DNA from: a virus | Taxonomy: Duplodnaviria; Caudoviricetes | Length of the DNA: 64,000 nt | Reading direction: 5' to 3' (one strand) | IMG/VR virus record: IMGVR_UViG_3300021979_000004 | Coordinates: 1 to 64,000 of that record | Shown: piece by piece, positions 1-64,000 of the stretch | Position numbering within the stretch: the first letter of the stretch is position 1 | Layout: the number at the start of each line of letters is the position of its first letter | Made by a program: the position numbers and the translations under genes | The notes under the pieces: model-generated | Databases searched by the model: none | What the model was told of the DNA's origin: nothing | What the model saw: only the letters and a program-made list of their open reading frames with translations

Positions 1-955
1 ATAATCTTACGCATGGGTAGTATCCTTCTCGTTGATGAGTGCATTTACTTCGCTTTCGAGAGGGTTGAGACGTTCACAGATACGATCAACCACGTATTCA
101 GGTGCATCATAATAAAGAGCTTCATCAAGCTCACGACGTACACATTGCAGTTCCAGAATCTTATCTTCGATGGTTTGAAGTACTGTAGCCATAAAAATCC
201 CCTCATCTGTTATAAACATTATAAGGGGTTAAAAATTAAAAGTCAAAATTATTTTTCACCAAAGAGAAATTCATGCTCTTCGGGATACTCTTGTTTATGC
301 CTTTCAAACGTTTCTCTAGCACTTTTTAAAATCTGTGATCCTTTTGTTGGTATGGCTCCTATCAGAACTCCGTGTGCCATTTTCACCCTTGTCTGTCTGG
401 TACTACAACACTCATGTATTCCTTCTACACGTCTCCTAACACCATTATCACCTTTATATCGCACTACACGGTAAGGGCAGGGCTTCCCATCATTCCACTT
501 GCATAGGTTATCACTACAGTCCAACAACGTTTCTGGCTTATTGTTGTCATGACTTGCTTTCATGGCTCCTAATATAAAAAGAGCCATAACGATTAAAAAT
601 ATTTCCATATCTATTCTACCGTGTCAAACTTATAAAACTCATAGGTACACTTAGTAAATGATACTAGTGTATATGAATTATCTGAGTTTTCTTTTTCCAG
701 TAACCATTTTACGTGTTTAGCGTCTTCAATATCTTCATACAACGCTTTCTTATCATCGTGGGTGGAAATAATATTAACAACCATGTATTCTTGGTCTGTA
801 AGAACTTTAGTGTCATAACCGAAGTCTCCACATTCCTGATCTTTACGATCAACTAAAACACCACAGGTATTATCATAAATGCCATATACAGTCACTTTCG
901 TTTCTGTTACTGATGGTTCTTGAATAGTTGTTTTCATAGTATTTCTCTCTTAATT

Positions 956-1031
956 TGGCTCCCCCGGTAGGGCTTGAACCTACGACCTACGGATTAACAG
1001 TCCGCTGTTCTACCGACTGAACTACAGGGGA
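956..1031 (-). tRNA. tRNA-Asn(GTT)
   Basis: Full cloverleaf on minus strand, anticodon loop CT-GTT-AA, GGTTCAAG T-loop, encoded CCA. Confidence 0.95.
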
Positions 1032-1351
1032 ATAATTCTTAAAATTTTGGGATTCCAACACCGCCCCATTCTGAGTTTGTAAAAAACAATACCTTATTCG
1101 ACGCGGTTACTACAACAATATATTCTGCATCCCAATCAATATTATTTTCTTTCCAAGGATTGTTTTCAATGTTGAGCTTTGTTCTATAAACACATTTAAA
1201 ATTTGTTTCAAGTGTTTTATTCAAGGCATTTTTTGATTTGTTACATTTCACCAATACCGAATCATAATAGGATATAGAGTCGATACTACCTTTGTCTTCA
1301 ACATTTTTAAACTCTTCTAGTGTAACTTTCATAATATTACCTTTATAAAGT

Positions 1352-1428
1352 TGGCGGGTCTGAAGGGACTTGAACCCTCGGCCTCCGCTGTGACAGAGCG
1401 GCGATCTAACCAACTGATCTACAGACCC
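1352..1428 (-). tRNA. tRNA-Asp(GTC)
   Basis: Cloverleaf, loop CT-GTC-AC, CCA end. Confidence 0.95.
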
Positions 1429-1688
1429 ATAATTTTACCCTAATCAATCTGGATCAGGGCCAGCATCTTGACAATAAAGGGAAAATACCTTTACTGGCTT
1501 GTTTTCTCGCCAAGATGTACCGTAATCATCCAAAGTGGCATCGGTTAAACCTTCTTCAATACGAAGAGTTTCACCAAAATGTCCAATACCGCAAACAATG
1601 GTATCATCATCTACATCTTTAAGCAACTCTTTCAACTCTTTTGCTCTTAAGTGTGACATAACAATTACCTCTCAAGGTTATAAAAATT

Positions 1689-1762
1689 TCGAGGATGCCA
1701 GATTCGAACTGGCGGTACAGCGTTATGAGCGCTGCGTGTTAGACCGCTTACACTAATCCTCA
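1689..1762 (-). tRNA. tRNA with CAT anticodon (elongator Met or Ile2)
   Basis: Stem CAGCG/CGCTG with loop CT-CAT-AA, T-arm GCCAG-TTCGAAT-CTGGC; no encoded CCA. Confidence 0.85.
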
Positions 1763-2167
1763 ATAATCACGCCGTGGTGCGGCGATCATCCAGAAATTGT
1801 TCAAACGCTTCACGTGTCTGTGCATAACCGTGCTTTTTCAGAAGCTTCACGATATTGTAAGACACATAACCTTTCTCTTCCAGAATTCGAAGAGGTGCAG
1901 AGTCAGGTTGTTCCATTTTAGTAAAGAACTCTTCTACAGTAAAGTTCTTAGTCAGAAACTTTACGAAATGGTTCGCAGATGCTTTGGCTGAACCATGCTT
2001 AAAGCGTCCAACAAATTTACCTTCATAATGTACCCAATAATCACCAGTGATCCCAGAAACTACGAATTGGTCTTTGTTGAAGTTCATATCGTTCCCCTTT
2101 ATCGACTTTATAATACTATTATAGCATTAATTAAATATAAAATACAAGGGGTTTTAATAAAAAATAT

Positions 2168-2244
2168 TGGTAGGGGTAGTGAGATTCGAACTCACGAATG
2201 CGAGGATCAAAACCTCGTGCCTTAGTCCGCTTGGCGATACCCCA
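2168..2244 (-). tRNA. tRNA-Gln(TTG)
   Basis: Cloverleaf, CGAGG-TT-TTG-AT-CCTCG, CCA end. Confidence 0.93.
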
Positions 2245-2245
2245 A

Positions 2246-2272
2246 TAAAAAAGCCCTGAATACTCAGGGCTT
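2246..2272 (-). terminator. Rho-independent terminator of the 2296-2601 gene
   Basis: AAGCCCTGA-GTAT-TCAGGGCTT hairpin followed by a T-run on the minus strand. Confidence 0.8.
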
Positions 2273-2295
2273 CTATTTAAAATTAGAATTGAGTA

Positions 2296-2601
2296 TTACT
2301 TTTCTAGTTTATCTTTATCCCATTGTTGGGCATTATTTAGTGAGCTATTAATAGCATCAATCTTTTCTTTAGCGCCAGATAGTGTACGCTGTACAGCCAT
2401 AAAGTTTTTCATACCAGAAGGTATAGCTTGTAGAAGCGCACTTGCGTCATCACTCATGTCATCCATTGAATCGATAACTTTCTGAAGCTCTTTGAGCTTA
2501 TCTGCAATTTCTTTTTTAGCTTTGTTAGTATCTACCGCTTCGTTTAGTTCTTTACCGGAAGACACGCTTTCAATTAGTTCTAGGTGCTTTTTAATAGACA
2601 T
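2296..2601 (-). CDS. Late-promoter coiled-coil protein with capsid-targeting-like N-terminus (candidate internal head protein)
   Basis: TATAAATA at 2638-2645 (minus); N-terminus MSIKKHLELIES; own terminator. Confidence 0.5.
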   Translation of the reverse strand: MSIKKHLELIESVSSGKELNEAVDTNKAKKEIADKLKELQKVIDSMDDMSDDASALLQAIPSGMKNFMAVQRTLSGAKEKIDAINSSLNNAQQWDKDKLEK

Positions 2602-2859
2602 TTCTTTTTTCCTTTATAGTTTATAATTTGATATATCTATTTATACTATTATTCACCTATGCTTTTCATAAGAGCAAGCTTTGCTTTTTCATAGCTATCA
2701 ACAAGTTGCTTATTGGATGTATTCTGTTTATTAAGTCCGTAAAAATAGTTTCCGTTAATCGATTTTGTAACCCAACCGATCAACTTATCATTTAAATAAA
2801 AAGCGGTTCCGTAACAAGTTTCTACAAAATACATTTCTCACCTTTAATATTAATAAAAT

Positions 2860-2936
2860 TGGTCGGAGCAGTAGGAATTGAACCTACGACCTCTGCATCC
2901 CAAATGCAGCGCACTACCAGACTGTGCTATACTCCG
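2860..2936 (-). tRNA. tRNA-Pro(TGG)
   Basis: Cloverleaf, loop TT-TGG-GA, CCA end. Confidence 0.95.
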
Positions 2937-3266
2937 TTAAAATTGGTCACCTACATACTTAAGTTTACCATTTTCCTTGACATACTCTTTAATACGCTCA
3001 CCATTATATTCTTCAATAATGGTCTGAGTCAAGCGTCCAGCTTCAATGTCGGCACCCATGCTGACAGCATAATATGTCATATCAACAACTACATATTCGT
3101 GACCTTTATCATTGGTTTCAGTTTTGATAATTTTTGCATGTTTCCACTGCAAAACCTTATCATAAAACTTTTGAAACCGTTTAGTATTTCTTACTTTAAC
3201 TTTCATAGTCACCTCCACTTTTTCTAATATAATTATAACATAATAGTTAAGTGACTACAACAAAAT

Positions 3267-3349
3267 TGGCACCCAAGGTAGGATTCGAACCTACGTTTTC
3301 AACTCCAACTACGCTTACTTGGTTCGTAGCCAAGCACGGTTACTTGGGT
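3267..3349 (-). tRNA. Atypical tRNA-Arg(ACG) lacking a D-arm
   Basis: Acceptor ACCCAAG/CTTGGGT+GCCA, anticodon arm CTTGG-CTACGAA-CCAAG, canonical T-arm; only 8 nt where the D-arm should be. Confidence 0.65.
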
Positions 3350-3355
3350 ATAAAT

Positions 3356-3445
3356 TGGCAGAGAGTGTGGGATTCGAACCCACGGAGCCTTTTCAGGCTC
3401 GGTTCCTTAGCAGGGAACTGGTTTCGACCGCTCACCCAACTCTCT
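3356..3445 (-). tRNA. tRNA-Ser(GCT)
   Basis: Long variable arm, loop CT-GCT-AA, CCA end. Confidence 0.95.
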
Positions 3446-3479
3446 TTACTAGAAGCCATATATCGTTTATAATTACTCC

Positions 3480-3851
3480 ATGGCTATCGAAAAATTTTAT
3501 TACATAGAATGGAAAATTCCTTGTAAGTATGAACCTATTGGTTTTCATGAGGATACACTTGATTGTGAGCGTCAAGAATATTACGTCACATCATATAAAG
3601 AATTTGTATCCGAAAAAATTAAATCTATAAAAAATAAATATAAATTAAAAGTTTATTATTCTAAAACAGAATCACAACATTTATATCTAGCATTAAATGT
3701 ACATTACCGATATCATTATATAACGGCTGTGATTTATCTAAAAGTAGGAATTTTGAAACTTAACTATAAACCTGATACAAACCTAATTAAGTTAAAATTC
3801 CCCAAGATATATAAGAACTGTCGCATTGTATCAAGATACGAACAAGTCTAA
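3480..3851 (+). CDS. Hypothetical protein inserted antisense within the tRNA cluster
   Basis: 123-aa ORF filling the gap between tRNA-Ser and tRNA-Glu. Confidence 0.6.
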   Translation: MAIEKFYYIEWKIPCKYEPIGFHEDTLDCERQEYYVTSYKEFVSEKIKSIKNKYKLKVYYSKTESQHLYLALNVHYRYHYITAVIYLKVGILKLNYKPDTNLIKLKFPKIYKNCRIVSRYEQV

Positions 3852-3854
3852 AAT

Positions 3855-3929
3855 TGGTGCCCTAGAGGGGTTTCGATCCCCTTGCTTCCGGTTGAAAGCC
3901 GGATGATTTAGCCAGTAATCGACTAGGGC
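3855..3929 (-). tRNA. tRNA-Glu(TTC)
   Basis: Cloverleaf, loop CT-TTC-AA, CCA end. Confidence 0.93.
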
Positions 3930-3974
3930 TAGAATACTTTGGCTTATGAATATTCACCAAAATAAAAATGAAAT

Positions 3975-4053
3975 TGGTTGGGGCTGGGGGATTTGAACCC
4001 ACCGACCAATTGGTTAAAAGCCAACTGCTCTATCCAGACTGAGCTAAGCCCCA
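3975..4053 (-). tRNA. tRNA-Lys(TTT)
   Basis: Cloverleaf, loop CT-TTT-AA, CCA end. Confidence 0.95.
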
Positions 4054-4058
4054 GAAAA

Positions 4059-4174
4059 TAACATGTGAAATCCTTCAGTTTGAAGTCGCCAATCGTGACG
4101 CTTTCCACCATATGATTAGTACAGTGACAAGGGTTGATTATCATTAAAATGACATCACCGTATTTCACATGTTA
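4059..4174 (-). ncRNA. Unknown structured RNA closed by a 13-bp perfect helix
   Basis: TAACATGTGAAAT (4059-4071) is the reverse complement of 4162-4174; sits between tRNA-Ile and tRNA-Lys. Confidence 0.5.
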
Positions 4175-4183
4175 CAAAAAAAT

Positions 4184-4260
4184 TGGTAGGAAGTACTAGG
4201 TTCGAACTAGTGACCTCACCGTTATCAGCGGTGCGCTCTAACCAACTGAGCTAACTTCCT
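4184..4260 (-). tRNA. tRNA-Ile(GAT)
   Basis: Cloverleaf, loop CT-GAT-AA, CCA end. Confidence 0.95.
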
Positions 4261-4265
4261 AAAAT

Positions 4266-4341
4266 TGGTGGAGACGGTGAGAATCAAACTCACCACACAA
4301 ACCTTGCAAAGGTTCGTCGCCCTCTTGGTACATGCGCCCCC
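4266..4341 (-). tRNA. tRNA-Ala(TGC), atypical D-arm
   Basis: Acceptor GGGGGCG/CGTCTCC with the G3:U70 Ala determinant, loop TT-TGC-AA, ACCA end. Confidence 0.8.
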
Positions 4342-4355
4342 ATAAATTATCTATA

Positions 4356-4368
4356 TTTTTAAAGAACA
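4356..4368 (-). promoter_or_regulatory. boxA-like antitermination element
   Basis: TGTTCTTTAAAAA on the minus strand between tRNA-Phe and tRNA-Ala; matches rrn boxA (TGCTCTTTAACA). Confidence 0.6.
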
Positions 4369-4385
4369 TGGCCTAAAGCCTAATT

Positions 4386-4461
4386 TGGTGGATTGGGCAG
4401 GGATTGAACCTGCGACCATCGGAATTTCAACCCGACACTCTACCAACTGAGTTACCAATCC
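4386..4461 (-). tRNA. tRNA-Phe(GAA)
   Basis: Cloverleaf, loop TT-GAA-AT, CCA end. Confidence 0.95.
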
Positions 4462-4475
4462 TAAACTTCTAATTT

Positions 4476-4550
4476 TGGAGCGGGTAAACGGTTTCGAACC
4501 GATGCACGGAGGGTGGAAGCCTCCCGCTCTACCAACTGAGCTATACCCGC
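4476..4550 (-). tRNA. tRNA-Gly(TCC)
   Basis: Cloverleaf, loop CT-TCC-AC, CCA end. Confidence 0.95.
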
Positions 4551-4568
4551 AAAAATTCTCTTAAAACT

Positions 4569-4600
4569 AAAAAACCCTTCTCAGTGGAAGGGTTTCTTTT
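4569..4600 (-). terminator. Attenuator-type terminator upstream of the tRNA operon
   Basis: AAACCCTTC-CACTGA-GAAGGGTTT hairpin plus T-run, about 20 nt before tRNA-Gly. Confidence 0.8.
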
Positions 4601-4638
4601 ATCTTACTTTGCTTATGTAATATTTACTTAGTCATAAG

Positions 4639-4764
4639 CTAGAAACCCTTAATCTCCACTTCCGCACTATCAATAATCTCGCGATTAAAAGATACACGTG
4701 CACAGGGGAACTCACTTCCCTTGAACTGTTGATTCGATTTGTGCATATGTGCGTTAATAGTCAT
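4639..4764 (-). CDS. Putative 41-aa leader peptide MTINAHMHKSNQQFKGSEFPCARVSFNREIIDSAEVEIKGF
   Basis: Open frame translated by hand with GAGAG SD; last codons (AAGGGTTTCT) are complementary to the 5' arm of the terminator; too short for the ORF track. Confidence 0.7.
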   Translation of the reverse strand: MTINAHMHKSNQQFKGSEFPCARVSFNREIIDSAEVEIKGF

Positions 4765-4862
4765 TTTGGTTTCTCTCTAAAATTAGTTATATGTTACGTT
4801 AATGTTATTTATAGTGAGAGCAAAAAAGCTCTCAAAAGTATGTATTTTTTAATCTTGATACT

Positions 4863-4891
4863 AGACTAAACTTATTTATGGTTTCTGTCAA
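4863..4891 (-). promoter_or_regulatory. Sigma70-like promoter with nested CATAAATA late element
   Basis: TTGACA-gaaaccataaataagtt(17)-TAGTCT; a further TATAAATA lies near 4806-4813 (minus). Confidence 0.7.
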
Positions 4892-4909
4892 GCACTTTTT
4901 TAAAATTTC

Positions 4910-5449
4910 TTATCTTAACTTAACCGATAGTGTTCCTGCATCTATTAAGTGTTGAACACTACCACCGAATGATTCAATCTTATATGTCTGTCCAGTATGT
5001 GCACTAGTTGTAACTGTTGCTGAATCTCCCTGACCCGGACGATCACTACCTACTTCAATCCAGCTTCCATTATCAAGGTAATAAACCCTAAGCTCAAAAG
5101 CTTTATTAAGAGGATCATAGGTAATGCTAACTTCAGAAACTTCTTCTTCTTGAGTTAGCTTAAATATAATTGAATTTCCTCGTTCAAAGTCCCATGCTTC
5201 ACCTGTTAAAAAATGATCGAATTCAGTCCCAACCGCACCGTTGTAATCTGTTATATAAGCAGTTCCAGCAAGAATATCATATTCCGGTGAAACTGTATTT
5301 TGCTTAATATCGAACGTACTAAAATATTCAGTAGTCATTATATTAGTATTAATAGGATATATAACTGGTTCAACTAGAGGGGGATTATCCCCAATGCGTA
5401 TAGCGTTAAATTTTACATTTTGTGATTTAATCATCGGTATATTCTCCAT
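4910..5449 (-). CDS. Putative virion surface/adhesin-like beta-sandwich protein (late gene)
   Basis: TATAAATA upstream; T/S/G/N-rich composition typical of structural proteins. Confidence 0.4.
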   Translation of the reverse strand: MENIPMIKSQNVKFNAIRIGDNPPLVEPVIYPINTNIMTTEYFSTFDIKQNTVSPEYDILAGTAYITDYNGAVGTEFDHFLTGEAWDFERGNSIIFKLTQEEEVSEVSITYDPLNKAFELRVYYLDNGSWIEVGSDRPGQGDSATVTTSAHTGQTYKIESFGGSVQHLIDAGTLSVKLR

Positions 5450-5494
5450 TGTTATGATGTATTTATAACACCATACAAAAGATAATATTAAATG

Positions 5495-8400
5495 TTATTC
5501 AAACGAACCTCGAAGCAAACTATACAGCACAAATTCTCTTTCGTCAATATCATAAACAACACCAATTTTGATTTTGTATATGACACCCACTTTAGTATTA
5601 TTTTGGGATAGCATATATGCTATGTTGGCAAAAATACCATATAAAATAGCATGTACAGTTTCTTCAGTGCGATTAACGGTGTCATAAGATTTAGGGTCAA
5701 TCGTCTCACCCACCATAAAAGATGATACCATCTTTTGATTGGGGTACGTATTTTTATAACTTTTCATAGAATACGCCTGATCATTATACATCATGACCGG
5801 TGCATTACCTTTAAGAATAGTATAACCCTGCTTCTCTAATCCTTCGATATATTCATCTAGAATAGCATAGTCACTCTCAAGGTTGATTTCAAGAACAAAT
5901 TCTTTTTTCTTTGATCCTATCATTTTAACATTACTCCATAATCGCTAGTGTCTACAAAAGAATCATGGAACTCAGCACAGCCCACTAAGTACTTGCCGTT
6001 TTTTCGTACTACATAAAACGGGGTATCGAAAATAGTATTATCAGTAAAAGTGGTTGTGTAGATCAAATACTTATTATCTACAATATGATTTCCTCTGCCC
6101 CTTCGTGTATTTTCACCAATCCAGTTTGCCGCTTCATCTACCGTGCCATCAAAGATGAATTCAAAGTATTTTTTAAACATTGCCTTAAATTTTTTCAAGG
6201 CTTCATCATATTCAATCAACTCATCATCATCGAAAGTGATAACCCGGACACCAAAATTCATATTATCATCTATGCCGGTTGGAACCAGAATGGTGATATG
6301 GTTGTCATCTATATCTCTACACATTAGTTTAAATGCTTGCTTGTAAGTCACGTAGTTCATCAGTTAGCTCGTATTTTTCAAGTAAAAATTCAAGAATCTC
6401 TTCGTAAAGCTTTTCGTACTTATTGTCTTCTGAATACCACTCGTAAGAAGTACCACGGCCATTACCACCACTTAGAATCCACAAAACACCGTTTACGAAA
6501 TTAATACGCCAGACATGTAGTCGTCTTCCAGAGGAATCACTGGTACAAAAATCTTGCTTTCCAAATATTTCTTTACGCCATGGAAGTGAAGATGAAAAGA
6601 AATTTGTTGAAAATTTCGTGTAAGTGTCTTTGCTCTTTTCTTCAATAACTTTAACAGAAAATTCTTGGAATTGACCATTAAGCATTGGGGAGTAAAAAAC
6701 CTGCCCTTCACTATATTCCTCAAAATACTTTTTCTGCTTATTCATATTACGATTCCATGTCATCTATAATCTTTTCAATAATATCACGAGCTTCTTTAAG
6801 CCACTCAAGGTCATTGTTATCATAACCTTCATCACTCATATGCCATTGATCAATAAAATACAGCAAATCTAGCGGTCGTTGTAGATCATGATATATAGGT
6901 TCATAGTCCCACATTTCAGGATCGGAATATTGCTCATCAGAAGACTGTATGTCCCAATGTGGCTGTAATATATCTTTGATAGCATCATTGATATTTTCAC
7001 ACTCACTTAACGCTGAATAATGATCGGGAATACAAAGTTCGTCTCTGATATATTCCAGCTTGATTTTAATTGTTGTCAAATCCATGATCACGATACCGCT
7101 GTAGTAACATCATAGGGAGTATAAAGAACAGAGTCTTCACACACCATACATTTACCTTCACTGACAATAGTGACTTTGAATTCCAGTCTCTGGGTAGACG
7201 ATCCACTTAGTGTTACATGGCGAATATTACTAATAAAAGCCGATTCTGGATTTTTATGCCGGGACTTATGAAACTCTAATACCGCTTTTGCTTTCTCATC
7301 AAGATATTCTCTTACTTGGTTGCTGCTCATATCAATACATCCCATAGTCTGGATTTACAAGAATTGGATTTTCACTTATCTTTAAAAGCTCTGAATAATT
7401 TCTAGGTTCAGAAATTTTATATAGATTAAAGTCTTTCTCAGAGTTAAACTTCACCATACACTTAGCAAGAAATCTAACTCTCTGTGGAAACTCAACGTTA
7501 TCCCGTTCTTTAAGTATAACACTAACTTCAAATCCTTTCAAATTAAACCTGTACTGAATGTATGATTCGATTAAGTCAGGAACCCATTCGCCATTATAAG
7601 GGTACTCGAAGTCATTGATATCACGTGGGTTATCCGCATTATGAATATTGTTGTACCAATCTAGAAACTCTCTGTTTGATACTACAATATCTAGATTTTC
7701 GAAGCCGAGGATTTCACTCATGCTGATACAAACCCTTTTTCTGTCAAAAACTCCATATTCAATGTTTCTTGTGAAATACACATGATAAAGTAGCTTTCAG
7801 CGAAAGTACGATCATGAGTATCAAATTCCATCCCAAGATCATCAGCACCCCAAACACATACACGATACATCGGTGTTTTATCGTCAGGATCGTGTAATTC
7901 AAAAAATGAAACAATCACCATCATTTTATCTGGTGAGTGTGTCATGTTCATAATATAGCTCGGACACCAATCATCATCAGTGCTTACATATACAGTAGTA
8001 CCGTCAGGAATCATACATCTACCCTCGTATTCCAAATTTCTTTTGCGTAATCAATAGCATCTTGCTCAAGTTCTGGATCATACTTGAGAGTTTCCATATT
8101 AAGATCGAAGCGCTTACCATACTTTTCATCAAAAATATCAGACTTTTGAAATGACATCGACACGCAACAGTCAATGTCTAAACATGTTCCGTCATTAGAT
8201 ACCTCTGGTATCTCACCACAAAATGGACAACCCCTGAATCCTTCTGATAAGTCACTCATCACTCATCACCTTTAAGAGTCTTAAGAATTTTTTTGTGTTG
8301 ATCACTGAACTCACCTTTACGGTTAAGTTCCATGTGAACCTTAATCAGTACATCTTCACACGCTCGTACATCCTTAGCAGCTTTCTCTTTTTCACGAAGC

Positions 8401-11400
8401 CAAGATTGTTGCATTACTCTTAGTTCCTCGACACTCATAGATTCAAGAGATTCTTCGCTTGGTGTTTGTTTGCTAATATCACTCATGGTCTTTTTCCTTT
8501 TTTTCTCTTTTTCGTTGTTCTTCATACAACGCAATTAATTTTTTAGCACACTCATCTTTGTTTGAGTTATCTTTCTTTTGCTCATCTTCCCAATAGTTAA
8601 TATAAAACTCTAATTCACTATCATACAAATTGTATAAGTGATCGAAGACTGGTACTAATAATGGTCGCAGCTTTTCTTCATTCCCCATTTCCTATTTTAC
8701 CTTCTTCTTCGAGTTGAATGTACGCTTGACAAAGCAGGTGATAATCACTACTCAATTTCGAATTCACTGGTGGATACACCGCACAATATGCCAGCATTTG
8801 AATAATGCAATTGGGCAACGCACCCATGGCAATATCTGTTACATAATCATCAATCTCAGAGTTGAAAAATGCCTTATAAAGGTTATTGGTTGCGTTCTTA
8901 ACATCATCCCAAGTATAAGGAACTGTAGATTCAGATACCTCTAGGCTCTTTTCTATCGGTTGTTTTTTAATAGGCGCACCAAAATCAGGGTCATCACAAT
9001 TACAACCGCCTAGTGTTGCATATTTGTCACATTTATTACAAAAGGGTCTTGAACTCATTTTACACCTAGTTTAATTTGAATAAGTAGCGTACTAGATAAT
9101 ATATGATTATCGTCAGCATGTAAACCGCAGTGAATGTGGTTTTGGCTACCAGTAAAAATTTAATAATTGAAAAACCAATCATAACCATATAAATATTGGC
9201 TTTTGTGTATCGATCATCAAAAAACCATTCAATAACAATAATAACAATTACTGCAACTAAGAATGGTAAAAACAAATCAATAAACATTATTCTTTCCCTA
9301 CCTCATTAAGAATTTCAAGAATTTGCTCAATAGCACTGGCATTGTATTGAATGTCATGACGTACACGATATTCAGAGTCCAAAGTCTTATAAACCAAAGA
9401 AGCAGTAGTAACAAACTCTGGAAAACCATCAGGGACATTATAAGAACCATGCCCTTTGTAAATTTTTGAATCGTCGGGCATATACACAATACCACCACGT
9501 TGAGAAACGTCTACCACCCATTTACAGAACATGCTCAACGCCGCCATTGTTCGGTCTGTCATGTTTTTAACGCTAGACTGATCATTTAGGACGAGTTTTG
9601 CCATCTTGAAAAACAATGTTGATTTTGTCCAGTTACGAACATACATTTCAACGGGGCTATATCCATCAAGATCGCGAAGCTCAGTGAAATCTTCAATAAC
9701 ACGATCAATGTTTTCTGCCACAAACTTAAGTTGGGCATCACGAATCATTGTCTCAACAACGTATTCACTAACTTCAGGATACTTCATTTCAGTTTCGTAT
9801 TCTGTGTTTTCAAAGCATTCAATATCACCAGTAGCAGGATTGTATTCATGTCCACTACCACATGTCATGAAAATTTGACGAAGATAGTCAGACGGTGTAG
9901 TGTAGAGAAGACTGTACGTGAAGATATGCTTTTTAATTTCTTCGTTGAACTCTTCATTCTGATACACTACGACATGTTTGCTCTGAGTCATAAACTATCT
10001 CCAATAAGTTATATAAACAGTATACATAAACAGTAACTAGAAGTAAAGAGCATTTTTACTTTAATTCGAAGTAATCGAATAAAGGTATAAAAACCTCATC
10101 ACATTTCTCTTTGAATTCTTGGTCCCTGTGTTCATTAATTTCTATCAGATAATTAGTCATACGGCTTAGATACTTAAAGCAACGTACCCATCCTTTGGAC
10201 TCATCAAGCGACGAAATATCGACTCTGGATTCTATTTTAAGCCTAAACATAGATTTAACAGAGGTTTCATATCGTTTGTGAATCATATCTATGAATTCCT
10301 GAGTAACAAAGTAATACGGATCAACCTCTTTATTCATAGTATACATCATTGGAATAATGTTAGTTTGATTCGGATGATTGACTAATATTTCAGAACAATT
10401 ACAAAAATTCATGCTCTGTTGAAACGAAGTAGTTGCAAGCTCCCATTCAACGTAACGGTTCTCCCAATCCTTTTCAGGAATATCTTCAGGACGATCAGAA
10501 GAGTTTTGATAATGGTATTCTTCTACCCCTGTTATTTTCTGCAAGCGTTGATGAAGTAATCCACCTTGCCTTCCTACTGATCCATTATCACAATCATCTT
10601 GAGGAATGAAAAGAACATAGTCGTCGTAATAATATAAAGCGATTCTTACTTGAAACGCATTCTTGAATATAGTATCAGTGACAAACAGAAAGTTAGTTGC
10701 TGTTGCAATAGCTTTGATAAAGGAAAACAGGGATTCCGTGTCATCATTATCATCCCATTTCTCTTTATCTAAAATGTTCATTATAGATTCAACCAACCGT
10801 TCTTGTATATGATCAGAAACGACTTCATCATTATAAGAATAAAAATGTCGGGAAACTATATTTTCAATATATGCTTTTAGATCATTTGAATGAAAAGCCA
10901 ATACGCATAAAACAATATCCAAACAAAAGGAAGCAACCTTTTGATTATAAATCACAGAATAATGTTCTTGAGCAATGTTAATAAGCTTACGATGAAACTT
11001 ACCAACATCTTTAAGATCGTTATAACTGTACTTCAATCCATCATATATCTTTACTGACATAAATTACCTTTTGTATTTTTCAACTATCGCTTTTACTTCA
11101 TCGTAAACACCCGATGACTTCAAAGCATTAAATACTTTTTCTGCAAATTCATCAAACCATTCTGAAGGGACGCCACACGAACCACCACCGTTTAGAAGGT
11201 TATCCCTGATGGCATCGTCATCAAACACTGGTGTAGTTTCATTATCAAGCCCGAAGTCCATATCACTAATGATCACTTTCTTATCTTTTACAATAAAACT
11301 AACCACAAGTCTTGCAGGCATTTCATCACGTTGACATTTTTCAATATCGTAAATACTAACGTACATTTCCAAATAAGGAAATGCTTCAGATAACGTCACA

Positions 11401-12943
11401 AGCTCACTATACACTTCTTCTACCGAAGGCCATTTACCAATGTTTCGGTCATAGTTGATATTCCCTTCGCAATCTATAAAACCATTCGCACCGCCAATGT
11501 AACTACTATCTGCAAGGTCGTTACGAATAAATTCTATATTATCGTGAAGCAATTCGATTCCCAACTCACGAAGTAGCTTATCATGATAGTCAAAATACTT
11601 TGGATAATTAATATCGTCGTTTAAAGAGTACTCTGCATCATCCTCATTACGAGTTTTGATAGCTTCTGTGATCAACTCAGAATATTCATCTAAAAGATAC
11701 AGGCCCGACTTTTTACGGTAACGTTCAACCCTTGCTTTATTCCAGTTAGAATGGGGAGCCGACGAATCATGAAAATAATTATCGGTTTTGAAAATAATAT
11801 CCTTAGCCTGATCTTTAGTGACTTTTTTACCCTTGATAATAGTATGGGGCCACTTCGGAAGACTTTGGTTAAAAAGGTCAATACTCATGTTAATTCCTTA
11901 AAATGTTTTCATAGGTAGCTCAAACTTTTGTTGACGAGAAATAAAATCATACTCGTCTAGCAAACGCGCAAGATTGTTTTTAAAGTTAGTTGCTTTATTA
12001 ACAACTTTCTCATCTTCTTCGTTTTCCAAACCTTTGTTGATTTGGGATACAATGTTTAGTGAAGTATAGATGATATCAATAATTTCTTGATCAGATTTAA
12101 TAAACTCATTAACCATGTACTTAGCTACCTTAAAACGCCTTGCATCACCACGATGTTCTTTGGGTACATAGTTCATCAAGTAACTACTTTCTGCACTACG
12201 AAAGAGAGATTCAGTAGCACGTGAATAATCAGCAATGTCTTTTGAAAGGAACCGTCGTACATTGCTATTGTAAGCGATTGATATGATATTCAGAGCCATT
12301 TCACCAAGAATTTCACCAGCCTTTGACTTGAACTTCAGTTCTTTCTTCTGTCGTTCATTTCTCTGATGGACTGCACTCTTAATGTGACCTTCAAGGTCTA
12401 CATGTTCTTCAAGTGGAATATTCTGTTCTTGGTATTCACGAAATTGATGTTTCATTTTCTTCAGAAGCTTTTCGTTTGAAATCTTTTCCTTAAGAAGAGT
12501 GTTGAAGCTTTCAGTAAGACGCTCTTTCTTACCACGCTTCTCATAGTATTCATAGTCTTCGCCGTGTTCATCAGGGTACATAGTACAGTAGTAATCAGGC
12601 TCAGGATTACCAATGGCATCAAGCTCTTCTTTGACTTTCTTAAGCTGTTTCTTCAGTTCGTGTACGCGACCATGTTGTTCCATGATTTCACAAATGAAAG
12701 ACAAAATTACACTGTTAATCATCACACTCTCCTATTAATCCTATTAGTTTACCGATTTAATTACTCTGAGTCAATGATATCATGCAACTCATCTATCACA
12801 TCACACAGATTTTGGTGCGATTCAATAAGACGCTCTACGCGTACAGGGTCAATCCGCCTCGCTTCCCTAACAATTTCTTCGAAATTGTCCATCTTAGTAA
12901 AAAAGTAATTATCCAAATGTGGTGTTTCGTTTCGCTCAGACAT
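5495..12943 (-). other. Array of about 20 tightly packed hypothetical early genes
   Basis: Contiguous or overlapping minus-strand ORFs with SD sites; mostly no recognisable domains. Confidence 0.8.
8011..8262 (-). CDS. Lar-family (restriction alleviation)-like zinc-ribbon protein
   Basis: N-terminal GCPFCG and C-terminal AI..A...WNTR pattern. Confidence 0.5.
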   Translation of the reverse strand: MMSDLSEGFRGCPFCGEIPEVSNDGTCLDIDCCVSMSFQKSDIFDEKYGKRFDLNMETLKYDPELEQDAIDYAKEIWNTRVDV

Positions 12944-13028
12944 AAGATTTCTCCTATTATATGTACATATAATAAACTAAATTGAAGTACATTGCAAACA
13001 ATAAATATATAAAAAGAAAGGATTAGAT

Positions 13029-14009
13029 ATGAAAATTAATGAAGTGGATATACCGGAAGAGAATGCGTTGTTCGAAAAAATAATAGCATCGAAGTATTTC
13101 AACGATAACATTTTACCTTATATTATAAAAAATCGTATGCCCCCAGAGTTAATACATGGAACTTATAAGTTAGAGCCAAGAAAGGTTTTTTACAATAAAG
13201 GTCGTGGCAGGCCAGTTGATACATCCAGATTAATACACGATTTGGTTAACCAACAGTCGAAGGAAAAGTTTGGGGTTGAAGTCAGAAACTTACTGTTTGC
13301 CTCTCAGTCTGCCGAAGTATCAGAGAACTATGGGTCAACAATAACAATTATTCCATTAGATGATGATTATAGATTTTACTACAGCGATATCGTAGCTGAC
13401 ATGTACACATCATCAAATGGTATTTTTAGCTTCACTGAATATAACAAGAAACGAGGGAAGGTAGTTTTAGATGCAGTAAACAGCGATCAAGGCAAAAGGT
13501 TTCAATCTGAAATATACAAAGCAATTACAGGTAGTGATGGTATGACACAATCTATAACCTATTACTTGTACAGTGTTGTTTACAGTGTCGGTTTCTATGG
13601 CGGAACACTAGAAGATAATATTTTTGTTTTCCAAAGCTTAGATGAAATGCGTGACGCAAAGAATTGGACAATACCCGCTAAGCACATGATAAACTCTATC
13701 AAAAACTGTTATAGAAAACTTGTTGAAAAAGAAAACATCTATGATGTTGATGACTTGAATTTTAGAAACGCACAAAACCTGCTCAAAGATTTTGTTACAT
13801 TTATTATAGATCATTTAATTGAAATGGACATAGAAACTTTGAAACAACGTGCATACATGTACGTGTCTGATTTGAAAGAAACAACAGACCTTTATGAGAT
13901 AAATGAAGCACATGAGATAATGTGTTCAAAAGGAAACTATGCCACATTGAGTACATTCAAAGGCGACATGCATAGTCTGGTTAAATATTATAAGAGACGA
14001 TATCAATAA
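13029..14009 (+). CDS. ART-like paralog 1 (candidate internal head protein)
   Basis: AATAAATA at 13000-13007; MKINE start; motifs IHGT, RPVDT, RNLLFAS..YG, HEIM shared with five paralogs. Confidence 0.55.
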   Translation: MKINEVDIPEENALFEKIIASKYFNDNILPYIIKNRMPPELIHGTYKLEPRKVFYNKGRGRPVDTSRLIHDLVNQQSKEKFGVEVRNLLFASQSAEVSENYGSTITIIPLDDDYRFYYSDIVADMYTSSNGIFSFTEYNKKRGKVVLDAVNSDQGKRFQSEIYKAITGSDGMTQSITYYLYSVVYSVGFYGGTLEDNIFVFQSLDEMRDAKNWTIPAKHMINSIKNCYRKLVEKENIYDVDDLNFRNAQNLLKDFVTFIIDHLIEMDIETLKQRAYMYVSDLKETTDLYEINEAHEIMCSKGNYATLSTFKGDMHSLVKYYKRRYQ

Positions 14010-14031
14010 AAAAGGGGCTAACGCCCCTTTA
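14006..14031. terminator. Bidirectional terminator between convergent genes
   Basis: AAAAAGGGGC-TAAC-GCCCCTTTT. Confidence 0.8.
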
Positions 14032-14033
14032 TG

Positions 14034-14384
14034 TTATCCTACTTGTACGTGGGGCTTATCCCACTTACCGACTTCAATGCTGTAGTAGAAAGCGCAATGG
14101 AAGTAGTCAGTCATTGAATCTGATTCGTCAAAATAGTCACCAGTTTTACGAATGATTTCGTCAATGCGGCTGATAACAGAAGCTTGCTCTTCGTTATCAG
14201 TGGTGTCTTTGATCCAGTAGTGATTGATAGAACGATTAACATCATTCTCGAAGTACGGTGACTTCATAATGGCTACGTGGACAGAGCTATGATGCTCTTT
14301 ACGGATAGAGAATTTGATTTCAGGAAATTCTTTCTTCAGAGCTTCGCGGATATCTTTAACAGTTTCTTTAGTGATGAAAGCCAT
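14034..14384 (-). CDS. LPD29-like domain protein
   Basis: ALKKEFPEIKFSIR ... D.M.DYF pattern recalled for LPD29. Confidence 0.5.
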   Translation of the reverse strand: MAFITKETVKDIREALKKEFPEIKFSIRKEHHSSVHVAIMKSPYFENDVNRSINHYWIKDTTDNEEQASVISRIDEIIRKTGDYFDESDSMTDYFHCAFYYSIEVGKWDKPHVQVG

Positions 14385-14448
14385 GTGATTCTCCCCTTAA
14401 TGTGTAATACCATTATAAGTTAAAATACGTTCGGCTGTCAACAGGTTT

Positions 14449-15490
14449 TTAAGAAAAATGTAAATCAATGTCTATGCATATAATAGAATCATTAACTACC
14501 ATTGAAGTATAATCACACTCCATATTTCCAGAGAATGCTACCGATCCATTGTCATGAACATCAAAAGCCATAAACAATTCTTGAGAAAAGTATAATCTAT
14601 AAGGTAGAAAATACACCGACATTCCATCATCGCCTTGAGTAACTAAAGGATATTTACTGTTCACATAGTTACAACCACTAAATTCTAAAGTGGTTCCTAT
14701 AGGCTCATACATAGATTCTATGAACGAAGTGCAATATTCACCGGCTCTGTTTCCGCTCAATACAACACCGCTGCAACGATCACCGAACAATACTATTTGA
14801 TCACCACACAATGCCATACCTACATAGGGATACCTATCTAGAGGCTTCGGGTCAATACTCGCTTTTACTTCACTTCGCATCATAGTCTCCGCACGGAATG
14901 TGAATGCCATTGGGATTTAAAACAGCATAACAGCTTTTCTCTATAGGTGTGTGACTTTCTTTATATACGAATGACGAAAACTTATAAGGGTTGTATGTTA
15001 CTTCACAAGATGTTTCAAATGGCAATTGGGTATGGATTGGGTAGTCGAAACCAGACTTACCAATAGTTACCAATGAAACGATGTAACCTTCCACGAACGC
15101 ATGTACGTTCTTTGTACGCTCTCTCAGAACTCGCTCACGACCTTTTTCACTAACTATATACTTCGCATCCTTTAACACTATATTGTTGCAGTGAGCAATC
15201 ACTAGACCTTTCATTGGGCCTTCCATTGCTCTTACTGAATAACAGTCTTTATGCAGATTCTTATATACTCTTACACGCATTTATTATTCCTCAGTTACAT
15301 CACTCCACTCAGGAACCTGTGGTTGTGCGCAGCTATTTTTGTGTCCGCATCTTCTACATGTTGCCTGTGGCATTCCTACATAATACTTTGCTGTAGTGAT
15401 GCATCCAAATGTATCGCAGATAAATTCACGAATCCAAAACCTAATATTGTTGGGTGAATGTGGATTCTTTGTTTCAAATAGTTTGGACAT
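14449..15490 (-). other. Three hypothetical early genes, including a conserved phage protein (VYKNLH...GRERVLRE..KNVHAFV)
   Basis: ORF track; sigma70-like promoter upstream near 15520-15547. Confidence 0.7.
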
Positions 15491-15573
15491 ATTAATACCC
15501 TCGATTCAATCAATGGTTAAGCTATCATACCATTATTTACCTGTCAATAAATACTATAAACTATAGGATTCAA

Positions 15574-16332
15574 TTGATGAAAATACAACACCTTAACGAA
15601 AGCATAAAGTCATTAACTAGTGATGAATTACAATCACTACTAGAGACAGACTATTCAGAAGCATACGAACATGCAAAAGACGGTCATTATATCTTCAAAG
15701 GCATGTACATGAACTTAGACCCTTCTATGGCACATTTACTTGAGCCGTTAAAGGATCGCAAATCAAAGAACACATTAAACTATTACACACTATGGATGAA
15801 TAATAGCCAAGAGTGGTCAGAATACCCTAAACGCAGTGTAATATGTACCAATAGTTCGCGCAATGCAAATGAATATGGATTCCAAACCTTTATAATACTT
15901 CCTAAAAATGGCACTAAGATCGGCGTATGTGATGACTTCGACTTATGGTCTTCATTTGATTTTGGTGGTGGAATGGCAGACGCAAGCGATGTGAATTATT
16001 TTTTCAATGCGATGTTTGAAAAGTTTTATAAAAAAACACCAGAAACTTACGAAGACATGGTTGGGATGCTAAAGGGTATTGAAGTTAATGACGAAACATT
16101 CAATTATGTTTCATCCGCTATGTCCAGACAAGGATTAAACAAGTCGAAGCTTCTAAATATTTTCAAAGAGCATGGAGCGTATGGATTGTTTGCTAGTCTA
16201 TTCAGCACCAAAGGTTTTGAAATGACTACGGTTGGTGGTGTACATCAATATAATGACAAAGCCAGAGAGGTTTGGTTCGATAACCAGTTTATCGCCATTG
16301 ATATTGAAAGTAAGGGCGATATTATCCGATGA
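15574..16332 (+). CDS. ART-like paralog 2 (most divergent)
   Basis: AATAAATA at 15546-15553; MKIQHLNE; IFKG, RSVICTN..ANEYG, REVWF. Confidence 0.5.
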   Translation: MMKIQHLNESIKSLTSDELQSLLETDYSEAYEHAKDGHYIFKGMYMNLDPSMAHLLEPLKDRKSKNTLNYYTLWMNNSQEWSEYPKRSVICTNSSRNANEYGFQTFIILPKNGTKIGVCDDFDLWSSFDFGGGMADASDVNYFFNAMFEKFYKKTPETYEDMVGMLKGIEVNDETFNYVSSAMSRQGLNKSKLLNIFKEHGAYGLFASLFSTKGFEMTTVGGVHQYNDKAREVWFDNQFIAIDIESKGDIIR

Positions 16333-16850
16333 AGATATCAGAAACCCAATATAAGTTTAATGATGAAATGCTAGGTTCTCATTCCGGTCAAACTGATATG
16401 AAACTATCATTAGAACACAATGGTGATATTGTAGCTCATTTGGTTTACACCGTGTATCAAGGTGTTCCCGCTATCTCTATGATAGAAGTTAAAGAGAAAA
16501 GAAAGTCATATGGTTCGGCTCTAGTCAAAAAGTTACAATCATTATACCCTGACGAAGAAATAGAATGGGGGATGACAACAGACGAAGGTGAAAAATTACG
16601 TAAGAGCTTTAATTATAAAAAAGTTCCAACAGAACATTATGATGATTTTGTCAGGTATAAGCGAGTAAAGAAAGAGTTGGATACGTACCAATATAGAGCA
16701 AATGAATTATGGTCAAAAGATACCTTGAGTGATGAAGAGAAGAAAGAACTTAAGAGTATTGGCGAAAAACTAAATGACTTGAACGATGAAGTTTATGACT
16801 TAGAAGATATCATAGATTTCGAAAAGCCTTACAAAAAGATAATACAATAG
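16329..16850 (+). CDS. GNAT-fold acetyltransferase-like protein
   Basis: ISMIEVKEKRKSYGSALVKKL resembles GNAT motif A; MKISE N-terminus. Confidence 0.5.
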   Translation: MKISETQYKFNDEMLGSHSGQTDMKLSLEHNGDIVAHLVYTVYQGVPAISMIEVKEKRKSYGSALVKKLQSLYPDEEIEWGMTTDEGEKLRKSFNYKKVPTEHYDDFVRYKRVKKELDTYQYRANELWSKDTLSDEEKKELKSIGEKLNDLNDEVYDLEDIIDFEKPYKKIIQ

Positions 16851-16857
16851 GACTGTT

Positions 16858-17907
16858 ATGAAGATTAAGCACTTACTAGAAGATAGAAAAGATTATAGCA
16901 ATATTATCAAAAACCCATTCTTTCAAAAATATATTCTTCCCAAGATCAACAAAGAAATGTTCGATGGCGTTGAAAAGTTTTTATACAAGAAAGAAAAGGA
17001 TTTTACGAGTTCTTTCAGAATGGATCGTTCACTATTGTTTACTCTTTCTATGGAAGTTTTCACACATACCAAAGATATACTTTTACATGGCAGTAACCAT
17101 GGTCATTATGAAACTGGTGAAACGTATACGCTTACTCACCGAGAAGGTCCAAGGGATAGCGATTCAACCATGCATAATATGGTTAATAAAGTATCTGAAG
17201 ATGTGTATGACGAATTTATTAGAAACCTGATGTTTGTAACAAGGTTATTTTCGACAGCATCAGATTATGCAGACAAGTATACCGACCTCTATATAATCAT
17301 TCCGTTGGATACTCCAACTTTTTATTATAGTGATAAGTATGAAGATTTCTTTGTTGACTATCTAGGTGAAGGTAACGCAGTTAGAAATTTGCTGAGAGAA
17401 GTTATGAACACTACTAATTTCTTAGTAGGAGACAATGAGAAAGAATTTAAAGCGTTAGGTGATGAATGGGATTATGATGCTTGGTTATTTTATGAGCTAT
17501 GTAAGAATAGTATTGAAAAGTCACTGAAGGATAAAACTAAAATATTATTCGACAACCTTACAAACAACAACTATCTCGAAACCTTAACCGGTGATATTAA
17601 AGCCGAGATTGTAGATCATATAGAATTTTTAATGAAGAAACAGTTTGATAAAAAAGCCAGTGATAAATTTTTAAAAGAAATTTCTTCACTAGTAAGTCCA
17701 ATAGTTGATCAGTATACAAGAAATATATACAAAGCAATCCATAACCTAGCTGAAAGTTACGTAAAGAGTGTTAAACGAACTAACAATTTCACAGAGGCAA
17801 GTGAAGATTCTGAATTAATGATGGACTGTAATCAGTTCACCGTGATTGAAATGAACGACTTCGCTAACATAGTGGTTGAAGTTTACAAATCCCAACGCGA
17901 AAGTTAA
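16858..17907 (+). CDS. ART-like paralog 3
   Basis: MKIKHLLE; LHGS, GPRDS, RNLMFVT..ASDY, SELMM. Confidence 0.55.
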   Translation: MKIKHLLEDRKDYSNIIKNPFFQKYILPKINKEMFDGVEKFLYKKEKDFTSSFRMDRSLLFTLSMEVFTHTKDILLHGSNHGHYETGETYTLTHREGPRDSDSTMHNMVNKVSEDVYDEFIRNLMFVTRLFSTASDYADKYTDLYIIIPLDTPTFYYSDKYEDFFVDYLGEGNAVRNLLREVMNTTNFLVGDNEKEFKALGDEWDYDAWLFYELCKNSIEKSLKDKTKILFDNLTNNNYLETLTGDIKAEIVDHIEFLMKKQFDKKASDKFLKEISSLVSPIVDQYTRNIYKAIHNLAESYVKSVKRTNNFTEASEDSELMMDCNQFTVIEMNDFANIVVEVYKSQRES

Positions 17908-18152
17908 AGTCTATAACACCAACAGAATTTAGTTCAGTAAGAATATCGATGAGGGCAACTTTAACATTATAACCCTCATCTAGTTTTATTTTAAATCTAT
18001 GATAGTTTATATCAGAAGAGTGATAAAGCATGTAGTCATATCGTTGTCCAATATTTTCTAAGAATGAGAAGTCATCTATGTCTTCATCATATGATTGATT
18101 CAATAAGTAATGATCTATCTTAAACTCTATTTCTAACATGCTTATCCTAATT

Positions 18153-18333
18153 CGGCGCGGAGGGCAAGGACTCGAACCTCCCAATCATCGCCCCCTTTCA
18201 CTTTAATACTTCGTAACAGGCGCGAATTGTTACTTTTCGAAAAGCTACTTAAGGATGACCGACCCCAACACTTTACAAGCTCAAGTTCTCTACGCGCTAT
18301 AGATCACCATTGCAAGCAGTGCACAGTCTCCGC
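18153..18333 (-). ncRNA. tRNA-like RNA (terminal stem plus T-arm around a ~150-nt insert)
   Basis: GCGGAG/CTCCGC terminal pairing; GAGG-TTCGAGT-CCTT arm; intergenic. Confidence 0.45.
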
Positions 18334-18704
18334 ATAACACTTTTACATAGCGCTTGACGAACATTCGCTTAAAATTTCTTCGTTCGTCAAATCTAGATGT
18401 GTATCGTTATAACAATTAAATTCTTCAACGAGGTTGATAACAGTTGCCTCGTCATTCGTTGTATGTTCCTGAATAGCATTTACCGCGTCAATTACTTCTT
18501 TTTCATTGTTACAGTAAAAGCGCTGTGACATAACTTCACCGGTTTGGTTTTCGTCTTTATCTACCTGAAAACCTTCAAGCTGGACAAAGTATTTACCTTT
18601 AAGCGAACGCTTCAGAAGTCCAGTCTTTCGAATAAAAATACGTGGAGCGTAAAATCTGTAATCATTAGTTCGTTTACTCATAACTTTGTCCTCACTTTAG
18701 AATT

Positions 18705-18891
18705 TGATAGTCGGTAAGGGAGTTGAACCCAAAAGTCTCAGTTATTAAATAAAGCCTACTAAGTTCGCTACACTGTTCATCTATATCCCTTCCCTAAGAC
18801 TTATACGACCCATACGCTTAACACACTTCCAGCAATTCCAATATCAGCGTAATAAAGGACGTTCCTTTCATGCCCACGTATCGTCACCGAC
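18705..18891 (-). ncRNA. tRNA/tmRNA-like RNA (acceptor stem plus T-arm)
   Basis: 5' GTCGGTG pairs with 3' TACCGAC directly after GGG-TTCAACT-CCC; no tag ORF seen. Confidence 0.5.
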
Positions 18892-19835
18892 CGTATTAAA
18901 CTTTATCTACTTTACCATCTTCGAAAGTAAACCACAATACCCATGTGTCAAAAATCTTTTGCATCCGTCGAAGTGTGTCTGAATATTTAGTCTTATTTCG
19001 TTCGTTAGGGTATTCTTCAATTGGGTCTAGAATCCAATCCATTGCCAAAACTATACAACCCACGCACATCATAAAGAGCCATGGGAAAATAGTCAAGGCT
19101 AACAAAAACCGAACAAACTTTCTCATCATATTCATTACTTTACCATCCTAATTCATTCATAAATCTACGCTTAATATAGTCGTATTGCACAGGGTCTTTT
19201 AATTTTAAAATATACCACTGTTCTTTTGTAAGACTAACCTGAACCGTGATCATACAATATTCTCTTGCTAGAAACTTCTCTTTCTCTCTTTTTATAAGTA
19301 CCTTTTCTTTAGGTGGGTAATACGAAAAGAAAGGTATCTGAAACTGGTCTTTTAAATAATATGTCACTACGTCTGACATATACCCTTTATCTATGAGTCC
19401 TTCCATCAACCAGTCATTTTTAATTTCTGGGTGACATGTAAACGAATTAACAAACTCATACAGTTCAGGGTTTTCCTGAAGTAATTTATTTTTAAATGCC
19501 TTTGACCTGATAAACGAATACAAGTCAAATGAATGTAAAACTTCATGTGAAAAATAAGATTTTGTTTCCATCCATGAATAATACCAGTTCCGTGAACCAA
19601 GTCAAGGGAATTCGAAGAATTCATGGTGAGGCTTGTCCTCACCAATAAAACTATTATTATCTGTATTCCATTTCATTCCATACAGATATGAAATATCATT
19701 CTGATATTTCTAATTTATCTATTTCTTTTGTAACTAAAACTCTTACTTTTTCTTTATAAAGAAATATAAAGATTAGGTTAGACTTTTTAGGTTAGACTTT
19801 CATTGATAAATATTCTTATCTAGGAGTTGAATTAT

Positions 19836-20684
19836 ATGAAGATAAAACACTTGCTTAATGAATCGCATGAACATATCTACGAAGCAATAGTAGAGAGTAA
19901 ATTTTTTAAAGAAAATTATGAAGATAAGATCAAGTATGCAGTTGAGAATGATATTGAGTTTCAATACTTAGAAGAAATTGCTTGGTTGTTTCATGCTAGT
20001 GACAAACTTCCTGAAGAAGCTGGTATTGTTAATCAAAGGTTGAGAGAAAGACCACGTGATTCATCGCCATTATTTCATAGTATGGTGAATAGATACGCTA
20101 TGGAAAAAGTAAATGTGCCTGTACGTAACCTTATCTTCTCACATACGATGCGTCATAAAGTTCGTGATTATGGCGATGACATCTATGTTCTATTCCCATT
20201 GGATAACAACTATAAGCTTTTTTATGCGGATTCTATCAACGATATGACCGAGCATTATACTGTTTCCATTAATAATATTTCTCAAGTTAATAAGAAGTTT
20301 GATGAATTCTGTGAGAAATACGGTTTAGAAAAATATGAATATGAAATACCTAGTTCATTGGCAGTAGGAATCTATTCTTCTGAAAGCGAGGAAGAACTTA
20401 AAGAGAAAGTAGGAAATATGTTCAAGATGATAGACTACAGTTCTGAAAAGTTTTCACAAGATGAATTAACTGATAAGTTAACTGATTACATACTGCAAGA
20501 TTTTAATGCTAAAGCCAGTGACTATGCAGAACATTTGAAAGTTGAGTCTAAGTTGGTTAAGAGGGATGAAGAGTACATGCTTTACGGTGGAAACATTGCA
20601 GTGTTAAGTACTGAAGGCAATTATACCAGTGCGTTCTCAAGGTTCAAGGACTATCTGGTTAAAAAGTATAGCCAAGGGTTGTAA
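19836..20684 (+). CDS. ART-like paralog 4
   Basis: GATAAATA at 19805-19812; MKIKHLLNE; LFHAS, RPRDS, RNLIFS..RDYG, EEYML. Confidence 0.55.
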   Translation: MKIKHLLNESHEHIYEAIVESKFFKENYEDKIKYAVENDIEFQYLEEIAWLFHASDKLPEEAGIVNQRLRERPRDSSPLFHSMVNRYAMEKVNVPVRNLIFSHTMRHKVRDYGDDIYVLFPLDNNYKLFYADSINDMTEHYTVSINNISQVNKKFDEFCEKYGLEKYEYEIPSSLAVGIYSSESEEELKEKVGNMFKMIDYSSEKFSQDELTDKLTDYILQDFNAKASDYAEHLKVESKLVKRDEEYMLYGGNIAVLSTEGNYTSAFSRFKDYLVKKYSQGL

Positions 20685-20711
20685 TTATATTTTAAATGCT
20701 CTATAATGGTA
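20679..20711 (+). promoter_or_regulatory. Early promoter, class AAGGGTTGYA-17-TATAATGGTT
   Basis: TTGTAA-17-TATAAT; near-identical copies at 31477-31509 and 56887-56919. Confidence 0.75.
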
Positions 20712-20736
20712 TTATTCAATTAATGGAGATATCATT

Positions 20737-23700
20737 ATGAAATACGGCGACATTGTACGTGAAATCATCAAACCTGCTCTGGAAGAATACACCAAAGAAA
20801 ATAATATGGGTGTGGCATACTATAGCAACAATCGTGATATTGCCATTGTCAATGAAGCTGGTAAGAATGTAGCTGAAGTTTCTATTGAGTACAAAAATAT
20901 TCGTGCGCCTATGGTAAGTGACGTAAAGGTGTGCGTAGAACCATACTTCTCTCGGAATCATCTTCTTCACCCTAACGTTCGTCTCAAGACCCGTACATTT
21001 ACAGTAAAGAATGGCGAAGACCACGATGTCATTGCAAGCAAGACCGTTCGGTTTGTTAACAAATTGGTTTGTGATTTTGAAAAAGCATTCAATGAATCAA
21101 ACGAAATCTACAACGCGATTAACACTGCTAAGAATAACCGTACTATGGCGATCAAAGATGCGCTTCGTAACTATCCTGAAATGGAATACGACGAATCTAT
21201 TGAACAGGTGCGTTATAACAATTATCGCCTGACCCCCTCACTTCGGAACGATGAAGTCTATTTTCGGGTACAATTTGATATTGCTCAGTCAAAATATGTT
21301 AATGTCGAGACAATGAAAATGATTCTCGATTAATCTTAACATTTAATAATTATGTAAATCTAGTAAATACCTCTGTGCATTGAGATTGTATGGAGGTATT
21401 TTTGTATGTTAACATTCTTATTAACGGCACTTATTGTTTTTATGTCGGTGCCTGCTGCGTTCGGCTTATTAGTTTTCTTTCATGTATTTGTTAGAAAAAA
21501 GACCAGTCCTGCCGATGCGTCAAACAGAATCAATCATTTTAGATTAGTATGGTTTGCTTTGACGAGAGAAGAAAAATTCGTTGATGTCTTCCCATGGATG
21601 AAGAACGATGAAATGGAAAATATAGAGAATAAGAGCGAAACGAGAAATCAACCATAAAAGGATTGACAGTAAAATAAGTTTCACGTAACATTAGGGTAGA
21701 TACATTCTACCCTTTTTTATTGGAGAAATTCTATGACCATTCGAGAGATTCATGAACTGTGTGACCAAGCTGACGCTATCGATCCGGCTGCATACTTTGA
21801 ACTGTGTGAGGCTGATCTAGATGATGACGATTTTGTAAAGGGATTAGAGGAAATTATTGCAGGCGATGCTTAAGAGGATGCTTAAGATGAATAGTGTAAG
21901 TGTTGAGTTCACTAACGATCCGTTAGAATTTAATTTTGCAACCTTCGTAGAAGTTTTTCGTGAGTCTGCAAAAATCTATTCTCTTAAGGATTATAAAAAA
22001 TATTCTGGTGATGTTGCTTTATACTACTTGCTGATGGCAAACTATGAAGCCATTGATAAGAGTTTGCCATTTGAAAAAGATAACATCACTGCGATTCAAT
22101 CACACTTCCGTAAACATGATGTGACTGGAAATGAAAAAACCGATATTGCTATATGGACGTTGATATCATCCTCTGAACTTTTTTGGGATGTGTTGCGATC
22201 ACTAGTAGATGGTAAAAATTTTAGCGAGGAATTTTAAAATGTTGTGGATATTACTTGGTGTCGTGTTAGTTATTGCGGCATTCCCCGTAGGAATGTTTGT
22301 TTCACCTATCCTTATAATGGCTGGTGCTATGGGAGCATCAGACGACCCAAATGCTACTAAGCTTGCATTTGCATTTGGATTCGGTGTTTGTATATTTGCA
22401 ATAATCCTTCCTATTGCAATGTTTATCGGTGGGTTAATTCTAATTTTTTAAGGATCGTATTATGTCTCAGGTTGAAAGATTGTTTTGGAGAGCAGACTAT
22501 AAAGTGTCTATTAAACTCGATGGACCTGAATATTATTTTTTAATTCCAAGAGAGTATCTTGAATTAGCAGAACATGATGGTGAGGATATTCATAAGGCTG
22601 CTACTGAGTTCGTTCTTAATGGGCTTGAAGAAAATAAAGTAATATGTAAAGACCTCAGAAAGCTTTTATATTTACATGTTTTTAATTGCATGTTGCGTCA
22701 ACTTCCTCTTCGACCAGAAAGAAAATCTTGGTTGTATCGTATGAAGAAATCAGTAGGTTGGTAATATGTCTGATCGATATGTTGTAAAATTTGAAATAGC
22801 ATATAGTTTACTAGTCAGGTACTATATTACTGGTATAGATAATGATCATGTAACTGATATGCTAGGTCTTCTTGGTGAAGGTTGTGTATCCTTAATGAAA
22901 GAGTATGTTGGTACACGCAATACGACATCGCATCATAACCATAGAGAAATTGATGATGAGTATATTCCTGCAATAAAAAAAGAAATGTCGAAAATTGGAA
23001 TATTTAATATGGCTACGTGTAAAATTCGTTCAAGAACAGGGTCTGGGTCTGGGCAATATTCTACTGTTGGTATTATAGTTGATCTTACTGACATTTCTAG
23101 TAATATTAACTACCTGAAATTAAAAAGCCCGAAACATTATCAAGCCCTGATGTTCTATACACAAAAGAAACTTAGTAAAGACGAATTGAAAATGTTTTGA
23201 CTGTACAGTCAAAAGCTGGTATTCTGTATTAAATTATTTTTTGGAGAATTAAAATGGCTAATTCATTTAAAGACTCAGATATTCTCAAACAACTGAAAAA
23301 AGAACTTCATGAAAAAGAAGATCGAATTTTCAGAGAAAACATCGTTCCTTATGAACAATGGTCTGAAATGGATAAGGCCAATCAGCGTTATGTAGATGGC
23401 ATTCGCCGTGCATGTGCTGAATATCATGAAAAATATGGAGAAGAAGATAATGACTGACGCCAACAATGGAATCGATGAAAGCAAGATCGAGGAACAAGAC
23501 TCGAAAACAATTGAAGAAGAGCGTTTTGAGCTTCAGCAACGCCTAGATAATACTATGAGCAACCTTGCCATGGTAAGAGACGAAAAAGCCAAAGGTGAAG
23601 CTCTTACTGCGTGTCGAGAAGCGTTTATGTCTATGGTAGATAATCCTATGGAAAAATTTGGTATCCCCGCTGACTTTACTGATACTAGAGTATTGCTGGA

Positions 23701-24915
23701 TTGGGCAGACCTTATTGTTGAAAAGTTTACTTGAGGTTATATATGACTGGTAAATTTACTGAATTAGTTGAAACTCATGAAGATGCTGTTGATCTCTTGG
23801 AAGGTATGCGTGATGCACTATCTGAAGGTCACAAACATTTCCCCAAACCTAGAAATGAAAAAGAAGCCAATGCCCTAGAAAAGATGGCATGGCAATTATA
23901 TCGTTATGAAGAATGGCTAAAAACAGGTGAACTACCATGAGTTGTACGGAAGTATATCTAGTTACCAGAGACAATAATTGTAACTATGATGAATTTAAGA
24001 ATGCCTTTCGTGGTGCTATGTATGTGTGGAATGATATAGCAACCCGTTACGCTGGATTTGATCATTTCCCTCATTATGAAAGTGATGATCAAATGGAAGT
24101 CTGGAATTATTATTCTCGACATCCGGGTGTAATGAAGCCTCATGAAATGATTGTATTGGCATCCACAATGGATGGCGCTATCGTAGAGCCTAATCGTTAT
24201 ATGGACCTTGTTGATGCATTTGAGAAGTATGGTAAGGAACATCCTAATAGCAATTATGCCGAGCAAGCAGAGTCTATTAAAGGCTTAGTAAGTCTTATCG
24301 GAATTGAAAACCTATATTACATTGCATGGAATCAAACTACGGTTAATAGTTTCTGGGGTGTTGAATATGTAGAAGAAACTGATGAGTTTCAATACTATGA
24401 TCCTGATGGTGGAGACAGACATTTTTTTGTATTTCATCACCTAGAGAACACGCCAACAAAAGAGGAAGTAAGTGATGAGTAATAATTTTCTTTTCTTATT
24501 CACATTTGAAGACGAAGATACTACTGGAAATGATGAATCGGTAACAGCGGTTTATTTAATTAAGATCACTACTGATGAAGGCGAACGTCTAATTAAATAC
24601 TTCGATAGCGATGGTGATGAAAGCGAACGCTTTTATGAAATGATTTCGGAGAATGAAGAAAACTATGGTGTTCATGATGTCAGTTTCATGCCTGACTATT
24701 ATGCTATGGGATATACCAGCTATGAGGTTGAAACTAATTTCCAAGTAACTGTCATGAATAATATTTGTTCTTTCTTTATTGATGAAGGGTTTGAAGATAG
24801 TTACATCATCACTGATGGTGTTTATCGTGAAATGACTGATGTTGATACCATTGATATTACTTATAAATATCTTGAGCCTGAAGATATGAAAAAGTTAAAC
24901 GAATTGCGTCAATAA
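20737..24915 (+). other. Array of hypothetical early genes, two of them small membrane proteins (21406-21657, ~22240-22451)
   Basis: ORF track; hydrophobic segments. Confidence 0.75.
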
Positions 24916-24987
24916 GTATTGACAGATATTAGTTTTGATTGTATTCTTATTACAAGTTGATGAGAAAATAAATTTTAAAAAAGTGTA

Positions 24988-25016
24988 TTGACAGAAACCA
25001 TAAATAACTTTACACT
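24988..25016 (+). promoter_or_regulatory. Sigma70-like promoter with nested CATAAATA
   Basis: TTGACA-gaaaccataaataactt-TACACT, about 10 nt before tRNA-Thr. Confidence 0.75.
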
Positions 25017-25026
25017 TGAACAAGTT

Positions 25027-25323
25027 GCCGTAGTAGCTCAGTTGGTAGAGCAACTGACTTGAAGATACGAGCCTCAATTTGGAAACAATTTGAGTGGAAG
25101 GAATCAAATTCAGGGAAACCTTAACACGTAATGGTGATGGCAATCCTGAGCCAAGCCTAGAAGTTCTAGGAAGGTGCAGAGACTAGACGGTTCCTACCTA
25201 AGCATTCTTAAAAGGAATGTATGGTAAAGGTATAGTCCAGACCACAAATGTGAAGACAGTAGCGAAAGCTATAGTGGTAAGGTAATCAGTAGGTCGGGGG
25301 TTCAAATCCCTCCTGCGGCTCCA
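25027..25323 (+). tRNA. tRNA-Thr(TGT), intron-split: exon 1 25027-25060, exon 2 25282-25323
   Basis: Joined exons give ACTGA-CT-TGT-AA-TCAGT anticodon arm, GCCGTAG/CTGCGGC acceptor and CCA. Confidence 0.92.
25061..25281 (+). ncRNA. Group I self-splicing intron (IC3, trnL-UAA type), 221 nt, no ORF
   Basis: AATTCAGGGAAACC, GGCAATCCTGAGCCAAG, GGTGCAGAGACTAGACGG, ATAGTCC, CAGTAGCGAAAGCT; exon ends in U with U:G in P1 (CTT/GAG); intron ends in G. Confidence 0.92.
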
Positions 25324-26406
25324 AAATTTAGGTAATTAGTATGAATGTAGAAGAAGCATTTGAGCCACAAATTTCTAAAAAACCAGACAGTGATACATTT
25401 ACTGTTTTTGCTCTAGAGGAAGAGCAATATAAAGCTGGTGATGGTGGTCTTATTAAAATGGCTGTAGATTACAACGATCTAGAAGAATTTTACAATCGTG
25501 TTTCATCAAAGTATGATTGTGTTGAGTTTCACGAAGAAGTTAAAATTCCTCTTTTGAGAAAAAAGTAATATGTATATCGCTATTGAAGATGCTTTCTATC
25601 CACAGATAGAAAAGGCCCAGAAAGGATACAACATAATTCCGGCACTATGTGTAATTGAAGGTAAGACTGGAATGAGACAAGTTGATATTCGTTTAGATGA
25701 GTTTAAATCTTTTTGTGATTTTATAGATGCTAATTACGAATGTGTTGGGATGTATGCAAACGATAGAGTGTTCCCAATACTTAGAAGCAAACACGGTAAG
25801 TACCATGCTATCAAATAAATTTGTAGATAAGTTGGTGATTGATATGATGAACGTTGAGCTTATTGAATTCTTGGAAGATCAGGGCTATACTTATTTTGAA
25901 GATGAGCGTAGTTTTAAGACATCATATCCAGCATCAAAAGGATATGGCGAATACTGTATTTGCCCAAGAGATTATCCAGAGAAGTATCCTTGTATGGCAA
26001 GGTCAGAAGATATCTGGCACAATCCTAATGGACAGGATGAACACATTATGTCCTTTATTTATTTACAACAGGAGTGATACTATGGGTTACCGTCTAGAAG
26101 ATTTAGTTGAAGAGTGTGATGCTCAAGCAGAGTATGACGCAGAAGCCAACAAAGAATATGAAGAGTGGATGGAAATGAAAAACGTGGGAAATGAAGTGAT
26201 TCAAGAAGAAGATTGGGGTCAACTTGGAAAGTAAAACACTGACTCCGTTTGACAGTGATTACCCATGGATTTTAAAGTTAAATCCACTGTTCGAAAAGTT
26301 TGGGTGGAAAGTCTGGTGGGAATATGAGTATGTTGGAAGTGTTCTAACGAAGTCTCAAACTCACTGGAAAAGGGTTAATAAAGACCCAAGCTTTTAAAGG
26401 TTTTAT

Positions 26407-26482
26407 TCCCTGATAGCTCAGCCGGTAGAGCAACGGACTGTTAATCCGTGTGTCGTTGGTTCGAACCCAACTCGGGGAGCCA
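26407..26482 (+). tRNA. tRNA-Asn(GTT), second copy
   Basis: Cloverleaf, loop CT-GTT-AA, CCA end. Confidence 0.95.
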
Positions 26483-26487
26483 AATTA

Positions 26488-26617
26488 TGTCTGTCTTTGA
26501 TGAGAAAACTCACTGAGTGATCATTAAGTTTGTTTTCTTTAAGTAAAGATACTTCTGTATGTGAATGTGCACAATAGCATCATAGAAGTAGCAGGTGAGA
26601 TTCCTGTACAGGCACCA
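26488..26617 (+). ncRNA. tRNA-like RNA with CCA end and a non-tRNA body
   Basis: TGTCTGT/ACAGGCA stem, GCAGG-TGAGATT-CCTGT arm, terminal CCA. Confidence 0.55.
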
Positions 26618-26632
26618 AACAAGTTAAGATAA

Positions 26633-26898
26633 ATTATATAGGAGGTTGGCTTAGAAGCAGCCATGGGTGTAATAAAGTAACTGAAAGAGCGTTGCAAAAA
26701 GCATCCTGCTAGTTTAAACTAGTACCTTTAAAGAGTGGGGCGAACTACCACATAGTGGGTAATGCGTAATAATGTCGGGCTTTTAAAGTGGCATATATAC
26801 GTGGTCTGCGGTGGGAAAATAGGGAACTAAGTCGGTACAATGCATAAATAAAATGTAACATGCTAACTCCCTTTTGGCGTAACAGCACACTATATAAT
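26633..26898 (+). ncRNA. 23S rRNA GTPase-associated-centre (L11/L10-binding domain) mimic RNA with two inserts
   Basis: AGGAGGTTGGCTTAGAAGCAGCCAT + CCTTTAAAGAGT + GCGTAACAGCACACT in rRNA order; closed by ATTATATAG/CTATATAAT 9-bp helix. Confidence 0.8.
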
Positions 26899-27030
26899 GA
26901 AGAAACGATGGGATATGGTCAGTTCCATTTGAGTTAACGTATAACATAGAACATAGTCTTCTGGTGTATCGGGAAGATACTTAATAGACGCAGATAGTTA
27001 TACGATCCAGATGACCACCAACAGTTTAAT

Positions 27031-27115
27031 GCGGGTGTGGTGGAATTGGTAGACACGTCTGGTTTAGGTCCAGATGCCGAAAGGCGTGGGGGTTCAAGTC
27101 CCTCTACCCGTACCA
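27031..27115 (+). tRNA. tRNA-Leu(TAG)
   Basis: Type II cloverleaf, loop TT-TAG-GT, CCA end. Confidence 0.95.
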
Positions 27116-27412
27116 ATTTTTAAGGTAGTACATATGGGTGATGATCAGAATCTGGATATTCTTGAAAATGAAAATCCAGTAATGGAAAAAAAGACTTTTG
27201 AAGAATGGATTGATTTAAAAGGTGTAGAAACACAAAGGACATACTTTTTTCCTAAAGGTTTTACATATACTGTCGATAATCCAGTTAAGCTTTTTGTTAA
27301 AAAGTCTGGTAGCCACAAATTGATTGATTCTGAAGGTAAATTGCATTATATTACCAATGACTGGAAAACGTTTTGTGCAGTAGGGGAATTTAAATTTAAC
27401 GTGGAATGATCG

Positions 27413-27508
27413 TGGGGGATGCGCCGAATTTGGTAAGGCGCGGCACTGAGAAATCTATGTCGCGGTCTGAAATAATGACCCTGCGGGTTCGAATCCCGTT
27501 CTCCTGAT
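27413..27508 (+). tRNA. Aberrant type II tRNA (Leu-GAG/Ser-like) with 12-nt anticodon loop
   Basis: D-arm GCGCC-GAATTTGGTAA-GGCGC, loop CTGAGAAATCTA, variable arm, T-arm GCGGG-TTCGAAT-CCCGT; wobble-rich acceptor, no CCA. Confidence 0.55.
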
Positions 27509-27945
27509 ACTCACGACAAGGATATTAAAGGATGATAGTCAGTGATGTAATATTGTTTTTTGAAAACATAGACCCTGATGTGGATATTGATTTAATACAC
27601 CAAAAATACGTTGATAGTAATATGGATGTATTAATAGCAATGGGGAATATTGATCAAGGGCAAATAGTTTTAGATGTTGCTGTATATGAGCTAGATATTG
27701 ATGATGCTACAATGAAGGCTGTTCACATAGCGGAAGAAATATTTGGCATTAACAAATTAACTAAGTGTACGGCTAGTAAGAGTGAAGTACCTGACGAGTA
27801 CAAAGACACTTAATGCATGACGAAGCATACTTCAGGTTCGATCCCTGACTAGGTAAAAGCCTAGAAAGATTTGGTTAGTATGTGGAGTTGTGAAGTCTCT
27901 TACATTGTGATTTCGCGATAACGATGTTTTGAGGCGGCGCTATTC

Positions 27946-27976
27946 AAAAAGGACAGGTTATGCCTGTCCTTTTTTA
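27946..27976. terminator. Bidirectional terminator ending the ncRNA/tRNA operon
   Basis: AAAAAGGACAGG-TTATG-CCTGTCCTTTTTT. Confidence 0.85.
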
Positions 27977-27977
27977 T

Positions 27978-28490
27978 TTAAAATTTAGTAGTATATTCTA
28001 AGAAAAAGTTTTCAGCCATGAAGTTCATAACTCCACCCTTAATCGAGACTTTAGACTTTTCTGTAATTTGTTTGTTGTATCTTAAGAATGGATTCACAAA
28101 AGGAACAGTACCTAATGAAACAATAGGTTTATATCCAGTTGCTAATCCAAAGTCTGATCCAAGCTCCCACTGTTTGTCATCCTGTGAAACCTCAATTCCG
28201 GCTATTTCACTATCTTCATTTACACTATTTTCACCTTTGGCGATGAATATACCAAGGTTTTGATTAATGTTTACTCTTATGCCTATGAAATTGTTATCAT
28301 TATTAATGTCTATATCTTTCTCACCAGTCACTTCATCGTCGTATTTATCGACTGCATGGTGGAAGGTAAAGAAATTATACGCAATGCTGTATGACCAGTC
28401 TTCTGCTGCATCGGGCGTAAACAAACCATTATCGGAGGCTTTAGAATTTAAGCTTATTAATAAAATTAAAATAGTGAATATATTTTTCAT
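27978..28490 (-). CDS. Putative outer-membrane beta-barrel protein (PagP-like pattern)
   Basis: Signal peptide, alternating strands, H...N.N, NS and GY motifs, C-terminal Y-x-x-x-F. Confidence 0.4.
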   Translation of the reverse strand: MKNIFTILILLISLNSKASDNGLFTPDAAEDWSYSIAYNFFTFHHAVDKYDDEVTGEKDIDINNDNNFIGIRVNINQNLGIFIAKGENSVNEDSEIAGIEVSQDDKQWELGSDFGLATGYKPIVSLGTVPFVNPFLRYNKQITEKSKVSIKGGVMNFMAENFFLEYTTKF

Positions 28491-28560
28491 CTTTTATGTT
28501 CTCACTTGAAATATTTTTTAAGGGTGTGTATACTATTTAGAATTATTAGAGGATTTTTCT

Positions 28561-30223
28561 ATGTTTACGTTGTTTGATTTTATTGTGATTGGTGTAGCGC
28601 TTATAGTTTTTATTCTTCTTCTTTTGATGGTGAATATAAAAGAAGGGTTCCTTGGAATAAAAACCCAGAGGCAATTACAGCTTGTCCTTGCTGGTATCGT
28701 GTTTATTCCAGTTGCTATTTTTTATATGTACGCATACTTGGTATACTCGCCTCTAGATAACCAGAAGTATGAAAGTTATTACGGGAAGTTTGAACGTATT
28801 GTTCAAATTACTGGTAGTCGAAAGTATCCTGATGCTACCGTTAAGACCAGTGCATATACGCTTTACAATATGGACACTCGTTATTTTCAACACGTAAATG
28901 AAGGCGATAAAATTTATTACCGTGTAGAAGGAAATGGTCGAGCTATCCACACATACTATGATGTCGGTGGACGACGTTATGGGGTTTCCAGTTGCTATTA
29001 TCCTATGACATGTTGGGATAGGATGGTTAAAAAATATAATTTTCAATTAGGAGAGAAGAATGATATCAGTCCATATATTAGAAGGCCATGATAAAATCAG
29101 TCCTATGGATTGGGTAAGGCCGTTGCATTTTGATGGTGAAGCCAATACTAGAAGTCATTATTCAGGACTGCCAGAGAATAACACTATGTGGATTCGTGTT
29201 AATGAATGTTTTGGTGACTGGATGTTTGGTAAAACTGTTGATGAGTTCCACAAGCAAATGAATAAGAAAATGTACCATTCTATTAATAAAGGTTTACAGT
29301 ATGAATTTGTTCGTGGTATAATGCCTGATAATCACATTTGGCATTTTGAAGGGGATGGACTATGTACGATCTTAGACAAACTCCAATAGCACTTAAGACC
29401 TTAACCGAGAAGCAGGGTCTTAAAGATAAAAATAATAGTCTTCAAGTACTTTGGGATGCAATTGTAGAAAAGCATTCTATAGGCAATGACGACGATACTG
29501 TAAAAGAATTGTATGACATTGAGTACGATCATCTTGACAGTTGGCCTCGTGGAGCCATTCTAGATATATTGGCTACTACGGTGACAAAAGCAAACTGGTG
29601 GCCTACTAATGGTGATAGTGAGGAAGATACAAAAAGGTTTCTCGAAGAATATGTAAACAATATGATTAACGAATACGGTTTTGGGAAAGAAGATGAGTGA
29701 CGTAAGTAAAAAAGATATTCGACTTATTAACAAAGTATACCAGCATAGTAAACGATTTATGCTACGCTGGCCTTTGTCAGATTCAGACTTGAATAGGTTT
29801 AACTACGATCTGTCTGAAATCGAATCAGCGATTGATCGTGGGATACTTGTCGTTGCTAAAAAACAGATGTTCCCTTCGGTTGTGATAGATGTGTTGGAAG
29901 TAAAGGAAGATTATGAACAGTACGTATCACAGAATACTTTACATTTTTTAGATCAGAAGCGAGAAGCAAAAGAAGCCTCTCGTAAAGAAATACAGCGTCG
30001 TGGTTATGTCGATCATTACAAACATGAACGCAATCCTTTTGAAGGATGGAAGTTAAGGAATGCTGGTGAAAAAAATATCTGCACTGTTTGTTTGGCTTTG
30101 AATAAACCATGTAAGCATGGCACAGAATTTATTAAAAAACTCCCGCCTGACGCGAGAGTTCCTAAAGCAAATGCAAGTAAAACCCGATGGAAACAATTCA
30201 AAGAATTGTTTCTAAAGGATTAA
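28561..30223 (+). other. Four hypothetical genes (first is a 2-TM membrane protein)
   Basis: ORF track. Confidence 0.7.
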
Positions 30224-30756
30224 GTTATAGTGAACGTTTTTTGAACACCGCTTTGCCAGTCGTTCAGTCCGGTCACACTAAGCACTTCATGATAATTAAC
30301 ATTGTCATCAGATATTAAAACTTTAAAGTCTCTTATACTTCTGGAAGTCCAATCATCTGAATTGTGTGATCCCGGTAGTATTTGTACCTCTGTGAAATCA
30401 CTTGTACTTCTAGCACTACCGACATCGAGTGTTACGTATTGTAATCCGGCATTGTCAGTCAGCCATCTATTATTTGTTCCATTGGCATTATCAAATGCTT
30501 TCCATGGTTCATATAGTGGATCATTATTATAATACCCACTCCAATCAACAACTTCAAAAGAACCAGTTACGAAATCTGTCATAGAAATGTTGGGGGTAGG
30601 TGTGGCGTTTATAACATACGATATATCACCAACGGTTGTTATGGTATTTCCATTATTACTTAAAATTTCAAATTTTATATATCTGAATGATGTTATTACG
30701 TCGGGTAGTACAATCCCAACTTTTATATTTGTTGGAGAAACGTTTGTCATTTTCAT
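30220..30756 (-). CDS. Discoidin/F5-8 type C carbohydrate-binding virion protein
   Basis: WKAFD....RW..., VTLDVG, DFKVLISDDNVNY..V pattern; AATAAATA late promoter upstream. Confidence 0.6.
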   Translation of the reverse strand: MKMTNVSPTNIKVGIVLPDVITSFRYIKFEILSNNGNTITTVGDISYVINATPTPNISMTDFVTGSFEVVDWSGYYNNDPLYEPWKAFDNANGTNNRWLTDNAGLQYVTLDVGSARSTSDFTEVQILPGSHNSDDWTSRSIRDFKVLISDDNVNYHEVLSVTGLNDWQSGVQKTFTIT

Positions 30757-30853
30757 ATTATTTAAATTCCTTTATATCTAGTTAATACTATTTATTTGAC
30801 TATCAAAAACATTTCATGTTAATATAATAGTTAAACTAAACAGGAGAATTTTT

Positions 30854-33800
30854 ATGAGATACGATATGAACGCAGTATACGGTCACACAATTAGTGGACA
30901 AATTGCTAAGTTCCCAGACGATGAAAAGCGTGGTTTTATGATCTATGGTAGCACACAAGATATTCTGGATTCTATGGATGATATGTATGCTTATCTTCAA
31001 GAACGTTATCCTGAGTGTAAAGTGATTCGTGAAGAAGATGATGGTACACCGAGAGACATGCCTGTTATTGACACGGCCAACCTTACTGAAACACAAATGA
31101 TTGAAATGTTGAATGCTGTCCAAGCGTTCTATATCGATAACAAGTTTACAGTAGGACCGGTGGAAGTTAAAACTAACCGTCAGTGGCTTTTTGAAGCATT
31201 TGGTATAACAGATTTCCCAGAATATACCGAAGACGATGAAATTTATGTTGAAGACGCAGAGACAGAGTTGGTGGATTACGAAAAATGAAAATGATTCGCA
31301 CTAATCGTACACATACCTGTTGGGGCTACAGACTTTATGTAGTCCCTGAAACTTGGAAGGAAAAGGTATACTTGTATCGTAAAGGTTATCGTGTGTGTAA
31401 AATAGGTATGCTCACAAAAGGTCATTTTTACGTTCACGAGAAACATAGAAATCCTTAATTATTTTTACCATAAGGGTTGTAATTTCAATTTTAATGCTCT
31501 ATAATGGTTACATAATCGAGATAAAGGGGATTACCTATGAAACTGATGATCGTAACCGACTACGTTGAAAACTACGGCGACACCGATACCCCACGTTGGA
31601 AGCAGAAGTTTGGCTCTGTGTATGTTGTTAACAACATCGAGCTTGACAGTGAGTGTAAGGTTGTTGACATCGAGGAAATGAAAGCTCTGGTTGAGCTTGA
31701 CAACCCTGTGGCTCGTGAAACTGTTTCTTATTGGGAAGTTCTGTCTGATGGCGAAAAACTGGATATTGAAGACTATGAGCTTCCTATGGTCATCTACCAC
31801 GAGAAGGTAGACGGTCGTTGGACTGGCTATAAAGTCAACGACACACGCATGGCTGATACTTGGCTGCGTGAGGGAATTCTTATCATGGAAGAGTTCTGGG
31901 ATTGTAAGCCAGATGGCACACGCGAAAACTACCGTCAGCGTTTCACTATGGATGACGGTACAATTCTGAATTCTCAGGATGAGCTTTCAGAATGGTATAA
32001 TGTAGTTTATACCAAGCGTGTAGCTCCTGACGTGCCTGTTCTTTAACAGGCATTTTTATAAAGGTGTTTTATGTTCTTTAGAAATAAATCAAAAGAAAGT
32101 TCCAAGAAGACTATTGATAAAAGTCTTCCTAGTGCAGAAAGTGCTAGGAATAGAACATTTGCTGTTCGACGTAAAGAGAGTGATGACAAAGATCGTTATC
32201 GTCGTGGTGGAATGACAGTAAAAGAAGCTATCCAATATCGAATAGAATTGGGTGAGTTTGACTGCACGGTTGACGTATCCGGTAAAGATTATGATGAACT
32301 TAAACATCTTTGTTGGGCAAATGGTTACAAAATTCGTATTGGTGTCATGGCGGGTACTGGTGATGATGCTCAAATAACAGCTAGAATTTCATGGTGAATT
32401 TATGGATAAGTCTTTGATATTTTTTGGGTTTAATGTTTATGGTGAAACTAAACCTATGAATCTAGAAAAAGCGTCTATGTATATCAAAGCAATTATTGAT
32501 GATATTGTGAAAGATGCTAAAGCTAAAACCGAACAGCTTTCTTTTTCTGAATATGGTCATATACATCCAATTGAATTTGAAGTACATAAAGCATCAGGGA
32601 AGAAAAATCTTATAACTATTGGAACCTTTGCTTTTGTTTGTAATGATATCGAAAGCTTCAGAAAACTCAAGCTTATGCTCCCAGAAAAAAATATTAAAAA
32701 GGTGAAGATTGATGCTAACTATTTTGAGGTTGTGCATCATAATAGTTTGAATATGGCTAGGTTGCCAGAAAGGAATAATCATATTGTTCGTATACGGTAT
32801 GAAAGCTCTTTGAAGACTAATGATAAAAGATTTAATACATTTTATAACTGTGAGAATAATAAAGTGGGTAATGGATTTGCAACAGTTCTTTAAAAGAGTA
32901 TTGACATCGCCTTTGTAGTTCTGTAAAATTGTTAAAATAGATACTGTGCGCGGACCCATGTTTGGGCAGGCTGGATGAACTTCTGGCCTTGACGGTTTAA
33001 TTCCGAGGCCGTGTATGACATTTGTGAGTGGATTGGGCAAGGCAGTATCTACCAAACTATTATGGGGATTCTATGGCTACTAAACAGAAAGTACTCAAAG
33101 AACTTGAAAAGAAAGCTCCCGGTGCAACTTTGGTCATCATTGACGAAGGACTTAGCTTTCAGGCTCAGCTAGACGCTCCTGAAGGGCATCATTGGGAACT
33201 TGAGACTCATACTATGTGTGCACCCGAATGGTACACAGGACCGCGCTCAGAGTATTGGGACATGATTCTAGAAATGATCGATGAACTCCCACGTGCGGTT
33301 CCCTGCTCAGAAGAACATCCATGTGAAGGTATTACTGAATTTGGAGCATGTGAATTCTGGGATGAAGAAGATCGTGAACTGTTTCAACTCCATTGAGGAT
33401 TGCTGATGATTAAAAAAGCGTTTTTGTTACTGATATTCGTTCCGATTGGACTTTTCCTTATCGGGTATGTAAAATGGAAAAAATACAAAATTAAGAGGAA
33501 TTGATATGCAAGCGTTTCTGTCTTTTATGCTCATTATGAGTCTTTACTGTAGTGTATTTGTAATTGGTGGACCAATGCTTATGCTTGAAGCATGTTCAGA
33601 TGGAGAAATGTTCGGACGTGGTTGTGAAATGGCAGATAACTATGGTGAAGCATATATGGTAGCAGCCTTTGCTTGGATCATGGGTTCTATTCCGCTTGGA
33701 ATCTTTGTGATGTTTATCTATACACTTAGTCGTTCTATTTATGAAGCATATCAAAAACGTAAAGTGGAAAAGGAAATTGAGAAAAATAAACCTAAGTATT

Positions 33801-34916
33801 CTTGGGAAGAGTAAGTTTTGTTTTGGTGTGTGATCGCCTAACGTAAACGCGAAAGCGGGGCGCACGTGAGGTTGCTTTAGTTGCCCTATTTAGGTGGCCG
33901 CGTGTAGACTATCACTTTACTGACAATGGTGGGGGTTCGATTCCCTCAGTTGGGCTTCTAGCTGTATTTGGTTAAGAGCGGTTGTCAGGCACCATTTTTA
34001 TTTCAAGGTTTTGGGGTATGTGCCAAGAACGCTTAGCGATGGTGGTGCGGATAATTTAATATCTTAATGGGTTCAACTCCCATCCCAAAATTAGTTTCCA
34101 CTGGTGAGCGTTGATGGAGAGGTCAGGGGATATACCCATAGAGGTGTTAGGGCTGGTGAGAGGCCAGTTAGTGGAAATATAATTTAAAGGTAAATTATGA
34201 TTAACGATGAAGCGTTACAAAAACAATTGTTAGATAAGATTAAAGAACTTGAAATCTTAAATGATTCAGTTGCGCCTACCAACCTTCGTCATCACATTAG
34301 TGAAACGGTTGTTAGGCTTAGACAAGATATCAATAACTTCGATCAAGAACGTGACGAGGGGAATAGAAAACTCTTTGATCCCGAAGTTGTTGTAGCAAAT
34401 AAGTATATTGACCTTTTAGAAAGTTATGATATAACTTATGAAAAAGATGAAAATAATCCTACGTCACATCCACATTTACTATGGATGCTATATGAGATTA
34501 GGCTTGATCGATACATGACTCACACTAAAAAGAATAGATGGTTGGGTTATGTTCAAGGGTGCTTGGTAAAAGATGGGCTGATTGATGTAGAAGATGAAAG
34601 AAACGAAACTAGAAATATTTTTAAAGGAAGATGAAAAGTCTTTACACACTGCTTAACTGTCTGTATAATGGTTTTAAATAAACTCACTATTACGAGGCAC
34701 ATTATGTCTAGGAAAGTACATGCCGAAATTGAATATGTAGATCAACATGGTAACAAAATTCATTCAGACATCTGCCCGAGGAATTGTGATAGCTCCAATC
34801 TCTCAGATAAAGAGTATCGTCAGTTCTTACATGATTGCCTTGATGAGTGGTTAGATAAGTCTGAAGGATCATGTGGATTTTACATCAAAGATGAAAACTA
34901 TGAGTTCGATCATTAA
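30854..34916 (+). other. Hypothetical early genes interspersed with structured RNAs
   Basis: ORF track; promoters at 31477 and about 32901. Confidence 0.7.
33824..34177 (+). ncRNA. Three tandem structured RNAs with T-loop-like arms
   Basis: 33824-33994 (TGGTGT/GCACCA, GGGGG-TTCGATT-CCCTC), 34009-34090 (TTTTGGG/CCCAAAA, TGGG-TTCAACT-CCCA), 34095-34177 (TTTCCACT/AGTGGAAA). Confidence 0.5.
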
Positions 34917-34942
34917 GTAATAAAAAAAGTTTGAAAAAGTTA

Positions 34943-35004
34943 TTGACGAACCATAAATAACTCATTATAATGGTTCCATAAATTAAGGAAACGTTCTTTA
35001 AAAA
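34943..35004 (+). promoter_or_regulatory. Promoter with nested CATAAATA followed by boxA
   Basis: TTGACG-aaccataaataactcat-TATAAT; CGTTCTTTAAAAA at 34992-35004. Confidence 0.75.
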
Positions 35005-35024
35005 CTGATAGAATATTTTTATTT

Positions 35025-35110
35025 GGAGAGGTTCCCGAGCGGTCAAAGGGATCAGACTGTAAATCTGACGCGAACATGCTTCGGAGGTTCGAATCCTCCC
35101 CTCTCCACCA
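35025..35110 (+). tRNA. tRNA-Tyr(GTA)
   Basis: Type II cloverleaf, loop CT-GTA-AA, CCA end. Confidence 0.95.
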
Positions 35111-35261
35111 AATTTATTGGAGTTAATATGAACTGGAAATGTTTTATCCTTGGTCACAAGAAAGTTTTGCAAACCGGTGGCGACCCTAATGGTTCAAAGC
35201 CAGAATGCTTACATAGATGTGAACGCTGTGGTGAAATATTAATCAGTTAATATTAATTCCT

Positions 35262-35368
35262 TGACTTATAGCAATCTAGGGTTCGACGCTCTAGTGGAGG
35301 CTTAAAAACGCCTTGACTGCGGCCTATAGCCCAATACGCTATTCAATTGTTGAAATTGCTATAAGTCA
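35262..35368 (+). ncRNA. Structured RNA closed by a 14-bp perfect helix
   Basis: TGACTTATAGCAAT/ATTGCTATAAGTCA; internal CTAGGG-TTCGACG-CTCTAG T-loop arm. Confidence 0.55.
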
Positions 35369-35377
35369 TTTTATTAT

Positions 35378-35452
35378 CGCGGGGTAGAGCAGTCTGGTAA
35401 GCTCGTCTGGCTCATAACCAGAAGGTCGGGGGTTCAAATCCCTCTCCCGCAA
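35378..35452 (+). tRNA. Initiator-type tRNA-fMet(CAT)
   Basis: C1:A72 mismatch, loop CT-CAT-AA; anticodon stem TCTGG/CCAGA has only two of the three usual G-C pairs; no encoded CCA. Confidence 0.85.
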
Positions 35453-35465
35453 ATTCAGGGGTAAT

Positions 35466-35951
35466 ATGAAAATAACAACATTAGAAGATATAAAGTCTAG
35501 ATTACTAGGCAAGATTGAAATCAATAATGAGTGTTGGGAGTGGCAAGGTGCTACAAACAATCACGGTTATGGCACTATGAAGATCACAAACCTACAGGGT
35601 AGTGATGAAGGAAGAAAAACATGTTATGTTCACAGAATGTCATACCTGTGTCATAATAATGAATTGCCAAGTGATCAGCTTGTTTGTCATACTTGCGACA
35701 ATCCTATTTGTATTAACCCCGACCACTTATTTTTAGGATCAAATCAGGATAATATGAATGATATGAAATCTAAAAATAGGCAGGGAACTAATAACACCAT
35801 TCATTATGGGAATAACCATGCTGGAAAGAAAGTTATAGCTGATGGAATTGAATATAAATCATTTTCAGAAGCTGGACGTGCATTAGGTGTTTCTTGTACA
35901 ATGATTCGTAAAAGAGTCAAGAATGGTGTAAAAGGCTATAAAAAGCTTTAA
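35466..35951 (+). mobile_element. HNH homing endonuclease with NUMOD-like C-terminus
   Basis: CWEWQG..GYG..HR..CHTCDNP.C.NPDHL...N..D. Confidence 0.9.
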
Positions 35952-36302
35952 CGTAGATCGTGTGTCTGCATAAAACAAAATTCCATTCAATTGCTAACGT
36001 GGTGTTCACCTTAGTTAACATTGGAAGTGTTAGTAGGCACCATCTTTTAGCTTAGGTTTCTGGGACGCTTGCATTTTATAGATAAAATAGTAGGCCATCC
36101 CCATACTAAGCTGCGAATCCGAAGTACCGTTGACCAAACGTTTTAAAGAAAAATAGTAGTCATCAAACGTCATATCGGAAACGCTAGGCTATGTCCTGAC
36201 TCGTGCGAACCATACTAGATTTGGCAATCAGAGCGATTAGGATGGAGGTTAATAAAATTTGACAAGAATATCTCTAGCTAAAAAAAGTTTTTCTCAAAGT
36301 GC

Positions 36303-36365
36303 TTGACACTGAATTCGAATGACCTTATAATGGTTACAGAAGTTGAGGAAAACGCTCTTTAAAAA
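36303..36365 (+). promoter_or_regulatory. Consensus sigma70 promoter plus boxA driving the ncRNA array
   Basis: TTGACA-17-TATAAT (36303-36331); CGCTCTTTAAAAA (36353-36365). Confidence 0.8.
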
Positions 36366-36369
36366 CTGA

Positions 36370-37594
36370 ATAGCTTTGGTACTCGCTTGACCGTCCCGAT
36401 AGTAAGAGCAAAGGTCATAAATCATTGCCACCAAAGCTTTTTGCCCATAGGCTTACTCACCTATGTTACAGGCGCGGTAACCAATCCGAAGAGTAAGAGT
36501 TACGAGAGTATATAGGCATGGTCCTTTTTCATCATGTGAAATTCCTATCAAGTAAGGGTCATGACCTATATACTCTCAACGACCGATGGCACCCTTGGAC
36601 TAGCTCATCCATGTTACAGGTGCGGTATCCAGCCCGAAGAGCTACCGAATTTTCTAACCAAGGTTTGGCGTAATATGGCCTTGGTTCTAAAAACCACAAG
36701 TGTCTGTTTTTTCCTCCTTTGTCGGACACGCTACCAGTGGGTACAGGGGATAGAGGTTCACCCTGAAGTGGGTATACAGGACAAATATTTAGTTTCTGTC
36801 TCCGGTCCTGTATACCTAAACTTATTTGCCGAAAACCTGTAGACGGTTCTTTGCAGTTGTCCGTCAATAACCGCAGGGTAAGGGGTATTGTGGTTCACCC
36901 CAAATGTTTTGCCTAATGGGTTGTAAATAATATAATTACAATACATTAAGAAGTAGAGGTGAGGTTATGTATACAGGTCATTCCTGTGTGTAGGTTGAAC
37001 TCCTGCTAACCAACACCCTCTGCGACAAGTTTATAACCATGGGAATAAGACCTCTGCAAGCAAGTCCATCTGTGAAATCTCGTAGGAGAAGCGACGGTGA
37101 GGAACCTACGGAAGTGAGTAACATACATGGTTAAAGTTTTGTGCATATGGGTTTGAATTGTTTTTAAAACTTTAAATATCTAATCTAATTTCTCCATTAG
37201 GTTTCCATATGCACAATTTATTATGTACCTGACCGATCCTCTTGGTGCCCTCCGTCTCAGCATAACCAATGGTCAGGTACAGTTTTTATGCGTCGTAGGA
37301 CTGCCGGAATTGGACTACAGTCATCAATGGTCTTCTTCTGGGGTGTCTGAACGTTTATAGTGATTAGAGATAGATGACTCAATACTCAACTCATTATAAA
37401 CCTCCCTGTTCGACTCGGGGGCGACGAGCCAACTTCAAGTCGGGTAGCTCAGATGAATAGAGCGCGTCACTGATAAGGACGAGGCCGGTAGTCACTACCC
37501 CCGAATTAAAAAATTATGGTGCTGTTGCTTGCTGATCACAAGTAGGGAATATACTGATCTAGACAGGAGTGGGTTCGAATCCCATCCAGTGCCA
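36370..37594 (+). ncRNA. Array of structured non-coding RNAs (about 1.25 kb)
   Basis: Many 9-13-bp perfect helices, a duplicated motif and several T-loop arms; no credible ORF. Confidence 0.65.
37441..37505 (+). pseudogene. Degenerate tRNA-Ile(GAT)
   Basis: D-arm AGCTCAGATGAATAGAGC and loop CT-GAT-AA intact; T-arm lost. Confidence 0.5.
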
Positions 37595-37598
37595 ACCG

Positions 37599-38312
37599 AA
37601 TTGAGTATGAATATCTATTGGTTTTGATATTTTCTTATTGTATCGATATGTTTATATGCTAGGTTTATAAAATAGTCAGAAGAAATGCCTATGTTAGAAA
37701 CGAATTCTTTTTCTGAAATTTCTTCATCAGTATCATCATAAAGGGTTGATCCTATATCATCGAACCGAATAGCATATTTATTTTTATCACTGAATACATA
37801 AATTAAAACGAATTTGTCTTTTTTAAAATATTCATTCCAATCATCAGGTGAGTATGATGAAGTGCACCATTTTGTTGATCTTCCATAGTACTTGCTAGCT
37901 GAATGATTAAGAGGCACAATTGCGAATAAATTGCCATTATTATATAAAATTATTTTATTAGATTTCTCTTTCTTTTTTTGTTGACGATTAGATTCTTTAT
38001 GTCGGTTCTTATCAACATAATCAACGAATGAATTCCATCCTTCCTTTACCCAATAGGATATATCCTTATGATCTATGAGTTGTTTTTGGGATAATTTTTT
38101 AAATGTTTCTATATAATCTTTAACTAAAGACTCGTCATTATTTTTAGAAAATATCCTATAAGCATCTTTGTAAGACTCAAATAATATTAAATCTGTTATT
38201 TTCATCATATAATCCTTGATTATTATCTAATGTATGATACTATTTATTTAAGAGAGAACCTTTCAAACCTAGATAATAACAGGGCTAGGCTCTCAAAAAA
38301 TTGAGTATGAAT
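37599..38312. repeat. 14-bp direct repeat AATTGAGTATGAAT flanking an inverted gene cassette
   Basis: Identical copies at 37599-37612 and 38299-38312. Confidence 0.8.
37615..38208 (-). CDS. PcfJ-like domain protein with capsid-targeting-like N-terminus
   Basis: ASKYYGRSTKWCTS motif; MKITDLILFE; AATAAATA at 38241-38248 (minus). Confidence 0.5.
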   Translation of the reverse strand: MMKITDLILFESYKDAYRIFSKNNDESLVKDYIETFKKLSQKQLIDHKDISYWVKEGWNSFVDYVDKNRHKESNRQQKKKEKSNKIILYNNGNLFAIVPLNHSASKYYGRSTKWCTSSYSPDDWNEYFKKDKFVLIYVFSDKNKYAIRFDDIGSTLYDDTDEEISEKEFVSNIGISSDYFINLAYKHIDTIRKYQNQ

Positions 38313-38408
38313 GTAACCGAAACTGCTATCGGAAGTGCGAGTGTACATAAGCTGCCAATGTATATGTAGTGGGGATCGTTACATCAGCCCTGAGAAGGCC
38401 ATACTCAA
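38301..38408 (+). ncRNA. Structured RNA (nested helices)
   Basis: TTGAGTATG/CATACTCAA and ATGTAAC/GTTACAT. Confidence 0.45.
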
Positions 38409-39174
38409 ACCAATTACTATGAGTAACCTATATGTCTGATATTAAAATGGTCGCTAGTGAAATTCTAAAAATTGATTGGCGAAGTGAAAGTAAATGGGAT
38501 GTGTGTGATAAAGTCTCTGAATCGATGCAGGAAAATGACTGCTATACTTTTACTATTGATGATCTTAAGAGTGAAGGATTCAATGGTGATCAGATTTCTG
38601 AGATAATGCAATGTTTGCATATCCATTGTTTGTTGGTGATGATCTAATGAGTAATGTAATCTATCCTAAAAAGTTCTTTATAGAGGACACCGCAGAGAAT
38701 TGGGAAAATGGTTCTCTGGGTTGTGATGAAAGGTTTGTAAAAGTTGCGGACGATTCGATCAATGATTTGATCGATGAAGCTGCTAAAAATGGTCGAATAC
38801 AATGGGAAGACGAAGATGAACATTAAATCAAAGATTAAGTTTTATATTCATAAAGGCTTTAGTGAACTCGATGCTACCAAGATGGCGATTGAAGATGCAC
38901 AAAAAGTCATTAATGATATGGATGAAAAGCTTTCTAAAACACTTAATTATTTGAGTGTAGATGAAGTTAAAGAAGTCTATGGAGACATGAATGGCTAAAT
39001 CATGTGGAACTTGCAGACATTGGACTAAGATGAAGTTTGCCTTTCGTGGTCGTGGTCTGTGTGAGAAATATGATATAGGTTGGTGTTCTCCAAATTCCTA
39101 TCGTGATTGTAAAGGATGGGAATCTATAAAATACAAGAGAAAAATAAAGCATAAGCAATTGTTTTAAAATATTA

Positions 39175-39205
39175 GCCGGGGTGGTGGAATTGGTAGACAC
39201 AAGAT
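39175..39205 (+). pseudogene. 5' half of a tRNA-Leu
   Basis: GCCGGGGTGGTGGAATTGGTAGACAC breaks off before the anticodon; no matching 3' half. Confidence 0.7.
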
Positions 39206-39252
39206 AAACGCAATGATTCTTCTGTTTAGTATAAATAAAACAGGAGGTCATT

Positions 39253-39705
39253 ATGATAGATATAAAAGAATATATAAAATTACCAAAGGAAGAAAGACAA
39301 ACACATTTAAAATTGGAAGAACCTTGTTGTGAACGTGGTGGAAAGTCAACACAACACAAGGGCGTACTAGCGCAGTATTTGAATACAACTATACCGTCTG
39401 GTAGAATATTGCTATGTCATGCTTGTAACAATGCAGATTGTAGTAACCCCAATCATTTATATTTTGGAACAGATAGGGAGAATATAATAGAAGACGGTAA
39501 GAAATTTGGTACATTTAGATCGCCGTGGGAAAGTATGGTAGCAAAACATGGTTATGAAAAAGCGTGTCAAATGCAGAGTAGAAAAAGTGATCATTCTAAG
39601 GCTGGAAAAGCAAACACAAAACCTAAGTCAGAAGAACACAAGAGAAAAATTTCAGAAGCTGTTAAAAGAAAACATGCTGAAAGAATTAAGAATAACCCGA
39701 AGTGA
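39253..39705 (+). mobile_element. HNH homing endonuclease with NUMOD3-like tail
   Basis: LLCHACNN..CSNP.HLYFGT..EN; KPKSEEHKRKISEA; own TATAAATA at 39230-39237; stop codon lies inside the next tRNA. Confidence 0.88.
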
Positions 39706-39781
39706 TGGAATTAGGTAGACATGGAGAACTTAAAATTCTCTGGCGTATGCCGTGCGAGTTCAAGTCTCGCCTTCGGGACCA
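39696..39781 (+). tRNA. tRNA-Leu(TAA)
   Basis: CCCGAAG/CTTCGGG acceptor, loop CT-TAA-AA, CCA end. Confidence 0.93.
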
Positions 39782-39795
39782 AATTGGAGAAATAT

Positions 39796-42700
39796 ATGTT
39801 AGATATTTTTAAAACGATTGTTCAATTCATACCAGTTTTTGGTAATTATATTGTAAGAAAAATAGACAATAATGAACTTAGAATAATGTTTAAAAAAAAT
39901 AACGATCCCTTTTATTCTATCATGGAAGGTAATCAACATATTTTAGATATATTTGTAAATGAAATTGAGAATCATAAAAATGATACATGTTGTCTCATAG
40001 AAAGTGAAAATTCTTTACAAAACTTAAATGTTAATGAAACTAGGGATATTTTAATTCAATTGGAAGAATACAGTTATTTGGAACTTCATGGATCAATTGG
40101 AACATCAAACTTTTATGCAATAACTTTATCAAATAAAATTATCTATTGTATATCAGACTTAAAATATAGTAAAAAAGTGAAAAAATTAGAATCTATGGTA
40201 GATGATATGTCTCCGGGGCAAGAACTACAGGGACATGATGTTAAAGAGAAGCTTGGTCTACCATTGCCTATAATAGATTCATACTTTAAAAAATTTAAAA
40301 AAACTAAAAATGGCTTGGTCAGCGATGAAGTGGGTCAATGTATGTTTAGAAAAATGTAATCAAAGTAACTCCTATGAATAAACTCCAACGTATAAAAGAT
40401 AAAATCGAAAGCATTCTTGACTATTGGAATGGTGACTATAACGAACTGGCTATGCGTGATGCATTATGTCATTATAGTGACTCGTTTGATGAAGTTATGG
40501 AAGACATAGATGATATAGATCAAAGCAACATTCTGGATGAAACATGGCGCTACTGCGAAGAATATGGTTTACCAGAATGTATCGGTGAGTTTGGTGGCAG
40601 TGGCTTTTCAGAAGACGTTTTAGTAACTGATGGTAAGCGAAAATGGGTAGACTCAGTTATGTATCCTCATGGTGTTTACGGTGGTGATACTACCCCAAGG
40701 TTTTGTAAGAATCATGACTCTGTAATAGCATGGATGAGAATACCAGCATTACAGAACAGAAAATAGTATTACATTGTTAAAAGGTGAGTTTATGTCTGAA
40801 ATGGAAATGCCTGAAGTCGGCAAAGTTGTGAATGCTGTTCTTGAACATTGGTATACTAAAGGACGTGTTGGTGCAGAGCTTGTTCATGTTGATGAGGATG
40901 ACTGTGACTGGCGAACGGCTGATGATAACTCAGAGCTTGATCTTAACTGGAATGTGGTTGAATGGGAATATAAGTAAATGAATTATGGTTTCGATTATAA
41001 AAAATATTATATTGTTACTGAGATTTCTGTACATTATTCTCATAGAAACAGTTGTATAGGATTTGTTAAATATCCAGATTCTGAAGATAAAGAACTTCTT
41101 AGGCATAAAGATATGGTTATGAAAGAAGTTGAAAAGGTTGAAAGTTCAACAGGTGCTAAGTTTTGTCATCTTTGTTTTTATAGTCACACATTGCCACACA
41201 GGTTTATATTGATATTTGATATGGGCTTACAAGATAAGAATTTTATTAATAAAATGAAAATGAAAATTCCTCATATGGTTGAGGATATTAGGCCAGATGA
41301 TGATAGCTATATTGTTCTGATGAAAAACCGTTATGAAACAATGGATGTTTATGAGCATGATGGATTCACTGCATTTACAGATGCTACTAGTTGATCTTTA
41401 TATCGATAGTATGTTAAAATAGTTTGAATAGCCGAGGTGGAGGAATTGGTAGACTCGGGAGACTCAAAATCTCCTGTCTTCGGGCGTGTGGGTTCAAGTC
41501 CCACCCTCGGCACCAAATTGGAGCATTACTATGTTTAACGTTGATCCTAATAGTGTATTTTACCCAGAAAACAAAGACGGTGAATTCATTCGAGACACCA
41601 CTAAGTTTCTTTGGCTTCCAACTACAGCGTATGTTGATCACTCCCTTGGGTATGTTACCGACGATACCCGCTGGTTGAGAATTTCACGTGTTCGCCAAAA
41701 ACTTGAAAATGGCAAATGGGTAACCTTCGAATTTTTGGATTGATATGATTACGATTGAAGATATTGCAGCACAAGTTGTTAATGAGTTTGTTAAACCTAA
41801 GTTCAAAACAAATCCTGAATTTGTTGCATTGAATTATCATGCGGAAGAAGAAAATCGATATTACTCATGTTCTATTCATTTATTGATTTCAGACTTTGAC
41901 GCTGATAGTGAAGGCGTTGAGCCTCATCTACTAAATGAAGAGTTGTGTGAGTATCTTATTGATAATAAAATATCACAGTTTGGGTCGTTACATTATTATG
42001 AGTTTGATCAATATGGATTAGAAGTTTTATTTTATATTGATTTCAGTACTGTTCGTGAGTTTATGAACCGACTAAAGTTAAAGAATGAAAAGCCTGAAAA
42101 GTTATATCAAATGTCTAAAATATTGGTGGCTTAAATGAAACTAAACAAGTATCTTTTTAATTTCGCACATTCTATTGGTGAACATAAACCTGATGTTTAT
42201 TTTAAAGAGTTTGTTAAGAACCTAAAAGGTTATCAGGTGGAAGATTTTACTGTCGAAGAGCTTAACAAAATCTGTGAAATTGTCCGTCGAGGGTTTGAGA
42301 GTGACTTTTATTCGTCGTTGGCGAATTATGTGTACGATAAGTATGAAGACACTGATGTTATGACTGAACTCAAGATGATTGCCTATGAAGAAGGTGAGTT
42401 TGAATACAGCGATAACTTTCGTATTAGTGATGGTAGTGCTATTGATGAAGCCATTTATTTTGTTACAAAGGCAACTGGATGTTGTGGGTTCTATGATGAT
42501 GAAGTTATCATTAAAGGTAAAAAGTATAAAATTGGTTTCAACTATGGACATTAATATTTTTTCAATGCTATAATGATTTATCAATAAAGGGGATGTATTA
42601 TGCGTATTGGATTCAGTGTTCTGACTTTTAATAGTGATGGAAGTGCGCAGATAACTCACCGTCCTAATGGTGGTGATGAACTTCTTAAAGAAGAGCTTCA

Positions 42701-43465
42701 GGAAGCCGTGGATAAAGGTAAGCTGGTATCGGGAACCGTTGTTAAGTATCCTATGTCATATATGCTTGAAGATGTCATTAACATTTGTAAAACTGTAGGA
42801 ATCAATGTTCGATACAATGAAGTTGGTACAGACGAATACAAAAAGTACGGATGTATGAGTGTTTCGTTGACATAAAGATAATATTCCTGTATTATTAATA
42901 ATAAATCAAGGGAGAAATCTTATGGCACGTTTCAATGAAGTTAATCAGGCAATCAAAAAAGAATTTCCGAATCTTGATATTGAAGTAGTACGTGGTGAAG
43001 GCTATGTTTACTTCACTGGTGACTCAGCTTATGAACATGATGTTGAATCTATCATGACACATCCAGTAAGCACGTCCACTGAAGACCTTATCAGAATGTG
43101 TAAAGAAGAGTTAAAAGACCTTGCACAATAATCAATAAGCTAGTATAATGGTTATATAAAGTTGATCAGAGGCAGAACTTATGAACGTATCATCTTTCTA
43201 CTACAACGAAGATCAAGAAATGGCAGTGGTGGTTTTGAAAAACGGTGATCAGTATTCTTTTGACTCTTACAATAATACTGAAGAGCTTGATGGAATTGTC
43301 GATGAGTTCATTTATAAATATGATGAGGCTATTTCAAAGTTCTCGCCCAACGAAGACGATGAAGTTATCCATAGCTTCGAAGACAGTGAGTGGGAAGATA
43401 TCACTCATGTTTATGTAGACCTCAAGTTCGTATCTGGTAATTATATTCCAGAACGACTTAAGTAA
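39796..43465 (+). other. Array of hypothetical early genes
   Basis: ORF track (first start moved out of the tRNA). Confidence 0.7.
41431..41515 (+). tRNA. tRNA-Leu(CAA)
   Basis: Type II cloverleaf, loop CT-CAA-AA, CCA end. Confidence 0.95.
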
Positions 43466-43525
43466 AAGTAAGGGACTATTGACAGTATACTAATAAATGC
43501 TAAACTGTTTATAGTTAATGATTAA

Positions 43526-43603
43526 GCGTCTGTAGCTCAGTTGGTTAGTAGCAACCGTCTCATAAACGGTAGGTCGGTGGTTCAAGTCCACCCAGACGCA
43601 CCA
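43526..43603 (+). tRNA. tRNA with CAT anticodon (elongator Met or Ile2)
   Basis: ACCGT-CT-CAT-AA-ACGGT, CCA end. Confidence 0.92.
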
Positions 43604-43626
43604 AATTCAAAATAATAGAATATTGT

Positions 43627-44016
43627 ATGGCATGTGAAAAATTAGAATACCCATGGGATGGGTGTAAAGGATATAAAGTCTACCATAAAAAAGAAGGTAG
43701 ATATATGTTGTGTATAATTCATCCAGATGGATCGAGAACAACTACTTCTTATGCAAGATACTTAATGTCTGTTTATTTAAAAAGATTCTTATTAGAATCT
43801 GAACATGTTGACCATAAAGATGAAGATAAAACAAACGACTCTATATCTAACCTTCAAATACTTTCCCAAGTAGAAAACAATATAAAGCATGTTGTGTCTG
43901 CAAACAAATCATCTAAGTTAATAGAACTGAAATGTCCAGTATGTGGGACAGATTTTCACCAATTCTGCCTCACGTTACAACGTGAGGCTTTTTTGTTTAT
44001 ATTATATTTACTTTAA
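43627..44016 (+). mobile_element. HNH endonuclease, probably C-terminally truncated
   Basis: EHVDHKDEDKTND.ISNLQIL...EN..KH; ends after CPVCG by reading through a terminator hairpin. Confidence 0.8.
43967..43994 (+). terminator. Rho-independent terminator
   Basis: GCCTCACGTT-AC-AACGTGAGGC followed by TTTTT. Confidence 0.8.
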
Positions 44017-44030
44017 GAGTAAATAAAGAT

Positions 44031-46592
44031 ATGACTAGAAAGCAAAGATTGGTTGATAACTTATCTTATTTGGAAAATGATATATCTAATAAGAGCGAAG
44101 TTACAAGCCGTGATTATAAACCCTACTATCAATATAAAATTGGATTCCTTGACGAACAATTTGTTCCGGTCTATGGATATCTGAATTTTGGTTATTTGCC
44201 ACATTCAACAAAGTATTTTTTATTCAAGGACAATAAAGGTAGGGAAGTTATTCTCTACAAAGGGTCACAGGGCAAACCCGAAACTGATAGTTTCTTTAGA
44301 GCCTACCGGTATGATAAGAACGATGATTTCATTTATGATAACTCACCACTTAGCACACCTTTTATGTCATCCAATCAGCGCATCAACTACATTGATTGTT
44401 GTAGTACAAATTACATAGTTGCTCAAATTAAAACGTTGGGTGATCCCAACACATACAACTATTATCTTATTCGAACTAACTCAAGTTACGACACGTCTGA
44501 GTGGCAGAATGTTTTGGACATATCAAGTTCTATGGGGTTTAGTGCATCGGTTGCTAATAATATGACTATCGATGAAAAAGAACAAAAGCTTTATGTTATA
44601 GCATCAGAAAATGCGAGTGGTGGGTTAACAAGTTTTGGTACTATTAAATTAAAAATATATGACCTTACTAATGGGAACTTCATCAACGAATATTCTATAT
44701 TTGATATGCCAACTGACTTAAATTACAGCGCCTATCCTACATCAACTAAAGCGTTAAACTATGGTGGTCTTCGTGCAGTCTTTAATTACAATACGGGCGA
44801 TCTTTTAGTGAGCCTTAAAACCATTATCTATTATGATATAAACGGTGGACGAACTTATATTACCAAAGACATTAACCTTTCTTTAAATCTTAGCAATACC
44901 TTAAGACAAACTGGCACAGGAACCTATAGTTATTACATACCTATTAATTCAACTAACTATGACTTCTTTAACAATGGTATTGGTATTGGTTCTTGGAATA
45001 CTGGCGGTAGACATGATGCTTACTCTTTTAATGAGTATGACGACTCGATCTATTATATCGATAGATCAACTTGGATCGATACCGGTTTCAACTTGAGACA
45101 TCGTGATTTCAGTAGTCCACTAACAAGCTCTGGATACTTCTTAGATTCGTTGCCAGAAATTTACCCTACACAACGACATAACGTACCGGATTCCTCGCCT
45201 TGGTCAAAAACCTGTTATAGAAAATGTATAATGACCGATGATTACTATATTGGATATGGAAACAGTACGAAATATGGTGTTACTTATTTTATTTCAAAAT
45301 ATAATATAAACGGACAGGATATAGAATTTATAGCTGGTCAATGGAGAATACTGGATGATATAAATCCGAATGGTAATATTAATATAAAATCCTTGGATAG
45401 ATGGTTTATAACAAAAAATGGATCAACTGTAGAATACTACATATATGATAATTCACTTAATGTATTTAAAATAGATATAGATAGTAACTTTAATATAACA
45501 TATACTGATATGGGATTGCAGTTGCCCACTCCTAGCTCTTCATCCTATGGTAGGCAGAATCAATGGGCAATAGACTTTTCTAATAACAAAATATATTGGG
45601 TTGTATTAGACTATGCGGACTCTCATAAAGCTAAAATCATATGGACCGATAATAATGGATCAACATGGAACTTAGGACCAGTACTTAACAGTACACAAGC
45701 CAGTGGATCGGCTTCGCAATTTAGTGATGGGAATGCTAGGGTATATAACTCTGGTGGCTCTAACATGTTTATGGAAAACAATTTGGTTTATGTCAACATT
45801 ACATATCGAAGTGTTGGTGGCGCATACGGAACTCCATACGAACAATACGATAGTACTACCAATACACTGACTACATTCTCAAATTCAAATAATCCATATA
45901 ACGGTGGCAACTCAATAGGACATAATAGTCGAATAAATTATTATGTTAGTGACACAAATATTGGTTATTATTCTATGCGCTTCTATAGTCAATCGGTGCT
46001 TTCTAATTTATTAAATGGAAATTCATTGAGTACACTTTATACCAATGTATCTACGTCATCTGGACTAGGTGCAACTCTTTTAAACTTTCCAGTATTTCTA
46101 GATGGTTATTATTATCAAACACCTACTACTGATGTTGCATTGGAAGCGAACGCAGATAACTTTGTTTATCTTGAGACAGTAGATAATACTACATTGAATG
46201 CTTATGCTAGTGTAACGGATTTGAACAATACTACTGATCGTATTAAGATTGCAAAAATAACAACGGATGCAGCAAACCCAATATCACAAGAACTGTATGA
46301 TTTAAGTTTCAATGATACGACAGCACCGAAGTATATATTTAAAAAAATAAAACTAGAAAATGTTTCTCTTTCTCAAGGACAATCAATCACCGTACTATCA
46401 AGTGAATATGGGTTAAATGATTTTGATAGGTATCGAGTTATGGACTTCAGAAGTGATGGAACTGGTGACTATTTGTTAAATAGCAATGTAGAGTACAGTT
46501 TGAGTTTTGATAAAAGTCAGATAGTCATTACATCACAAGAGAGTGGAACACAAACATATACATTTTTAATACACGTATATTTGGGGATATAA
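44031..46592 (+). CDS. Large virion structural/tail-fibre-like protein (853 aa)
   Basis: N/S/T/Y/G-rich beta-type sequence; TAAATA upstream; shares N- and C-terminal modules with the next gene. Confidence 0.6.
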   Translation: MTRKQRLVDNLSYLENDISNKSEVTSRDYKPYYQYKIGFLDEQFVPVYGYLNFGYLPHSTKYFLFKDNKGREVILYKGSQGKPETDSFFRAYRYDKNDDFIYDNSPLSTPFMSSNQRINYIDCCSTNYIVAQIKTLGDPNTYNYYLIRTNSSYDTSEWQNVLDISSSMGFSASVANNMTIDEKEQKLYVIASENASGGLTSFGTIKLKIYDLTNGNFINEYSIFDMPTDLNYSAYPTSTKALNYGGLRAVFNYNTGDLLVSLKTIIYYDINGGRTYITKDINLSLNLSNTLRQTGTGTYSYYIPINSTNYDFFNNGIGIGSWNTGGRHDAYSFNEYDDSIYYIDRSTWIDTGFNLRHRDFSSPLTSSGYFLDSLPEIYPTQRHNVPDSSPWSKTCYRKCIMTDDYYIGYGNSTKYGVTYFISKYNINGQDIEFIAGQWRILDDINPNGNINIKSLDRWFITKNGSTVEYYIYDNSLNVFKIDIDSNFNITYTDMGLQLPTPSSSSYGRQNQWAIDFSNNKIYWVVLDYADSHKAKIIWTDNNGSTWNLGPVLNSTQASGSASQFSDGNARVYNSGGSNMFMENNLVYVNITYRSVGGAYGTPYEQYDSTTNTLTTFSNSNNPYNGGNSIGHNSRINYYVSDTNIGYYSMRFYSQSVLSNLLNGNSLSTLYTNVSTSSGLGATLLNFPVFLDGYYYQTPTTDVALEANADNFVYLETVDNTTLNAYASVTDLNNTTDRIKIAKITTDAANPISQELYDLSFNDTTAPKYIFKKIKLENVSLSQGQSITVLSSEYGLNDFDRYRVMDFRSDGTGDYLLNSNVEYSLSFDKSQIVITSQESGTQTYTFLIHVYLGI

Positions 46593-46596
46593 TAAA

Positions 46597-47286
46597 ATGC
46601 CAAGCATGTATAAACGATTAACCGATTACTTAGAATACCTAGAAAATAGTGTATATAACCGTGATGAGGTTGATTCTCGTGACTTCCTAAACTTTGAGCC
46701 TAAAGTGGGAGTTGGAAACAATAACATCGTAAGCTACACAACATCAGGTCTAACATTTACCGTAACAGAAACGCGAATATTTTTAGGTGGGTACTCACAC
46801 ATTGTTAGTAGTCTTCCATATACGTTACCTTCTAATACATTGTCTTATGTTTATTTGGAAAAAGGATCGGGTCGTGATGATATAACTATTTCTCACACAA
46901 CCACCGAGCTTCAAAACTCTTTTAATAAAATTTATATAGCTAAAGTTGAAACGAATGCATCCAGTATTACTAATGTTGATGCATATTCAGTGACACCATT
47001 TGGTTCCTTTGCGGACTATGAGAAAATGTCTTCGTTCACTACAACGGTTACGGTAGCATCCGGTTCGTCTTATGCTATAACCCTAAGTCAGTTGAGTAAT
47101 ATTAATACATTAAATAAAACGTTCTTAGACTTTACGATTCAATACAGTGTGTTTGATTCTCAATCTAGTACATATCGATATCCGGTTGTAGGAATAGAAC
47201 AGCGAATAAATTCTACTGCGGATACCTTGACAATAACAAACAATACCGGCTCTTCTGTAGATATTACAATAAATATTCATGGATAA
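46597..47286 (+). CDS. Short paralog of the 853-aa structural protein
   Basis: RLTDYLEYLEN..EV.SRD and FLGGY..VYLE..KI.IAK shared with 44031-46592. Confidence 0.6.
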   Translation: MPSMYKRLTDYLEYLENSVYNRDEVDSRDFLNFEPKVGVGNNNIVSYTTSGLTFTVTETRIFLGGYSHIVSSLPYTLPSNTLSYVYLEKGSGRDDITISHTTTELQNSFNKIYIAKVETNASSITNVDAYSVTPFGSFADYEKMSSFTTTVTVASGSSYAITLSQLSNINTLNKTFLDFTIQYSVFDSQSSTYRYPVVGIEQRINSTADTLTITNNTGSSVDITINIHG

Positions 47287-47306
47287 AAATTTTGTGGAGA
47301 TAACCA

Positions 47307-47699
47307 ATGAAGATATATGATTTATTAGAAGCTCCGGTTCCCAAACCCCTTGATAATGACATTGAAGATGCTATCGAACATGCTGATACCGAAGGCAATG
47401 GATGGGATAGAACAGACTTCCATCTTGAGTATGAAGGATACATGTCTGTTGATGAGATTGGTCAATATGACGATATAGATGGTTGGTTGGAAGTACATAC
47501 AGTAGAAGACCTAGAAGATTTTCGTGACGGTAAGTTTATGAATTTAGAAAAAGAACCGGCTCCTATTATTGTTATTGTATATCCTGATGAAGGTGGTTGT
47601 CATGAAGAAATTGGCGATGGTCGTGGACGCGTAAACTATGCTAACGCTACTGGCTCCAAGCTTCATGTTTATAAACTAACTCACAAATCTTGTATGTAA
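47307..47699 (+). CDS. ParB/sulfiredoxin-like protein with capsid-targeting-like N-terminus
   Basis: PIIV...IGDGRGRV.YA motif; MKIYDLLE; AATAAATA at 47268-47275. Confidence 0.5.
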   Translation: MKIYDLLEAPVPKPLDNDIEDAIEHADTEGNGWDRTDFHLEYEGYMSVDEIGQYDDIDGWLEVHTVEDLEDFRDGKFMNLEKEPAPIIVIVYPDEGGCHEEIGDGRGRVNYANATGSKLHVYKLTHKSCM

Positions 47700-47972
47700 A
47701 TTTGACTTTGAATTTTAATTCCTGTATCTTACTATAATATGTAAGCGGAGGAAATTATGAAATTCAAACGGGAAATATTTGTTGAAACACGTGGTGAAGG
47801 CTTCATGGCGTTTATTATGACCTTGTTGTTTGGTTGGGTTCCTGCGGATGCGTTCTTGATGGCCCTAATCCCTATCCCCAAGGTTGCGCTTATTTTGAGC
47901 TTTGTCCTTACCTTTATTTTTTTATTTTTCTTGGTGACACTTCCTTATCGTTTTGAATCAGAAGGTTGATAG

Positions 47973-48614
47973 ATGATTCAACTAGCTACAAAAATTCCAA
48001 AAGGTAAAACGGTCTACGTTGCATTTTCTGGTGGGGTAGACAGCCTTTGTGCTGCACTCTATTATAAGAACAAAGGATTTAACGTAGAACTTCTACACTT
48101 CAATCATGGGTGTGAGTATTCCAATGGTATTGAAGAAGGTTGTAGGAAGCTCTCAGAAGCCTTAGAATTAGATATTGTGGTTGGCTATAATGACACACCT
48201 CCTAAACCTAAACAGTCCATTGAGGATGCGTGGAGACGAGCTAGGTATCGTTTTCTATACTCATCTGTACCAGATGGTGGATATCTTGTAACCGCACATC
48301 ATCTTAACGATGCAGTAGAAACGTGGATTTGGTCATCGATGCACGGTGAAGGGAAAGTTATTGAACCTCACCAAGAAATTGTGTATGATGATAAGTTGTG
48401 TAATCTTGTAAGACCTTTTCTTATTTCTACGAAAAGTGAACTAGAAAAGTATGTAGAGAATAGTGGTATGCATCCTGTTCCTGATGCGTACAATAAAGAT
48501 AATTCTCTAACGCGTAATTATATTCGTAATGTCATGATGCCCCATGTATTGAAGATCAATCCGGGCATTGAGAAAGTTATCAAAAAGAAATATCTAAAGC
48601 GAGGAAAGATATGA
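47973..48614 (+). CDS. tilS: tRNA(Ile)-lysidine synthetase, minimal PP-loop form
   Basis: AFSGGVDS, HFNHG, RRARYRFL, TAHHLNDAVET, RPFL. Confidence 0.88.
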   Translation: MIQLATKIPKGKTVYVAFSGGVDSLCAALYYKNKGFNVELLHFNHGCEYSNGIEEGCRKLSEALELDIVVGYNDTPPKPKQSIEDAWRRARYRFLYSSVPDGGYLVTAHHLNDAVETWIWSSMHGEGKVIEPHQEIVYDDKLCNLVRPFLISTKSELEKYVENSGMHPVPDAYNKDNSLTRNYIRNVMMPHVLKINPGIEKVIKKKYLKRGKI

Positions 48615-51600
48615 AGCTTAAAGGTAAACGGGTAGAAAAACCTAAAATCTATACTGGTAAGAAGAATGCTAAACGTCCGATGGAGGAACGTTTAGATGAT
48701 TATATTGAATTCACTCACAATACTAAAAATTATTCTGATGCTGGATTCTTTGAAGAAGTTAAAGATTATATTGCTGACCTCAAAGAGCGTATTAAAGAGC
48801 TAGAGGATAAAAATGATATCTAATAAAACTAAAATCAAATTGATGAAAAAGTTGTATTTTTATTCCAGACAAAAACTTAGAAAACTTATCCTCAGTGAGC
48901 GTAAGGTAGATACCAAATGTCATAACTGCAACCAATGGGATTCACTGGTCGAGCTAGAATATGGACCATCTGATTTATTTTCAACATCTTATGGCTATGG
49001 CGTGACCTGTTCTAATTGTAAGAACACTACATACTTTAACTGTGAGCTTGCTCCTATACCATTACGTTGTGACCCAAATGGAACTCCAATACAATAATAA
49101 TGAGCGACGTAATTTATTCAGTTGTAATATCTTATCTTCGATCTAGTGTAGAGATTTCTGAATTGAAGTTAACATATGACGAAGATTACAAACAGAATAT
49201 GTACATTGGTATAGATAGCGAAGGTTTGTGTGGTTATTTTACGTCAGATATAGAATGCCATGCTATAACACAGGATTATCATGATCCAAAATTACATTAT
49301 TTCACAGACGATGTACAAAGTGCAGTTGCCAACCTTAGTGATGAAATGTCATTCACCTATTATAAACTTCTTTAGCGCTTTACTTTTCATTTTTATTCCT
49401 CTATAATGGTATAAAACATTGTAGGAGAATTGCTATGCGAGTTAAAGCTATCGATATCACATCCCAACGGTCTGACGGTCGTTCCAAAGTAACTTCTATC
49501 ACCCTCGGAAAAGAGTATGAAGTTGCTGCTATCGAAGGTGATCGTTACGTCCTTCTTAGTGACCAGCACAAACTCACACGCCACTCACAATATCGATTTG
49601 AAGTGGTTGACAACTCACCTGTACCTACCGTGCGTGAAGCATACAACAAACTGTCTCACCCAATTCGTATGAAAGCAAAAGCACTTCAGTCACAAGTGGA
49701 TGATCTTGAAGTTGAAGTTGCTATGCTGAAAAAAGAATTGGAAAAGATTAAGTCTGGTAATTGATTGTAGCGTTTAACTAGTTTATAATTAAATTATCAG
49801 GAGGGAATTGTTATGATGAATAGTAAGCCAATCATTGGTATTTGTATCGCTCGTACAGAAACATCAACAGACCTTGTGGATGTTATCTTTGATGTCATGG
49901 AATATCTGGATTATTCTGAAGACTTTGGTATCGATCCTGATGACTTGGATAACCTAGACGAAAGTCTTTTTCAAAATCGTGACGGTGTGTCGTGTTTCAA
50001 CCTCGTCAAACTGTTCTTTCAATGGTCTGAAAGTGTAGGTGATCAAACTACCATTCAGGTTCATGAAACAGCATGTGGTGATGTAGCATTTGCTTTCACA
50101 CACAATGAGTTTAATTACAATACTGATCTTATTCCATGGCGACAAGATGATTGTTATACACTCACGGTTTCAGATATGAATATGATTATCGAAATGACCA
50201 AGGTGTATGATGATTTCTGCCGGTCTACCATGAACGAAACACTGTATGAACATTTTTCAAATCTTGGAAATATTGGTCTTCATTACGTTGCAAAATAAAA
50301 TTTTATTCTGTATACTGTAGTTAACTATTTGGGAGAATTATATGGGCATTAAAAAACTTATTCTGAGTCTACCGTTTGTGAAAGATGAGATTCGTCGCAA
50401 TTCACTGTATTCGGTTGAACAAACTCGTAGATACTTGCGCGAAGATGAAGAGCGTCGTCACGAGCAAATGATGAACCTGCGTCTGGGTATGCCCATTATT
50501 ATCCTGACTCCCGAAACTACACCAGAACTTGGTGTCATCACTGGTTGGTTCAACAAAGATGTGCCTATCGTTAAGGTATACAGTAATCGAATCGTGAAAG
50601 AAGTCACTCTTTTTTCAACGTACATTCCTTACAACGCACAGAACTTTCAACTTCTCTATAATATGAAAAAGAGCGAAGCGTTGGGGTTGATTAATCCTGT
50701 ACATCAAGAGAAGGGGAAGGGATTCACTATCAAGAATGAAGATAATCGTGATGGTCGTGTATACATGGACACGGTTAACGATGCTGCACAGAATGGTTTC
50801 TTTGAGTTGGCAAAAGAATACTGGAAAAAGAAGCGAGGCATGGCATATGAGTAAAATTCTGATAAACGCATTAGTAATTTTCTTTACTATTGTGTCCGTG
50901 TCAATGTTTGGATTTTATCTGGATGTTAATAGCTTCGTGGCACTTACTGGTGACCATCTTATGAAGTCGTGTGTCTACGGTTTTATTGGTCTTTTATTTT
51001 CATACCTAGTTGCAACGGTGATTTAAATGGATGAAAGAATCGAGTATGTAGATAACAAAATAATCTTTCTAGTTGAACGTGGGTTTACTTCAAGTTGTGG
51101 AAAGAATATTACTAAAGGTCAACGTCTCAAGTGTATTGCGTATTACTTTAAAGGTAATGATCTTTTCTTGATTATCATTGATGAGGTTGGTAAAGAGACT
51201 ACTTGTATCATAGACAAAATTATGAATTACACCCACGAGTGTTCGGAACCACTTCGAAACGATATTGAAGTTGGTGATGTTGTAGCTATTCTCATGGAAG
51301 GAAAGAAATTCATTGGAAAGGTACTAGCGGAAAAAGAAAACGAATATGTAGTTTCTATCAATGGGATTTCAAGCTTTACTAAAATTGATGAGGCTGTTGT
51401 AGATAAATCAATGGTTGCACATTTTGAAGATTGTTGTACTATTGTTTGTGATTATAAAAAAGACCCTAAAAATCCTGAAATGCGTTTCGATTACTCTATT
51501 GAGTATCTACGTACCCATAAGAGAATGCAATTCTGGGATCATCAGGGGGATGTCTTTGTAAAAGAACAATAAGGTATGCTATGTTAAAAAAAGAACAAAA

Positions 51601-54600
51601 TATTACATTGGATGCTAAACTTGCGATTGTAAAGAAAATGCTTAACCGCTTGGACTACCCTGAATCGGCTAAAGCAATAGAAGAAGCTGAACAGCTTATA
51701 GAAGAACTTAAAACTGATGCCCAACGTTATCGTTGGTTGAGGGATAACAAACATCTTGATATTTGGTGGAGTGTAGAAGGCCCTGCTAATAGATGTGAAA
51801 ATATTGATGTTGATATTGATGAAGCCATGAGTGAATCAAAGGAATAATGTATGAAGACTGTGCCTGAGTATGAAGTTGATTTGGATAATACCGTAAATCA
51901 AACGATCCGGTCAGGGCAATTGGGTGTTATTGTAAATGATGCACAGCGTTATGAAGTTGTATATTTTACACATTGTCATTATCTCGGTAGCAACGGAGGT
52001 ATTTCAAACACATTTTCCTATCGTAGCTTTTCTAAAAATGGTGTACTACGTAATAAAGTAAAATCTTATATGTATAAGCCAATTTACCCATTAAAAAATA
52101 ATAAAAATTATCGCACCGAAATTGTACTTATAACAGGAGAAAATGATGCAGATTGATTCGAAAGATATTGCAAATGGTTCTTATAACGGTCAGAAAGTTT
52201 TTATTTGTGATTACCGTGTTCCCGATCTTGATAAAAAGCCCATCCGGTCAGTAGAGCCAACGGAAGTTATGGTTATGGATAACGATACTACAAAGAAACG
52301 TATCTACTATTCCAACTCACACTTTGTTGCTCTCAAGAAAAATGGTGAACCATCCAGTAAAGTCATTCCTCTTTATGACAACACGGGTTTCCGTTCTTAT
52401 ACTGGTGAACCGGTGAAAGTATTTGACAACCTTGCTGAATGTGAGGCACAATGGAACGACGATCTTAAGAAAGTTCAAGAGCGTTGGGCCGAACGTCGTA
52501 AAACTGCATTGCAGGATATCGATAATCAAATTAACAAAATCGATGGTATGTTCCGATGACCGAAAGTAACAAAAGCACATTTAAAACCGTACTTCATATA
52601 GGAGGTATTTGTATAGCAGCTTCTATTTTGGGTATGTTTTTACTATTCTATTCACAAAGCGTTGTTGAATATCAACAGGAAAGTGATTCAGAAAAGTTAT
52701 GTGGTTTGCTTGAACGTTCATCTATTGAATTGAAATTGCGACTTGTTGAAGACACTAACACTAACGAACTACTGGTGATTGATTGTGACGAATACACTGA
52801 TTAAAGAATACACACTTCTTCAATCTCTCTATGAGAAGCGGGAAGAAGAATATAAAAACGGTGACTATCAAGATGTGGATTTTGATATTAGCTGTGGTAT
52901 TACTGAAGATGAAATAAAAGAATTTATCGATTTCTTAAATAGTAAGAAAGATTTCACTCTCCAAGATATTCGTTTTCGAGTTCTATACCTTGCTAACAAA
53001 TATCATTTTAGTGTCAATAGTTTTTGGCACTATATCATGTACCGTACAGGTAAATGGATTAAAAAATAGGAGATTGTTATGCGTTCATTAAAAGTTATTT
53101 TTTTGGTAGGATTTCTATGGAGTATGTCAATGCACTCTCACTCAGAGGTCTTGAGTTATTCCCAATTGGAAGATTGTATTGAAATGAGCTATGATATAAC
53201 TCGTGATAAAAAGAAAGTAGATCAGAGAAAGCAAGCACTTGTTCGTCAGAGCAATGAGCTTAATCATTTGGAATCAACACTTAAGGGTCTTGATTGGGAT
53301 TACGATAGAGCAAACGATTCTCTAAGGAATTGTCAAATTATGAATAGCTCGAACTGTTATGCTGAAGCAAACAGAGTAAATTCTTTAGCCAATCAATACA
53401 ACTCCATTCTCAGAAAATATGAACATATTCGAGTTAGATATAATGATCTTATTGATATTCATAATGAAGAACTTGAAGAGCTTAGAACGTTGCTAAGTCG
53501 TTCACAAAATCAATGTTACGGGAAGCAATTTGCATCTAGCGATGTTCGCCGTGCATGTGATGGCGAAACTGCACATTTCTGTAAAGTATTAAAGTAAGGA
53601 TAAAAAGATGAAACCATATTGGGTTGTTGACGAATATATGTTGGAAGTGTCTGAGAGAAAAAATGAAATACTATCTTTCTTAAATGATAACTGTGAGTGT
53701 TCTATCAGACCACTTCAAAGGTTTTCTTCTATGAACTTCCCAGAACAAATTGATATTAATAGTTCAAAGTCTACCTGTGGTATCGTTTATGGAAGTATCC
53801 AATTTGTCACGAAAGCTGTTAAAGAAACTAATCTGTATCCTAGTTCTTATTACGATCCAACCCGTTATGAACTGATGAATTATATGAGCGAGTATCAACC
53901 AAGCCTGTTTCTCAATAGTGATGGTTTCTTTGTTTCTTTCATGTGGTTGTATAAAAGGTTGAGTTACTATCAATCTATTTTAGGTAAAAAGATTTTTGTT
54001 CGACCGAACAGTCCGAAGAAATTATTCACTGGTTTAATTGTGGAATCAACTGATGATCTAGACTTAATGTTTAAAACATCATCAGTTACATACAACACGC
54101 CGGTTTTTATATCATGCGCAAAACACCTTGAAAGAGAAATTCGTTATTTTATTGTGGATGGTCAAGTTGTGTCACATAGTCAATATCATAAAAACCATGA
54201 AATATGTATTACTGAGGATGATGATATTGAGTGTAGAAAGCTAGCCCAGAAAGTGGCGGATCAGACTGAAGAGTTTCATAATACGTTTGTGTGTGATGTT
54301 GGACTTTGGAATGGAATACCGAGAGTTGTTGAATTAAATTGTATTAACACATCAGGCTGGTATCTCGGAGATATTAATGCTATAATGGGTTCATTAAATG
54401 ATAAGTTAATTAAGGATTATAAAGACTATGAGCTATAATCCGATGCGGACACACTGTAAAGAACACAATTACGTCAAGATCGAAAAGTTTATTACGTCGC
54501 CGGAGATAGGTGGAAAAATAAACTTGGAATATTCTATAACAACACGATTACAAAATGATGAGTGGGTAAAGAGAGAACCCTTGACGGTGTTTACCTTTTC

Positions 54601-55783
54601 ATGTGGTGATGATTCAGAGAAATTATCAAAGATAGTAAACTTTATGAAACTGTTGGGAGAGGATCATGTCTAGGTATGTTATCACATCAGTAGACTTTCA
54701 AAAGAATATAGATTCTCTTGCGAAGTTCAATCGCGAGAATGTAAAGTCATATCAAAAGAAACATCAGAAAACAAGGTTTCTTGATAAAGCTACTGGTCAG
54801 CATATGTATACCCTATGGCTTGTTGTAGACATGGATCAAATGACTAAGATCAAAAACTACTGTAAAGTCAAAAACATCAAAATGCCTTTGTGTAAAGAGG
54901 AAATATAATCATGGCTTCATCTTATGGTGTCGTTAAAAATAATATTCAAAACTTTCTGAAAAATACGAAAGCATATAACTATTCTCCTATTGACGATAAG
55001 ATTGCTTTTATGGAGAAGAATTTTCATTCAGTACCGGGGCAATTCTATGAGCTTATGGCTTTTGGAAATGTGAAACACATGGTACACAACGGTGAAGTTA
55101 TCTTTGGTGTTTTTGTAGACTCTAAGTATAAAGATGAAAGTTCGCTTGGTGTATTTTCCTTTGTCATTTATGATGAAAAACTCTATGTTTCTGATCGACT
55201 TAATGCGAAAGTTTTCAATCCAGCTATGCGAAAGTTCAACGGTTTGTTTAAGGTATACTGTGGCTTTAGTTCGGAAAAAGCATTTGAATATTTTGTTGAA
55301 TGTTTTGCATGTGTCAATGATAAAGATCGGGATATAAAAGAAATCATCGTGGATAATATCTGTGAAGAAGTAACTGATCTTTTAAATGAATATCATGATA
55401 ATCATGTTGAATATCTCAATGCTAAACGAACCTATGTAGATACAAACACTGAAGTTCATCGTAGGGTTCGTGAGTCTGAAGAGCAACAGATTGTAAATGA
55501 TTTACAGGCAAGGTTGGCAGCGGCTAAAGAAAACCTGAACAGAAAGCGTAATGAAATTATTGAAGAGGAAAACCTAGAACTTTTGAAAGCAAGATCACAG
55601 ACACTAAAGTCTCACAGTGAAAGTCTTCTCTTGTACTATCGTGAGACTATTAAGTATCATATTACATCAAAGCCTATCCCGAATGGCCTTTCTAATAATA
55701 TAGAAGGAACCTTTTTGAGAATGTTTGATAAGGTTAAGATAAAAGCCGTTGATGCATCAAAAGAAAATAAAAGTGGGGATTAA
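48611..55783 (+). other. Array of hypothetical early genes
   Basis: ORF track; includes a secreted coiled-coil protein at 53079-53597. Confidence 0.75.
53608..54438 (+). CDS. ATP-grasp domain protein (R2K/DUF4343-like)
   Basis: FVRPNSPKK.FTG, EIRYFIVDG, FVCDVG, VVELNC..SGWY. Confidence 0.75.
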   Translation: MKPYWVVDEYMLEVSERKNEILSFLNDNCECSIRPLQRFSSMNFPEQIDINSSKSTCGIVYGSIQFVTKAVKETNLYPSSYYDPTRYELMNYMSEYQPSLFLNSDGFFVSFMWLYKRLSYYQSILGKKIFVRPNSPKKLFTGLIVESTDDLDLMFKTSSVTYNTPVFISCAKHLEREIRYFIVDGQVVSHSQYHKNHEICITEDDDIECRKLAQKVADQTEEFHNTFVCDVGLWNGIPRVVELNCINTSGWYLGDINAIMGSLNDKLIKDYKDYEL

Positions 55784-56808
55784 CCCCACTTCTCATTACC
55801 ACTCATACCTGTTACTTCTATTATATAAAAATCGGAATCTGGTGCGGTTAGGGACGTATTGGACCATAACAAATTACCATCTGCATCAAACTTATGTATA
55901 TTTGCATTTGTTGTTGAAAGATAAATGTTTCCATCCATATCACACTCTATGTCTTGTGGTATATCGCCACTCAATGATAATGATATTTCCCATAATTTAT
56001 TACCACTAGCATCTACCTTACCTATGAAATTTCCCACTGATGAAGCAACTAGTGAATTACCATCGTAGTCTACTGCGATAAAAGAAAGGTTTGTGCTGAA
56101 AGCCGGTGACTCCCAAGAAACGTCACCACTTTCATTTAATTTAATAACGGTATCACTTACTGCATTATTGTTTATAAACACCACCCCATTATCTGGGGTC
56201 GCACCTAACCTATAAGTACCATTTACATCACCAGCTTCATAATCCCATACTAAATTAGCAGAAGAGTCATAGCGATGTATATAGTGATCATCTGCTACAC
56301 CACCAATAAATACATCACCATTTGTTGCAGTATCCATAGATTGGTAAGTTTTAGATGAAGTAGTGGCATCACCGGCTTGTATGTTCATTTGAGAAAAAAG
56401 AATTGTAGATAAATCATTTACATCATAGACATCAAGTCTATTGCTAGAACCTAACATGGTATACAAAACACCATCTTTTGTTACCGATGTAGTTCTATAT
56501 ACATTATTAACTGCGGTACTATCTAGAGTATTTCCAGTAAGACCATCATATGCTGTTATTTCTCTATAACCGGCTGGATATATAACATTGTCTTTCGATA
56601 CTGCAAACTCAGGATGATACTGTGTTAATGCTTGTTCTACGATCAATGTTTCTGAACCATCGCTCAAATCTATTCTATATATTTTTTCTGGTGTGCTAGT
56701 ATTATAGTACTCTAGTGCGTATAGGTATTGATCATACTGAGGCTTTGTAAAAATTTGACGCATACGAACGCCACCAAACTTCCTCATACCTCTTATAATT
56801 ATTGACAT
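55780..56808 (-). CDS. Beta-propeller (PQQ-like repeat) virion protein
   Basis: Repeated K.D..G...W units; AATAAATA upstream; terminator near 55770-55792. Confidence 0.6.
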   Translation of the reverse strand: MSIIIRGMRKFGGVRMRQIFTKPQYDQYLYALEYYNTSTPEKIYRIDLSDGSETLIVEQALTQYHPEFAVSKDNVIYPAGYREITAYDGLTGNTLDSTAVNNVYRTTSVTKDGVLYTMLGSSNRLDVYDVNDLSTILFSQMNIQAGDATTSSKTYQSMDTATNGDVFIGGVADDHYIHRYDSSANLVWDYEAGDVNGTYRLGATPDNGVVFINNNAVSDTVIKLNESGDVSWESPAFSTNLSFIAVDYDGNSLVASSVGNFIGKVDASGNKLWEISLSLSGDIPQDIECDMDGNIYLSTTNANIHKFDADGNLLWSNTSLTAPDSDFYIIEVTGMSGNEKWG

Positions 56809-56972
56809 AAACTTATTCTCCTAATTTATATCTATTATTTATTAGAAAATATTTTTTTAAATATGCTATCTTTTTCACTAAAAGGGTTGCACTTTAAAAT
56901 TAGATCATCTATAATGGTTACATAAGGTTGAGGAACAGACCTCACCGACTAAGCCAAAAGAGGAATTACATT

Positions 56973-57263
56973 ATGACTAACGCATCTACTACTCAAGCAC
57001 AAACCACTCGTCCTGTAGGTCGTCCGCTGTCCAAGCGCGGTCGTAGCGCAAAACGTGCAGTCGAGAAGTTTCTGGAACAGCACGAAGGTCAGTTCACTGC
57101 CGCTGATGTACGTCGAGTAGCCAAGCAGTCCAAGGTTACTGTACGTAACCGCCTGAACGCTCTGGTTGCCGCTGGTGCCATCAAGCAAGTTGCCAGTGTA
57201 CCGGTTCAGAAGGCAGGTAAAGCTACTCGTGGTCGTCCTCTGGCGGTTTACGAAAAAGCATAA
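56973..57263 (+). CDS. Basic winged-HTH DNA-binding protein with GRP hooks
   Basis: VGRP..., FTAADV.....SKVTVRNRLNALV..G, RGRP..VY; strong early promoter at 56887-56915. Confidence 0.6.
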   Translation: MTNASTTQAQTTRPVGRPLSKRGRSAKRAVEKFLEQHEGQFTAADVRRVAKQSKVTVRNRLNALVAAGAIKQVASVPVQKAGKATRGRPLAVYEKA

Positions 57264-57530
57264 GGAAAGTGTTGACAGGGATGTCCTTTTAGGATTATAA
57301 TGAAGTCCTAAGATCGAAAAAGTAAAGAGACAACTAGATAACTAGGAATAAGGGGGGTAGGTTATGTAATACTTTAAACTTAATAATATTTTAAATATAT
57401 AGATAGAGTAAACTTAGACAAATGAAAAAGTGTAAAAGAGAATCTAACTAATATAGGAGAAATTATTATGCGTTAATACATAACTTATAATACTTTTTAA
57501 TTTTCAAAATATCTAAGACGAAGAAAAGAA

Positions 57531-57560
57531 AAAGGGGTCAATTAAGACCCCTTTTTTATT
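57531..57560. terminator. Bidirectional terminator
   Basis: AAAAAGGGGTC-AATTAA-GACCCCTTTTTT. Confidence 0.8.
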
Positions 57561-58414
57561 TTTAGTACTTCAGAAAGAAAGTCGTTGAAATTCTCAGCAT
57601 ATACTGCCGCTATCTCATCTGCTTGAATCATAATCTCTTCGTTATTAATATCATGCATTGATTGAGTAACTTCAATACTATTAACATAGTTATTGAACTG
57701 CTTGAATATTTTCTTTCCATATTCATAAAAACGCTTCTCTAGAATCTTCACATCACTCTGCTTATAGTTACTAATCCCTTCTGGATCGTTGTAATATTCA
57801 GATGCCATCTTACGTGCTAACTTTTTAAGAGACTTATCAAATGTCTTTAGATTCTTAAAATCGAATTCATATCTTTCGAAGGTATCAGTTAGACTTTCCA
57901 TGATCATTTCATCGTAAGTATCTTGGAATTGTAATAGAACTTCATTGACAATAAAGAATATCATATCACTGTCGGTATTGTAATGTGCAGTAAAATCTTT
58001 AACATTTTCACTATAAAACAAACGATAATCGCCTAATGGAAACAGTACATATGGGTTGCCATATTCTGACGCTGTTTTTATATTCTTATCAGCAAAGATA
58101 AGATTTCTAATTGGGACACCAAACTTTTCGCTTGATAGCATGTTTACATATTTGTGAATTTCTATATTAGTATCAGTGGGAATACGATTCTCACTGTATG
58201 GCGTAATAACAAGATATGGAGTTGTATATTTGTGTGATCCACGAAAAATATTGGCAAACTCATTCACTAAGTTATCGTTTTCCAAGTCTTCAGGTTCGAG
58301 TGTTTTTAATTGCATACTGTACATTTCGTTGAAGTACTTTGAGTTAGCAACACGTTCTATGATCTGCCTATAGTTTCCTTGGTTGTCGTCTTCTAATAAA
58401 TGTTTTATTAGCAT
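57542..58414 (-). CDS. ART-like paralog 5
   Basis: MLIKHLLE; IFRGS, RIPTDT, RNLIFA..ASEYG, EEIMI. Confidence 0.55.
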   Translation of the reverse strand: MLIKHLLEDDNQGNYRQIIERVANSKYFNEMYSMQLKTLEPEDLENDNLVNEFANIFRGSHKYTTPYLVITPYSENRIPTDTNIEIHKYVNMLSSEKFGVPIRNLIFADKNIKTASEYGNPYVLFPLGDYRLFYSENVKDFTAHYNTDSDMIFFIVNEVLLQFQDTYDEMIMESLTDTFERYEFDFKNLKTFDKSLKKLARKMASEYYNDPEGISNYKQSDVKILEKRFYEYGKKIFKQFNNYVNSIEVTQSMHDINNEEIMIQADEIAAVYAENFNDFLSEVLKIKKGS

Positions 58415-59259
58415 TATTTCCTATACCTTTTAGTCATTTCTATAAAAAATTCATATTCTAGTTTAATATCGATTGCTATTATTTCAGGAGATTGTATCAT
58501 TGCTTCAGCATTACCAACATCACCAACCATCTTTGTCACCTTCATATCAGTAACGTATTTCTCTATGGCATCAAGTTGTCCATTTATATATTCGGATATT
58601 GTTTCATGTAACAACTCTTCTGAAACGACAACTTTTTCATAGGTATCCTGCACACTTTTATATATAATTTCCGAAACTTTTTTGAGATTTCGGTTTATTG
58701 TTTCTCGAAAACTTTTATGATCTTCAACTGGTATACCATCAATTAATACTTCCACATCCATTTTAACAGGAACGTAAGCCTTATAGTTACCAAACAACTT
58801 CCTCATAGCTCTCATAACCATTGTTGAGAGCTTTATATCTGCGTCATAAGAAGTAGTAAAGTCTCTGACTTTATCATTGTAGTATATATTGTAATCACCA
58901 ATTGGAAACAAAAGATAAGGGTTCCCATAATCTTTTAATGGACCCGCATGAAGTCTGGAAAAGATTAAGTCACGAACACTTACCCCAAGAACTTCATTAC
59001 TTTTACTATTAGCAAATGCATGATACTGTAAGATCGTATCAAGTGGCTTTCTTTTTTTGTAAGGTTTGATTATAGTAACAGGCTTAACTGACTCCATACC
59101 ACGATACAGCTTACGGATTGGATCATCATCGATATCACGGTTTTTATCATTAAGCCATGATTCATAGTTATTTTTGAAGAATTCCGAGTTTCTAATTTGA
59201 TCAAAGACCTCATCTGGTATAAAAGAAACCTCATTCTCAAATAATTGTTTTATTAGCAT
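58414..59259 (-). CDS. ART-like paralog 6
   Basis: MLIKQLFE; LYRGM, KPLDT, RDLIFS..KDYG, AEAMI; AATAAATA at 59283-59290 (minus). Confidence 0.55.
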   Translation of the reverse strand: MLIKQLFENEVSFIPDEVFDQIRNSEFFKNNYESWLNDKNRDIDDDPIRKLYRGMESVKPVTIIKPYKKRKPLDTILQYHAFANSKSNEVLGVSVRDLIFSRLHAGPLKDYGNPYLLFPIGDYNIYYNDKVRDFTTSYDADIKLSTMVMRAMRKLFGNYKAYVPVKMDVEVLIDGIPVEDHKSFRETINRNLKKVSEIIYKSVQDTYEKVVVSEELLHETISEYINGQLDAIEKYVTDMKVTKMVGDVGNAEAMIQSPEIIAIDIKLEYEFFIEMTKRYRK

Positions 59260-59356
59260 TTATCTATTTCCTAGTTTATTAATATTTATTCTTTACACAA
59301 AACAATCTTTTGTTACTATAAATAGTATAAACAATGAACACATAGGAAGGTAAATT

Positions 59357-59920
59357 ATGGCTAATTTTGAAATAACAGATTTAAGTAAGTTCCTTGAAGA
59401 ACAATCTGAAGAAATTAAAGTTGTAGAAGAAAAGAAAGACAAAGTTGAAGATAAAGAGGAAACCATGGAAGATGAGCATGGTGAAGTTGATGAAGAAGAT
59501 GTATTAATGCCACCTGAAGACTCTGAGGGAGAAGATAGCTCATATGATGGCGATATGCCAGAACACTGCGAAAACTTCTGCCTACAGTCCATGAGAATGT
59601 ATGTGAACGTGCACCTATGGCATTTCCAAACAGATAGCTATGCAGAACACGAAGCATTGGAAGATTATTACGAAGACTTATTTGAGTTGACCGATACCTT
59701 TGTTGAAACAACTATTGCAAACCAAGGTTCTTTATCGTGTGACCATTCCTATAACTTAGAAATTCTACCTTATAGTGAAATGCTCGATGAGATTGAATCG
59801 TATAAGGAATTGGTGGAGCAACATAAAGAAGGTATTGAAGACGAAGGTATGGTTAATACACTTGATGATATTTTGACTATTACCGACGAAGTACTATATA
59901 AGTTGAAGAATTTGAAATGA
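59357..59920 (+). CDS. Ferritin/Dps-like four-helix protein with acidic N-terminal extension
   Basis: HLWHFQT.SYAEHEALEDYYEDL..LTDTFVE; TATAAATA at 59317-59324. Confidence 0.75.
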   Translation: MANFEITDLSKFLEEQSEEIKVVEEKKDKVEDKEETMEDEHGEVDEEDVLMPPEDSEGEDSSYDGDMPEHCENFCLQSMRMYVNVHLWHFQTDSYAEHEALEDYYEDLFELTDTFVETTIANQGSLSCDHSYNLEILPYSEMLDEIESYKELVEQHKEGIEDEGMVNTLDDILTITDEVLYKLKNLK

Positions 59921-59930
59921 GGTGTGAATC

Positions 59931-61908
59931 ATGTGGGAAAAAATCAAACGACATTGGGTTAGATACTTGACTATTTTTGTGACTGTTCTAATACCCTTAT
60001 TTGCATGGGTTGGTGGATTTTTTCCCACATTTGTAAGTGCTGAAGACTTACAGGTATATGAAAGACGTTTTCAGGATTTAGATATCAAGCAAACTGATTT
60101 GGCTATTGAATTTAAAAGATCAGAAAGGGAAGACACTGAAGAAGATAGGTTACGTATAGAAAGGGAAATATTTAATATTCAAAGAGAAAATGATGATGTG
60201 CCACCTTTTTATATTGAACAGCAATTAAGATATGAACAAAAAATAGACAGGTTAAACCAAGATATTGAAGACCTTAGACAATACCGCTTGGATAGTCAAC
60301 AAAGCGGGGGGAGTATACAGTAATGGATTTGTTAGTTACATTTGATAATGGTATGATAGTGATTGAAGATATGAGCCGTAAAGCACGTGCCGGTCTTCGT
60401 CGTGATAATGACGTAATGTCTATGTTTTATTTCTTCAATGGTGATTATGAAATCACAGAAAAAGAAGATAGTTATCTAATTGTGGGCGACCGTAAAGGGT
60501 TATTTGCTATCCCTGAAAAGAAAATTATTCCACGTGATATTCTTGACGCACACCACATTCCAACAAAGCGTTTAAGAAAAGCTATACGCAATCCTCTTGA
60601 TATTTTCAGAACACGCCCTAGCTGCTACATGGCGGATGACAGAATGGTTATTCCGTTGACTGAAATACATAAGCATGTTACCATTGAAGTTCCTAAAAAC
60701 ATTGCAGTTAGATTAAAGCAAGGTGAGTGGTTCTTCGATGAAGATGAGAATGAATCTAAACCTGTGGAAAAGGGTTTGATAGACCCTGAGAAAAAATCTG
60801 ACTCTTAACTTTTAACTAGAGATATTGTATGAAAGTTGTTAATCTCTCAGAGTTTGTTTCTGACAATTCCTGTCGTTACGACTCGGAAATGACCCCTAAG
60901 CTTTCAAAAAAGTTTTTCCGTAAAGAAGATTTAATTGATGAAGTTGTAAATGATACAGAACTGTTTGATTTGTATGGATTGCTTTACATCTATCGATCAT
61001 ACTTTTTAATTTTAAATGGATCAATCGTTCAGAAGATTCTAGAGCGTTGTCTTGACTTTATGGCAACTAATCCCCATGCCGTTCCCGAATATATGTTTAA
61101 ATCGGTAATGCGTCCATTAAACAACGATAAGGTTTTAACCAATAACTATCGCAATGATAATGTTCGTAGTGTTAATATTAATACAATCCTAAGCTTCGTT
61201 AATGACTTAGTAGAATCACGAATTGTGGAACAGCATTACGCGGAATATGAAGTATTACTAAAAAAAGTTGACGAAGTAACTGATAAATATTTCCCCGGCT
61301 ATAAAATCCAGATGGTCTTACTGGACGATGTAATAGCTGGTTCCGAATCACATACAAGAATACTCTCTGGGGAAAGTGTTAAAAATCCCAATAGCAGACA
61401 TTTAGAAAATGTTTCAAATAATTATTACTTAGAAAAACCTATCAACAAAACGATAGGTAAAGAATTACTAATATATAACATGATAGTTACACAATATACC
61501 AGAGATTGTGTTGAGTCACTATCAAGTAATATGATGATTGTTTTCAATACAGATGAAGTTGAAAACTATAGAGAAAAAATTACTAAAAATATAGTTTTCT
61601 TTAACGGCGTAAAAAGGTATACTTGTTTCTGTTCTTGGAATGATATGCGCCAATGGGTAGCCAACAATTCTAAAAGGATTGAAGATGTTATTGGTATGAT
61701 CAAAAGCGTAAGACAGGGTGATGCTGTAATACCCAAGGACAATACTGTATTGTATGATTACTTTACTGTATTGAAAGCGCCACTATTTAATCACGTGGAT
61801 TCTCTTAAAGTAGGATGCACTCGTGAAGATATAGAGAGGAATAAAAATAGGCAAAAGCTTTTTGCAGGAATGGAAACCATTCTTGAAAGACAATTAGGCA
61901 ACAAGTGA
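59931..61908 (+). other. Three hypothetical genes (first: TM helix plus coiled coil)
   Basis: ORF track. Confidence 0.7.
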
Positions 61909-61914
61909 GGAAAT

Positions 61915-62418
61915 ATGATTAAAGATATTGTTTTATATAAACCGCGTTCAGATAATAGCATACTGACTACTGCTATTCCTGAGAAAGATTATAGTGATGA
62001 AGAAATTCGTCAGACACTACACCAAGTTCTTGAAGAAAATAGAGTTCATCATAAAGGATTGGGTATTGCCGCCAATCAGCTTGGAATGCATGAACGTGCA
62101 TTTAACATCGAAGGAAAGACTTATTTCAATCCGAAAGTTCTCGGCAAGGCAGAAGATTCTTATGAACCATTCAGCGAAGGTTGTCTTTCATTCCTGAGTG
62201 TACGTGCTTCTATTAAACGTGCAAATGAAATTCAAGTCAGTTACATAGATATAGAAGGTAATGTTATTGAAGAGGAACTTGATGGTATTGATGCCATTGC
62301 GTTTCAGCATGAACTTGATCATCTAGAAGGGATTACGATGGTTGATAATATCGACTCTAATATTCAGAAAAAGAAGTTTATGGAGAAGTACAAAAAAGCC
62401 CTTAAGAAACACAAGTAA
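61915..62418 (+). CDS. def: Peptide deformylase
   Basis: GLGIAANQLG, EGCLS, QHELDHLEG. Confidence 0.95.
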   Translation: MIKDIVLYKPRSDNSILTTAIPEKDYSDEEIRQTLHQVLEENRVHHKGLGIAANQLGMHERAFNIEGKTYFNPKVLGKAEDSYEPFSEGCLSFLSVRASIKRANEIQVSYIDIEGNVIEEELDGIDAIAFQHELDHLEGITMVDNIDSNIQKKKFMEKYKKALKKHK

Positions 62419-62429
62419 GAGAACCATAT

Positions 62430-62921
62430 ATGAACCTAGCACAAATCCGTGATGTTATTAGTAATAATTTTAAACGGGTACAGGAAGACCCTTGTGAACT
62501 CAGTCATCTATTGACTCTTAAGGTACAGAAACCAGAAATAGACTTTATTATTTGTGACGATTCCGTCAACCCATACCAAATGTTTGACCAATATTTTTTC
62601 AGAAACAATTTTAGAATCAATAAACATAATATCATCATTCCAAAATACATTCTTGAAAAAATTTACAATACTGGATTTCATGCTGGTGAGTCTGCAATTG
62701 AATACCGAGACTATAGGGGCATTAGTCCACTAAAGATGAAGAAGAGTGAATTTGTGACAGCTATTGCTGTTCACGAACTTTCTCATGTTTTTCAACTGTA
62801 CATTCAAGATTACATTTCTGATGATGATCATACTGAAGAATTTTACGATGTACTGGAATCGTTTTATGACTCGCCATTTGTCAATAAACTAAATCAAGAC
62901 CTAAGTTTTCTTAATATATAA
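62430..62921 (+). CDS. SprT-like zinc metalloprotease-motif protein
   Basis: VHELSH followed by a downstream DDHTEEF. Confidence 0.45.
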   Translation: MNLAQIRDVISNNFKRVQEDPCELSHLLTLKVQKPEIDFIICDDSVNPYQMFDQYFFRNNFRINKHNIIIPKYILEKIYNTGFHAGESAIEYRDYRGISPLKMKKSEFVTAIAVHELSHVFQLYIQDYISDDDHTEEFYDVLESFYDSPFVNKLNQDLSFLNI

Positions 62922-62990
62922 GTACCGTCACATTTTGATAAATAATATGTATAGATAACAAGTATAATAATATTAAAAGGATGGCGCAAT

Positions 62991-64000
62991 ATGCCAAAAA
63001 TAACAATATCTTCAAATTTATTAATGAGAAAACTCCGTATTGATGATGGTCAAGATAACAATGGGGGTGGAAATGAAAACACAGGCCCATATCCATACAG
63101 TGTTCTAAACTTAGAATATGTTAATAGTTTATCTGTTAGTATTTTCGAAAATGCTAGCGAGGGTTTGTCTGCAAAACCCGATGGTACTAGAATGTATGTG
63201 TATGGTTTAAGTGGGAATGATGTGACTCAGTTTAATTTATCAGAGCCATGGAACTACTGCTATAGCAAGAGAAAACTCTCCTGTATTTGACAGTGAAACA
63301 CAATATGGTAATGAAATATTTTTTAAGCCTGATGGTACAAAGTTCTATTTAACAACACAAAATAGTACAATTCACCAGTATTCACTTTCTACGCCATGGG
63401 AAGTAGATACAATGACTTATGATAATGTTATGTTAGATTATAGTCAAACGCCTATCGCAGATTATACTAGCTCTTTATCTATTACTAATGATGGTGTTAA
63501 TGTGTATATGGCGAAGGATGGAACCATCCATAGGTTCGAAATGTCAGTTCCATGGGATATTTCTACTGCTACGTGGCAAGAATCTGCCAATACAACCGCC
63601 AGAAATGGTTCTGTTATAAATGACTTAACTATGGATAGTACTGGTACAAAACTTATTGTATTAGATACACTATTTGAAATGGACACGTTCTTTGATCTTT
63701 ATGATTTGTCTACACCAAATGATCTTAGCACTATGACGTACAATTCAACATATACAGTAGATACTAATATAGTACAACAGGCCGAATCAATCTATATAGA
63801 TACTACCAACGAAACTGAAATGTATGTACTCGCAAATAATAAAGTTCACCGTTATGTATTCTATGAGCTACCAGAAGTAATTCCACTATGGCATGAGTCT
63901 AACTGGAATCTTACTGATTGGGGTCTAAATGATGCAGGCGGTGAGTGGATAACTCCTACTGAGCTTGCCTTTACTGGTTATTCTGGTAATGCTAATACTA
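62991..64000 (+). pseudogene. Frameshifted beta-propeller virion protein (runs off the window)
   Basis: Frame 1 ends at 63290, but the LS.PW..ST repeats continue in the +1 frame from 63256, open to 64000. Confidence 0.7.

Follow-up and report, generated by a model that had tools for sequence, protein, structure and literature searches.

[quoted passage not shown] The giant phages phiKZ, 201phi2-1, and SPN3US have many paralogous head-internal proteins that are processed after Glu (gp175/gp245, a protease related to T4 gp21; PMC5694885). Their propeptides, most of which exceed 100 residues, are considered to direct proteins into the prohead, and the processing motif is S/A/G-x-E (PMC5694885). 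The principle of tagging itself is well known from T4. In the literature that we searched, we found no description of such a leader in the phage clade considered here.

We analyzed a window of 64,000 nucleotides (positions 1 to 64,000 of IMG/VR record IMGVR_UViG_3300021979_000004) from a 218-kb fragment of an uncultured jumbo myophage. Its relatives are Salicola phage SCTP-2, PA5oct, and Atu_ph07; its sheath protein shares 38-54% identity with those of PA5oct and SCTP-2, and these phages lie outside the Straboviridae. Many late genes in this genome open with an 8-9 residue N-terminal peptide that ends in Leu-x-Glu, with the consensus M-(K/R/L)-(I/L)-x-(H/Q/D)-L-(L/F/N)-(x)-E. By analogy, this leader is probably (about 70%) a virion-packaging tag of the same type as T4's capsid-targeting sequence. 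As in T4, a short N-terminal peptide that ends with hydrophobic-x-Glu is found on otherwise unrelated late proteins, a protease of the gp21 family and a gp23-type capsid are present (in relatives of the window phage), and the cargo includes a candidate ADP-ribosyltransferase (ART), as Alt is. The N-terminus of T4 Alt, MELITELFDE, even resembles leaders from this system such as MRLTQLFE and MLIKQLFE. Unlike T4, which tags a handful of genes, these phages have about 20-25 tagged genes per genome; they belong to a distant clade with a different consensus, their cargo is mostly enzyme-sized (130-470 amino acids), and their tag is a predicted one. A phiKZ-like head propeptide does not fit: at 8-9 residues the leaders here are short, and their L/I/F-x-E ending is that of T4.

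A preliminary description of the window had listed eleven genes with such N-termini. All eleven read as written at their start codons, and each start codon lies behind a Shine-Dalgarno-like site. We name these genes by the first coordinate of the start codon:

2296..2601, minus strand: 101-aa coiled-coil-like late protein, variant leader MSIKKHLELIE
13029..14009, plus strand: family A paralogue (ART-fold candidate), degenerate leader MKINEVDIPE (phrog_15932, E 2.8e-30; 99.9% in hhalign against the profile of family A)
15577..16332, plus strand: family B protein, leader MKIQHLNE (phrog_12810; hhalign of family A vs. B, 99.3%)
16329..16850, plus strand: candidate GNAT-like acetyltransferase with a doubtful leader, start MKISE (Atlas, structure match)
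16858..17907, plus strand: family A paralogue, leader MKIKHLLE (phrog_15932)
19836..20684, plus strand: family A paralogue, leader MKIKHLLNE (phrog_15932)
37615..38205, minus strand: 196-aa repeat-like protein, leader MKITDLILFE
47307..47699, plus strand: 130-aa ParB/Srx-like candidate, leader MKIYDLLE (orthologues, AlphaFold, weak fold matches)
57542..58414, minus strand: family A paralogue, leader MLIKHLLE (phrog_15932)
58414..59259, minus strand: family A paralogue, leader MLIKQLFE (phrog_15932)
59357..59920, plus strand: DUF5856 protein, start MANFEITDLSKFLEE, leader doubtful (PF19174, E 2.8e-19, residues 89-183)

Judged by sequence only, 9 of the 11 have LLE, LNE, LFE, LTE, or IPE at residues 6-10. 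Two of the listed leaders are doubtful: the N-terminus of 59357 does not fit the leader motif, and MKISE of 16329 lies inside the GNAT-like fold. The leader of 13029 is degenerate. The N-terminus of 2601 is a probable leader, and it resembles MSLKKYVELLE, which opens another gene in the genome (75566-76159).

To count leaders across the genome, we used a strict regular expression, M-[KRL]-[IL]-x-[HQDKEN]-[LIV]-[LFINT]-(x)-E, and a looser one. The strict motif matches 15 of 373 gene N-termini, while 5000 column shuffles gave 0.13 matches on average and 2 at most. It follows just 1 of 1630 internal methionines, so the leader is almost absent elsewhere, and its enrichment at N-termini is around 100-fold, an exact value that is inflated because we devised the strict motif after inspecting the data. 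The loose motif matches 21 of the 373 genes. Within the leader, the synonymous codons for Leu, Lys, Arg, and His vary freely between copies, so conservation acts on the peptide rather than on the RNA. SCTP-2 orthologues retain the leader at 26-43% identity. The consensus is specific to each lineage: MKIKHLLE in the window phage, MKINDILKE in SCTP-2, and MRWEQLTE in Atu_ph07.

The tagged proteins had been described as otherwise unrelated. This does not hold for 6 of the 11, which belong to one superfamily, and 8 leader genes of this genome are in that superfamily, so part of the signal is paralogy. It does hold more broadly: after trimming the leader, the proteins form at least 14 BLAST groups, and at least 10 leader-bearing families are non-homologous outside residues 1-11. 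For example, profile comparisons of 47307, 111568, 134497, and 136578 gave matches that are confined to these residues.

The claim that each gene or its operon lies behind a putative late-promoter box was confirmed. The sequence NATAAATA is found 29-44 nt upstream of 2601, 13029, 15577, 19836, 38205, 47307, 59259, and 59357, and the remaining genes are within tight operons (16329 and 16858 downstream of 15577, and 58414 downstream of 59259). By comparison with the gp55-type TATAAATA, we read NATAAATA as a putative late-type promoter. The boxes, and one clear terminator, are:

2638..2645, minus strand: TATAAATA box resembling a late promoter, 44 nt before the start codon of 2601
13000..13007, plus strand: AATAAATA box for 13029
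14010..14030, unstranded: GC-rich hairpin flanked by T runs, which lies between convergent genes as a bidirectional terminator
15546..15553, plus strand: AATAAATA box for the operon 15577-17907
19805..19812, plus strand: GATAAATA box for 19836
38241..38248, minus strand: AATAAATA box for 38205
47268..47275, plus strand: AATAAATA box for 47307
59283..59290, minus strand: AATAAATA box for the operon 59259-57542
59317..59324, plus strand: TATAAATA box for the operon from 59357, divergent from the box at 59283-59290

Genome-wide, leaders and boxes are correlated: 14 of the 21 genes with the loose motif have a positioned NATAAATA (at -50 to -25 for leader genes), vs. 35 of 352 other genes (P = 4e-9, Fisher exact test). 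There are 91 copies of NATAAATA in total, and about half of them lie 15-60 nt upstream of starts, including those of a terminase piece and a neck protein. Many late genes, among them those for the sheath, neck, and terminase, do not have the leader. Many of the units had also been described as antisense to their surroundings and as having their own terminators; 4 of the 8 units are antisense to their neighbors, and the hairpin at 14010-14030 is a clear terminator.

We drew on the virion proteomes of Atu_ph07, a cultured relative, and of PA5oct. For Atu_ph07, each of the 140 proteins that published mass spectrometry had identified in virions (PMC6102473, Table S5) was assigned to an open reading frame. 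With a regular expression that is specific to Atu_ph07, and which was also devised after inspecting the data, the virion set contains 20 of the 21 genes with a leader, vs. 119 of 796 other genes (P = 2e-15). With the expression that was set beforehand on the window genome, 6 Atu_ph07 genes matched, and 5 of these are in the virion set (P = 7e-4). Every homologue that families A and B have in Atu_ph07 was detected in virions, including those of 15577 (gp53-gp59). Overall, the counterpart of the leader in Atu_ph07 marks proteins that are found in virions. That preparation was PEG-purified and includes non-structural proteins, so these proteins are virion-associated, which is not proof of a location in the head. 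In the PA5oct virion proteome, just 3 of about 8 leader-like genes are present.

The cargo in the window is dominated by one superfamily. Family A (phrog_15932) comprises 13029, 16858, 19836, 58414, and 59259, and 15577 (family B) is a remote homologue (E 5e-20). Of 149 diverse members of the family, about two thirds keep a start of the leader type. The preliminary description had named ART-like enzymes among the cargo, and based on weak fold matches, which include ART-PolyVal clusters in the Atlas, the superfamily may have an ADP-ribosyltransferase fold. Sequence comparisons did not add to this label: none of 113 members has a Pfam match, neither PF18760 nor PF10386 occurs in the genome, a PDB sequence search found no ART, and hhalign gave 0.1% for homology to T4 Alt.

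For the other cargo, the earlier labels are leads of varying quality. The GNAT-like label of 16329 is a good lead (Atlas feature score of 0.94 with 185 shared features, and structural alignments to GNAT clusters that begin at residue 3, with TM scores of 0.62-0.63), even with no Pfam match at E of 0.01 or better; it is the tag of this protein that is in doubt. For 47307, the best Foldseek rows are the ParB N-domain, Osa, and sulfiredoxin, which are weak (E of 0.5 or worse) but consistent with the ParB/Srx-like label, as is its DGRGR motif; we found no Pfam or PHROG match for this protein. Its orthologues retain a leader, the sequence of which drifts, and IGDGRGRVN is invariant. The AlphaFold model of 47307 has a pLDDT of 90 overall and below 50 for residues 1-7, and in both models that we examined, residues 1-7 form a low-confidence overhang with pLDDT below 50. 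The PcfJ-like label is a faint lead, and the protein that had been labeled ferritin-like matches DUF5856. 38205 has a weak homologue among the virion proteins of PA5oct, gp205, whose N-terminus reads MKLFEVFTLYE. Altogether, we propose that most of the window's cargo comes from an expanded superfamily, possibly with an ART fold, plus ParB/Srx-like, repeat, and small coiled-coil proteins.

Iyer and colleagues reportedly described, in 2017, polyvalent proteins of phages and conjugative elements that carry ART-PolyVal, GNAT, and ParB-like domains. The cargo here is similar in that ART-like, GNAT-like, and ParB-like domains would enter the host together with the phage DNA, and the Atlas matches include ART-PolyVal clusters and GNAT-fusion (LPD11) clusters. 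Polyvalent proteins are fused giants, whereas the domains in this genome are on separate proteins, each with a leader of its own.

If the leader is a packaging tag, then late genes would be transcribed from NATAAATA promoters and their products would dock onto the scaffolding core of the prohead via the leader. A T4 gp21-type protease (Peptidase_S77) would cut the leader off after (L/I/F)-x-E, and the mature proteins would remain in the head, probably to enter the host along with the DNA. We infer scaffold binding, cleavage, location in the head, and injection, as well as the enzymatic activities of the tagged proteins. Searches of the 218-kb fragment turned up neither a prohead protease or scaffold gene nor one for a capsid protein or a gp55-like factor. 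CheckV estimates that the fragment is 73% complete, and we assume that the T4-type head machinery is in the missing portion (roughly 27%). SCTP-2, PA5oct, and Atu_ph07 each encode a Peptidase_S77 protease (E of 1e-21 to 5e-24) and gp55-like factors, and the capsid protein of SCTP-2 was confirmed as Gp23-type. In a comparison of head modules, the capsid proteins have the N-terminal pattern M..LFE...L.EG, which resembles the leaders, and PA5oct gp150, which occupies the slot of T4 gp67, starts with MKINDIITEG. The preliminary description had proposed a modular tag that loads diverse enzymes into the head for delivery. A portable tag, late genes, and virion association in Atu_ph07 agree with this proposal, while the enzymes are less diverse than claimed because 6 of the 11 proteins are in one superfamily.

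The leader might instead incorporate proteins into the virion without being cleaved, or it might direct them to the neck, the baseplate, or the interior of the tail. Virion association alone is established, and in a relative; the fragment has no prohead protease; and several leader genes adjoin tail or neck genes (134497 and 136578 are near the neck gene 137807). We consider this unlikely, given that the leader invariably ends in (L/I/F)-x-E, which is the gp21 site, that relatives have S77 proteases and carry the same leader on small head-module proteins, and that the leader is a flexible overhang in both AlphaFold models.

Other explanations do not involve packaging. MKI-type starts are frequent in AT-rich genomes, and with homologues making up 6 of the 11 listed proteins and a leader-type start kept in most members of their families, the shared start could reflect descent plus a bias towards MK(I), with no targeting role. 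This idea is largely refuted: the column shuffles preserve the bias and give far fewer matches than observed (0.13 vs. 15), at least 10 families are alike only in residues 1-11, and the leader predicts the virion proteins of Atu_ph07 across many families. Slightly less probable still is an element of the mRNA, such as a translation enhancer or a late-mRNA signal at the 5' end of the coding sequence. The fixed position behind late-type promoters and ribosome-binding sites would fit, but the freely varying synonymous codons and the many late genes without the leader do not. PA5oct and Atu_ph07 encode homologues of ClpX, ClpP, ClpS, and ClpA, so a regulatory or degradation tag for Clp-type proteases is conceivable, but tagged proteins accumulate in Atu_ph07 virions, and we rate this explanation as the least probable of all.

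Returning to the packaging tag, we see an even chance that in phages like SCTP-2, Atu_ph07, PA5oct, and Rak2, a leader tuned to each lineage reveals the virion cargo from sequence. Each phage would deliver at least 20 host-directed enzymes, mostly from one unnamed and fast-expanding superfamily, maybe ART-folded, which has more than 3000 cluster representatives; the leader is present on nearly all of them. If the tag works as in T4, then the virion-borne or injected proteins of many jumbo phages, most of them uncultured, would be predictable from their sequences. This would point directly to candidate enzymes for host takeover and anti-defence, and the short peptide could then be used to load large capsids with foreign proteins.

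The preliminary description held that a set of otherwise unrelated late genes in this phage share a short N-terminal leader. All eleven of the N-termini that it listed were correctly read, and each has a ribosome-binding site ahead of it. Genome-wide, a loose form of the leader is found in 21 genes. A stricter version of it, M[KRL][IL]x[HQDKEN][LIV][LFINT]x?E, matches 15 of the 373 genes in the record (by our own gene calls), compared to a mean of 0.13 matches and a maximum of 2 when N-termini are shuffled by column among genes; because we drafted this pattern after viewing the data, the precise fold-enrichment is an overestimate, though the effect remains large. (The column shuffle preserves the MK bias at each N-terminal position.) After internal methionines, the strict pattern was found in just 1 of 1630 cases. 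Codons for leucine, lysine, arginine and histidine vary freely among the copies of the leader, so conservation acts on the peptide, not on RNA or DNA, and we therefore rejected recombination or a cassette at the nucleotide level as the origin of the shared start.

For some genes, the match to the leader is poor. Gene 16329 does start with MKISE, but those residues are part of a GNAT-like fold whose alignment begins at residue 3, so it is a weak case; its product looks like a GNAT-like candidate. The start of 59357, MANFEITDLSKFLEE, was correctly read but does not fit the motif (this protein carries DUF5856), and the leader of 13029 is degenerate. Downstream of 59357, in the same late operon, a 359-amino-acid protein that was absent from the original list (60829-61908, plus strand) starts with MKVVNLSE, which is a loose match. 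We also considered a second type of leader, using a regular expression drafted from gp33, gp206 and gp594 of phage Atu_ph07, but it missed 2296 and 75566 and we abandoned it as a class.

Although the shared leader is real, the claim that the proteins are otherwise unrelated was overstated, as 6 of the 11 belong to one superfamily. The genes 13029, 16858, 19836, 57542-58414 and 58414-59259 are paralogues (family A, phrog_15932). Profile comparison links a second group, 15577 and gene 180997 from elsewhere in the record (family B, phrog_12810), to family A as a homologue (99.3%, E = 5e-20), and adds gene 194300 as a further member. In contrast, the similarity of 47307, 111568, 134497 and 136578 to the family A profile is confined to the leader (residues 1-11), and 37615-38205, 150806, 156935/158308 and 205782 have no similarity to that profile at all. 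The tag is thus common to at least 10 unrelated families.

The association with late-type promoters held up. A late-promoter-like box, NATAAATA, lies 29-44 nt upstream of 8 of the 11 listed genes, and the other 3 are downstream in tight operons. The record contains 91 copies of the box, counting both strands, and about half of these are 15-60 nt 5' of a start codon, including those of a terminase piece and a neck protein. Positioned boxes precede 14 of the 21 leader genes but just 35 of the 352 other genes (P = 4e-9, Fisher exact test). Within one 97-nt intergenic region (59260-59356), there are two divergent boxes:

59283-59290, minus strand: late-type box that drives the family A pair
59317-59324, plus strand: late-type box that drives the 59357 operon

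Two more antisense genes, 30220-30756 and 55780-56808 (both on the minus strand), have NATAAATA boxes and no leader. Their products, one with an F5/8 type C (discoidin) domain and one a PQQ-like beta-propeller, probably belong to the outside of the virion or to fibres.

The window covers the first 64 kb of the IMG/VR record. The record is linear, with 217,982 bp, 73% completeness (CheckV), a G+C content of about 35%, and 18 tRNA genes. The tRNA genes form two groups on opposite strands, at 956-4550 (minus) and 26407-43603 (plus), and the first group is interleaved with small ORFs and the leader-bearing late gene 2296-2601. The 957-amino-acid tail sheath shares 54% identity with its counterpart in Salicola phage SCTP-2 and 38% with the one in Pseudomonas phage PA5oct, and also matches Rak2/121Q-like phages. 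The largest ORF in the window (44031-46592, plus strand, 853 amino acids) had no tblastn match among 50,697 phage records and belongs to no PHROG or Pfam family, so we dropped it as a marker for placing the phage.

Tail, neck and terminase genes are present in the fragment, but we found no portal, prohead protease, scaffold, major capsid or gp55-like gene in its 217,982 bp; the head module and the gp55-like factor are presumably in the missing part of the genome. Membership in the T4 family (Straboviridae) was tried and rejected: neither Pfam searches of the genome for S77 and Gp23 nor tblastn with the portal, protease, scaffold and capsid proteins of PA5oct gave a match in this fragment, which lacks the head module. 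The cultured relatives SCTP-2, PA5oct and Atu_ph07 all encode a Peptidase_S77 protease and a gp55-like factor, and their capsid proteins all start with M..LFE...L.EG. The capsid protein of SCTP-2 matches Pfam Gp23, that of PA5oct is 58% identical to SCTP-2's, and that of Atu_ph07 was matched to T4 gp23 in published tables (PMC6102473).

The leader is also conserved in these relatives. The strict leader opens 23 genes of SCTP-2, including six tandem family A paralogues that adjoin the terminase gene and all start with MK[IV]N[DN][IL]L.E. Its orthologues of 156935, 134497, 150806 and 194300 (26-43% identity) retain the leader. The first of these genes (156935-157771, whose orthologue is 43% identical) forms a leader-bearing paralogue pair with 158308-159237 (both on the minus strand); they start with MRLTQLFE and MKLYQLFE, and have a weak match to a PHROG whose annotation is virion structural protein. 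Among the orthologues of 47307, the leader drifts while the body behind it is invariant. One orthologue of 47307-47699 (91% identity) carries an additional leader, MKINDIINE, and 19 further residues ahead of the usual one, which suggests that leaders are gained by N-terminal extension.

Atu_ph07 provides proteomic data. Mass spectrometry identified 140 proteins in its virions (PMC6102473, Table S5), and we assigned each of the 140 listed masses to an ORF from the whole genome, following gene order, and no mass remained unassigned. With a regular expression for this lineage's leader that was drafted after viewing the virion list, 20 of 21 leader genes encode virion proteins, compared to 119 of 796 others (P = 2e-15). 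A regular expression that we had fixed earlier on the IMG/VR genome selects 6 genes, of which 5 encode virion proteins (P = 7e-4). All of the Atu_ph07 homologues of families A and B (gp53-63 and gp408) are virion proteins. These include the array gp54-gp61, which is homologous to family B; all eight genes start with M[KR]W.QL[TN]E, and gp62, which is next, starts with MRWHQLIE. The annotated start of gp407 (303755-304783) reads MQINNVNGFKKMKLINLLE, and translation from an internal methionine would produce a standard leader (MKLINLLE); the start may thus have been called 11 codons too early. In the published gel, gp53 (39484-41820, 87 kDa) was most abundant in band 9 and gp63 (49504-50592, 41 kDa) in band 8. 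Both bands are at or below the ~30-kDa paralogues, so some leader proteins may also be cut internally.

As a proteomic test, PA5oct was uninformative because its leader genes are too few: there are about 8, which include those of three virion proteins (gp150, gp205 and gp381) and of the scaffold-slot protein gp153. Its gp150, which starts with MKINDIITEG, is flanked by the portal and protease genes and so occupies the slot of T4 gp67, and gp205 is weakly homologous to 38205.

AlphaFold models of 57542-58414 (pLDDT 93) and 47307 (pLDDT 90) have pLDDT below 50 for residues 1-7, followed by a well-packed body, which is what one would expect from a detachable tag. Neither model had a Foldseek match in the PDB at E ≤ 0.001, and a Pfam search with the listed proteins found no true families. 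In a large library, family A has 3144 cluster representatives at E ≤ 0.001; of the 149 best, about two thirds start with a leader. It has no Pfam family and no sequence-level homology to T4 Alt, DUF2441 or ART-PolyVal, and among PDB sequences its profile matched only designed helical proteins. In 47307, IGDGRGRVN is invariant, and the top fold matches, which are weak, are all to ParB-N, Osa or sulfiredoxin. A second 130-amino-acid leader protein (111568-111960, minus strand, starting with MLIEHILNE) matches a ParB-like nuclease PHROG and has no BLAST similarity to 47307. The product of 38205 is repeat-like, with a faint lead to PcfJ.

In T4, the internal proteins IPI-III and Alt are brought into the scaffolding core by a capsid-targeting sequence (CTS) of about 10 residues; gp21 cuts off the CTS, and ejection of the proteins together with the DNA follows (PMC3012670, PMC9026906, PMC5694885). 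The N-terminus of T4 Alt is MELITELFDE. The phiKZ-like giants, in contrast, have long propeptides that are cut at S/A/G-x-E (PMC5694885), while the leaders of this phage are short and end with L/I/F-x-E. We consider capsid targeting to be the best explanation for these leaders (with a probability of roughly 70%), and the proteomics of a relative strongly supports it. In this explanation, cleavage of the leader, location in the head, and injection are inferred; the protease of this phage is outside the fragment. In the literature that we searched, we found no description of the leader in the SCTP-2/Atu_ph07/PA5oct/Rak2 group. A review already proposes that the CTS is a means for T4-like phages to load varied proteins. 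The principle of leader-based loading is already known from T4, and this phage is probably a further instance.

Follow-up and report, generated by a model that had tools for sequence, protein, structure and literature searches.

Attenuators of the leader-peptide type, such as trpL, hisL, pheL, leuL, thrL and ilvL, place a short ORF close to the promoter and a terminator ahead of the genes that they regulate. In the trp-type leaders of enterobacteria, four RNA segments engage in alternative pairings (1:2, 2:3 and 3:4), the antiterminator is covered by a ribosome standing at the stop codon, the antiterminator and the terminator have comparable energies, and the ORF contains a tandem run of regulatory codons. 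The genes placed under such leaders encode biosynthetic enzymes. Attenuation also ties components of translation to the tRNA pool in pheST of E. coli (Phe-tRNA synthetase), with its pheM leader, and in the T-box systems of Gram-positive bacteria, but these regulate synthetase or amino-acid genes and not tRNA genes, and the T-box binds tRNA and has no leader ORF. The prevailing view places the control of bacterial tRNA genes at initiation (growth-rate and stringent control) and not at attenuation, and we know of essentially nothing on how phages control their own tRNA genes. A full-text literature search, of incomplete coverage, turned up no account of tRNA genes being regulated by attenuation, be it in phages or in bacteria.

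The DNA considered here, referred to below as the window, comprises 64 kb at the beginning of an IMG/VR virus contig that measures 217,982 bp and has an estimated completeness of 73% and a GC content of about 35%. Its source is an uncultured marine jumbo phage, relatives of which were not found in INPHARED by megablast or tblastn. Eighteen tRNAs are detected in the window by ARAGORN, and two further ones and one group I intron by Rfam only; the two extra tRNAs lie at 3270-3349 (-) (41.5 bits) and 37438-37507 (+) (32.5 bits). The window also holds three paralogues of PHROG 15932, a family of unassigned function, within 45 kb (13029-14009 (+), 16858-17907 (+) and 57542-58414 (-)). On the minus strand, a highly conserved cassette of about 330 nt runs from a promoter through a small ORF to an intrinsic terminator placed just ahead of a series of tRNA genes (Table 1). 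It is probable, considering its sequence and its modelled folds, that this cassette is a translation-coupled transcription attenuator of the leader-peptide type gating a block of five tRNAs.

Table 1. Features of the cassette and of the tRNA block behind it (window coordinates; ORF, open reading frame; RBS, ribosome-binding site).
Feature	Position	Strand	Description
Early sigma70-type promoter	4863-4900	-	A-tract + GTGC; -35 TTGACA 4891-4886; 17-nt spacer; -10 TAGTCT 4868-4863
Hairpin H0	4816-4833	-	GAGAGC-T6-GCTCTC; early 5' UTR, between early promoter and TATAAATA
T4-late-promoter-like element TATAAATA	4813-4806	-	42 nt 5' of ATG
Segment A (AGAAACC)	4774-4768	-	At RBS, -10 to -4 of ATG; pairs with ORF end
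Leader ORF	4764-4639	-	41 codons + TAG, MTINAHMHKSNQQFKGSEFPCARVSFNREIIDSAEVEIKGF; ATG 4764, TAG 4641-4639
Segment B (AAGGGTTTCT)	4650-4641	-	Last 3 codons + T of TAG; antiterminator 5' strand
Hairpin H	4611-4639	-	GCTTATG, 15-nt loop, CATAAGC; from G of stop codon; inside antiterminator loop
Segment C	4598-4587	-	Terminator 5' arm; includes AGAAACCCTT 4597-4588
Terminator loop	4586-4581	-	CACTGA
Segment D (GAAGGGTTTTTT)	4580-4569	-	Terminator 3' arm; includes T6 run 4574-4569
tRNA-Gly(UCC)	4550-4476	-	18 nt after T run
tRNA-Phe(GAA)	4461-4386	-	
tRNA-like element	4341-4266	-	Ends CCA; tmRNA model 25.3 bits (gathering 47); ARAGORN silent
tRNA-Ile(GAU)	4260-4184	-	
tRNA-Lys(UUU)	4053-3975	-	
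tRNA-Glu(UUC)	3929-3855	-	
Convergent 123-aa gene	3480-3851	+	Bounds gated block; function unassigned

The trp/his-type layout had been proposed in an earlier, sequence-only reading of the window, and the comparative and folding evidence presented below supports it. The structural hallmarks of leader-peptide attenuators (terminator, antiterminator, placing of the stop codon and anti-antiterminator) are found in the cassette, whereas regulatory codons cognate to the product are not. Several further points set it apart from the trp-type leaders: what it regulates are phage tRNAs, the tandem run of regulatory codons is missing, segment 1 has its place at the RBS and not within the ORF, and the ORF is longer (39-43 codons), a few of its residues being conserved. 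The two share no sequence homology. Rfam gave nothing at gathering score over 4400-5000, T-box included; at E <= 10 over the leader only sub-threshold matches appeared, the best leader match being Phe_leader with 21.8 bits (threshold 55), driven by the terminator.

Two promoters would serve the cassette. The early one, claimed at 4863-4891 (-) by the sequence-only reading, is present there, is kept in all relatives and is repeated, at 24988, ahead of another tRNA. Its -10 hexamer (TAGTCT, TAGACT, TACACT or CATACT, depending on the copy) agrees with TATAAT in the window at no more than three of the six positions, which explains why a consensus scan did not list it. The other occurrence (24978-25012 (+), a 91% copy) is found directly 5' of a tRNA within 24978-25323 (+) that carries a group I intron in its anticodon loop (RF00028, 25051-25254, 65.3 bits) and on which ARAGORN is silent. 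A consensus promoter at 36299-36340 (+), made of GTGCTTGACA, 17 nt and TATAAT, shares its upstream GTGC with the cassette promoter and precedes an ORF-poor region. For the cassette, reading the 5' element GTGCTTGACA as a T4 MotA box was considered and rejected, the 17-nt spacing to the -10 being that of a sigma70 -35 and not of a middle promoter.

The second promoter, overlooked by the sequence-only reading, is a T4-late-type one at 4813-4806. Its sequence TATAAATA, which we take to be the T4 late-promoter consensus, is invariant in all cassette copies together with the adjoining A (A/G)CATTAAC block. Throughout the genome, 20 of the 34 copies of TATAAATA are followed after 10-62 nt by an ORF start, ORFs of 80 aa or more being counted, where the background is 4.5% (in the window, for instance, at 39230 and 59317 (+) and at 5467, 4813 and 2645 (-)). 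From this concentration before ORF starts, the phage probably has T4-like late transcription; the distribution points to late promoters of the T4 type and, with them, to a late sigma factor resembling gp55. Between the two promoters lies hairpin H0, the sequence of which differs in nearly every lineage although all six of its pairs are kept, with changes on both sides (RNAalifold). H0 was rejected as a terminator of either strand, as no U tract follows it on either one.

Homologues of the 41-aa product are known from metagenomes only. In all, about a dozen copies of the cassette, complete from promoter to terminator and belonging to several lineages, were collected (L003-L011, two in L012/L013, and L014-L020). 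Searching with a 27-mer DNA pattern gave no match in viral contigs and one in metagenome contigs (L010), a profile search of viral contigs returned just the lineage of the second L012 copy (L012b) again, as L014, and the upstream 179-aa gene had no match when used as a query of viral contigs. What accompanies the cassette in these loci is the tRNA, found always about 20 nt after the U tract (Gly in most copies, Ser(GCU) in L009 and Phe in L012 copy b). The upstream protein genes, on the other hand, are unrelated among loci and encode proteins of 179 aa, 69 aa, 255 aa (Laminin_G_3-type), 83 aa and 137 aa. Two diverged copies occur in L012, a 222.6-kb contig, and two in L011; every one of them has a promoter, a terminator and a tRNA block to itself, as would be expected of a cis-acting element and less naturally of a gene for a trans-acting protein. 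A putative tRNA-Trp-like element between tRNA-Ser and tRNA-Cys of L012 is recognised neither by ARAGORN nor by Rfam at gathering score and is left out of account here.

Regarding the ORF, the sequence-only reading had described 41 codons preceded by a Shine-Dalgarno (SD) sequence. The ORF and its length stand, but the SD is merely a weak GAGAG at -13 to -9 (4768-4777 region, overlapping segment A), whereas AGGAG or GGAG is the norm for the genes of this phage. Conservation of ORF length in relatives, which had been put forward as a check, is observed: the homologues have 39-43 codons, all end in (A/G)AGGGTTTCTAG, and the stop is TAG in every copy, at the same place inside GGGTTTCTAG. No copy has a premature stop, the weak SD is common to them, and all 4-5 indels inside the ORF are of 3 or 6 nt, in contrast to the 1-4 nt of those in the flanks. 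Despite the weak SD, these comparisons speak in favour of the ORF being translated. The amino-acid sequence is only weakly constrained. Variable columns are distributed 20/13/21 over the three codon positions, so that positions 1 and 3 vary equally, and the ORF (54 of 126 columns) is about as variable as its flanks (67 of 136 and 44 of 94). Between the window and L010 there are 1 synonymous and 11 non-synonymous codon changes, and between the window and L008 there are 7 and 3. In the paralogues designated type a, the whole C-terminal half is replaced (...VSSDSICGWSQDDYEGF) and the frame and the final 10 nt are kept. The 41-aa peptide has no family match in Pfam or PHROGs. A peptide so weakly constrained is the pattern expected if the act of translation outweighs the product, and we read the leader as an ORF in which translation would need to run to one fixed end point, the product itself perhaps mattering little. 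Nevertheless, the blocks M1-T2-I3, H8-K9, F14-K15-G16-S17 and G40-F41 are invariant, and the conservation of MTI..MHK and of FKGSEF with its GGGAA/TTCCC hairpin goes beyond what a simple attenuator model explains.

The fixed end point of the ORF coincides with segment B. The intrinsic terminator at 4598-4569 combines a 12-bp stem with a U6 tract, has a folding energy of -14.9 kcal/mol, is invariant in relatives and is followed after 18 nt by tRNA-Gly, the sequence-only reading having reported such a terminator with the tRNA some 20 nt later. Segment B, complementary to AGAAACCCTT at 10 of 10 positions, in effect repeats D, the 3' arm of the terminator, as a decoy. The exact 10-nt complementarity between the end of the ORF and the terminator 5' arm, likewise claimed earlier, proves to be statistically exceptional: when the 142 nt upstream were shuffled 20,000 times, a 10-nt complement arose in only 14 cases (P(>=10) = 7e-4), and for the other 39 of the 40 terminator-like hairpins of the 218-kb genome the longest upstream complement of the 5' arm is at most 6 nt. 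Segment B is invariant, synonymous sites included, apart from an A to G change at position 1 that retains a G-U pair and merely stays compatible with pairing. Because A, B, C and D are otherwise invariant in all copies, covariation does not bear on the B:C and A:B pairings. Hairpin H is also conserved, with one compensatory pair (G-C to A-U) in L009.

A fourth segment, A, was overlooked in the sequence-only reading; it is a partial copy of segment C and pairs with the end of the ORF. The conserved stretches of the cassette are, besides the terminator, the -35 region; TATAAATAACATTAAC, read as the late promoter; GAGAGAAACCAAAATGACTATT, with the weak SD, segment A and the ATG; and (A/G)AGGGTTTCTAGCTTAT, in which segment B and the stop codon lie and hairpin H begins. 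Conserved likewise is GTTTAAGGGAAGT..TTC.CC, a block in the middle of the ORF that folds into a small hairpin, and the AGAAACC motif of segment A recurs in the promoter spacer.

Folding was carried out on nine aligned cassette copies, the ribosome being modelled as a footprint of a size taken from established knowledge. In transcripts ending before segment C, B pairs with A (-10 to -4) in all nine. Once C has emerged and D is still absent, B:C enclosing H becomes the minimum-energy fold, again in 9/9 copies and whether or not a ribosome is placed in the middle of the ORF. The full-length minimum-energy fold consists of A:B, H and the terminator, except in L009, which keeps B:C; the RNAalifold consensus likewise recovers A:B (7 pairs, columns 128-134 with 258-264), H and the terminator. 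The local energies of the competing structures are comparable, as in trp-type leaders, with -16.1 to -20.4 kcal/mol for B:C with H and -13.2 to -18.9 kcal/mol for the terminator over the nine copies (-16.1 versus -14.9 kcal/mol in the window). The antiterminator pairing, which was to be checked in related phages, is accordingly retained in them, with both strands invariant and the same folds in the nine copies. The further proposal that a ribosome reaching the stop masks the antiterminator agrees with the geometry of the stop, kept in every copy, and with the modelled footprint, which when placed at the stop codon removes B:C from every fold.

These observations can be combined into the following scheme. 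Transcription would begin at either promoter, the early sigma70-type one or the late TATAAATA element, and the RNA would carry a translated mini-ORF of about 41 codons. If the leading ribosome stands at the last codons or at the stop while C and D are being made, B would be held inside the ribosome, C:D would form and transcription would stop 18 nt short of tRNA-Gly. If it lags, or stalls before about codon 34, B would be free to capture C on its emergence (about -16 kcal/mol with H), and the resulting B:C would pre-empt the terminator and let the polymerase read into tRNA-Gly, Phe, Ile, Lys and Glu. If there is no translation at all, A:B would form first, the terminator would fold and the RBS would be occluded. 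Behind a stalled ribosome, A:B might arise as well, as a competitor of B:C. Overall, the scheme would amount to a negative feedback in which slow decoding yields more phage tRNA. From the anatomy, conservation, reading frame and energetics of the cassette, we infer both that termination answers to the position of the ribosome and what physiological signal is sensed.

What is gated can be delimited more closely. Calls in the block (3855-4550, -) come from ARAGORN and Rfam. A minus-strand scan of 4863-3852 found no promoter-like site; with none between the terminator and the tRNAs, expression of the latter needs read-through, an argument for termination being conditional or, at a minimum, partial. 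Downstream, the block is bounded by the convergent 123-aa gene, the sole match of which is a weak sub-threshold one to ZapA. This gene directly follows tRNA-Glu in three lineages (the window, L003 and L016), with 96% amino-acid identity in L003 and a third-position-biased divergence in L016 (29/21/44). Because of this boundary, the gated unit is taken to consist of tRNA-Gly, Phe, Ile, Lys and Glu and the tRNA-like element. The cassette thus probably controls these five tRNAs and one tRNA-like element and not the whole cluster of 11-12 tRNAs, so that the earlier description of the target as the main tRNA operon was too broad.

The codon content of the leader ORF had been given particular weight by the sequence-only reading, in which it was seen as a sampling device. 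Its counts are correct, with 29 distinct codons in 41 positions and both synonyms present for His, Lys, Asn, Gln, Phe and Glu, but such diversity is ordinary for this phage (25.8 +/- 2.4 distinct codons in 41-codon windows of its genes, P = 0.14). The use of both synonyms for six two-fold amino acids gives P = 0.024 in a test that was chosen after seeing the data. The match between codons and tRNAs was assessed with two ranges of the ORF against three sets of tRNAs. Of the 41 codons, 16-17 are read by the five downstream tRNAs (P = 0.09-0.11) and 28 by the 12 tRNAs of the cluster together (P = 0.04); with codons 2-34 only, the stretch in which a stall would leave segment B free, the match gives P = 0.09-0.44. 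The argument from codon sampling is therefore not supported, diversity being unexceptional and codons for the downstream tRNAs marginally enriched at best. No tandem run of regulatory codons was found in the leader ORF apart from ATT-ATT. The terminal KGF, which corresponds to tRNA-Lys, Gly and Phe, is of little weight, since these final codons are dictated by segment B. When the leaders of the nine copies were matched against one another's tRNA arrays, a shift towards the own array was seen in type-a leaders only. These contain 3-4 UCA/UCG Ser codons and Cys ahead of tRNA-Ser(UGA) and tRNA-Cys and are rich in Ser, Cys, Gly and Trp, their place being before tRNA-Gly, Ser(UGA) and Cys; this shift is only suggestive.

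Other explanations of the cassette deserve to be weighed against leader-peptide attenuation. The ORF might simply encode a small, fast-evolving phage protein under a promoter of its own, followed by a merely leaky terminator, the tRNAs being supplied by constitutive partial read-through; A:B and B:C would then serve mRNA folding, stability or translational auto-occlusion, or be a by-product of duplication. Small ORFs are common between phage tRNA genes, and the conserved frame, the several invariant peptide blocks, the excess of synonymous changes between the window and L008 and the presence of the terminator in the full-length minimum-energy fold (L009 excepted) are all in keeping with such a gene. 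However, a protein gene accounts poorly for an ORF that evolves about as fast as its non-coding flanks and equally at codon positions 1 and 3, for a C-terminal half that can be replaced in type a yet leaves the frame and the last 10 nt in place, and for two diverged copies in one genome, which suit a cis-acting element better. Together with a 10-bp decoy that is a statistical outlier and a peptide that belongs to no family, this makes the small gene, whatever role is given to its pairings, rather unlikely. A further alternative, in which chance accounts for both the ORF and the complementarity while the hairpin just terminates the protein genes upstream, can point to a gene at 4910-5449 (-) that needs a terminator and to the fact that the 10-nt match is a single observation in one window; it is nonetheless scarcely credible, given that the cassette travels with the tRNAs and not with the upstream genes, which differ from locus to locus, and given the shuffle statistics (P = 7e-4), the in-frame indels and the invariance of B.

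A more closely related possibility retains the terminator/antiterminator switch and has it set by something other than ribosome position, either by a sequence-specific, ligand-responsive arrest of the nascent peptide, of the TnaC or SecM kind, or by a phage or host factor or RNA that binds H0, A or B. The conserved peptide blocks and mid-ORF hairpin would be at home in such a mechanism, as would the second AGAAACC in the promoter spacer and the strongly covarying H0, which has no assigned role. Conversely, Rfam gave no match at threshold, T-box included, no candidate factor was identified, and the placing of the stop in B and of A at the RBS is the exact geometry of a switch that reads ribosome position; moreover, H0 is situated upstream of the late promoter and would for that reason be absent from late transcripts. 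A switch set in this other way is accordingly judged improbable. Leader-peptide attenuation itself admits a narrower version, in which each tRNA block stands under its own codon-tuned sensor and the stall zone of the leader evolves to hold the codons of the tRNAs behind it. The type-a leader, rich in Ser, Cys, Gly and Trp, and a type b leader, rich in Phe, Asp, Glu, Ile and Lys and placed before those tRNAs, would be its examples, and such a sensor would re-supply exactly the tRNAs that have become limiting through codon mismatch or through cleavage by host anticodon nucleases. This codon-tuned version is doubtful, and codon sampling and a response to anticodon nucleases are speculation; if codon tuning did apply, it would amount to a feedback loop acting on the tRNA genes themselves.

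With regard to what the cassette may mean for phage biology, the four-segment model gives clear mutational predictions for a compact element, even with the phage uncultured. Should leader-peptide attenuation hold, the logic of the trp and his operons would be extended to the translation machinery, in the form of a simple homeostat in which slow decoding leads to more tRNA. It would also provide a handle on when phage tRNAs matter, be it under codon mismatch, host shut-off or anticodon-nuclease defence.

Follow-up and report, generated by a model that had tools for sequence, protein, structure and literature searches.

The tRNA gene at 25027–25323 on the plus strand of this viral contig is interrupted within its anticodon, which raises the questions of what the interruption is, whether the gene can still yield a tRNA, and how the interruption came to be in a phage. 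The window is the whole 64,000-nucleotide stretch that was analysed, part of an IMG/VR virus contig of 217,982 bases judged 73% complete. The locus is very probably a functional gene for tRNA-Thr(UGU) in a jumbo phage with a contractile tail, split between U34 and G35 by an ORF-less, IC3-like group I intron that probably came from a retargeted phage tRNA-Leu(UAA) intron.

The gene consists of two exons (25027–25060 and 25282–25323; Table 1) that give a 76-nt tRNA-Thr(UGU) once joined. The 5' exon contains the acceptor strand GCCGUAG, U8–A9, a D arm with G18–G19, A26, the anticodon-stem strand ACUGA and C32–U33–U34. The 3' exon continues with G35–U36–A37–A38, the stem strand UCAGU, a 5-nt variable loop, the T arm, the acceptor strand CUGCGGC, U73 and CCA. 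The G1–C72 and C2–G71 acceptor pairs of tRNA-Thr are visible in the sequence. ARAGORN called tRNA-Thr(tgt) with a 221-nt intron when introns were allowed, and a 76-nt tRNA-Thr(UGU) from the joined exons; this bears out the claim of the initial annotation that splicing would restore a normal tRNA-Thr, with the anticodon loop CUUGUAA after predicted splicing. In its default mode, without introns, the same program missed the gene. Two other ‘intron’ calls in this genome are artefacts, each spanning neighbouring tRNA genes.

No second tRNA-Thr gene was found in the 218-kb record by ARAGORN or among the Rfam tRNA hits; two additional Rfam hits that ARAGORN missed have ACG and GAU anticodon loops and are not threonine tRNAs. 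ACA makes up 33% of the threonine codons of the phage. The 25-mer that covers the anticodon arm of the joined exons occurs exactly in more than 120 viral contigs, and the intron-less tRNA-Thr(UGU) of jumbo phage PA5oct has the same 25-base arm, so the predicted product would carry an ordinary, widespread tRNA-Thr(UGU) anticodon arm.

The interruption is a group I intron. The initial annotation had placed a 221-nt insert of this type after U34, with a U:G pair in P1 and a terminal G, and its coordinates proved exact: the cmsearch with the Rfam Intron_gpI model (RF00028) gave 65.3 bits against a cut-off of 50 (E 2.7e-14 over the 64-kb window), with an end-to-end match at 25051–25254 that is the sole hit in the 217,982-base record. 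Manual placement of the helices used the alignment of tRNA introns in Williams 2020 (bioRxiv 10.1101/2020.01.27.920355), the rows of which were compared by eye, and every pair was then checked. P1 to P10 all pair, and the core helices are canonical throughout except for one U:U in P2. P1 is short, with three exon pairs plus one. The features of a group I intron are all present: a score above the model cut-off, the U:G pair in P1, a terminal G with P10, and a P3–P8 core with the P3/P7 pseudoknot and P7. Since the internal guide UACGAG is fully complementary to the ligated CUU/GUA, both splice sites, and with them the anticodon UGU, are fixed. The minimum free energy fold returns P2, P3, P4, P5, P5a, P6a, P8a and the entire P9 domain, with a z-score of −2.65 relative to shuffled sequences. 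The CCUAAG...UAUGG of P8/P8a is presumably the sequence of the 11-nt GAAA-tetraloop receptor. Other traits of IC3 introns are also found: a compact form without P5abc, GNRA loops in P2 and P9, the receptor-like motif in P8, and insertion in the anticodon loop. Judged by its architecture (the helix map and the IC3 rows of the Williams alignment), the intron would be classed as a tRNA-type group I intron that is IC3-like.

Table 1. Positions of the exons, intron helices, splice signals and promoter-like sites of the tRNA-Thr(UGU) gene, numbered along the window.
Feature	Position	Strand	Description	Basis
tRNA-Thr(UGU) 5' exon	25027–25060	+	34 nt, positions 1–34, ends C32 U33 U34	ARAGORN (introns allowed; joined exons)
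tRNA-Thr(UGU) 3' exon	25282–25323	+	positions 35–76, GUAA...UCCA, U73, CCA encoded	ARAGORN
Group I intron	25061–25281	+	221 nt, begins G, ends AAG, no ORF	Rfam RF00028, helix check, covariation
P1	C32–G25071, U33–A25070, U34:G25069 (wobble), G25061–C25068	+		pairing check
Internal guide UACGAG	25066–25071	+	GAG with C32-U33-U34 (P1), UAC with G35-U36-A37 (P10)	direct pairing check
P10	G35-U36-A37 with C25068-A25067-U25066	+		pairing check
P2 hairpin	25073–25094	+	GAAA tetraloop, 8 pairs plus one U:U	pairing, MFE fold, covariation
P3	25100–25105 / 25189–25194	+	encloses P4, P5/P5a, P6/P6a and the P7 5' strand	canonical pairs
P4	25110–15 / 25144–49	+		canonical pairs
P5/P5a	25119–25140	+		canonical pairs
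P6/P6a	25150–25175	+		canonical pairs
P7	25181–25185 / 25233–25237	+	guanosine-binding helix, 3' strand UAGUC	pairing check
P8/P8a	25195–25226	+	has CCUAAG...UAUGG	pairing, covariation
P9 three-way domain	25241–25278 (P9 25241–45 / 25274–78)	+	P9, P9a, and P9b with GAAA loop	pairing, covariation, MFE fold
Terminal G	25281	+	preceded by AA	
Distal sigma-70-like site	24919–24947	+	TTGACA-17-TATTCT, 10/12 matches; sequence match only	consensus scan
Proximal sigma-70-like site	24988–25016	+	TTGACA-17-TACACT, ends 10 nt before the tRNA; sequence match only	consensus scan

Conservation and covariation were assessed in an alignment of the intron with 70 other distinct tRNA introns (71 in total). P3, P5, P8, P8a and P9b each have several pair types per position, which supports these helices by covariation, and all five pairs of P7 are invariant in 71 of 71 introns. 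The phage intron matches 70 of the 73 columns that are conserved in at least 95% of the others. Two of the three mismatched columns are the two sides of a single P4 pair, in which G–C has become A–U, a compensatory change; the third is a C/U position ahead of AGAGAC that is variable in known introns too. P3 (GGAAUC/GGUUCC) departs from its commonest version on both strands, and its pairing is still complete. The conserved core is intact, and its retention together with the compensated changes in P3 and P4 argues against a decayed relic.

The splicing mechanism of group I introns is textbook knowledge. Here, transcription would probably begin at the promoter-like sites immediately upstream of the gene. 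In the precursor, the guide would pair with C32–U33–U34 to form P1 with its U34:G wobble, and free guanosine bound in P7 would attack after U34. G25281 would next occupy the guanosine site while the guide holds G35–U36–A37 in P10, and the exons would be ligated. Ordinary end-processing would then give a 76-nt tRNA reading ACA and ACG codons. We infer both the splicing of the intron and the firing of the promoter sites from the sequence.

Of the dual promoter that had been proposed, what stands is a pair of sigma-70-like sites upstream of the gene, both with a perfect TTGACA, which are sequence matches only. The two share GTATTGACAGA and, downstream, ACAAGTTG. A near-copy of the proximal site, with the nearly identical spacer GAAACCATAAATAA, lies at about 4891 of the window (4863–4899) on the minus strand, upstream of a minus-strand cluster of eleven tRNA genes. 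The region holds six promoter-like sites compared to 4.1 (sd 2.6) in shuffled sequences, and so is not above chance; genome-wide, there are 31 TTGACA-N16-18-TAnnnT sites compared to about 15 in shuffles, again as sequence matches only. No terminator-like site was found downstream of the tRNA-Thr gene, and small ORFs begin 18 nt past its CCA. As had been claimed, there is no homing ORF: the plus strand of the intron has no ORF of at least 40 aa, and the eight flanking ORFs have no match to HNH, GIY-YIG or LAGLIDADG endonucleases, so no recognisable endonuclease of the kind carried by mobile introns accompanies it. PHROGs and Pfam assigned no function to the flanking ORFs.

The phage itself is a jumbo myovirus, as indicated by its tail sheath protein. 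Across its full length of 957 aa, this protein shares 54.5% identity with the sheath of Salicola phage SCTP-2 (440 kb), the nearest isolate; the identity is ca. 38% to the sheaths of the Pseudomonas PA5oct group and ca. 33% to those of jumbo coliphages. The host is probably a gammaproteobacterium. Apart from tRNA-Thr, ARAGORN called 18 tRNA genes in the window, interspersed with small ORFs in the manner of jumbo phages. When 50,697 phage records were searched by BLAST with the locus, for both near and distant matches, the hits were confined to the conserved core of other introns, and no relative of the phage was among them. No syntenic loci were found by way of the upstream 147-aa ORF, an 853-aa ORF had no phage match, and SCTP-2, PA5oct and Phosso gave no group I intron hit. 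Among the phage records, IMG/VR and the metagenomes searched, no close relative of the phage was found in which the locus could be seen without the intron.

Outside the window, at 71579–73660 of the record, an ORF of 694 aa includes a domain for intein splicing (Pfam PF14890, E 5e-15). The phage thus carries at least one intein in addition to the intron.

The initial annotation took Thr(UGU) to be a new host site for such introns, which it is not. Williams 2020 (bioRxiv 10.1101/2020.01.27.920355) raised the number of classes of bacterial tRNA group I introns from four to 21, including ‘Thr.3Ug’, which has the same site and guide, and the seed alignment of that preprint contains Mti5.Thr.3Ug, with the P1 region CUUG-AACAUA-CGAG, nearly the same as that of the phage intron. 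The phage intron conforms to the definition of the Thr.3Ug site: it has Thr exons, lies between loop positions 3 and 4 (after U34), follows a U at position −1 and has G as its last base. A Thr-specific guide pattern run on one genome per species (185,579 species) recovered nine genuine bacterial tRNA-Thr(UGU) introns, mostly in Beta- and Alphaproteobacteria; the examples retrieved (L124–L157) include genes of Magnetospirillum molischianum, Zoogloea, Burkholderia, Massilia and Thiobacillus. Of the 34 matches of a strict P1-to-P4 pattern in bacterial genomes, 24 were due to chance, and the sole IMG/VR match of this pattern was also a chance one, inside a coding region.

The bacterial Thr.3Ug introns resemble the phage intron in isoacceptor, site (CUU/...G/GUAA), U-1, terminal G, UACGAG guide, length (206–249 nt, compared to 221), architecture, and the GAAA loops of P2 and P9. 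They differ in that their hosts are bacteria rather than a phage, their identity to the phage intron is only ca. 72%, their exons are identical at 54–57 of 73 positions with another anticodon stem, and they do not group with the phage intron on the free tree. The P1/P2 junction of the phage intron also lacks the UG spacer of the bacterial Thr.3Ug introns.

The introns of tRNA-Leu(UAA) genes likewise lie after U34, and have the CUU:GAG P1, the same core and the same P9 three-way domain. Those from viruses reach 74% identity to the phage Thr intron and have the GAG/CCU junction too, along with a P2 that resembles that of the Thr intron. Leu introns have UU as the P10 half of the guide, compared to UAC in the Thr intron, and the exons are those of Leu rather than Thr. 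A further row of the Williams alignment, Aol6.Ile2.5Ug, is also small and ORF-less, with GAAA loops in both P2 and P9, CCUAAG/UAUGG in P8, three pairs in P1, and J8/7 and P7 sequences identical to those of the phage intron, but it is inserted after position 36 rather than 34 and has a simple P9 hairpin instead of the three-way domain.

In viruses, introns of this kind are numerous. A 20-base core motif, AAGGTGYAGAGACTAGACGG, occurs in at least 120 IMG/VR contigs, a sample biased towards this core sequence. Among the matches listed, 88 of 120 contigs have the motif within a tRNA gene that is split; ca. 64 of these tRNAs are Leu(UAA), and the others include CAU, Lys, Ser and Arg tRNAs and one more Thr(UGU). 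Intron-split viral tRNA genes are often found in dense tRNA clusters of low G+C content, many of them with 5–30 tRNAs. Twenty viral ARAGORN calls of ‘tRNA-Tyr(ata)’ are in fact tRNA-Leu(UAA), with the splice site misplaced by two bases.

The second viral Thr(UGU) intron is on a 14-kb contig (L224) that encodes 15 other tRNAs, and it has the same UACGAG guide. With a junction pattern that fixes the anticodon stem of the present gene, this contig was the sole other match in IMG/VR, and a near-copy (L278) was found in metagenomes; Thr(UGU) introns are therefore rare among phages. A pattern for the 3' junction, run on metagenomes, returned L278 as a true relative of L224 and, in addition, an odd locus, L287; ten further matches were due to chance. 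The odd locus, at ca. 480–830 on the minus strand of metagenome contig Ga0208102_1022781, has a group I intron with a Thr-type GUAAUCAGU arm in its 3' exon; its 5' side has a Leu-like D arm, CUU/A and a UUGAG guide, and the tRNA may be chimeric or misjoined.

A related case in an isolated phage is the tRNA(CAU) intron of jumbo Klebsiella and E. coli phages, such as Klebsiella phage Muenster. It is also a group I intron of the anticodon loop, in the same broad group of jumbo myoviruses, and its P3–P6 core is 87% identical to the present one over ca. 87 nt. Unlike the Thr intron it lies after CAU (36/37), with additional sequence inserted after P7; its score is 104 bits, and there is a free-standing HNH gene close by. 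In Muenster (MT708547.1) an unannotated tRNA(CAU) gene at ca. 302826–303136 is split after the anticodon by a 231-nt group I intron, likewise unannotated, with an Rfam score of 104 bits. This split gene lies between the annotated genes for tRNA-Ser and tRNA-Asn, and after the cluster comes a gene for an HNH endonuclease.

A review by Hausner, Hafez and Edgell from 2014 (PMC3984707) noted that the phage introns known at the time were all in protein-coding genes, despite the many tRNA genes of phages. Devoto et al. (bioRxiv 10.1101/356790) described ‘enigmatic’ introns in the tRNAs of Lak megaphages, including Thr(TGT), which to those authors’ knowledge had not previously been reported in phage tRNAs; Rfam was checked and the class was left unnamed. 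The Lak gene is, like the present one, a phage tRNA-Thr(UGU) with an intervening sequence, but the intron here is a clear group I ribozyme. No published account of a group I intron within a tRNA gene of a phage was found, although absence from the literature searched is not proof. Insertion in Thr(UGU) after U34 is thus already a bacterial class (in a preprint), and introns in phage tRNA genes are widespread though apparently unreported. The Thr locus, the Muenster intron and the 88 of 120 IMG/VR contigs among the matches listed together indicate that such introns are frequent in phage tRNA genes. Standard tRNA finders miss genes with such introns, and the tRNA repertoires of phages are undercounted as a result; in this phage the sole tRNA-Thr gene found would be missed.

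The origin of the intron was considered with a maximum-likelihood tree of 71 tRNA introns, a set without cyanobacterial or plastid trnL sequences. The phage Thr intron is on a long branch (0.81) and clusters, at low resolution, with L224 and with viral Leu(UAA) introns. The nearest sampled sequences are viral tRNA-Leu(UAA) introns, with identities of at most 74%. Of the kinship with the trnL(UAA) IC3 intron of cyanobacteria and plastids that had been proposed, the IC3-like type and the closeness to tRNA-Leu(UAA) introns are upheld among the sequences sampled. The P1/P2 junction is GAG/CCU in the phage Thr intron, L224 and 35 viral Leu introns, and GAG/UGC in nine of nine bacterial Thr introns. 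In the nearest viral Leu introns P2 is very similar, and the guide differs mainly in its P10 half (UU, compared to UAC here). The placement on the tree and the GAG/CCU junction make retargeting of a phage Leu(UAA) intron through the shared CUU the better-supported origin, though not a proven one. By this route, the Thr intron would descend from tRNA-Leu(UAA) introns circulating in the tRNA clusters of phages, with an altered P10 half of the guide directing it to the new target. Transposition by way of the CUU end of the 5' exon was also the suggestion of the initial annotation; the CUU:GAG P1 is indeed common to both, with a different P10 half, but the AU test does not reject a clade with the bacterial Thr introns (p 0.07). 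With CUU in common, Leu(UAA) and Thr(UGU) form a concrete pair for testing how ORF-less introns change their target site.

A phage could instead have captured a bacterial tRNA-Thr(UGU) gene that already held a Thr.3Ug intron, in which case the present intron would be a diverged member of that lineage. All nine bacterial genes agree with the phage gene in isoacceptor, site and UACGAG guide, but a shared exon sequence forces a shared guide, so the guide says little about descent. In the AU test, a clade of the phage intron with the bacterial Thr introns had p 0.074, and one of the phage intron with L224 had p 0.2; neither was rejected. The free tree, on the other hand, puts the bacterial Thr introns in a group of their own across a basal split, which is itself weakly supported (71/82). 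The limited identity of the exons (54–57 of 73), the anticodon-stem strand (ACUGA here, ACCGC in the bacterial genes) and the junction sequence, GAG/UGC in every bacterial gene, also speak against capture, which is considered unlikely. Retargeting of a phage Leu(UAA) intron agrees better with these differences. A bolder reading is that the intron is kept for a benefit to the phage, for example if the precursor shields the anticodon loop of tRNA-Thr from host anticodon nucleases, or if the need for guanosine ties the tRNA supply to the state of the infected cell. In a milder form, phage tRNA clusters would be a large undescribed pool of ORF-less introns that switch isoacceptors by the guide alone, where the Thr intron would have arisen independently of the bacterial Thr introns. 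This reading is speculative and is given little weight.

Two further explanations concern the gene and the contig rather than the descent of the intron. The gene could be a tRNA pseudogene with an intron that no longer splices, as the short P1, the U:U mismatch in P2 and the long branch might suggest. Such decay is very improbable when 70 of 73 conserved core columns are kept, two of the three changes are compensatory, P3 has changed on both strands with full pairing, and the helices and both splice-site signals are all intact; moreover, the gene is the sole tRNA-Thr gene found in the 218-kb record (ca. 73% of the genome) and immediately follows a promoter-like site of which a second copy precedes the other tRNA cluster. 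The stretch could also be bacterial DNA misfiled as viral, with an ordinary bacterial tRNA intron, since the record comes from a metagenome-derived virus collection, is incomplete (73%), and encodes in the window many proteins that match no phage family. Against this stand the full-length match of the tail sheath to jumbo myoviruses, the 18 further tRNA genes set among small ORFs in the style of jumbo phages, and the pattern scan of bacterial genomes, which returned no match to the locus beyond the nine distinct Thr.3Ug genes; misfiling is thus extremely improbable.

The window also contains two unusual tRNA-like sequences. At 3270–3349 on the minus strand, an Rfam tRNA hit of 41.5 bits that ARAGORN misses has a nearly absent D arm and, in place of the variable loop, an insert of 20 nt; its anticodon loop is CUACGAA (ACG, Arg). 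At 37438–37507 on the plus strand, a weak Rfam tRNA hit (32.5 bits) has a GAU anticodon loop and a short T loop.

Follow-up and report, generated by a model that had tools for sequence, protein, structure and literature searches.

A phage-encoded RNA family resembling the GTPase-associated centre of 23S rRNA, with a member in the tRNA array of a large uncultured phage

Why would a phage carry, among its tRNA genes, a stretch of DNA that reads like a domain of bacterial 23S rRNA? The question is raised by a locus in a large uncultured phage, which we analysed within a window of 64 kb, i.e., the whole stretch of DNA under study, representing the first 64 kb of a 217,982-nt IMG/VR virus record with an estimated completeness of 73%. 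The locus lies inside a tRNA array and probably encodes a non-coding RNA of about 266 nt. An initial annotation made from the sequence had proposed that this RNA mimics the GTPase-associated centre of the large ribosomal subunit, to which L11 and L10 bind.

The element and its match to 23S rRNA

Every sequence statement of the initial annotation was checked, and the three rRNA-like segments, their coordinates and the perfect 9-bp closing helix are as it had described (Table 1). The joined segments comprise 52 nt, of which 46 are identical to positions 1054-1105 of E. coli 23S rRNA (rrlH from the annotated record was used as the reference), and they correspond to the GTPase-centre domain, as proposed. 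The closing helix, here called P1, has nine of nine base pairs in the window copy and consists of non-rRNA sequence that directly flanks residues 1056 and 1103. The H43 and H44 loops of the window copy are both canonical. Two inserts of 60 and 140 nt interrupt the domain between 1078 and 1079 and between 1090 and 1091, respectively, where the annotation had located them. A T at 26736 and an A at 26887 place A1101 opposite U1090 in this copy.

Table 1. Coordinates of the RNA element, its parts and the flanking tRNA genes in the window
Feature	Position	Strand	Sequence	E. coli 23S positions	Remarks
tRNA-Asn(GTT)	26407-26482	+			150 nt upstream of the mimic; ARAGORN, Rfam
Whole element	26633-26898	+			about 266 nt; putative gene for a non-coding RNA
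P1, 5' strand	26633-26641	+	ATTATATAG	~1047-1055	closing helix, in the place of the top of H42
rRNA-like segment 1	26640-26664	+	AGGAGGTTGGCTTAGAAGCAGCCAT	1054-1078	24/25 identical
G1056, A1057, H43 5' strand, loop and most of 3' strand	26642-26664	+	loop UUAGAAGCA	1056-1078	includes U1060 and A1067
Insert 1	26665-26724	+		between 1078 and 1079	60 nt
rRNA-like segment 2	26725-26736	+	CCTTTAAAGAGT	1079-1090	
H43 base, junction 1082-1086, H44 G1087/A1088/G1089/U1090	26725-26736	+	CCUUUAAAGAGU	1079-1090	
Insert 2	26737-26875	+		between 1090 and 1091	140 nt if extended to 26876 with the extra G
Extra G, then H44 3' part	26876-26889	+	loop GUAACA	G1091-A1103	extra G at 26876; A1095 = 26881; A1101 = 26887
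rRNA-like segment 3	26877-26891	+	GCGTAACAGCACACT		
P1, 3' strand	26890-26898	+	CUAUAUAAU = CTATATAAT	~1104-1112	closing helix
tRNA-Leu(TAG)	27031-27115	+			132 nt downstream of the mimic; ARAGORN, Rfam

When E. coli 16S and 23S rRNAs were compared with the whole record by blastn-short, the 25-mer at 26640-26664 was the best and clearest match (E 1.3e-4). The remaining rRNA matches in the record are exact words of at most 17 nt, the next best having an E value of 0.017. The initial annotation had suggested a search with the LSU rRNA model. Rfam 15, which includes this model, was run on the whole window with gathering thresholds and on positions 26480-27035 with E up to 10. No LSU, leader, intron or large-RNA family was found for the element, and there were only weak chance matches (pemK, dinG and others). 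The bacterial LSU rRNA model itself (RF02541), the segments of which are split here by 60 and 140 nt, gave no match either at the gathering score or at E up to 10. A blastn search of the region against the phage collection also revealed no match.

A family of phage RNAs with a conserved fold

An exact scan of IMG/VR using a 21-mer of H43 returned at least 39 loci, two of which are genuine 23S rRNA and 37 of which are non-rRNA phage loci. These 37 loci have an interrupted architecture like that of the window, with a closing helix that is different in each. A second IMG/VR scan using the family-specific 3' motif TTGGCGTARYAGCACA yielded at least 120 rows, and 62 distinct cores were extracted by anchoring on conserved motifs. 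We also built a covariance model, R1, from 14 compact members with the window excluded, and this model found full-length members in about 48 of 65 loci that had been missed by the regular expression. The family thus comprises at least 110 phage loci; because this number counts listed matches only, the true number is higher. A 15-mer scan of genome contigs gave mostly chance matches, and only four hits had the full architecture. These four are further members, located in bacterial draft genomes or metagenome-assembled genomes (MAGs), i.e., in a Clostridiaceae isolate, in MAGs of Ruminococcus and Pseudobdellovibrionaceae, and in one other.

R1 matches the window at 26632-26901 over model positions 1-168 of 168, with a score of 74 bits (E 7e-23); neither the window nor the rest of the genome contains another match. 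With the same model, scores of 45-57 bits were obtained for genuine 23S centres, E. coli 1046-1115 among them. Because R1 finds both groups, the family is homologous to the rRNA domain in both sequence and structure, and genuine rRNA, with its lower scores, is further from the family than the window copy is. Judged by these scores, the window element is a member of a large phage RNA family. The initial annotation knew of no described phage RNA of this kind. This statement stands as far as descriptions are concerned, since neither a full-text literature search nor Rfam 15 revealed a phage-encoded mimic of an rRNA domain, but the element is not unique. A survey of candidate structured RNAs in IMG/VR, which left out rRNA predictions, names nothing of the kind in its accessible part, and its unnamed supplementary candidates may include the family (PMC10690425).

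The annotation had suggested looking for covariation across homologs. The homologs keep the three segments and the closing helix, and at least 110 loci of common architecture show compensatory changes. When 65 members were aligned to R1, 96.8% of the cells were in standard pairs, compared with 76.1% in shuffled alignments (0 of 500 shuffles reached 96.8%), although an alignment fitted to R1 itself favours the structure. Changes on both sides were seen for 17 of the 20 pairs in this alignment; its covariation score was 0.555 vs 0.147, and slid controls were 29-55% paired. The motif-anchored counts are independent of R1 and agree with it. Across the family, P1 is 91.5% canonical, compared with 52.8% after shuffling, and all four pair types occur at each position. 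The pair 1058:1080 covaries (GC 32, UA 20, AU 7, CG 3) and is canonical in 62 of 62 members, and 1057:1081 changes from A-U to C-G in six members. The tertiary interactions are kept as well: pair 1082:1086 switches between U:A (34 members), C:G (21) and A:U (4), and U1060 occurs together with A1088 in all 62 members. The conserved fold, tertiary pairs included, is, on this comparative evidence, under selection.

The RNAalifold prediction from a plain MAFFT alignment recovered P1, H43 and the helix that closes the insert, with compensatory changes in 14 of 20 pairs. It also suggested an alternative register of H44, with the U of the linker opposite A1103 and its G opposite C1102. The sequences are compatible with both registers; since G1087 would lose its place in the alternative one, the match to the rRNA fold may be inexact. 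The single-sequence fold of the whole element is not better than that of shuffled sequences (z = -0.62), and insert 2 alone has z = +0.68. Since these folding energies are unremarkable, the structure rests on the comparison between members, and on that basis a free-standing phage copy of the fold formed by the end of H42, H43 and H44 is strongly supported.

The family also differs from genuine rRNA in a set of constant features. The A1101 facing U1090, which the annotation had noted as the single deviation from the rRNA, proved to be a family hallmark: U1090-A1101 is present in 62 of 62 anchored members, and among the members found through H43 alone, A1101 and U1090 are each present in 22 of 22. 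A UUU linker occurs in 59 and an extra G in 60 of the 62 anchored members, and each occurs in 20 of 22 members of the H43-only set. As these 3' features are present in the H43-only set, they were not imposed by the search pattern. E. coli 23S rRNA has A1090-U1101, the other sampled 23S rRNAs have U1090 opposite U1101, and all 19 have U1101. None of these 19 distinct genuine 23S rRNAs, which are mostly from one phylum, has U1090-A1101, an insert at 1090/1091, a UUU linker or the extra G.

The loop of H43 is more variable in the family. Among 66 members identified solely by the 3' motif, position 1067 is A in 54 (82%) and G in 10, being replaced in 12 in total; position 1068 is G in 46 (70%) and A in 20; and position 1070 is A in 56 (85%) and G in 10. 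U1060, U1066, C1072 and A1088 do not vary in these 66 members. By comparison, positions 1067-1073 are invariant in the 19 distinct genuine 23S rRNAs, mostly of one phylum. The H44 loop and A1095 are kept in all H43-only members. Because loop positions vary while fold positions are fixed, the partner of the RNA seems to read the fold and not the A1067 cleft. The constraint that factors, tRNA and thiopeptides impose on the loop seems to be relaxed in the family, with the fold being kept. A thiopeptide or another ligand that requires A1067 fits these patterns less well than a partner that reads the fold, for example the uL11 C-terminal domain. The candidate recognition elements of the uL11 C-terminal domain, i.e., the minor groove of the 1067 stem and U1060-A1088, are present in the window and invariant in the family. 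In the two cases where the host 23S rRNA could be read, the mimic has the same state as the host at 1058:1080, an observation that is anecdotal with n = 2.

Insert 1 of the window consists of two hairpins, GGGUGU...GCAUCC (26665-26706) and UGCUAGU-UUAA-ACUAGUA (26707-26724), with a folding energy of -15.1 kcal/mol (z = -2.4), and is handled as an insertion by R1. A hairpin insert of 20-91 nt is found at 1078/1079 in 12 of the 62 anchored members, including the window copy. At the same site, 6 of the 19 distinct genuine 23S rRNAs have one extra nucleotide, suggesting that the site is a natural bulge. A search for relatives that share insert 1 of the window, using the pattern TTAGAAGCAGCCATGGG, returned only two loci (L013 and L016), and their hairpins are unrelated.

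An insert at 1090/1091 is present in all 62 anchored members, with a length of 26-366 nt, and is opened by a short helix. In the motif-anchored counts, the closing helix of this insert is 91% canonical across the family, compared with 51% after shuffling; in the window it pairs GGGG at 26737-26740 with CCC(U) at 26869-26872. The insert ends in a U-run linker (26872-26875) followed by G26876. Inside insert 2 of the window are a hairpin, AUGUC (26772-26776)/GGCAU (26790-26794), and the motif GUGGGAAAAU (26811-26820), both of which are common to the window and its insert relatives, and the hairpin arms become GUUGC/GCAAC in L070. The local scores between insert 2 and the inserts of L235, L188/L070, L250 and L176 range from 58 to 41, and the four highest, at 58-49, lie above the maximum of 45 reached by shuffled sequences. 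To judge from these resemblances, insert 2 of the window is not random. Across the whole family, insert 2 differs among subfamilies; the constant part is the core, which is presumably the functional part. In the family and rRNA comparisons, both interruptions are at sites that tolerate insertion. A comparison of the inserts with E. coli 16S and 23S rRNAs revealed no recurrent second rRNA segment.

Two further observations concern the inserts of other members. A module, CACCCCG-NAA-CGGUAAGG, recurs toward the 3' end of insert 2, where about 13 of 58 members have it (e.g., L070, L010, L015, L039, L179 and L246); GGUAAGG was seen 13 times in the family inserts against 0.7 expected, and the window lacks the module. 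In L008:3683-4074 (-) (IMGVR_UViG_3300007354_000004), insert 2 carries AGUACGGGAGGAAA, a close copy of the sarcin-ricin loop.

Genomic setting

The annotation had described a free-standing RNA in tRNA surroundings and without flanking rRNA, which is what we found: tRNA-Asn and tRNA-Leu lie on either side of the element, on the (+) strand. Similar settings recur in the family, with 33 of 65 members lying within 300 nt of a tRNA gene and always on the same strand. The upstream tRNA is at most 30 nt away in 14 members, and many members are flanked on both sides within 10 nt. This tight flanking fits co-transcription with the tRNA genes and release by tRNA-processing enzymes. A promoter or terminator belonging to the element itself could not be convincingly found in the window, where promoter-like sites numbered 9 vs 7.1 expected and terminator-like sites numbered 0.

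No neighbouring protein is conserved across the family, the largest cluster covering five loci, and no L10, L11, L12, MazG or RelA/SpoT genes were found in the 73%-complete record. A host partner is suggested by the lack of a conserved neighbour protein and, in the record, of genes for L10, L11 and L12. The five-locus cluster consists of a conserved protein of 95-99 aa (e.g., L070:1323-1607 (-), L176:5864-6148 (+) and L205:824-1120 (+)). Its gene follows the mimic after 30 nt in L070, L176 and L188 and after 0.5-1.2 kb in L205 and L271, and no homologue of the protein was found in the genome of the window.

The spaces between the mimic and its two tRNA neighbours are themselves structured to some degree. 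The 150 nt from tRNA-Asn to the mimic (26483-26632, (+)) have a three-armed tRNA-like fold (-36.9 kcal/mol, z = -2.2) with a T-arm-like hairpin, CAGG-UGAGAUU-CCUG, and the 3' end ...CAGGCACCA, and received no ARAGORN call. The 132 nt from the mimic to tRNA-Leu (26899-27030, (+)) have a moderate fold (z = -1.6) with ...GACCACCA near the 3' end, and may be a second CCA-ended small RNA. All 18 ARAGORN tRNAs of the 218-kb record lie within its first 44 kb; two additional Rfam tRNA matches, at 3270-3349 (-) and 37438-37507 (+), scored 41.5 and 32.5 bits, respectively, and have no ARAGORN call. A group I intron (RF00028, 65.3 bits) is located 1.4 kb upstream of the mimic, at 25051-25254 (+), between small ORFs. 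No Pfam family was found for six nearby ORFs, and the largest ORF (853 aa, 44031-46592 (+)) had no Pfam family and, by tblastn, no match among 50,697 phage records. Relative to cultured phages, this one appears to be remote.

Possible partners of the RNA and comparison with known systems

As the best explanation, which we give a probability of roughly 55%, we propose that the locus encodes a stable RNA of about 266 nt, a free-standing copy of the GTPase centre, that would bind a host factor off the ribosome. Transcription probably covers the neighbouring tRNA genes as well, and the RNA would be excised from the common transcript. It would fold into a closing helix that replaces H42, followed by H43, the 1082-1086 junction and H44, together with two extra domains. 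Off the ribosome, it may bind a host factor that normally recognises the rRNA of the GTPase centre, and we infer that uL11 is the likeliest partner, possibly together with uL10-(bL12)n. The effect would be an altered stalk-base composition of host ribosomes, or altered signals that depend on it, e.g., the uL11-dependent activation of RelA. Binding of uL11, and perhaps of uL10/bL12 too, would be the most likely activity of the RNA, with a decoy for a toxin as the main rival.

Several points weigh against parts of this proposal. Insert 1 enters the 3' strand of H43 near the minor-groove site of the uL11 C-terminal domain, with which it may clash. P1 is a plain helix without the kink-turn of H42, so uL10 may not bind. 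Titration as such is also questionable, as the free uL11 pool is small and what a phage would gain by removing uL11 is doubtful. A more ambitious version of the proposal, in which many large phages make an abundant, tRNA-like-processed replica of the stalk base that captures uL11, perhaps with uL10-bL12, and reprogrammes ribosomes or silences the stringent response, should be taken as tentative, i.e., as a possibility more than an expectation.

The RNA could instead serve as a decoy or sponge for an agent that attacks the GTPase centre, such as a Tre23-type ADP-ribosyltransferase, a defence nuclease or thiopeptides, and so spare the host ribosomes. The mimic sits in tRNA arrays, where phages are known to carry spare or decoy RNAs that counter RNA-targeting defences. 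Natural agents that target the GTPase centre do exist: Tre23, an Rhs toxin of Photorhabdus, ADP-ribosylates H44 at 1095-1098 and blocks the GTPase activity of EF-G, and thiostrepton, nosiheptide and micrococcin bind H43/H44 (PMC8661411). In line with a decoy role, all H43-only members keep the H44 loop and A1095. However, we found no anti-phage defence known to target the GTPase centre, Tre23 being an interbacterial toxin, and a stoichiometric RNA would counter a catalytic toxin poorly unless it were very abundant. The replacement of A1067 in 12 of 66 members further argues against thiopeptide capture as the general role of the family. We consider a decoy function unlikely.

Another rival reading is that the RNA engages EF-G, the EF-Tu ternary complex, IF2, RF3, RelA or the tRNA elbow, which touches A1067 on the ribosome, and tunes translation or GTPase use, alone or in a small particle with uL11 and uL10-bL12. 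The H43 and H44 loops, which form the factor-facing cleft, are canonical in the window copy, and the sarcin-ricin-like loop of L008 suggests that some phages imitate the whole factor-docking site. However, a sarcin-ricin-like motif (AGUACGGGAGGAA) is found in only 1 of the 62 anchored members, L008, and is absent from the window. Moreover, the positions that contact factors or tRNA (1067, 1068 and 1070) are those that vary in the family. Isolated GTPase-centre RNA also binds factors poorly when the rest of the ribosome is missing, which counts against factor binding. We regard this reading as improbable.

That the element is a non-functional remnant, either decayed host 23S rRNA that was once captured or an assembly chimera with rRNA reads, is hardly credible: the core is near-identical to bacterial 23S rRNA, but no other clear rRNA-like sequence occurs in the 218 kb, P1 is not rRNA sequence, the window copy scores above genuine rRNA on R1, and at least 110 phage loci share its architecture with compensatory changes and non-rRNA hallmarks, so that the comparative data contradict both forms of this reading. 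An rplJ- or rplK-like cis-acting leader that feeds back on ribosomal protein genes deserves just as little credence, because, although mRNA leaders that imitate rRNA sites are well established, no ribosomal protein gene was found downstream or elsewhere in the record, tRNA genes flank the element here and in half of the family, and no Rfam leader matched; the genomic context contradicts it.

The proposed uL11-binding RNA can be compared with several known systems. It is like the 23S GTPase centre (E. coli 1051-1108, which as a 58-nt fragment binds uL11 and thiostrepton) in its helices, its H43 and H44 loops, U1060-A1088 and the covarying pair 1082:1086. Unlike that centre, it is free-standing with its own closing helix, lies outside domain II and is encoded by a phage among tRNA genes; it also has U1090-A1101, the insert at 1090/1091 and the UUU-G linker, and the window copy has the insert at 1078/1079 in addition. 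The mRNA leaders of ribosomal proteins, e.g., the L10 leader (RF00557), likewise reproduce a protein-binding site of the rRNA off the ribosome. These leaders, however, act in cis upstream of the genes they regulate and have a partial likeness to rRNA, whereas the mimic is a near-exact copy of a whole domain located in tRNA arrays.

Phage genomes are known to encode tRNAs, tmRNAs, ribosomal proteins and translation factors. The mimic resembles phage tRNAs and decoy RNAs in its same-strand position in a tRNA array, its size, which is that of a stable RNA, and its likely maturation by tRNA processing. In contrast to them, it imitates a piece of rRNA and not a tRNA, and no system that attacks it is known. 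GOLLD and ROOL are structured non-coding RNAs of phages and prophages that often lie beside tRNA genes. The mimic is much smaller than these, has a core that is recognisably derived from rRNA, and gave no Rfam match to either.

A phage gene for a free-standing copy of an rRNA functional centre is not described in the searchable literature. Its relatives are widespread, their structure is clearly under selection, and the RNA is small enough for direct tests; together the members form a natural set of insertion and point variants of a tertiary RNA fold that is among the best studied. Should the RNA sequester a ribosomal protein, or take up an attack aimed at the ribosome, it would add a new route by which phages control host translation. 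If capture of uL11 proves true, the family would constitute an unrecognised class of viral anti-host RNA that acts by imitating a piece of rRNA.

Follow-up and report, generated by a model that had tools for sequence, protein, structure and literature searches.

What is produced from a long stretch of phage DNA that appears to carry no protein-coding gene? The question is raised by a plus-strand stretch of ∼1.25-1.3 kb (36370-37594) in a large uncultured phage, whose 218-kb genome is represented by a contig 73% complete; coordinates are given throughout within the 64,000-nt stretch of this genome that was analyzed (the window). The stretch lies in a tRNA-rich region, all 18 tRNAs of the contig being situated within the first 44 kb, and is flanked by tRNA-Met upstream (35377-35453) and tRNA-Leu downstream (at 39696). 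Its neighboring ORFs encode an HNH endonuclease and a protein of unknown function. The original prediction proposed a non-coding RNA operon behind a consensus promoter and a boxA element, yielding either a polycistronic small-RNA precursor or one large ornate RNA comparable to the phage RNAs GOLLD and ROOL. The analysis described here favors the former, and the locus is probably an operon dedicated to stable RNAs in an uncultured jumbo phage, from which a promoter- and boxA-driven transcript would be cut into ∼15 small RNAs.

The claim that the stretch holds no credible ORF is borne out by codon usage, with a codon log-ratio of between −0.02 and 0.11 for each of the ORFs of 40 aa or more that it contains, compared with 0.31 for the training genes and 0.295 for a flanking 197-aa ORF. 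None of these ORFs had a match in Pfam or PHROGs. A 93-aa ORF (36561-36842) and an opposite-strand 102-aa ORF do exist and might encode one or more small proteins; this is very improbable, however, given log-ratios of ∼0.04 against ∼0.3 for real genes, the lack of a match in either database, and the course of the ORFs straight through covarying helices (see below).

In the antitermination leaders of rrn operons and lambda nut sites, boxA is the binding site for NusB/NusE. The expected promoter was found to agree with the sigma-70 consensus at all 12 positions, and the leader that follows it contains an exact match to the published boxA consensus, GYTCTTTAANA (PMC5725501). Six matches to this consensus are present in the window where 0.65 are expected, a number reached by none of 100 shuffles. 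A second copy (34993-35003) is located equally far from the promoter of tRNA-Tyr, both copies lying ∼22 nt after the −10 element, and the promoter and leader of the stretch align with those upstream of tRNA-Tyr (34943-35004); a promoter-leader is common to the stretch and a tRNA operon. As in the rrn and lambda nut leaders, the putative boxA precedes a transcript predicted to be untranslated and structured, but no boxB or boxC partner was identified, and the element is found in a phage, where it would serve small RNAs rather than rRNA.

All six helices noted originally were recovered in place, namely the inverted repeats I11 (36369-36380/36430-36441), I4 (13 bp), I8, I9 (12 bp), I10 (12 bp), and I13 (11 bp). 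The interval 36370-37290 contains four perfect hairpins with a stem of at least 11 bp and a loop of at most 60 nt, and six with a stem of at least 9 bp; the corresponding means in 300 dinucleotide shuffles were 0.01 and 0.19. Folding of a 953-nt stretch gave z = −5.5, with several single units reaching −4 to −6. The perfect palindromes fold about equally well on either strand, so that energy alone cannot separate selection at the RNA level from selection at the DNA level. The plus strand is indicated by the promoter, by the plus-strand orientation of the tRNA-like units, and by G-U pairs, which are present in unit 1 and in the extension of the 36504-36577 hairpin, those of the extension being workable only on that strand. 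No further copies of the cassette hairpins were detected anywhere in the 218-kb genome, which rules out a dispersed repeat of the REP or MITE type. From its sequence and predicted folds, the stretch appears to be made up of separate modules arranged in a chain, rather than of one large RNA (Table 1).

Table 1. Predicted features of the putative stable-RNA operon, in order along the window. R1, R2, and R3 are the models of unit 1, module X, and module Y, respectively.
Feature	Position	Strand	Evidence
Sigma-70-type promoter, TTGACA-17 nt-TATAAT	36303..36331	+	12/12; inferred start near 36338
BoxA-type element in leader	36354..36364	+	Exact consensus match
Unit 1, motif A member	36370..36444	+	P1 closing stem, P2 GACC/GGUC, P3 pseudoknot; model R1
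Module X copy 1	36440..36503	+	Interlocked helices alpha and beta plus conserved 25-nt loop
Long hairpin, 13 perfect bp plus ∼10 more pairs	36504..36577	+	MFE −31.3 kcal/mol, z = −6.05
Module X copy 2	36588..36653	+	Model R2, 87.7 bits
Hairpin, core AACCAAGG / CCTTGGTT	36650..36692	+	Inverted repeat I8; z = −2.6
Module Y copy 1, three hairpins	36694..36770	+	Aligns with copy 2; model R3, 92 bits
Hairpin, 12-14 bp stem	36769..36818	+	Inverted repeat I9; z = −4.9
Module Y copy 2, first loop without CCUCC	36834..36908	+	Model R3, 88.4 bits; alignment with copy 1
A+T-rich hairpin over weaker promoter-like site	36909..36952	+	TTGCCT-16-TATAAT, 10/12; fold
72-nt Y-shaped unit: 9-bp closing stem, 5-bp inner stem, two hairpins	36953..37024	+	MFE −28.5 kcal/mol, z = −3.98
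Weakly structured unit in imperfect 17-nt inverted repeat	37025..37142	+	I5, 76% complementary; z = −0.67
Hairpin, 12 perfect bp, branched A+T-rich top	37139..37216	+	Inverted repeat I10; z = −4.6
Hairpin, 11 perfect bp plus inner stem, then five U; terminator-like	37224..37288	+	I13; z = −4.2
142-nt tRNA-shaped RNA	37290..37431	+	6-bp acceptor stem plus G:A first pair, two long arms, canonical T-arm; fold
tRNA-Ile(GAU)-derived RNA	37438..37507	+	Rfam tRNA model, 32.5 bits vs. cut-off of 29
tRNA-shaped RNA, aberrant D and anticodon regions, no encoded CCA	37518..37594	+	Acceptor stem plus canonical T-arm; fold

The first module after the leader, unit 1, is ∼65 nt in length and belongs to a family that model R1 detects in 45 matches (37 distinct) among phage and metagenome contigs. 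Copies are carried by cultured Rhodococcus phages (Francesca and Dorin) and Sulfitobacter phages (pCB2047-A and -C), and the window copy, in which all three helices are present, reaches 93.8 bits (E = 4e-21). In a 14-sequence seed, compensatory change was seen in eight of the nine pairs of P1, while P2 and P3 exhibit covariation at one pair each (G-C to A-U in 4/32 sequences for P2, A-U to G-C in 3/32 for P3), and this covariation supports the three predicted helices. Some 45 nt of the core barely vary among phages of actinobacteria, alphaproteobacteria, and low-G+C hosts. A 22-mer taken from unit 1 matched metagenomes 32 times, always in true members, and none of the 49 matches of a core 16-mer in the genomes of 185,579 prokaryote species was a true copy, so that unit 1 is no copy of a host RNA with the same sequence. 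Searching Rfam with the unit 1 stretch alone returned no match even at E ≤ 10, so that no Rfam ribozyme model fits it, and the core sequence was not found in the literature text searched. On this comparative evidence, unit 1 belongs to a conserved, covarying, widespread, phage-only RNA family that is absent from Rfam.

Elsewhere, unit 1 is a self-contained module with its own closing stem. A same-strand tRNA is found within 300 nt in 22 of 39 instances, the remaining 17 being without one, and P1 often starts 0-10 nt past the 3′ end of a tRNA and stops 1-17 nt short of the next; the family usually fills spacers between tRNA genes. The window copy is placed otherwise, being the first element after the promoter leader, with the nearest upstream tRNA 917 nt away and module X following it. 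A role as a cis-regulator was rejected, since the genes downstream of the various copies are unrelated and RtcB is encountered only once.

Small pseudoknotted RNAs have been described from such contexts, and theta ribozymes, minimal HDV-like ribozymes that adjoin tRNAs in gut phages (PMC10879173), resemble unit 1 in often lying a few nt from the 3′ end of a phage tRNA. In unit 1, unlike theta ribozymes, the 5′ and 3′ ends pair in P1, and the covariation outlines a closing stem together with an H-type pseudoknot rather than the nested double pseudoknot of HDV-like ribozymes, which are cleaved at the 5′ end of their P1. It is also the kind of covarying, ∼65-nt intergenic phage RNA collected in the “DNAVirus_X” survey of IMG/VR, whose predicted structured RNAs include 8,495 unnamed candidates; unit 1 may be among them, and the text of that survey describes no motif in its context (PMC10690425). 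Three possible resemblances to rRNA, of unit 1 to 5S loop E or to 23S rRNA around position 440, and of module X to the 16S 530 loop, are not supported, because Smith-Waterman scores of unit 1 against 16S, 23S, and 5S rRNA lay inside the range given by shuffles, a BLAST comparison of the cassette with the Escherichia coli rrn operon gave chance-level matches only (E of 2.5 to 49), and model R1 found nothing in that operon.

Between unit 1 and the tRNA-shaped end, two lineage-specific modules are present in duplicate, set apart by long hairpins. The copies of module X are 78-83% identical, with two compensatory changes in each of helices alpha and beta, and those of module Y differ by three compensatory changes. 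The resulting totals of four compensatory pairs for X and three for Y compare with 0-1 in slid controls, and the observed covariation scores of the two-copy comparisons were reached by 27/500 shuffles for X and 73/500 for Y. The paired copies show that modules X and Y keep their predicted helices through compensatory change. The first hairpin of Y copy 1 has a U-rich loop bearing CCUCC, and an anti-Shine-Dalgarno function for this loop (36700-36729) was rejected because the second copy lacks CCUCC, the feature therefore not being conserved. The promoter-like site at 36909-36952 may start a second transcript, to judge from its sequence. The segment at 37025-37142 is the least certain part of the stretch on account of its weak folding score, and the terminator-like hairpin at 37224-37288 was missed by a terminator scan because its loop exceeds 8 nt.

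Across 36440-37290, structure is supported by the two-copy comparisons together with folding energy. No homologue of these ∼850 nt was found by blastn against phages or by two pattern scans of viral contigs, the single match in the latter lying in what reads as G+C-rich coding sequence. Models R2 and R3 detected no relatives of X or Y over 49 phage loci, and in the phage's own 218-kb genome only the copies in the window, so that X occurs there just twice. Synteny was of little help, since neighboring proteins are uninformative and the one close relative (93% amino-acid identity) is a contig ending before the stretch. Collection of homologues with analysis of covariation, the check proposed originally, gave support for the three helices of unit 1; no homologue of the stretch as a whole was found in these searches.

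The two tRNA-like units predicted at the distal end (37290-37431 and 37518-37594) both have an acceptor stem and a canonical T-arm with a 5-bp stem and 7-nt loop. Neither is called by ARAGORN at default settings or by the Rfam tRNA model. A third unit between them, at 37438-37507, had been missed and is the only one accepted by the Rfam model; it is likewise not called by ARAGORN at default settings. Alignment with the phage's own tRNA-Ile and with that of another phage indicates its derivation. It retains the D-stem and anticodon loop, but the D-loop GG has gone and the T-loop is reduced to 3 nt, leaving it without both partners of the elbow contact. The 142-nt unit has an encoded G-CCA end. 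For 37518-37594, the best Rfam match is a chance-level one to the tRNA-like mascRNA (E = 8); ARAGORN calls this unit at relaxed thresholds, under which its calls on the tRNA-shaped units disagree with each other. None of the three combines a model-passing cloverleaf with a D-loop GG and a 7-nt T-loop elbow. They are derived from tRNAs or resemble them but are missing features that decoding requires, and a decoding role is unlikely.

Such a row of units recalls the tRNA operon of T4, the annotated distal end of which has the order tRNA-Arg, rnaD (species 2, 119 nt), rnaC (species 1, 139 nt). In T4, non-coding stable RNAs are co-transcribed with tRNA-type genes, as they would be here, and in both phages an oversized tRNA-shaped RNA is situated at the distal end of the operon. 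The 142-nt unit and T4 rnaC are close in size and share in their predicted folds the same four-way layout of acceptor stem, two long arms, and canonical T-arm, whereas the encoded CCA is missing from rnaC. No sequence homology to rnaC or rnaD extends beyond the T-arm, a MAFFT alignment with the T4 RNAs giving a mean column identity of 49% and eight invariant columns across four sequences. The phage stretch further differs from the T4 operon in lacking any canonical tRNA and in possessing ∼12 further non-tRNA modules and its own promoter with boxA.

How these elements are joined is the point on which the two forms of the original prediction part. GOLLD (RF01998) and ROOL (RF03087) are likewise long, non-coding, and highly structured, and are often found beside tRNAs in phages and prophages (PMC12286853). 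A single multi-domain RNA of ∼0.9-1.2 kb, folded into an ornate particle of this type with the hairpins and modules as its domains, would accord with such a tRNA-rich location, with the z of the whole stretch and the long-range pairs in its MFE structure, and with an 8-nt complement between leader and trailer (36361-36368 and 37280-37287). That A/U-rich complement is, however, near chance expectation, and no long-range helix with comparative support could be demonstrated. The Rfam search called for originally returned neither GOLLD nor ROOL at the gathering score, nor at E ≤ 10 in sub-searches of 2.8 kb, 477 nt, and 541 nt. The modules are also separable, unit 1 being found alone in other phages, closed by a stem of its own and with tRNAs on its flanks, and X and Y being duplicated and self-contained. 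One large RNA is accordingly unlikely. The polycistronic small-RNA precursor, in contrast, fits all of the tests, including the independence of unit 1, the internal duplicates with compensatory changes, and the T4-like tRNA-shaped row at the end.

It might also be argued that much of the stretch has no RNA function and is the debris of a recombination-prone tRNA region rich in homing endonucleases, made up of decayed tRNAs, duplicates, and palindromes that act as DNA, being for instance targeted by nucleases or used in replication or recombination. An HNH homing-endonuclease ORF is located just upstream (35466-35951) and a weaker one at 39253-39705, the unit at 37438-37507 resembles a decayed tRNA-Ile, the middle 850 nt are an orphan, and the palindromes fold on either strand. 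Against this account, a perfect promoter and boxA leader, shared with a real tRNA operon, is aimed into the stretch, and the differences between the copies of the duplicated modules are mostly compensatory; strong selection acts on unit 1 in dozens of phages, the G-U pairs work on the plus strand only, and the hairpins are not dispersed repeats, all of which make debris improbable. Quite improbable, too, is a counter-defense arsenal whose modules mimic the antitoxin or guide RNAs of host systems such as type III toxin-antitoxin, tRNA-cleaving nucleases, and CRISPR repeats. Type III antitoxin arrays (ToxI-like) consist of short near-identical tandem repeats, and the repeated pseudoknotted modules do resemble processed antitoxin RNA arrays; in addition, the elbow-less tRNA-Ile has the intact anticodon loop that a decoy for an anticodon nuclease would need. 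The repeats here are, however, 137-148 nt apart and only 78-80% identical, and are neighbored by the HNH endonuclease and the protein of unknown function rather than a toxin endoribonuclease; no Rfam antitoxin family, including abiF, matched at E ≤ 10, and the core 16-mer of unit 1 has no true copy among its prokaryote matches.

For the favored polycistronic precursor, it is proposed that host sigma-70 RNA polymerase would start near 36338 at the consensus promoter and that boxA in the leader would recruit NusB/NusE, making the polymerase resistant to termination, as on rRNA operons. Such resistance would carry it through the terminator-like hairpin at 37224-37288 and the remainder of the ∼1.25 kb, all of it untranslated and rich in hairpins. 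Host enzymes would then cut the transcript into ∼15 small RNAs, with RNase P and 3′-end enzymes acting at the tRNA-shaped units and RNase III or RNase E at the long hairpins. Our best guess is that the products would be stable decoys or mimics, rather than messengers or one large machine, and that they would be directed at proteins involved in the handling of tRNA and other RNAs of translation, be these host enzymes, defense nucleases that attack tRNA, or phage factors. Candidate partner proteins of the RtcB, TROVE/Ro60, and CCA-adding enzyme families were not found in the 73%-complete contig.

A bolder version of the small-RNA operon, which we regard as doubtful, would make it a purpose-built battery of RNA mimics, mass-produced by a phage that borrows the host rRNA antitermination system. 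Unit 1 would then be a new functional class of RNA, which would account for its near-invariant core across host groups, and could act as a ribozyme, as a cap that withstands nucleases, or as a decoy binding with high affinity to a universally conserved protein that handles tRNA or ribosomes. Host defenses directed at tRNA would be the targets of two further decoys, the elbow-less tRNA-Ile and the RNA resembling rnaC.

That stable RNAs of unknown function reside in the tRNA clusters of phages has been recognized since T4. The present locus is an unusually clean case: it has a separate promoter and a host-type antitermination signal and contains neither a canonical tRNA nor an ORF, so that its product must be the RNAs themselves. 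Within it, unit 1 represents a concrete and tractable family, which is found in cultured phages, has a near-invariant core and three supported helices, and is hence a good candidate for biochemical and structural study. If boxA works here, antitermination of the rRNA type would be serving a phage in the production of small RNAs, with no lambda N-like protein involved.

All six of the long helices originally listed for the ~1.25-kb cassette at 36370-37594 (+) were recovered by inverted-repeat search. Between 36370 and 37290, perfect hairpins number four at a minimum stem length of 11 bp, where dinucleotide shuffles predict 0.01, and six at a minimum of 9 bp (0.19 predicted); the fold of the 953-nt stretch gave z = -5.5, and single hairpins z of -4 to -6. 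The absence of a credible ORF was likewise borne out, with codon log-ratios of -0.02 to 0.11 for the ORFs in the stretch (0.31 in training genes, 0.295 in the adjacent 197-aa ORF) and no match for any of them in Pfam or PHROGs. Rfam 15, the check proposed in the original prediction, returned one match above cut-off, a weak tRNA at 37438-37507 (32.5 bits; cut-off 29); the other matches in the cassette, plain hairpins against microRNA-precursor models, were rejected as chance.

The consensus promoter and boxA predicted ahead of the stretch are both present, the promoter matching 12 of 12 positions and the boxA element being an exact copy of GYTCTTTAANA (Baniulyte et al., PMC5725501), which occurs six times in the window where 0.65 are expected. 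The promoter, spacing and leader are repeated ahead of tRNA-Tyr at 34943-35004, thereby tying the cassette to the stable-RNA transcription units of the phage. A promoter-like site at 36909-36936 (10/12 positions) follows module Y2, the last hairpin of which precedes a short U-rich run; the cassette might comprise two transcription units. In the leader just after boxA, 36361-36368 perfectly complements the trailer of the last hairpin ahead of the tRNA-shaped units (37280-37287), and a leader-trailer helix around the non-tRNA part could form, the 8-nt complement being A/U-rich and near chance expectation.

The contig (218 kb; estimated completeness 73%; G+C ∼35%), of which the window represents the first 64 kb, carries 18 tRNA genes, all within its first 44 kb. 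No close relative was found in the phage collection searched, and one IMG/VR contig, encoding a protein 93% identical to one from the window, breaks off short of the cassette. In the minus-strand tRNA array, a tRNA-model match lacking an ARAGORN call (3270-3349; 41.5 bits) adjoins tRNA-Ser, and the 300-400 nt spacers may contain further non-coding RNAs.

Features of the cassette and its surroundings
Feature	Position	Strand	Remarks
boxA-consensus match	4357	-	inside tRNA array, just after tRNA-Phe
Group I catalytic intron	25051-25254	+	Rfam 65.3 bits (cut-off 50)
boxA-consensus match	32038	+	in hairpin loop
boxA-consensus match	32885	+	
HNH / His-Me finger homing-endonuclease ORF	35466-35951	+	between tRNA-Met and cassette promoter
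Cassette promoter	36303-36331	+	
Cassette boxA	36354-36364	+	
Unit 1	36370-36444	+	
Module X	36440-36503; 36588-36653	+	78-83% identity between copies
Module Y	36694-36770; 36834-36908	+	three hairpins; three compensatory changes between copies
tRNA-shaped RNA, 142 nt	37290-37431	+	acceptor stem with G:A first pair, two long arms, canonical T-arm, encoded G-CCA
tRNA-Ile(GAU)-like RNA	37438-37507	+	aligns with tRNA-Ile(GAU) of this and another phage
Third tRNA-shaped unit	37518-37594	+	acceptor stem, canonical T-arm; aberrant D and anticodon regions
Homing-endonuclease ORF, weaker	39253-39705	+	just upstream of tRNA-Leu, overlapping its start
boxA-consensus match	48790	-	

Unit 1, a pseudoknotted RNA of ∼65 nt, is the only part of the cassette with relatives. 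A 57-nt blastn match of ∼90% identity occurs in Rhodococcus phages Francesca and Dorin, in the interval separating two tRNA-Lys genes. Further matches were found in Sulfitobacter phages pCB2047-A, pCB2047-C and NYA-2014a, and the element is unannotated in every one of these phages. Pattern scans added members from IMG/VR and 32 metagenome contigs, two of ∼690 kb (L203 and L226), all 32 holding true members. Across genomes from 185,579 prokaryote species the core 16-mer matched 49 times, never with flanking core or closing stem (0/49), and at the level of this search the family is confined to viral and metagenome contigs. Its covariance model, R1, gave 45 matches (37 distinct), and it finds a single copy in the phage's own genome. 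In some very large phages unit 1 is present two or three times, in tRNA regions; multi-copy loci include L012, L138 and L198 on one 270-kb contig and L003 and L010 on one of 84 kb. A divergent member (L221:1015-1078; 42 bits) has GGCC/GGCC as its P2 and carries an extra G+C-rich hairpin within the 3′ joining region, suggesting wider diversity than exact-pattern scans recover. The core sequence was not found in the literature searched; unit 1 could be one of the 8,495 unnamed candidates in an IMG/VR survey (PMC10690425).

Homologue collection revealed compensatory change in all three helices of unit 1. In the 14-sequence seed, eight of nine pairs of the closing stem, P1, show it and 98% of cells are paired, values reached by none of 500 shuffles; P2 changes from G-C to A-U in 4/32 sequences, and P3, a four-pair pseudoknot between the 3′ part of the P2 loop and the 3′ joining region, from A-U to G-C in 3/32, with one exception. 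The core is almost fixed at some 45 positions. Retrieval of members by exact pattern accounts for part of this; near-invariance also extends to positions that the patterns did not cover. A same-strand tRNA lies within 300 nt of 22 of 39 instances, P1 often starting 0-10 nt past a tRNA 3′ end and ending 1-17 nt ahead of the next, so that tRNA processing would release unit 1 as a stem-closed RNA. In one phage lineage (L139:1660-1790) the closing stem is lengthened to ∼20 bp and spans the entire gap between two tRNA-Lys genes, from the CCA terminus of the first to the 5′ end of the second. No common downstream gene was found, and a role as cis-regulator of one gene family was rejected on that ground; in a single metagenome contig (L213:64-1257, minus strand) an RtcB RNA ligase gene begins 56 nt downstream. 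Mimicry of rrn-operon RNA was rejected, unit 1 bearing no likeness to E. coli 16S, 23S, 5S or operon tRNAs.

The middle part (36440-37290) had no homologue in any search run and by that measure is lineage-specific, and none of its hairpins recurs at another site in the genome. It carries a comparative signal of its own because two modules are duplicated, in the order X1, hairpin, X2, hairpin, Y1, hairpin, Y2, after which lie a 72-nt Y-shaped unit (z = -4.0), a weak unit and a further pair of long hairpins; the second of this pair has five U directly after it and a terminator-like look. Module X consists of two interlocked helices, alpha enclosing the 5′ strand of beta, each with two compensatory changes between copies (slid controls, 0); an H-type pseudoknot and two alternative folds both fit. 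The observed covariation scores were reached by 27/500 shuffles for X and 73/500 for Y and, with two copies per module and such statistics, RNA-level selection is likely rather than proven. An anti-SD role for a CCUCC loop is weakened by its presence in just one Y copy.

Three tRNA-shaped units follow in succession at the 3′ end, the first and third being those originally noted, each with acceptor stem and canonical T-arm. The first shares by folding the four-way layout of T4 rnaC (species 1 RNA, 139 nt), which lies at the distal end of the T4 tRNA operon; the two sequences show no detectable homology. The second retains D-stem and anticodon loop, and has lost the D-loop GG and all but 3 nt of the T-loop, hence both elbow-contact partners.

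The original prediction offered either a polycistronic small-RNA precursor or one large RNA comparable to GOLLD or ROOL. Separability of the modules supports the former; for the latter, Rfam 15 gave no match to GOLLD or ROOL, nor to any ribozyme, riboswitch or antitoxin, even when short sub-searches were relaxed to E <= 10. We read the cassette as a polycistronic stable-RNA operon whose modules are independent, in preference to a single ornate RNA, because unit 1 stands alone elsewhere, X and Y are self-contained duplicates and the end repeats the T4 pattern. Transcription of rrn operons and processing of the T4 tRNA operon are well established. By analogy with both, the cassette promoter would be served by sigma-70 and the RNAs released by RNase P, 3′-end enzymes, RNase III or RNase E; boxA- and Nus-mediated read-through would follow the rrn model. 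The candidate partners RtcB, Ro60/TROVE and CCA-adding enzyme are not encoded in the 218-kb contig. Our reading, at low confidence, is that the cassette products serve as stable decoys or mimics, with proteins that handle tRNA or translation as their targets; it is prompted by their tRNA-like shapes, by the occurrence of unit 1 in tRNA arrays and by the extreme conservation of its core across phages of unrelated hosts.

Follow-up and report, generated by a model that had tools for sequence, protein, structure and literature searches.

A duplicated pseudoknot RNA in the tRNA region of related aquatic jumbo phages

Introduction

What is the RNA that is encoded twice in a non-coding stretch of a marine jumbo phage genome, and what could it do during infection? 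Phage tRNA clusters have long been known for small RNAs of unknown purpose, and the locus studied here lies in such a setting. The window analysed covers the first 64,000 nt of a virus record (IMGVR_UViG_3300021979_000004) that is 217,982 nt long and 73% complete, and the genome carries 18 tRNA genes. An initial annotation had described a duplicated RNA with a three-way junction, complementary outer stems and possible kissing loops, and had proposed a new aptamer, ribozyme or protein-binding decoy. We demonstrate that the motif represents a genuine RNA family, and we correct its fold, which is well supported. We found no earlier description of it in RNA databases or in the literature, where a list of 10,006 viral RNA candidates (PMC10690425) could still include it.

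Results

The repetition of the motif is not a product of chance. Two places in the 218-kb record, 36463-36493 and 36611-36641, carry an identical 31-nt core that is found at no third site and that none of 100 shuffles reproduced. Among ungapped 56-nt repeats of the non-coding region the best reaches 41 identities, whereas 30 shuffles never exceeded 33. The repeated sequence first described is confirmed, and the full motif, at ~56 nt, starts 10 nt further upstream than had been reported; copy 1 and copy 2 agree at 40 of 56 positions. The genome's longest ORF-poor stretch (35952-37614) holds both copies and contains no ATG-started ORF of at least 100 codons, and gene calling in the relatives places no gene over the motif. 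The spacing between copies, 135-151 nt in most relatives and 401-402 nt in L146/L148, breaks reading frames, and with no ORF present a protein-coding reading was rejected. A minus-strand reading is disfavoured because the promoter and tRNAs lie on the plus strand, where G-U wobbles occur at three pairs, against one A-C mismatch.

Each copy is a self-contained ~56-nt pseudoknot domain, delimited by alignments of homologs and by covariation and laid out in the window as follows.

36442..36497, plus strand: pseudoknot RNA copy 1
36443-45/36471-73: copy 1, P1a
36446-51/36460-65: copy 1, P1b
36453-58/36491-96: copy 1, pseudoknot helix, with an extra pair 36452/36497 in this copy
36459: copy 1, unpaired A
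36466-70: copy 1, bulge
36475-77/36486-88: copy 1, P3, with its loop at 36478-85
36489-90: copy 1, linker
36590..36644, plus strand: pseudoknot RNA copy 2
36591-93/36619-21: copy 2, P1a
36594-99/36608-13: copy 2, P1b
36601-06/36639-44: copy 2, pseudoknot helix
36614-18: copy 2, bulge
36623-25/36634-36: copy 2, P3

P1a and P1b together form one stem, whose 3' strand is broken by an invariant bulge of 5 nt, UUACA. The 8-nt loop of this stem pairs with the 3' tail over 6-7 bp to give the pseudoknot helix; from the stem to the tail the chain runs through P3, a hairpin of 3 bp, and a linker of 2 nt. The extra 5' strand of the motif pairs with the bases just past the 5' arm of the reported outer stem, forming the 6-bp P1b, and, beyond the 5-nt bulge, with the GGY of the core, forming P1a. 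Because these upstream bases pair across it, the outer stem is a loop-tail pseudoknot.

The complementarity of the outer stems had been recognised correctly, as three of their six pairs change on both sides and pairing is 100% in the 15 sequences. The three-way junction and the kissing loops are refuted by covariation, and the pseudoknot replaces both: the first hairpin of the junction is 73% paired, with zero double changes and one pair broken in 12 of 15 sequences, and the kissing loops show no double change either and have one pair broken in 7 of 15, window copy 2 among them. Moreover, the nested half of the pseudoknot model is lower in energy than the fold first proposed in 15/15 sequences. 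Across the 15 distinct sequences, 96.5% of the 285 cells of the whole model are paired, compared with only 30-37% in slid controls, and six pairs change on both sides (31 double-change cells); the variable Y of P1a covaries perfectly with its partner, being G-C in eight sequences and A-U in seven. Of the fully paired column pairs in an unbiased scan (293 variable pairs in all), the five with the highest mutual information are all part of the model. Parsimony on trees built without the tested columns counts three switches for the P1a pair, two and three for two pairs of P1b, and one, one and two for pairs of the pseudoknot helix, and these switches are nearly always double changes. The 15 sequences are closely related, so that a shuffle control overstates significance; our argument rests on the slid controls and on the recurrence of switches. 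Covariation establishes P1a, P1b and the pseudoknot helix, with one P1b pair (columns 6/23) being U-U in 7 of 15 sequences; P3, which is invariant throughout, is consistent with the model and unproven by covariation. Folding single sequences gave no useful signal (z about -0.6), as a pseudoknot would lead one to expect. We infer from the geometry a compact fold in which P1a and P3 would turn back against P1b at the bulge, since the 2-nt linker could not otherwise reach the loop, and in which the bulge and the P3 loop would form a conserved surface.

A pattern scan of metagenomes recovered three contigs with the motif, and neighbouring proteins led to further homologs in Tara, ENA, JGI and Logan assemblies. 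The resulting alignment holds 15 distinct copies without indels, and a covariance model scores the homologs at 72-85 bits against a background of at most 20. Rfam 15 covariance models gave nothing over the motif in the window at E up to 10 and nothing over it in other lineages at E up to 5. The motif stands as a new conserved structured RNA outside the Rfam families, as had been predicted: structured homologs are found by covariance model, and there is no Rfam match. All homologs come from one narrow clade of related aquatic jumbo phages, so that the invariance of loop bases says little about a binding surface. Scans of IMG/VR, GTDB, cultured phages and plasmids returned chance matches only and no distant homologs, and none was found in 19 other viral records, Salicola phage SCTP-2, PA5oct or four bacterial genomes. 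The 53 chance pattern matches from public scans all fail a three-helix test that every true copy passes. Pattern scans need exact words, so diverged members could escape them, and a structure-only descriptor was not specific, matching many AT-rich stretches as well.

The motif lies in a 1.1-kb cassette whose other features in the window are listed here.

36303..36331, plus strand: sigma70 promoter, 12/12 consensus match, 17-nt spacer; conserved in relatives
36354..36364, plus strand: rrn-type boxA antitermination site, an 11-mer identical in the E. coli rrnH spacer; kept in relatives
36372..36438, plus strand: module A, a separate widespread pseudoknotted phage RNA
36504..36577, plus strand: long spacer hairpin between the copies, z -6.2, with homologs; stem kept, loop varying between phages
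36690..36765, plus strand: module C copy 1, two covarying stems
36832..36901, plus strand: module C copy 2
37049..37122, plus strand: module D, conserved in the clade

The two copies start 110 and 258 nt downstream of the perfect sigma70 promoter, and no terminator was found downstream of them. The motif is thus a non-coding gene in a tRNA transcription region, as are the small RNAs of other phage tRNA clusters. No protein gene follows, the next features being RNA modules or tRNA, and since a riboswitch is a 5' leader with an expression platform, the motif cannot act as one. The boxA identity and the relatives of the tail sheath, which is closest to Salicola phage SCTP-2 (54.5%) and to PA5oct-like Pseudomonas phages (about 38%), together suggest a gammaproteobacterial host.

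The order motif, hairpin, C, C is kept across all lineages, and module C always follows the last motif copy in this clade. Such constancy would be expected if the motif were the 5' domain of one large ornate RNA spanning the cassette, possibly multimeric and akin to GOLLD and ROOL, which are multi-pseudoknot orphan RNAs found near phage tRNA islands as single folds of 600-800+ nt (PMC12286853). However, the 56-nt motif moves independently, and modules have been inserted or lost, or have tRNAs and promoters between them. In L146/L148 tRNA-Leu immediately follows one motif copy, and the other copy has a promoter of its own in front of it; in several relatives module A is interrupted or replaced with both motif copies retained; and two unrelated viral records, L057 and L059, have module C but not the motif. 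By eye we saw no conserved pairing between the motif and the downstream modules, and there is no GOLLD or ROOL covariance-model match. One large ornate RNA is therefore very improbable; the cassette is a chain of separable RNA modules, and the motif, whose neighbours change between phages, is very probably a structured autonomous RNA domain. In L004 the 5' context of the first copy is joined to the 3' context of the second, with one copy in the stretch covered, and this looks like a single-copy recombinant.

The surroundings of the copies also bear on the idea that the motif is a processing or stability element, in which the knot would block exonucleases or mark a cut site and so define the ends of cassette RNAs, with the adjoining hairpin as cargo. 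A copy lies just 3' of a hairpin in window copy 2, L003, L004, L085 and L146/L148, one L146/L148 copy abuts a tRNA 5' end, and a possible 2-bp contact of the 5' end with the P3 loop (83% paired, double changes in both pairs) would close a ring, as is known from viral exonuclease-resistant RNAs. That contact is weak, however, being broken in 5 of 30 cells in a manner that partly tracks lineage; the copies do not share the same neighbours, and a simple hairpin could already serve as a 3' block. We consider a processing role unlikely.

Several neighbouring elements deserve description in their own right. The sequence of module A, an RNA of ~57 nt, hardly differs between unrelated phages, namely Rhodococcus phages Francesca and Dorin, Sulfitobacter phages and IMG/VR contigs (L001:2501-2556, L002:1501-1549, L006-L012). 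Module A often lies beside tRNAs, is far more widespread than the duplicated pseudoknot motif and has no Rfam match. By eye, it has a closing stem around three short helices that all cross one another; L005 and L063 show compensatory swaps, and the crossing order recalls the twister core, of which the cleavage-site bases are not retained. In three related phages module A is split by a homing-endonuclease-like ORF on the reverse strand:

L071:5332-6054, reverse strand: DUF723 ORF inside module A
L084:5145-5867, reverse strand: DUF723 ORF inside module A
L152:1413-2135, reverse strand: DUF723 ORF inside module A

Module C is duplicated too and combines its two clearly covarying stems with a probable junction-loop pseudoknot; it stands behind its own promoter in L057 and inside a tRNA cluster in L059, and has no Rfam match. 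An 'anti-Shine-Dalgarno' loop at 36700-36729 of the window is the variable inner hairpin of this module; the word is lost in L003, L004 and L148, where the loop is still pyrimidine-rich, and the loop could pair with a purine run in the second C module. Module D is a multi-stem element present in every lineage that spans it, and exact patterns gave no relatives of it in IMG/VR.

Discussion

Our analysis raises the question of what a pseudoknot of this kind could do. By context its closest counterparts are GOLLD/ROOL and two stable small RNAs from the tRNA region of T4, RNAC and RNAD, which still have no known function (PMC3014915, PMC9697503). Like the motif, RNAC and RNAD are small non-coding RNA genes within a phage tRNA region (PMC3014915, PMC9697503); the motif differs from them in being a duplicated pseudoknot fold without tRNA-like ends, and BLAST of the motif gave no match to T4-like phage records.

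In their fold, the type III antitoxin RNAs (ToxI, cptI, tenpI) come near the motif: they are pseudoknots of ~50-55 nt with a 1-nt first loop, and some tenpI occur in two non-identical copies, as here (PMC13682666). Through P1b and the pseudoknot helix, the motif is itself an H-type pseudoknot with a 1-nt first loop (as defined in PMC13682666). In these antitoxins, which neutralise ToxN, CptN or TenpN nucleases, stem 1 is followed by a long, A-rich single strand, and head-to-tail repeats stand between a promoter and a terminator with the toxin gene further downstream. In the motif, by contrast, the corresponding 25-nt segment is not A-rich and contains the covarying P1a as well as P3, the copies lie 135-402 nt apart with modules between them, and there is no terminator-toxin gene arrangement. 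Rfam gave no ToxI match over the motif, and the 73%-complete genome yielded no ToxN match, in a search run without a positive control, and no TROVE, RT or Abi_2 gene.

The preQ1-II and fluoride riboswitch aptamers are pseudoknots in which a hairpin is inserted before the 3' pairing strand, a topology that the motif shares. Its size and conserved unpaired bases recall them as well, and the motif is duplicated, stands behind a strong promoter and regulates no gene, all of which would suit a small-molecule sponge, an aptamer that lacks an expression platform and would sequester a cofactor or a nucleotide signal in the infected cell. The phage moreover manipulates nucleotide metabolism, as the genome carries a nicotinamide phosphoribosyltransferase gene (NAMPT; G000 C1 83519-84883, L158) typical of phage NAD-rebuilding counter-defence. 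Compared with these aptamers, however, the motif has the extra P1a helix and the bulge, shares no consensus and is followed by no gene or ribosome-binding site; no Rfam riboswitch matched it even at E=10, our scans found no cis-acting bacterial relatives, and we know of no natural phage RNA sponge for metabolites. A sponge is therefore unlikely in our view.

A compact pseudoknot with a conserved bulge, adjacent to a tRNA in one lineage, might also be a new self-cleaving ribozyme class that processes a tRNA or ncRNA precursor, for which the theta ribozymes are a precedent: they are small, HDV-like pseudoknotted RNAs beside phage tRNAs, located at tRNA 3' ends (PMC10879173). The motif, however, lacks the nested double pseudoknot of HDV and theta, has no P3/P1.1 equivalent in its first loop and no J4/2 catalytic cytosine, its linker being AA or UA, and the sole tRNA-adjacent arrangement, in L146/L148, is 5' of the tRNA rather than at its 3' end. 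The pistol ribozyme has the closing strand of P2 downstream of both P3 and the pseudoknot strand, a helix order that the motif does not follow, as it has no conserved downstream partner strand and its flanks vary. With no match to any Rfam ribozyme, pistol included, and its confinement to one clade, a self-cleaving role is decidedly unlikely.

The absence of a downstream gene, the tRNA-type operon and the swappable modules favour a trans-acting binder over a riboswitch. Our best guess, to which we give a probability of only about 40%, is that the motif is released as a stable RNA and works in trans, binding a protein as its ligand or as a decoy. Judging from its context, it would be transcribed at a high level with the tRNAs from the sigma70/boxA promoter and be cut out of the precursor in the way of the T4 tRNA-cluster RNAs; the released RNA might then be bound, as ligand or decoy, by a phage protein or by a host factor of defence or RNA binding, and two copies might raise the dose or cover two variants. 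We rank the protein ligand or decoy first because the genome contains other RNA look-alikes, namely a copy of the 23S GTPase centre (score 51 against a null maximum of 34) and a degenerate tRNA, and because pseudo-ToxI is a precedent for a phage pseudoknot RNA that acts as a decoy (PMC3475682). In our rRNA comparisons, for which the GTPase-centre copy with its score of 51 served as the positive control, no host RNA is visibly imitated by the motif: its best local score is 35 (23S 2703-2761), a weak likeness given the null maximum of 34, reached in 1 of 63 windows, short of significance for that number of windows and with a differing pairing pattern, and exact matches to rRNA, in sense or antisense, extend over no more than 8-9 nt. 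Supposed resemblances to 16S h1, h18 and the 790 loop and to the 23S 2450 region did not score. A tmRNA fragment was rejected, with no ARAGORN or Rfam match, as was wcaG-like pairing with tRNA 3' ends, since the UGG strand sits paired in P1b and is absent from window copy 1.

The motif may instead be one of a phage 'library' of riboswitch-sized folds without expression platforms, serving as a sponge for a small-molecule immune signal or as a new self-cleaving ribozyme class, which we hold to be just as unlikely as the sponge considered above. If it were true, either activity would be the first for this fold, and a sponge would be a new kind of RNA-based counter-defence. As it stands, the locus provides a precise, covariation-backed 56-nt fold that exists naturally in two variants, in a cassette of which at least two modules recur in unrelated phages; its reach is limited, the motif having been found in one uncultured clade only.

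Finally, we note further conserved elements around the cassette. Positions 37438-37507 of the window hold the degenerate tRNA, with a GAU anticodon, a shortened T-loop and 32.5 bits, and 37518-37594 a tRNA-like unit with an intact T-arm; both are conserved in relatives. Upstream of the promoter and after an HNH endonuclease gene lies a conserved ORF-free stretch (36000-36260) without Rfam match, parts of which are kept and rearranged in L004, L063 and L148. One lineage (L079:4090-4256, L080) has the promoter of the cassette, but a short array of tandem pentanucleotides comes next in place of the cassette itself; this may be an assembly artefact at a contig end.
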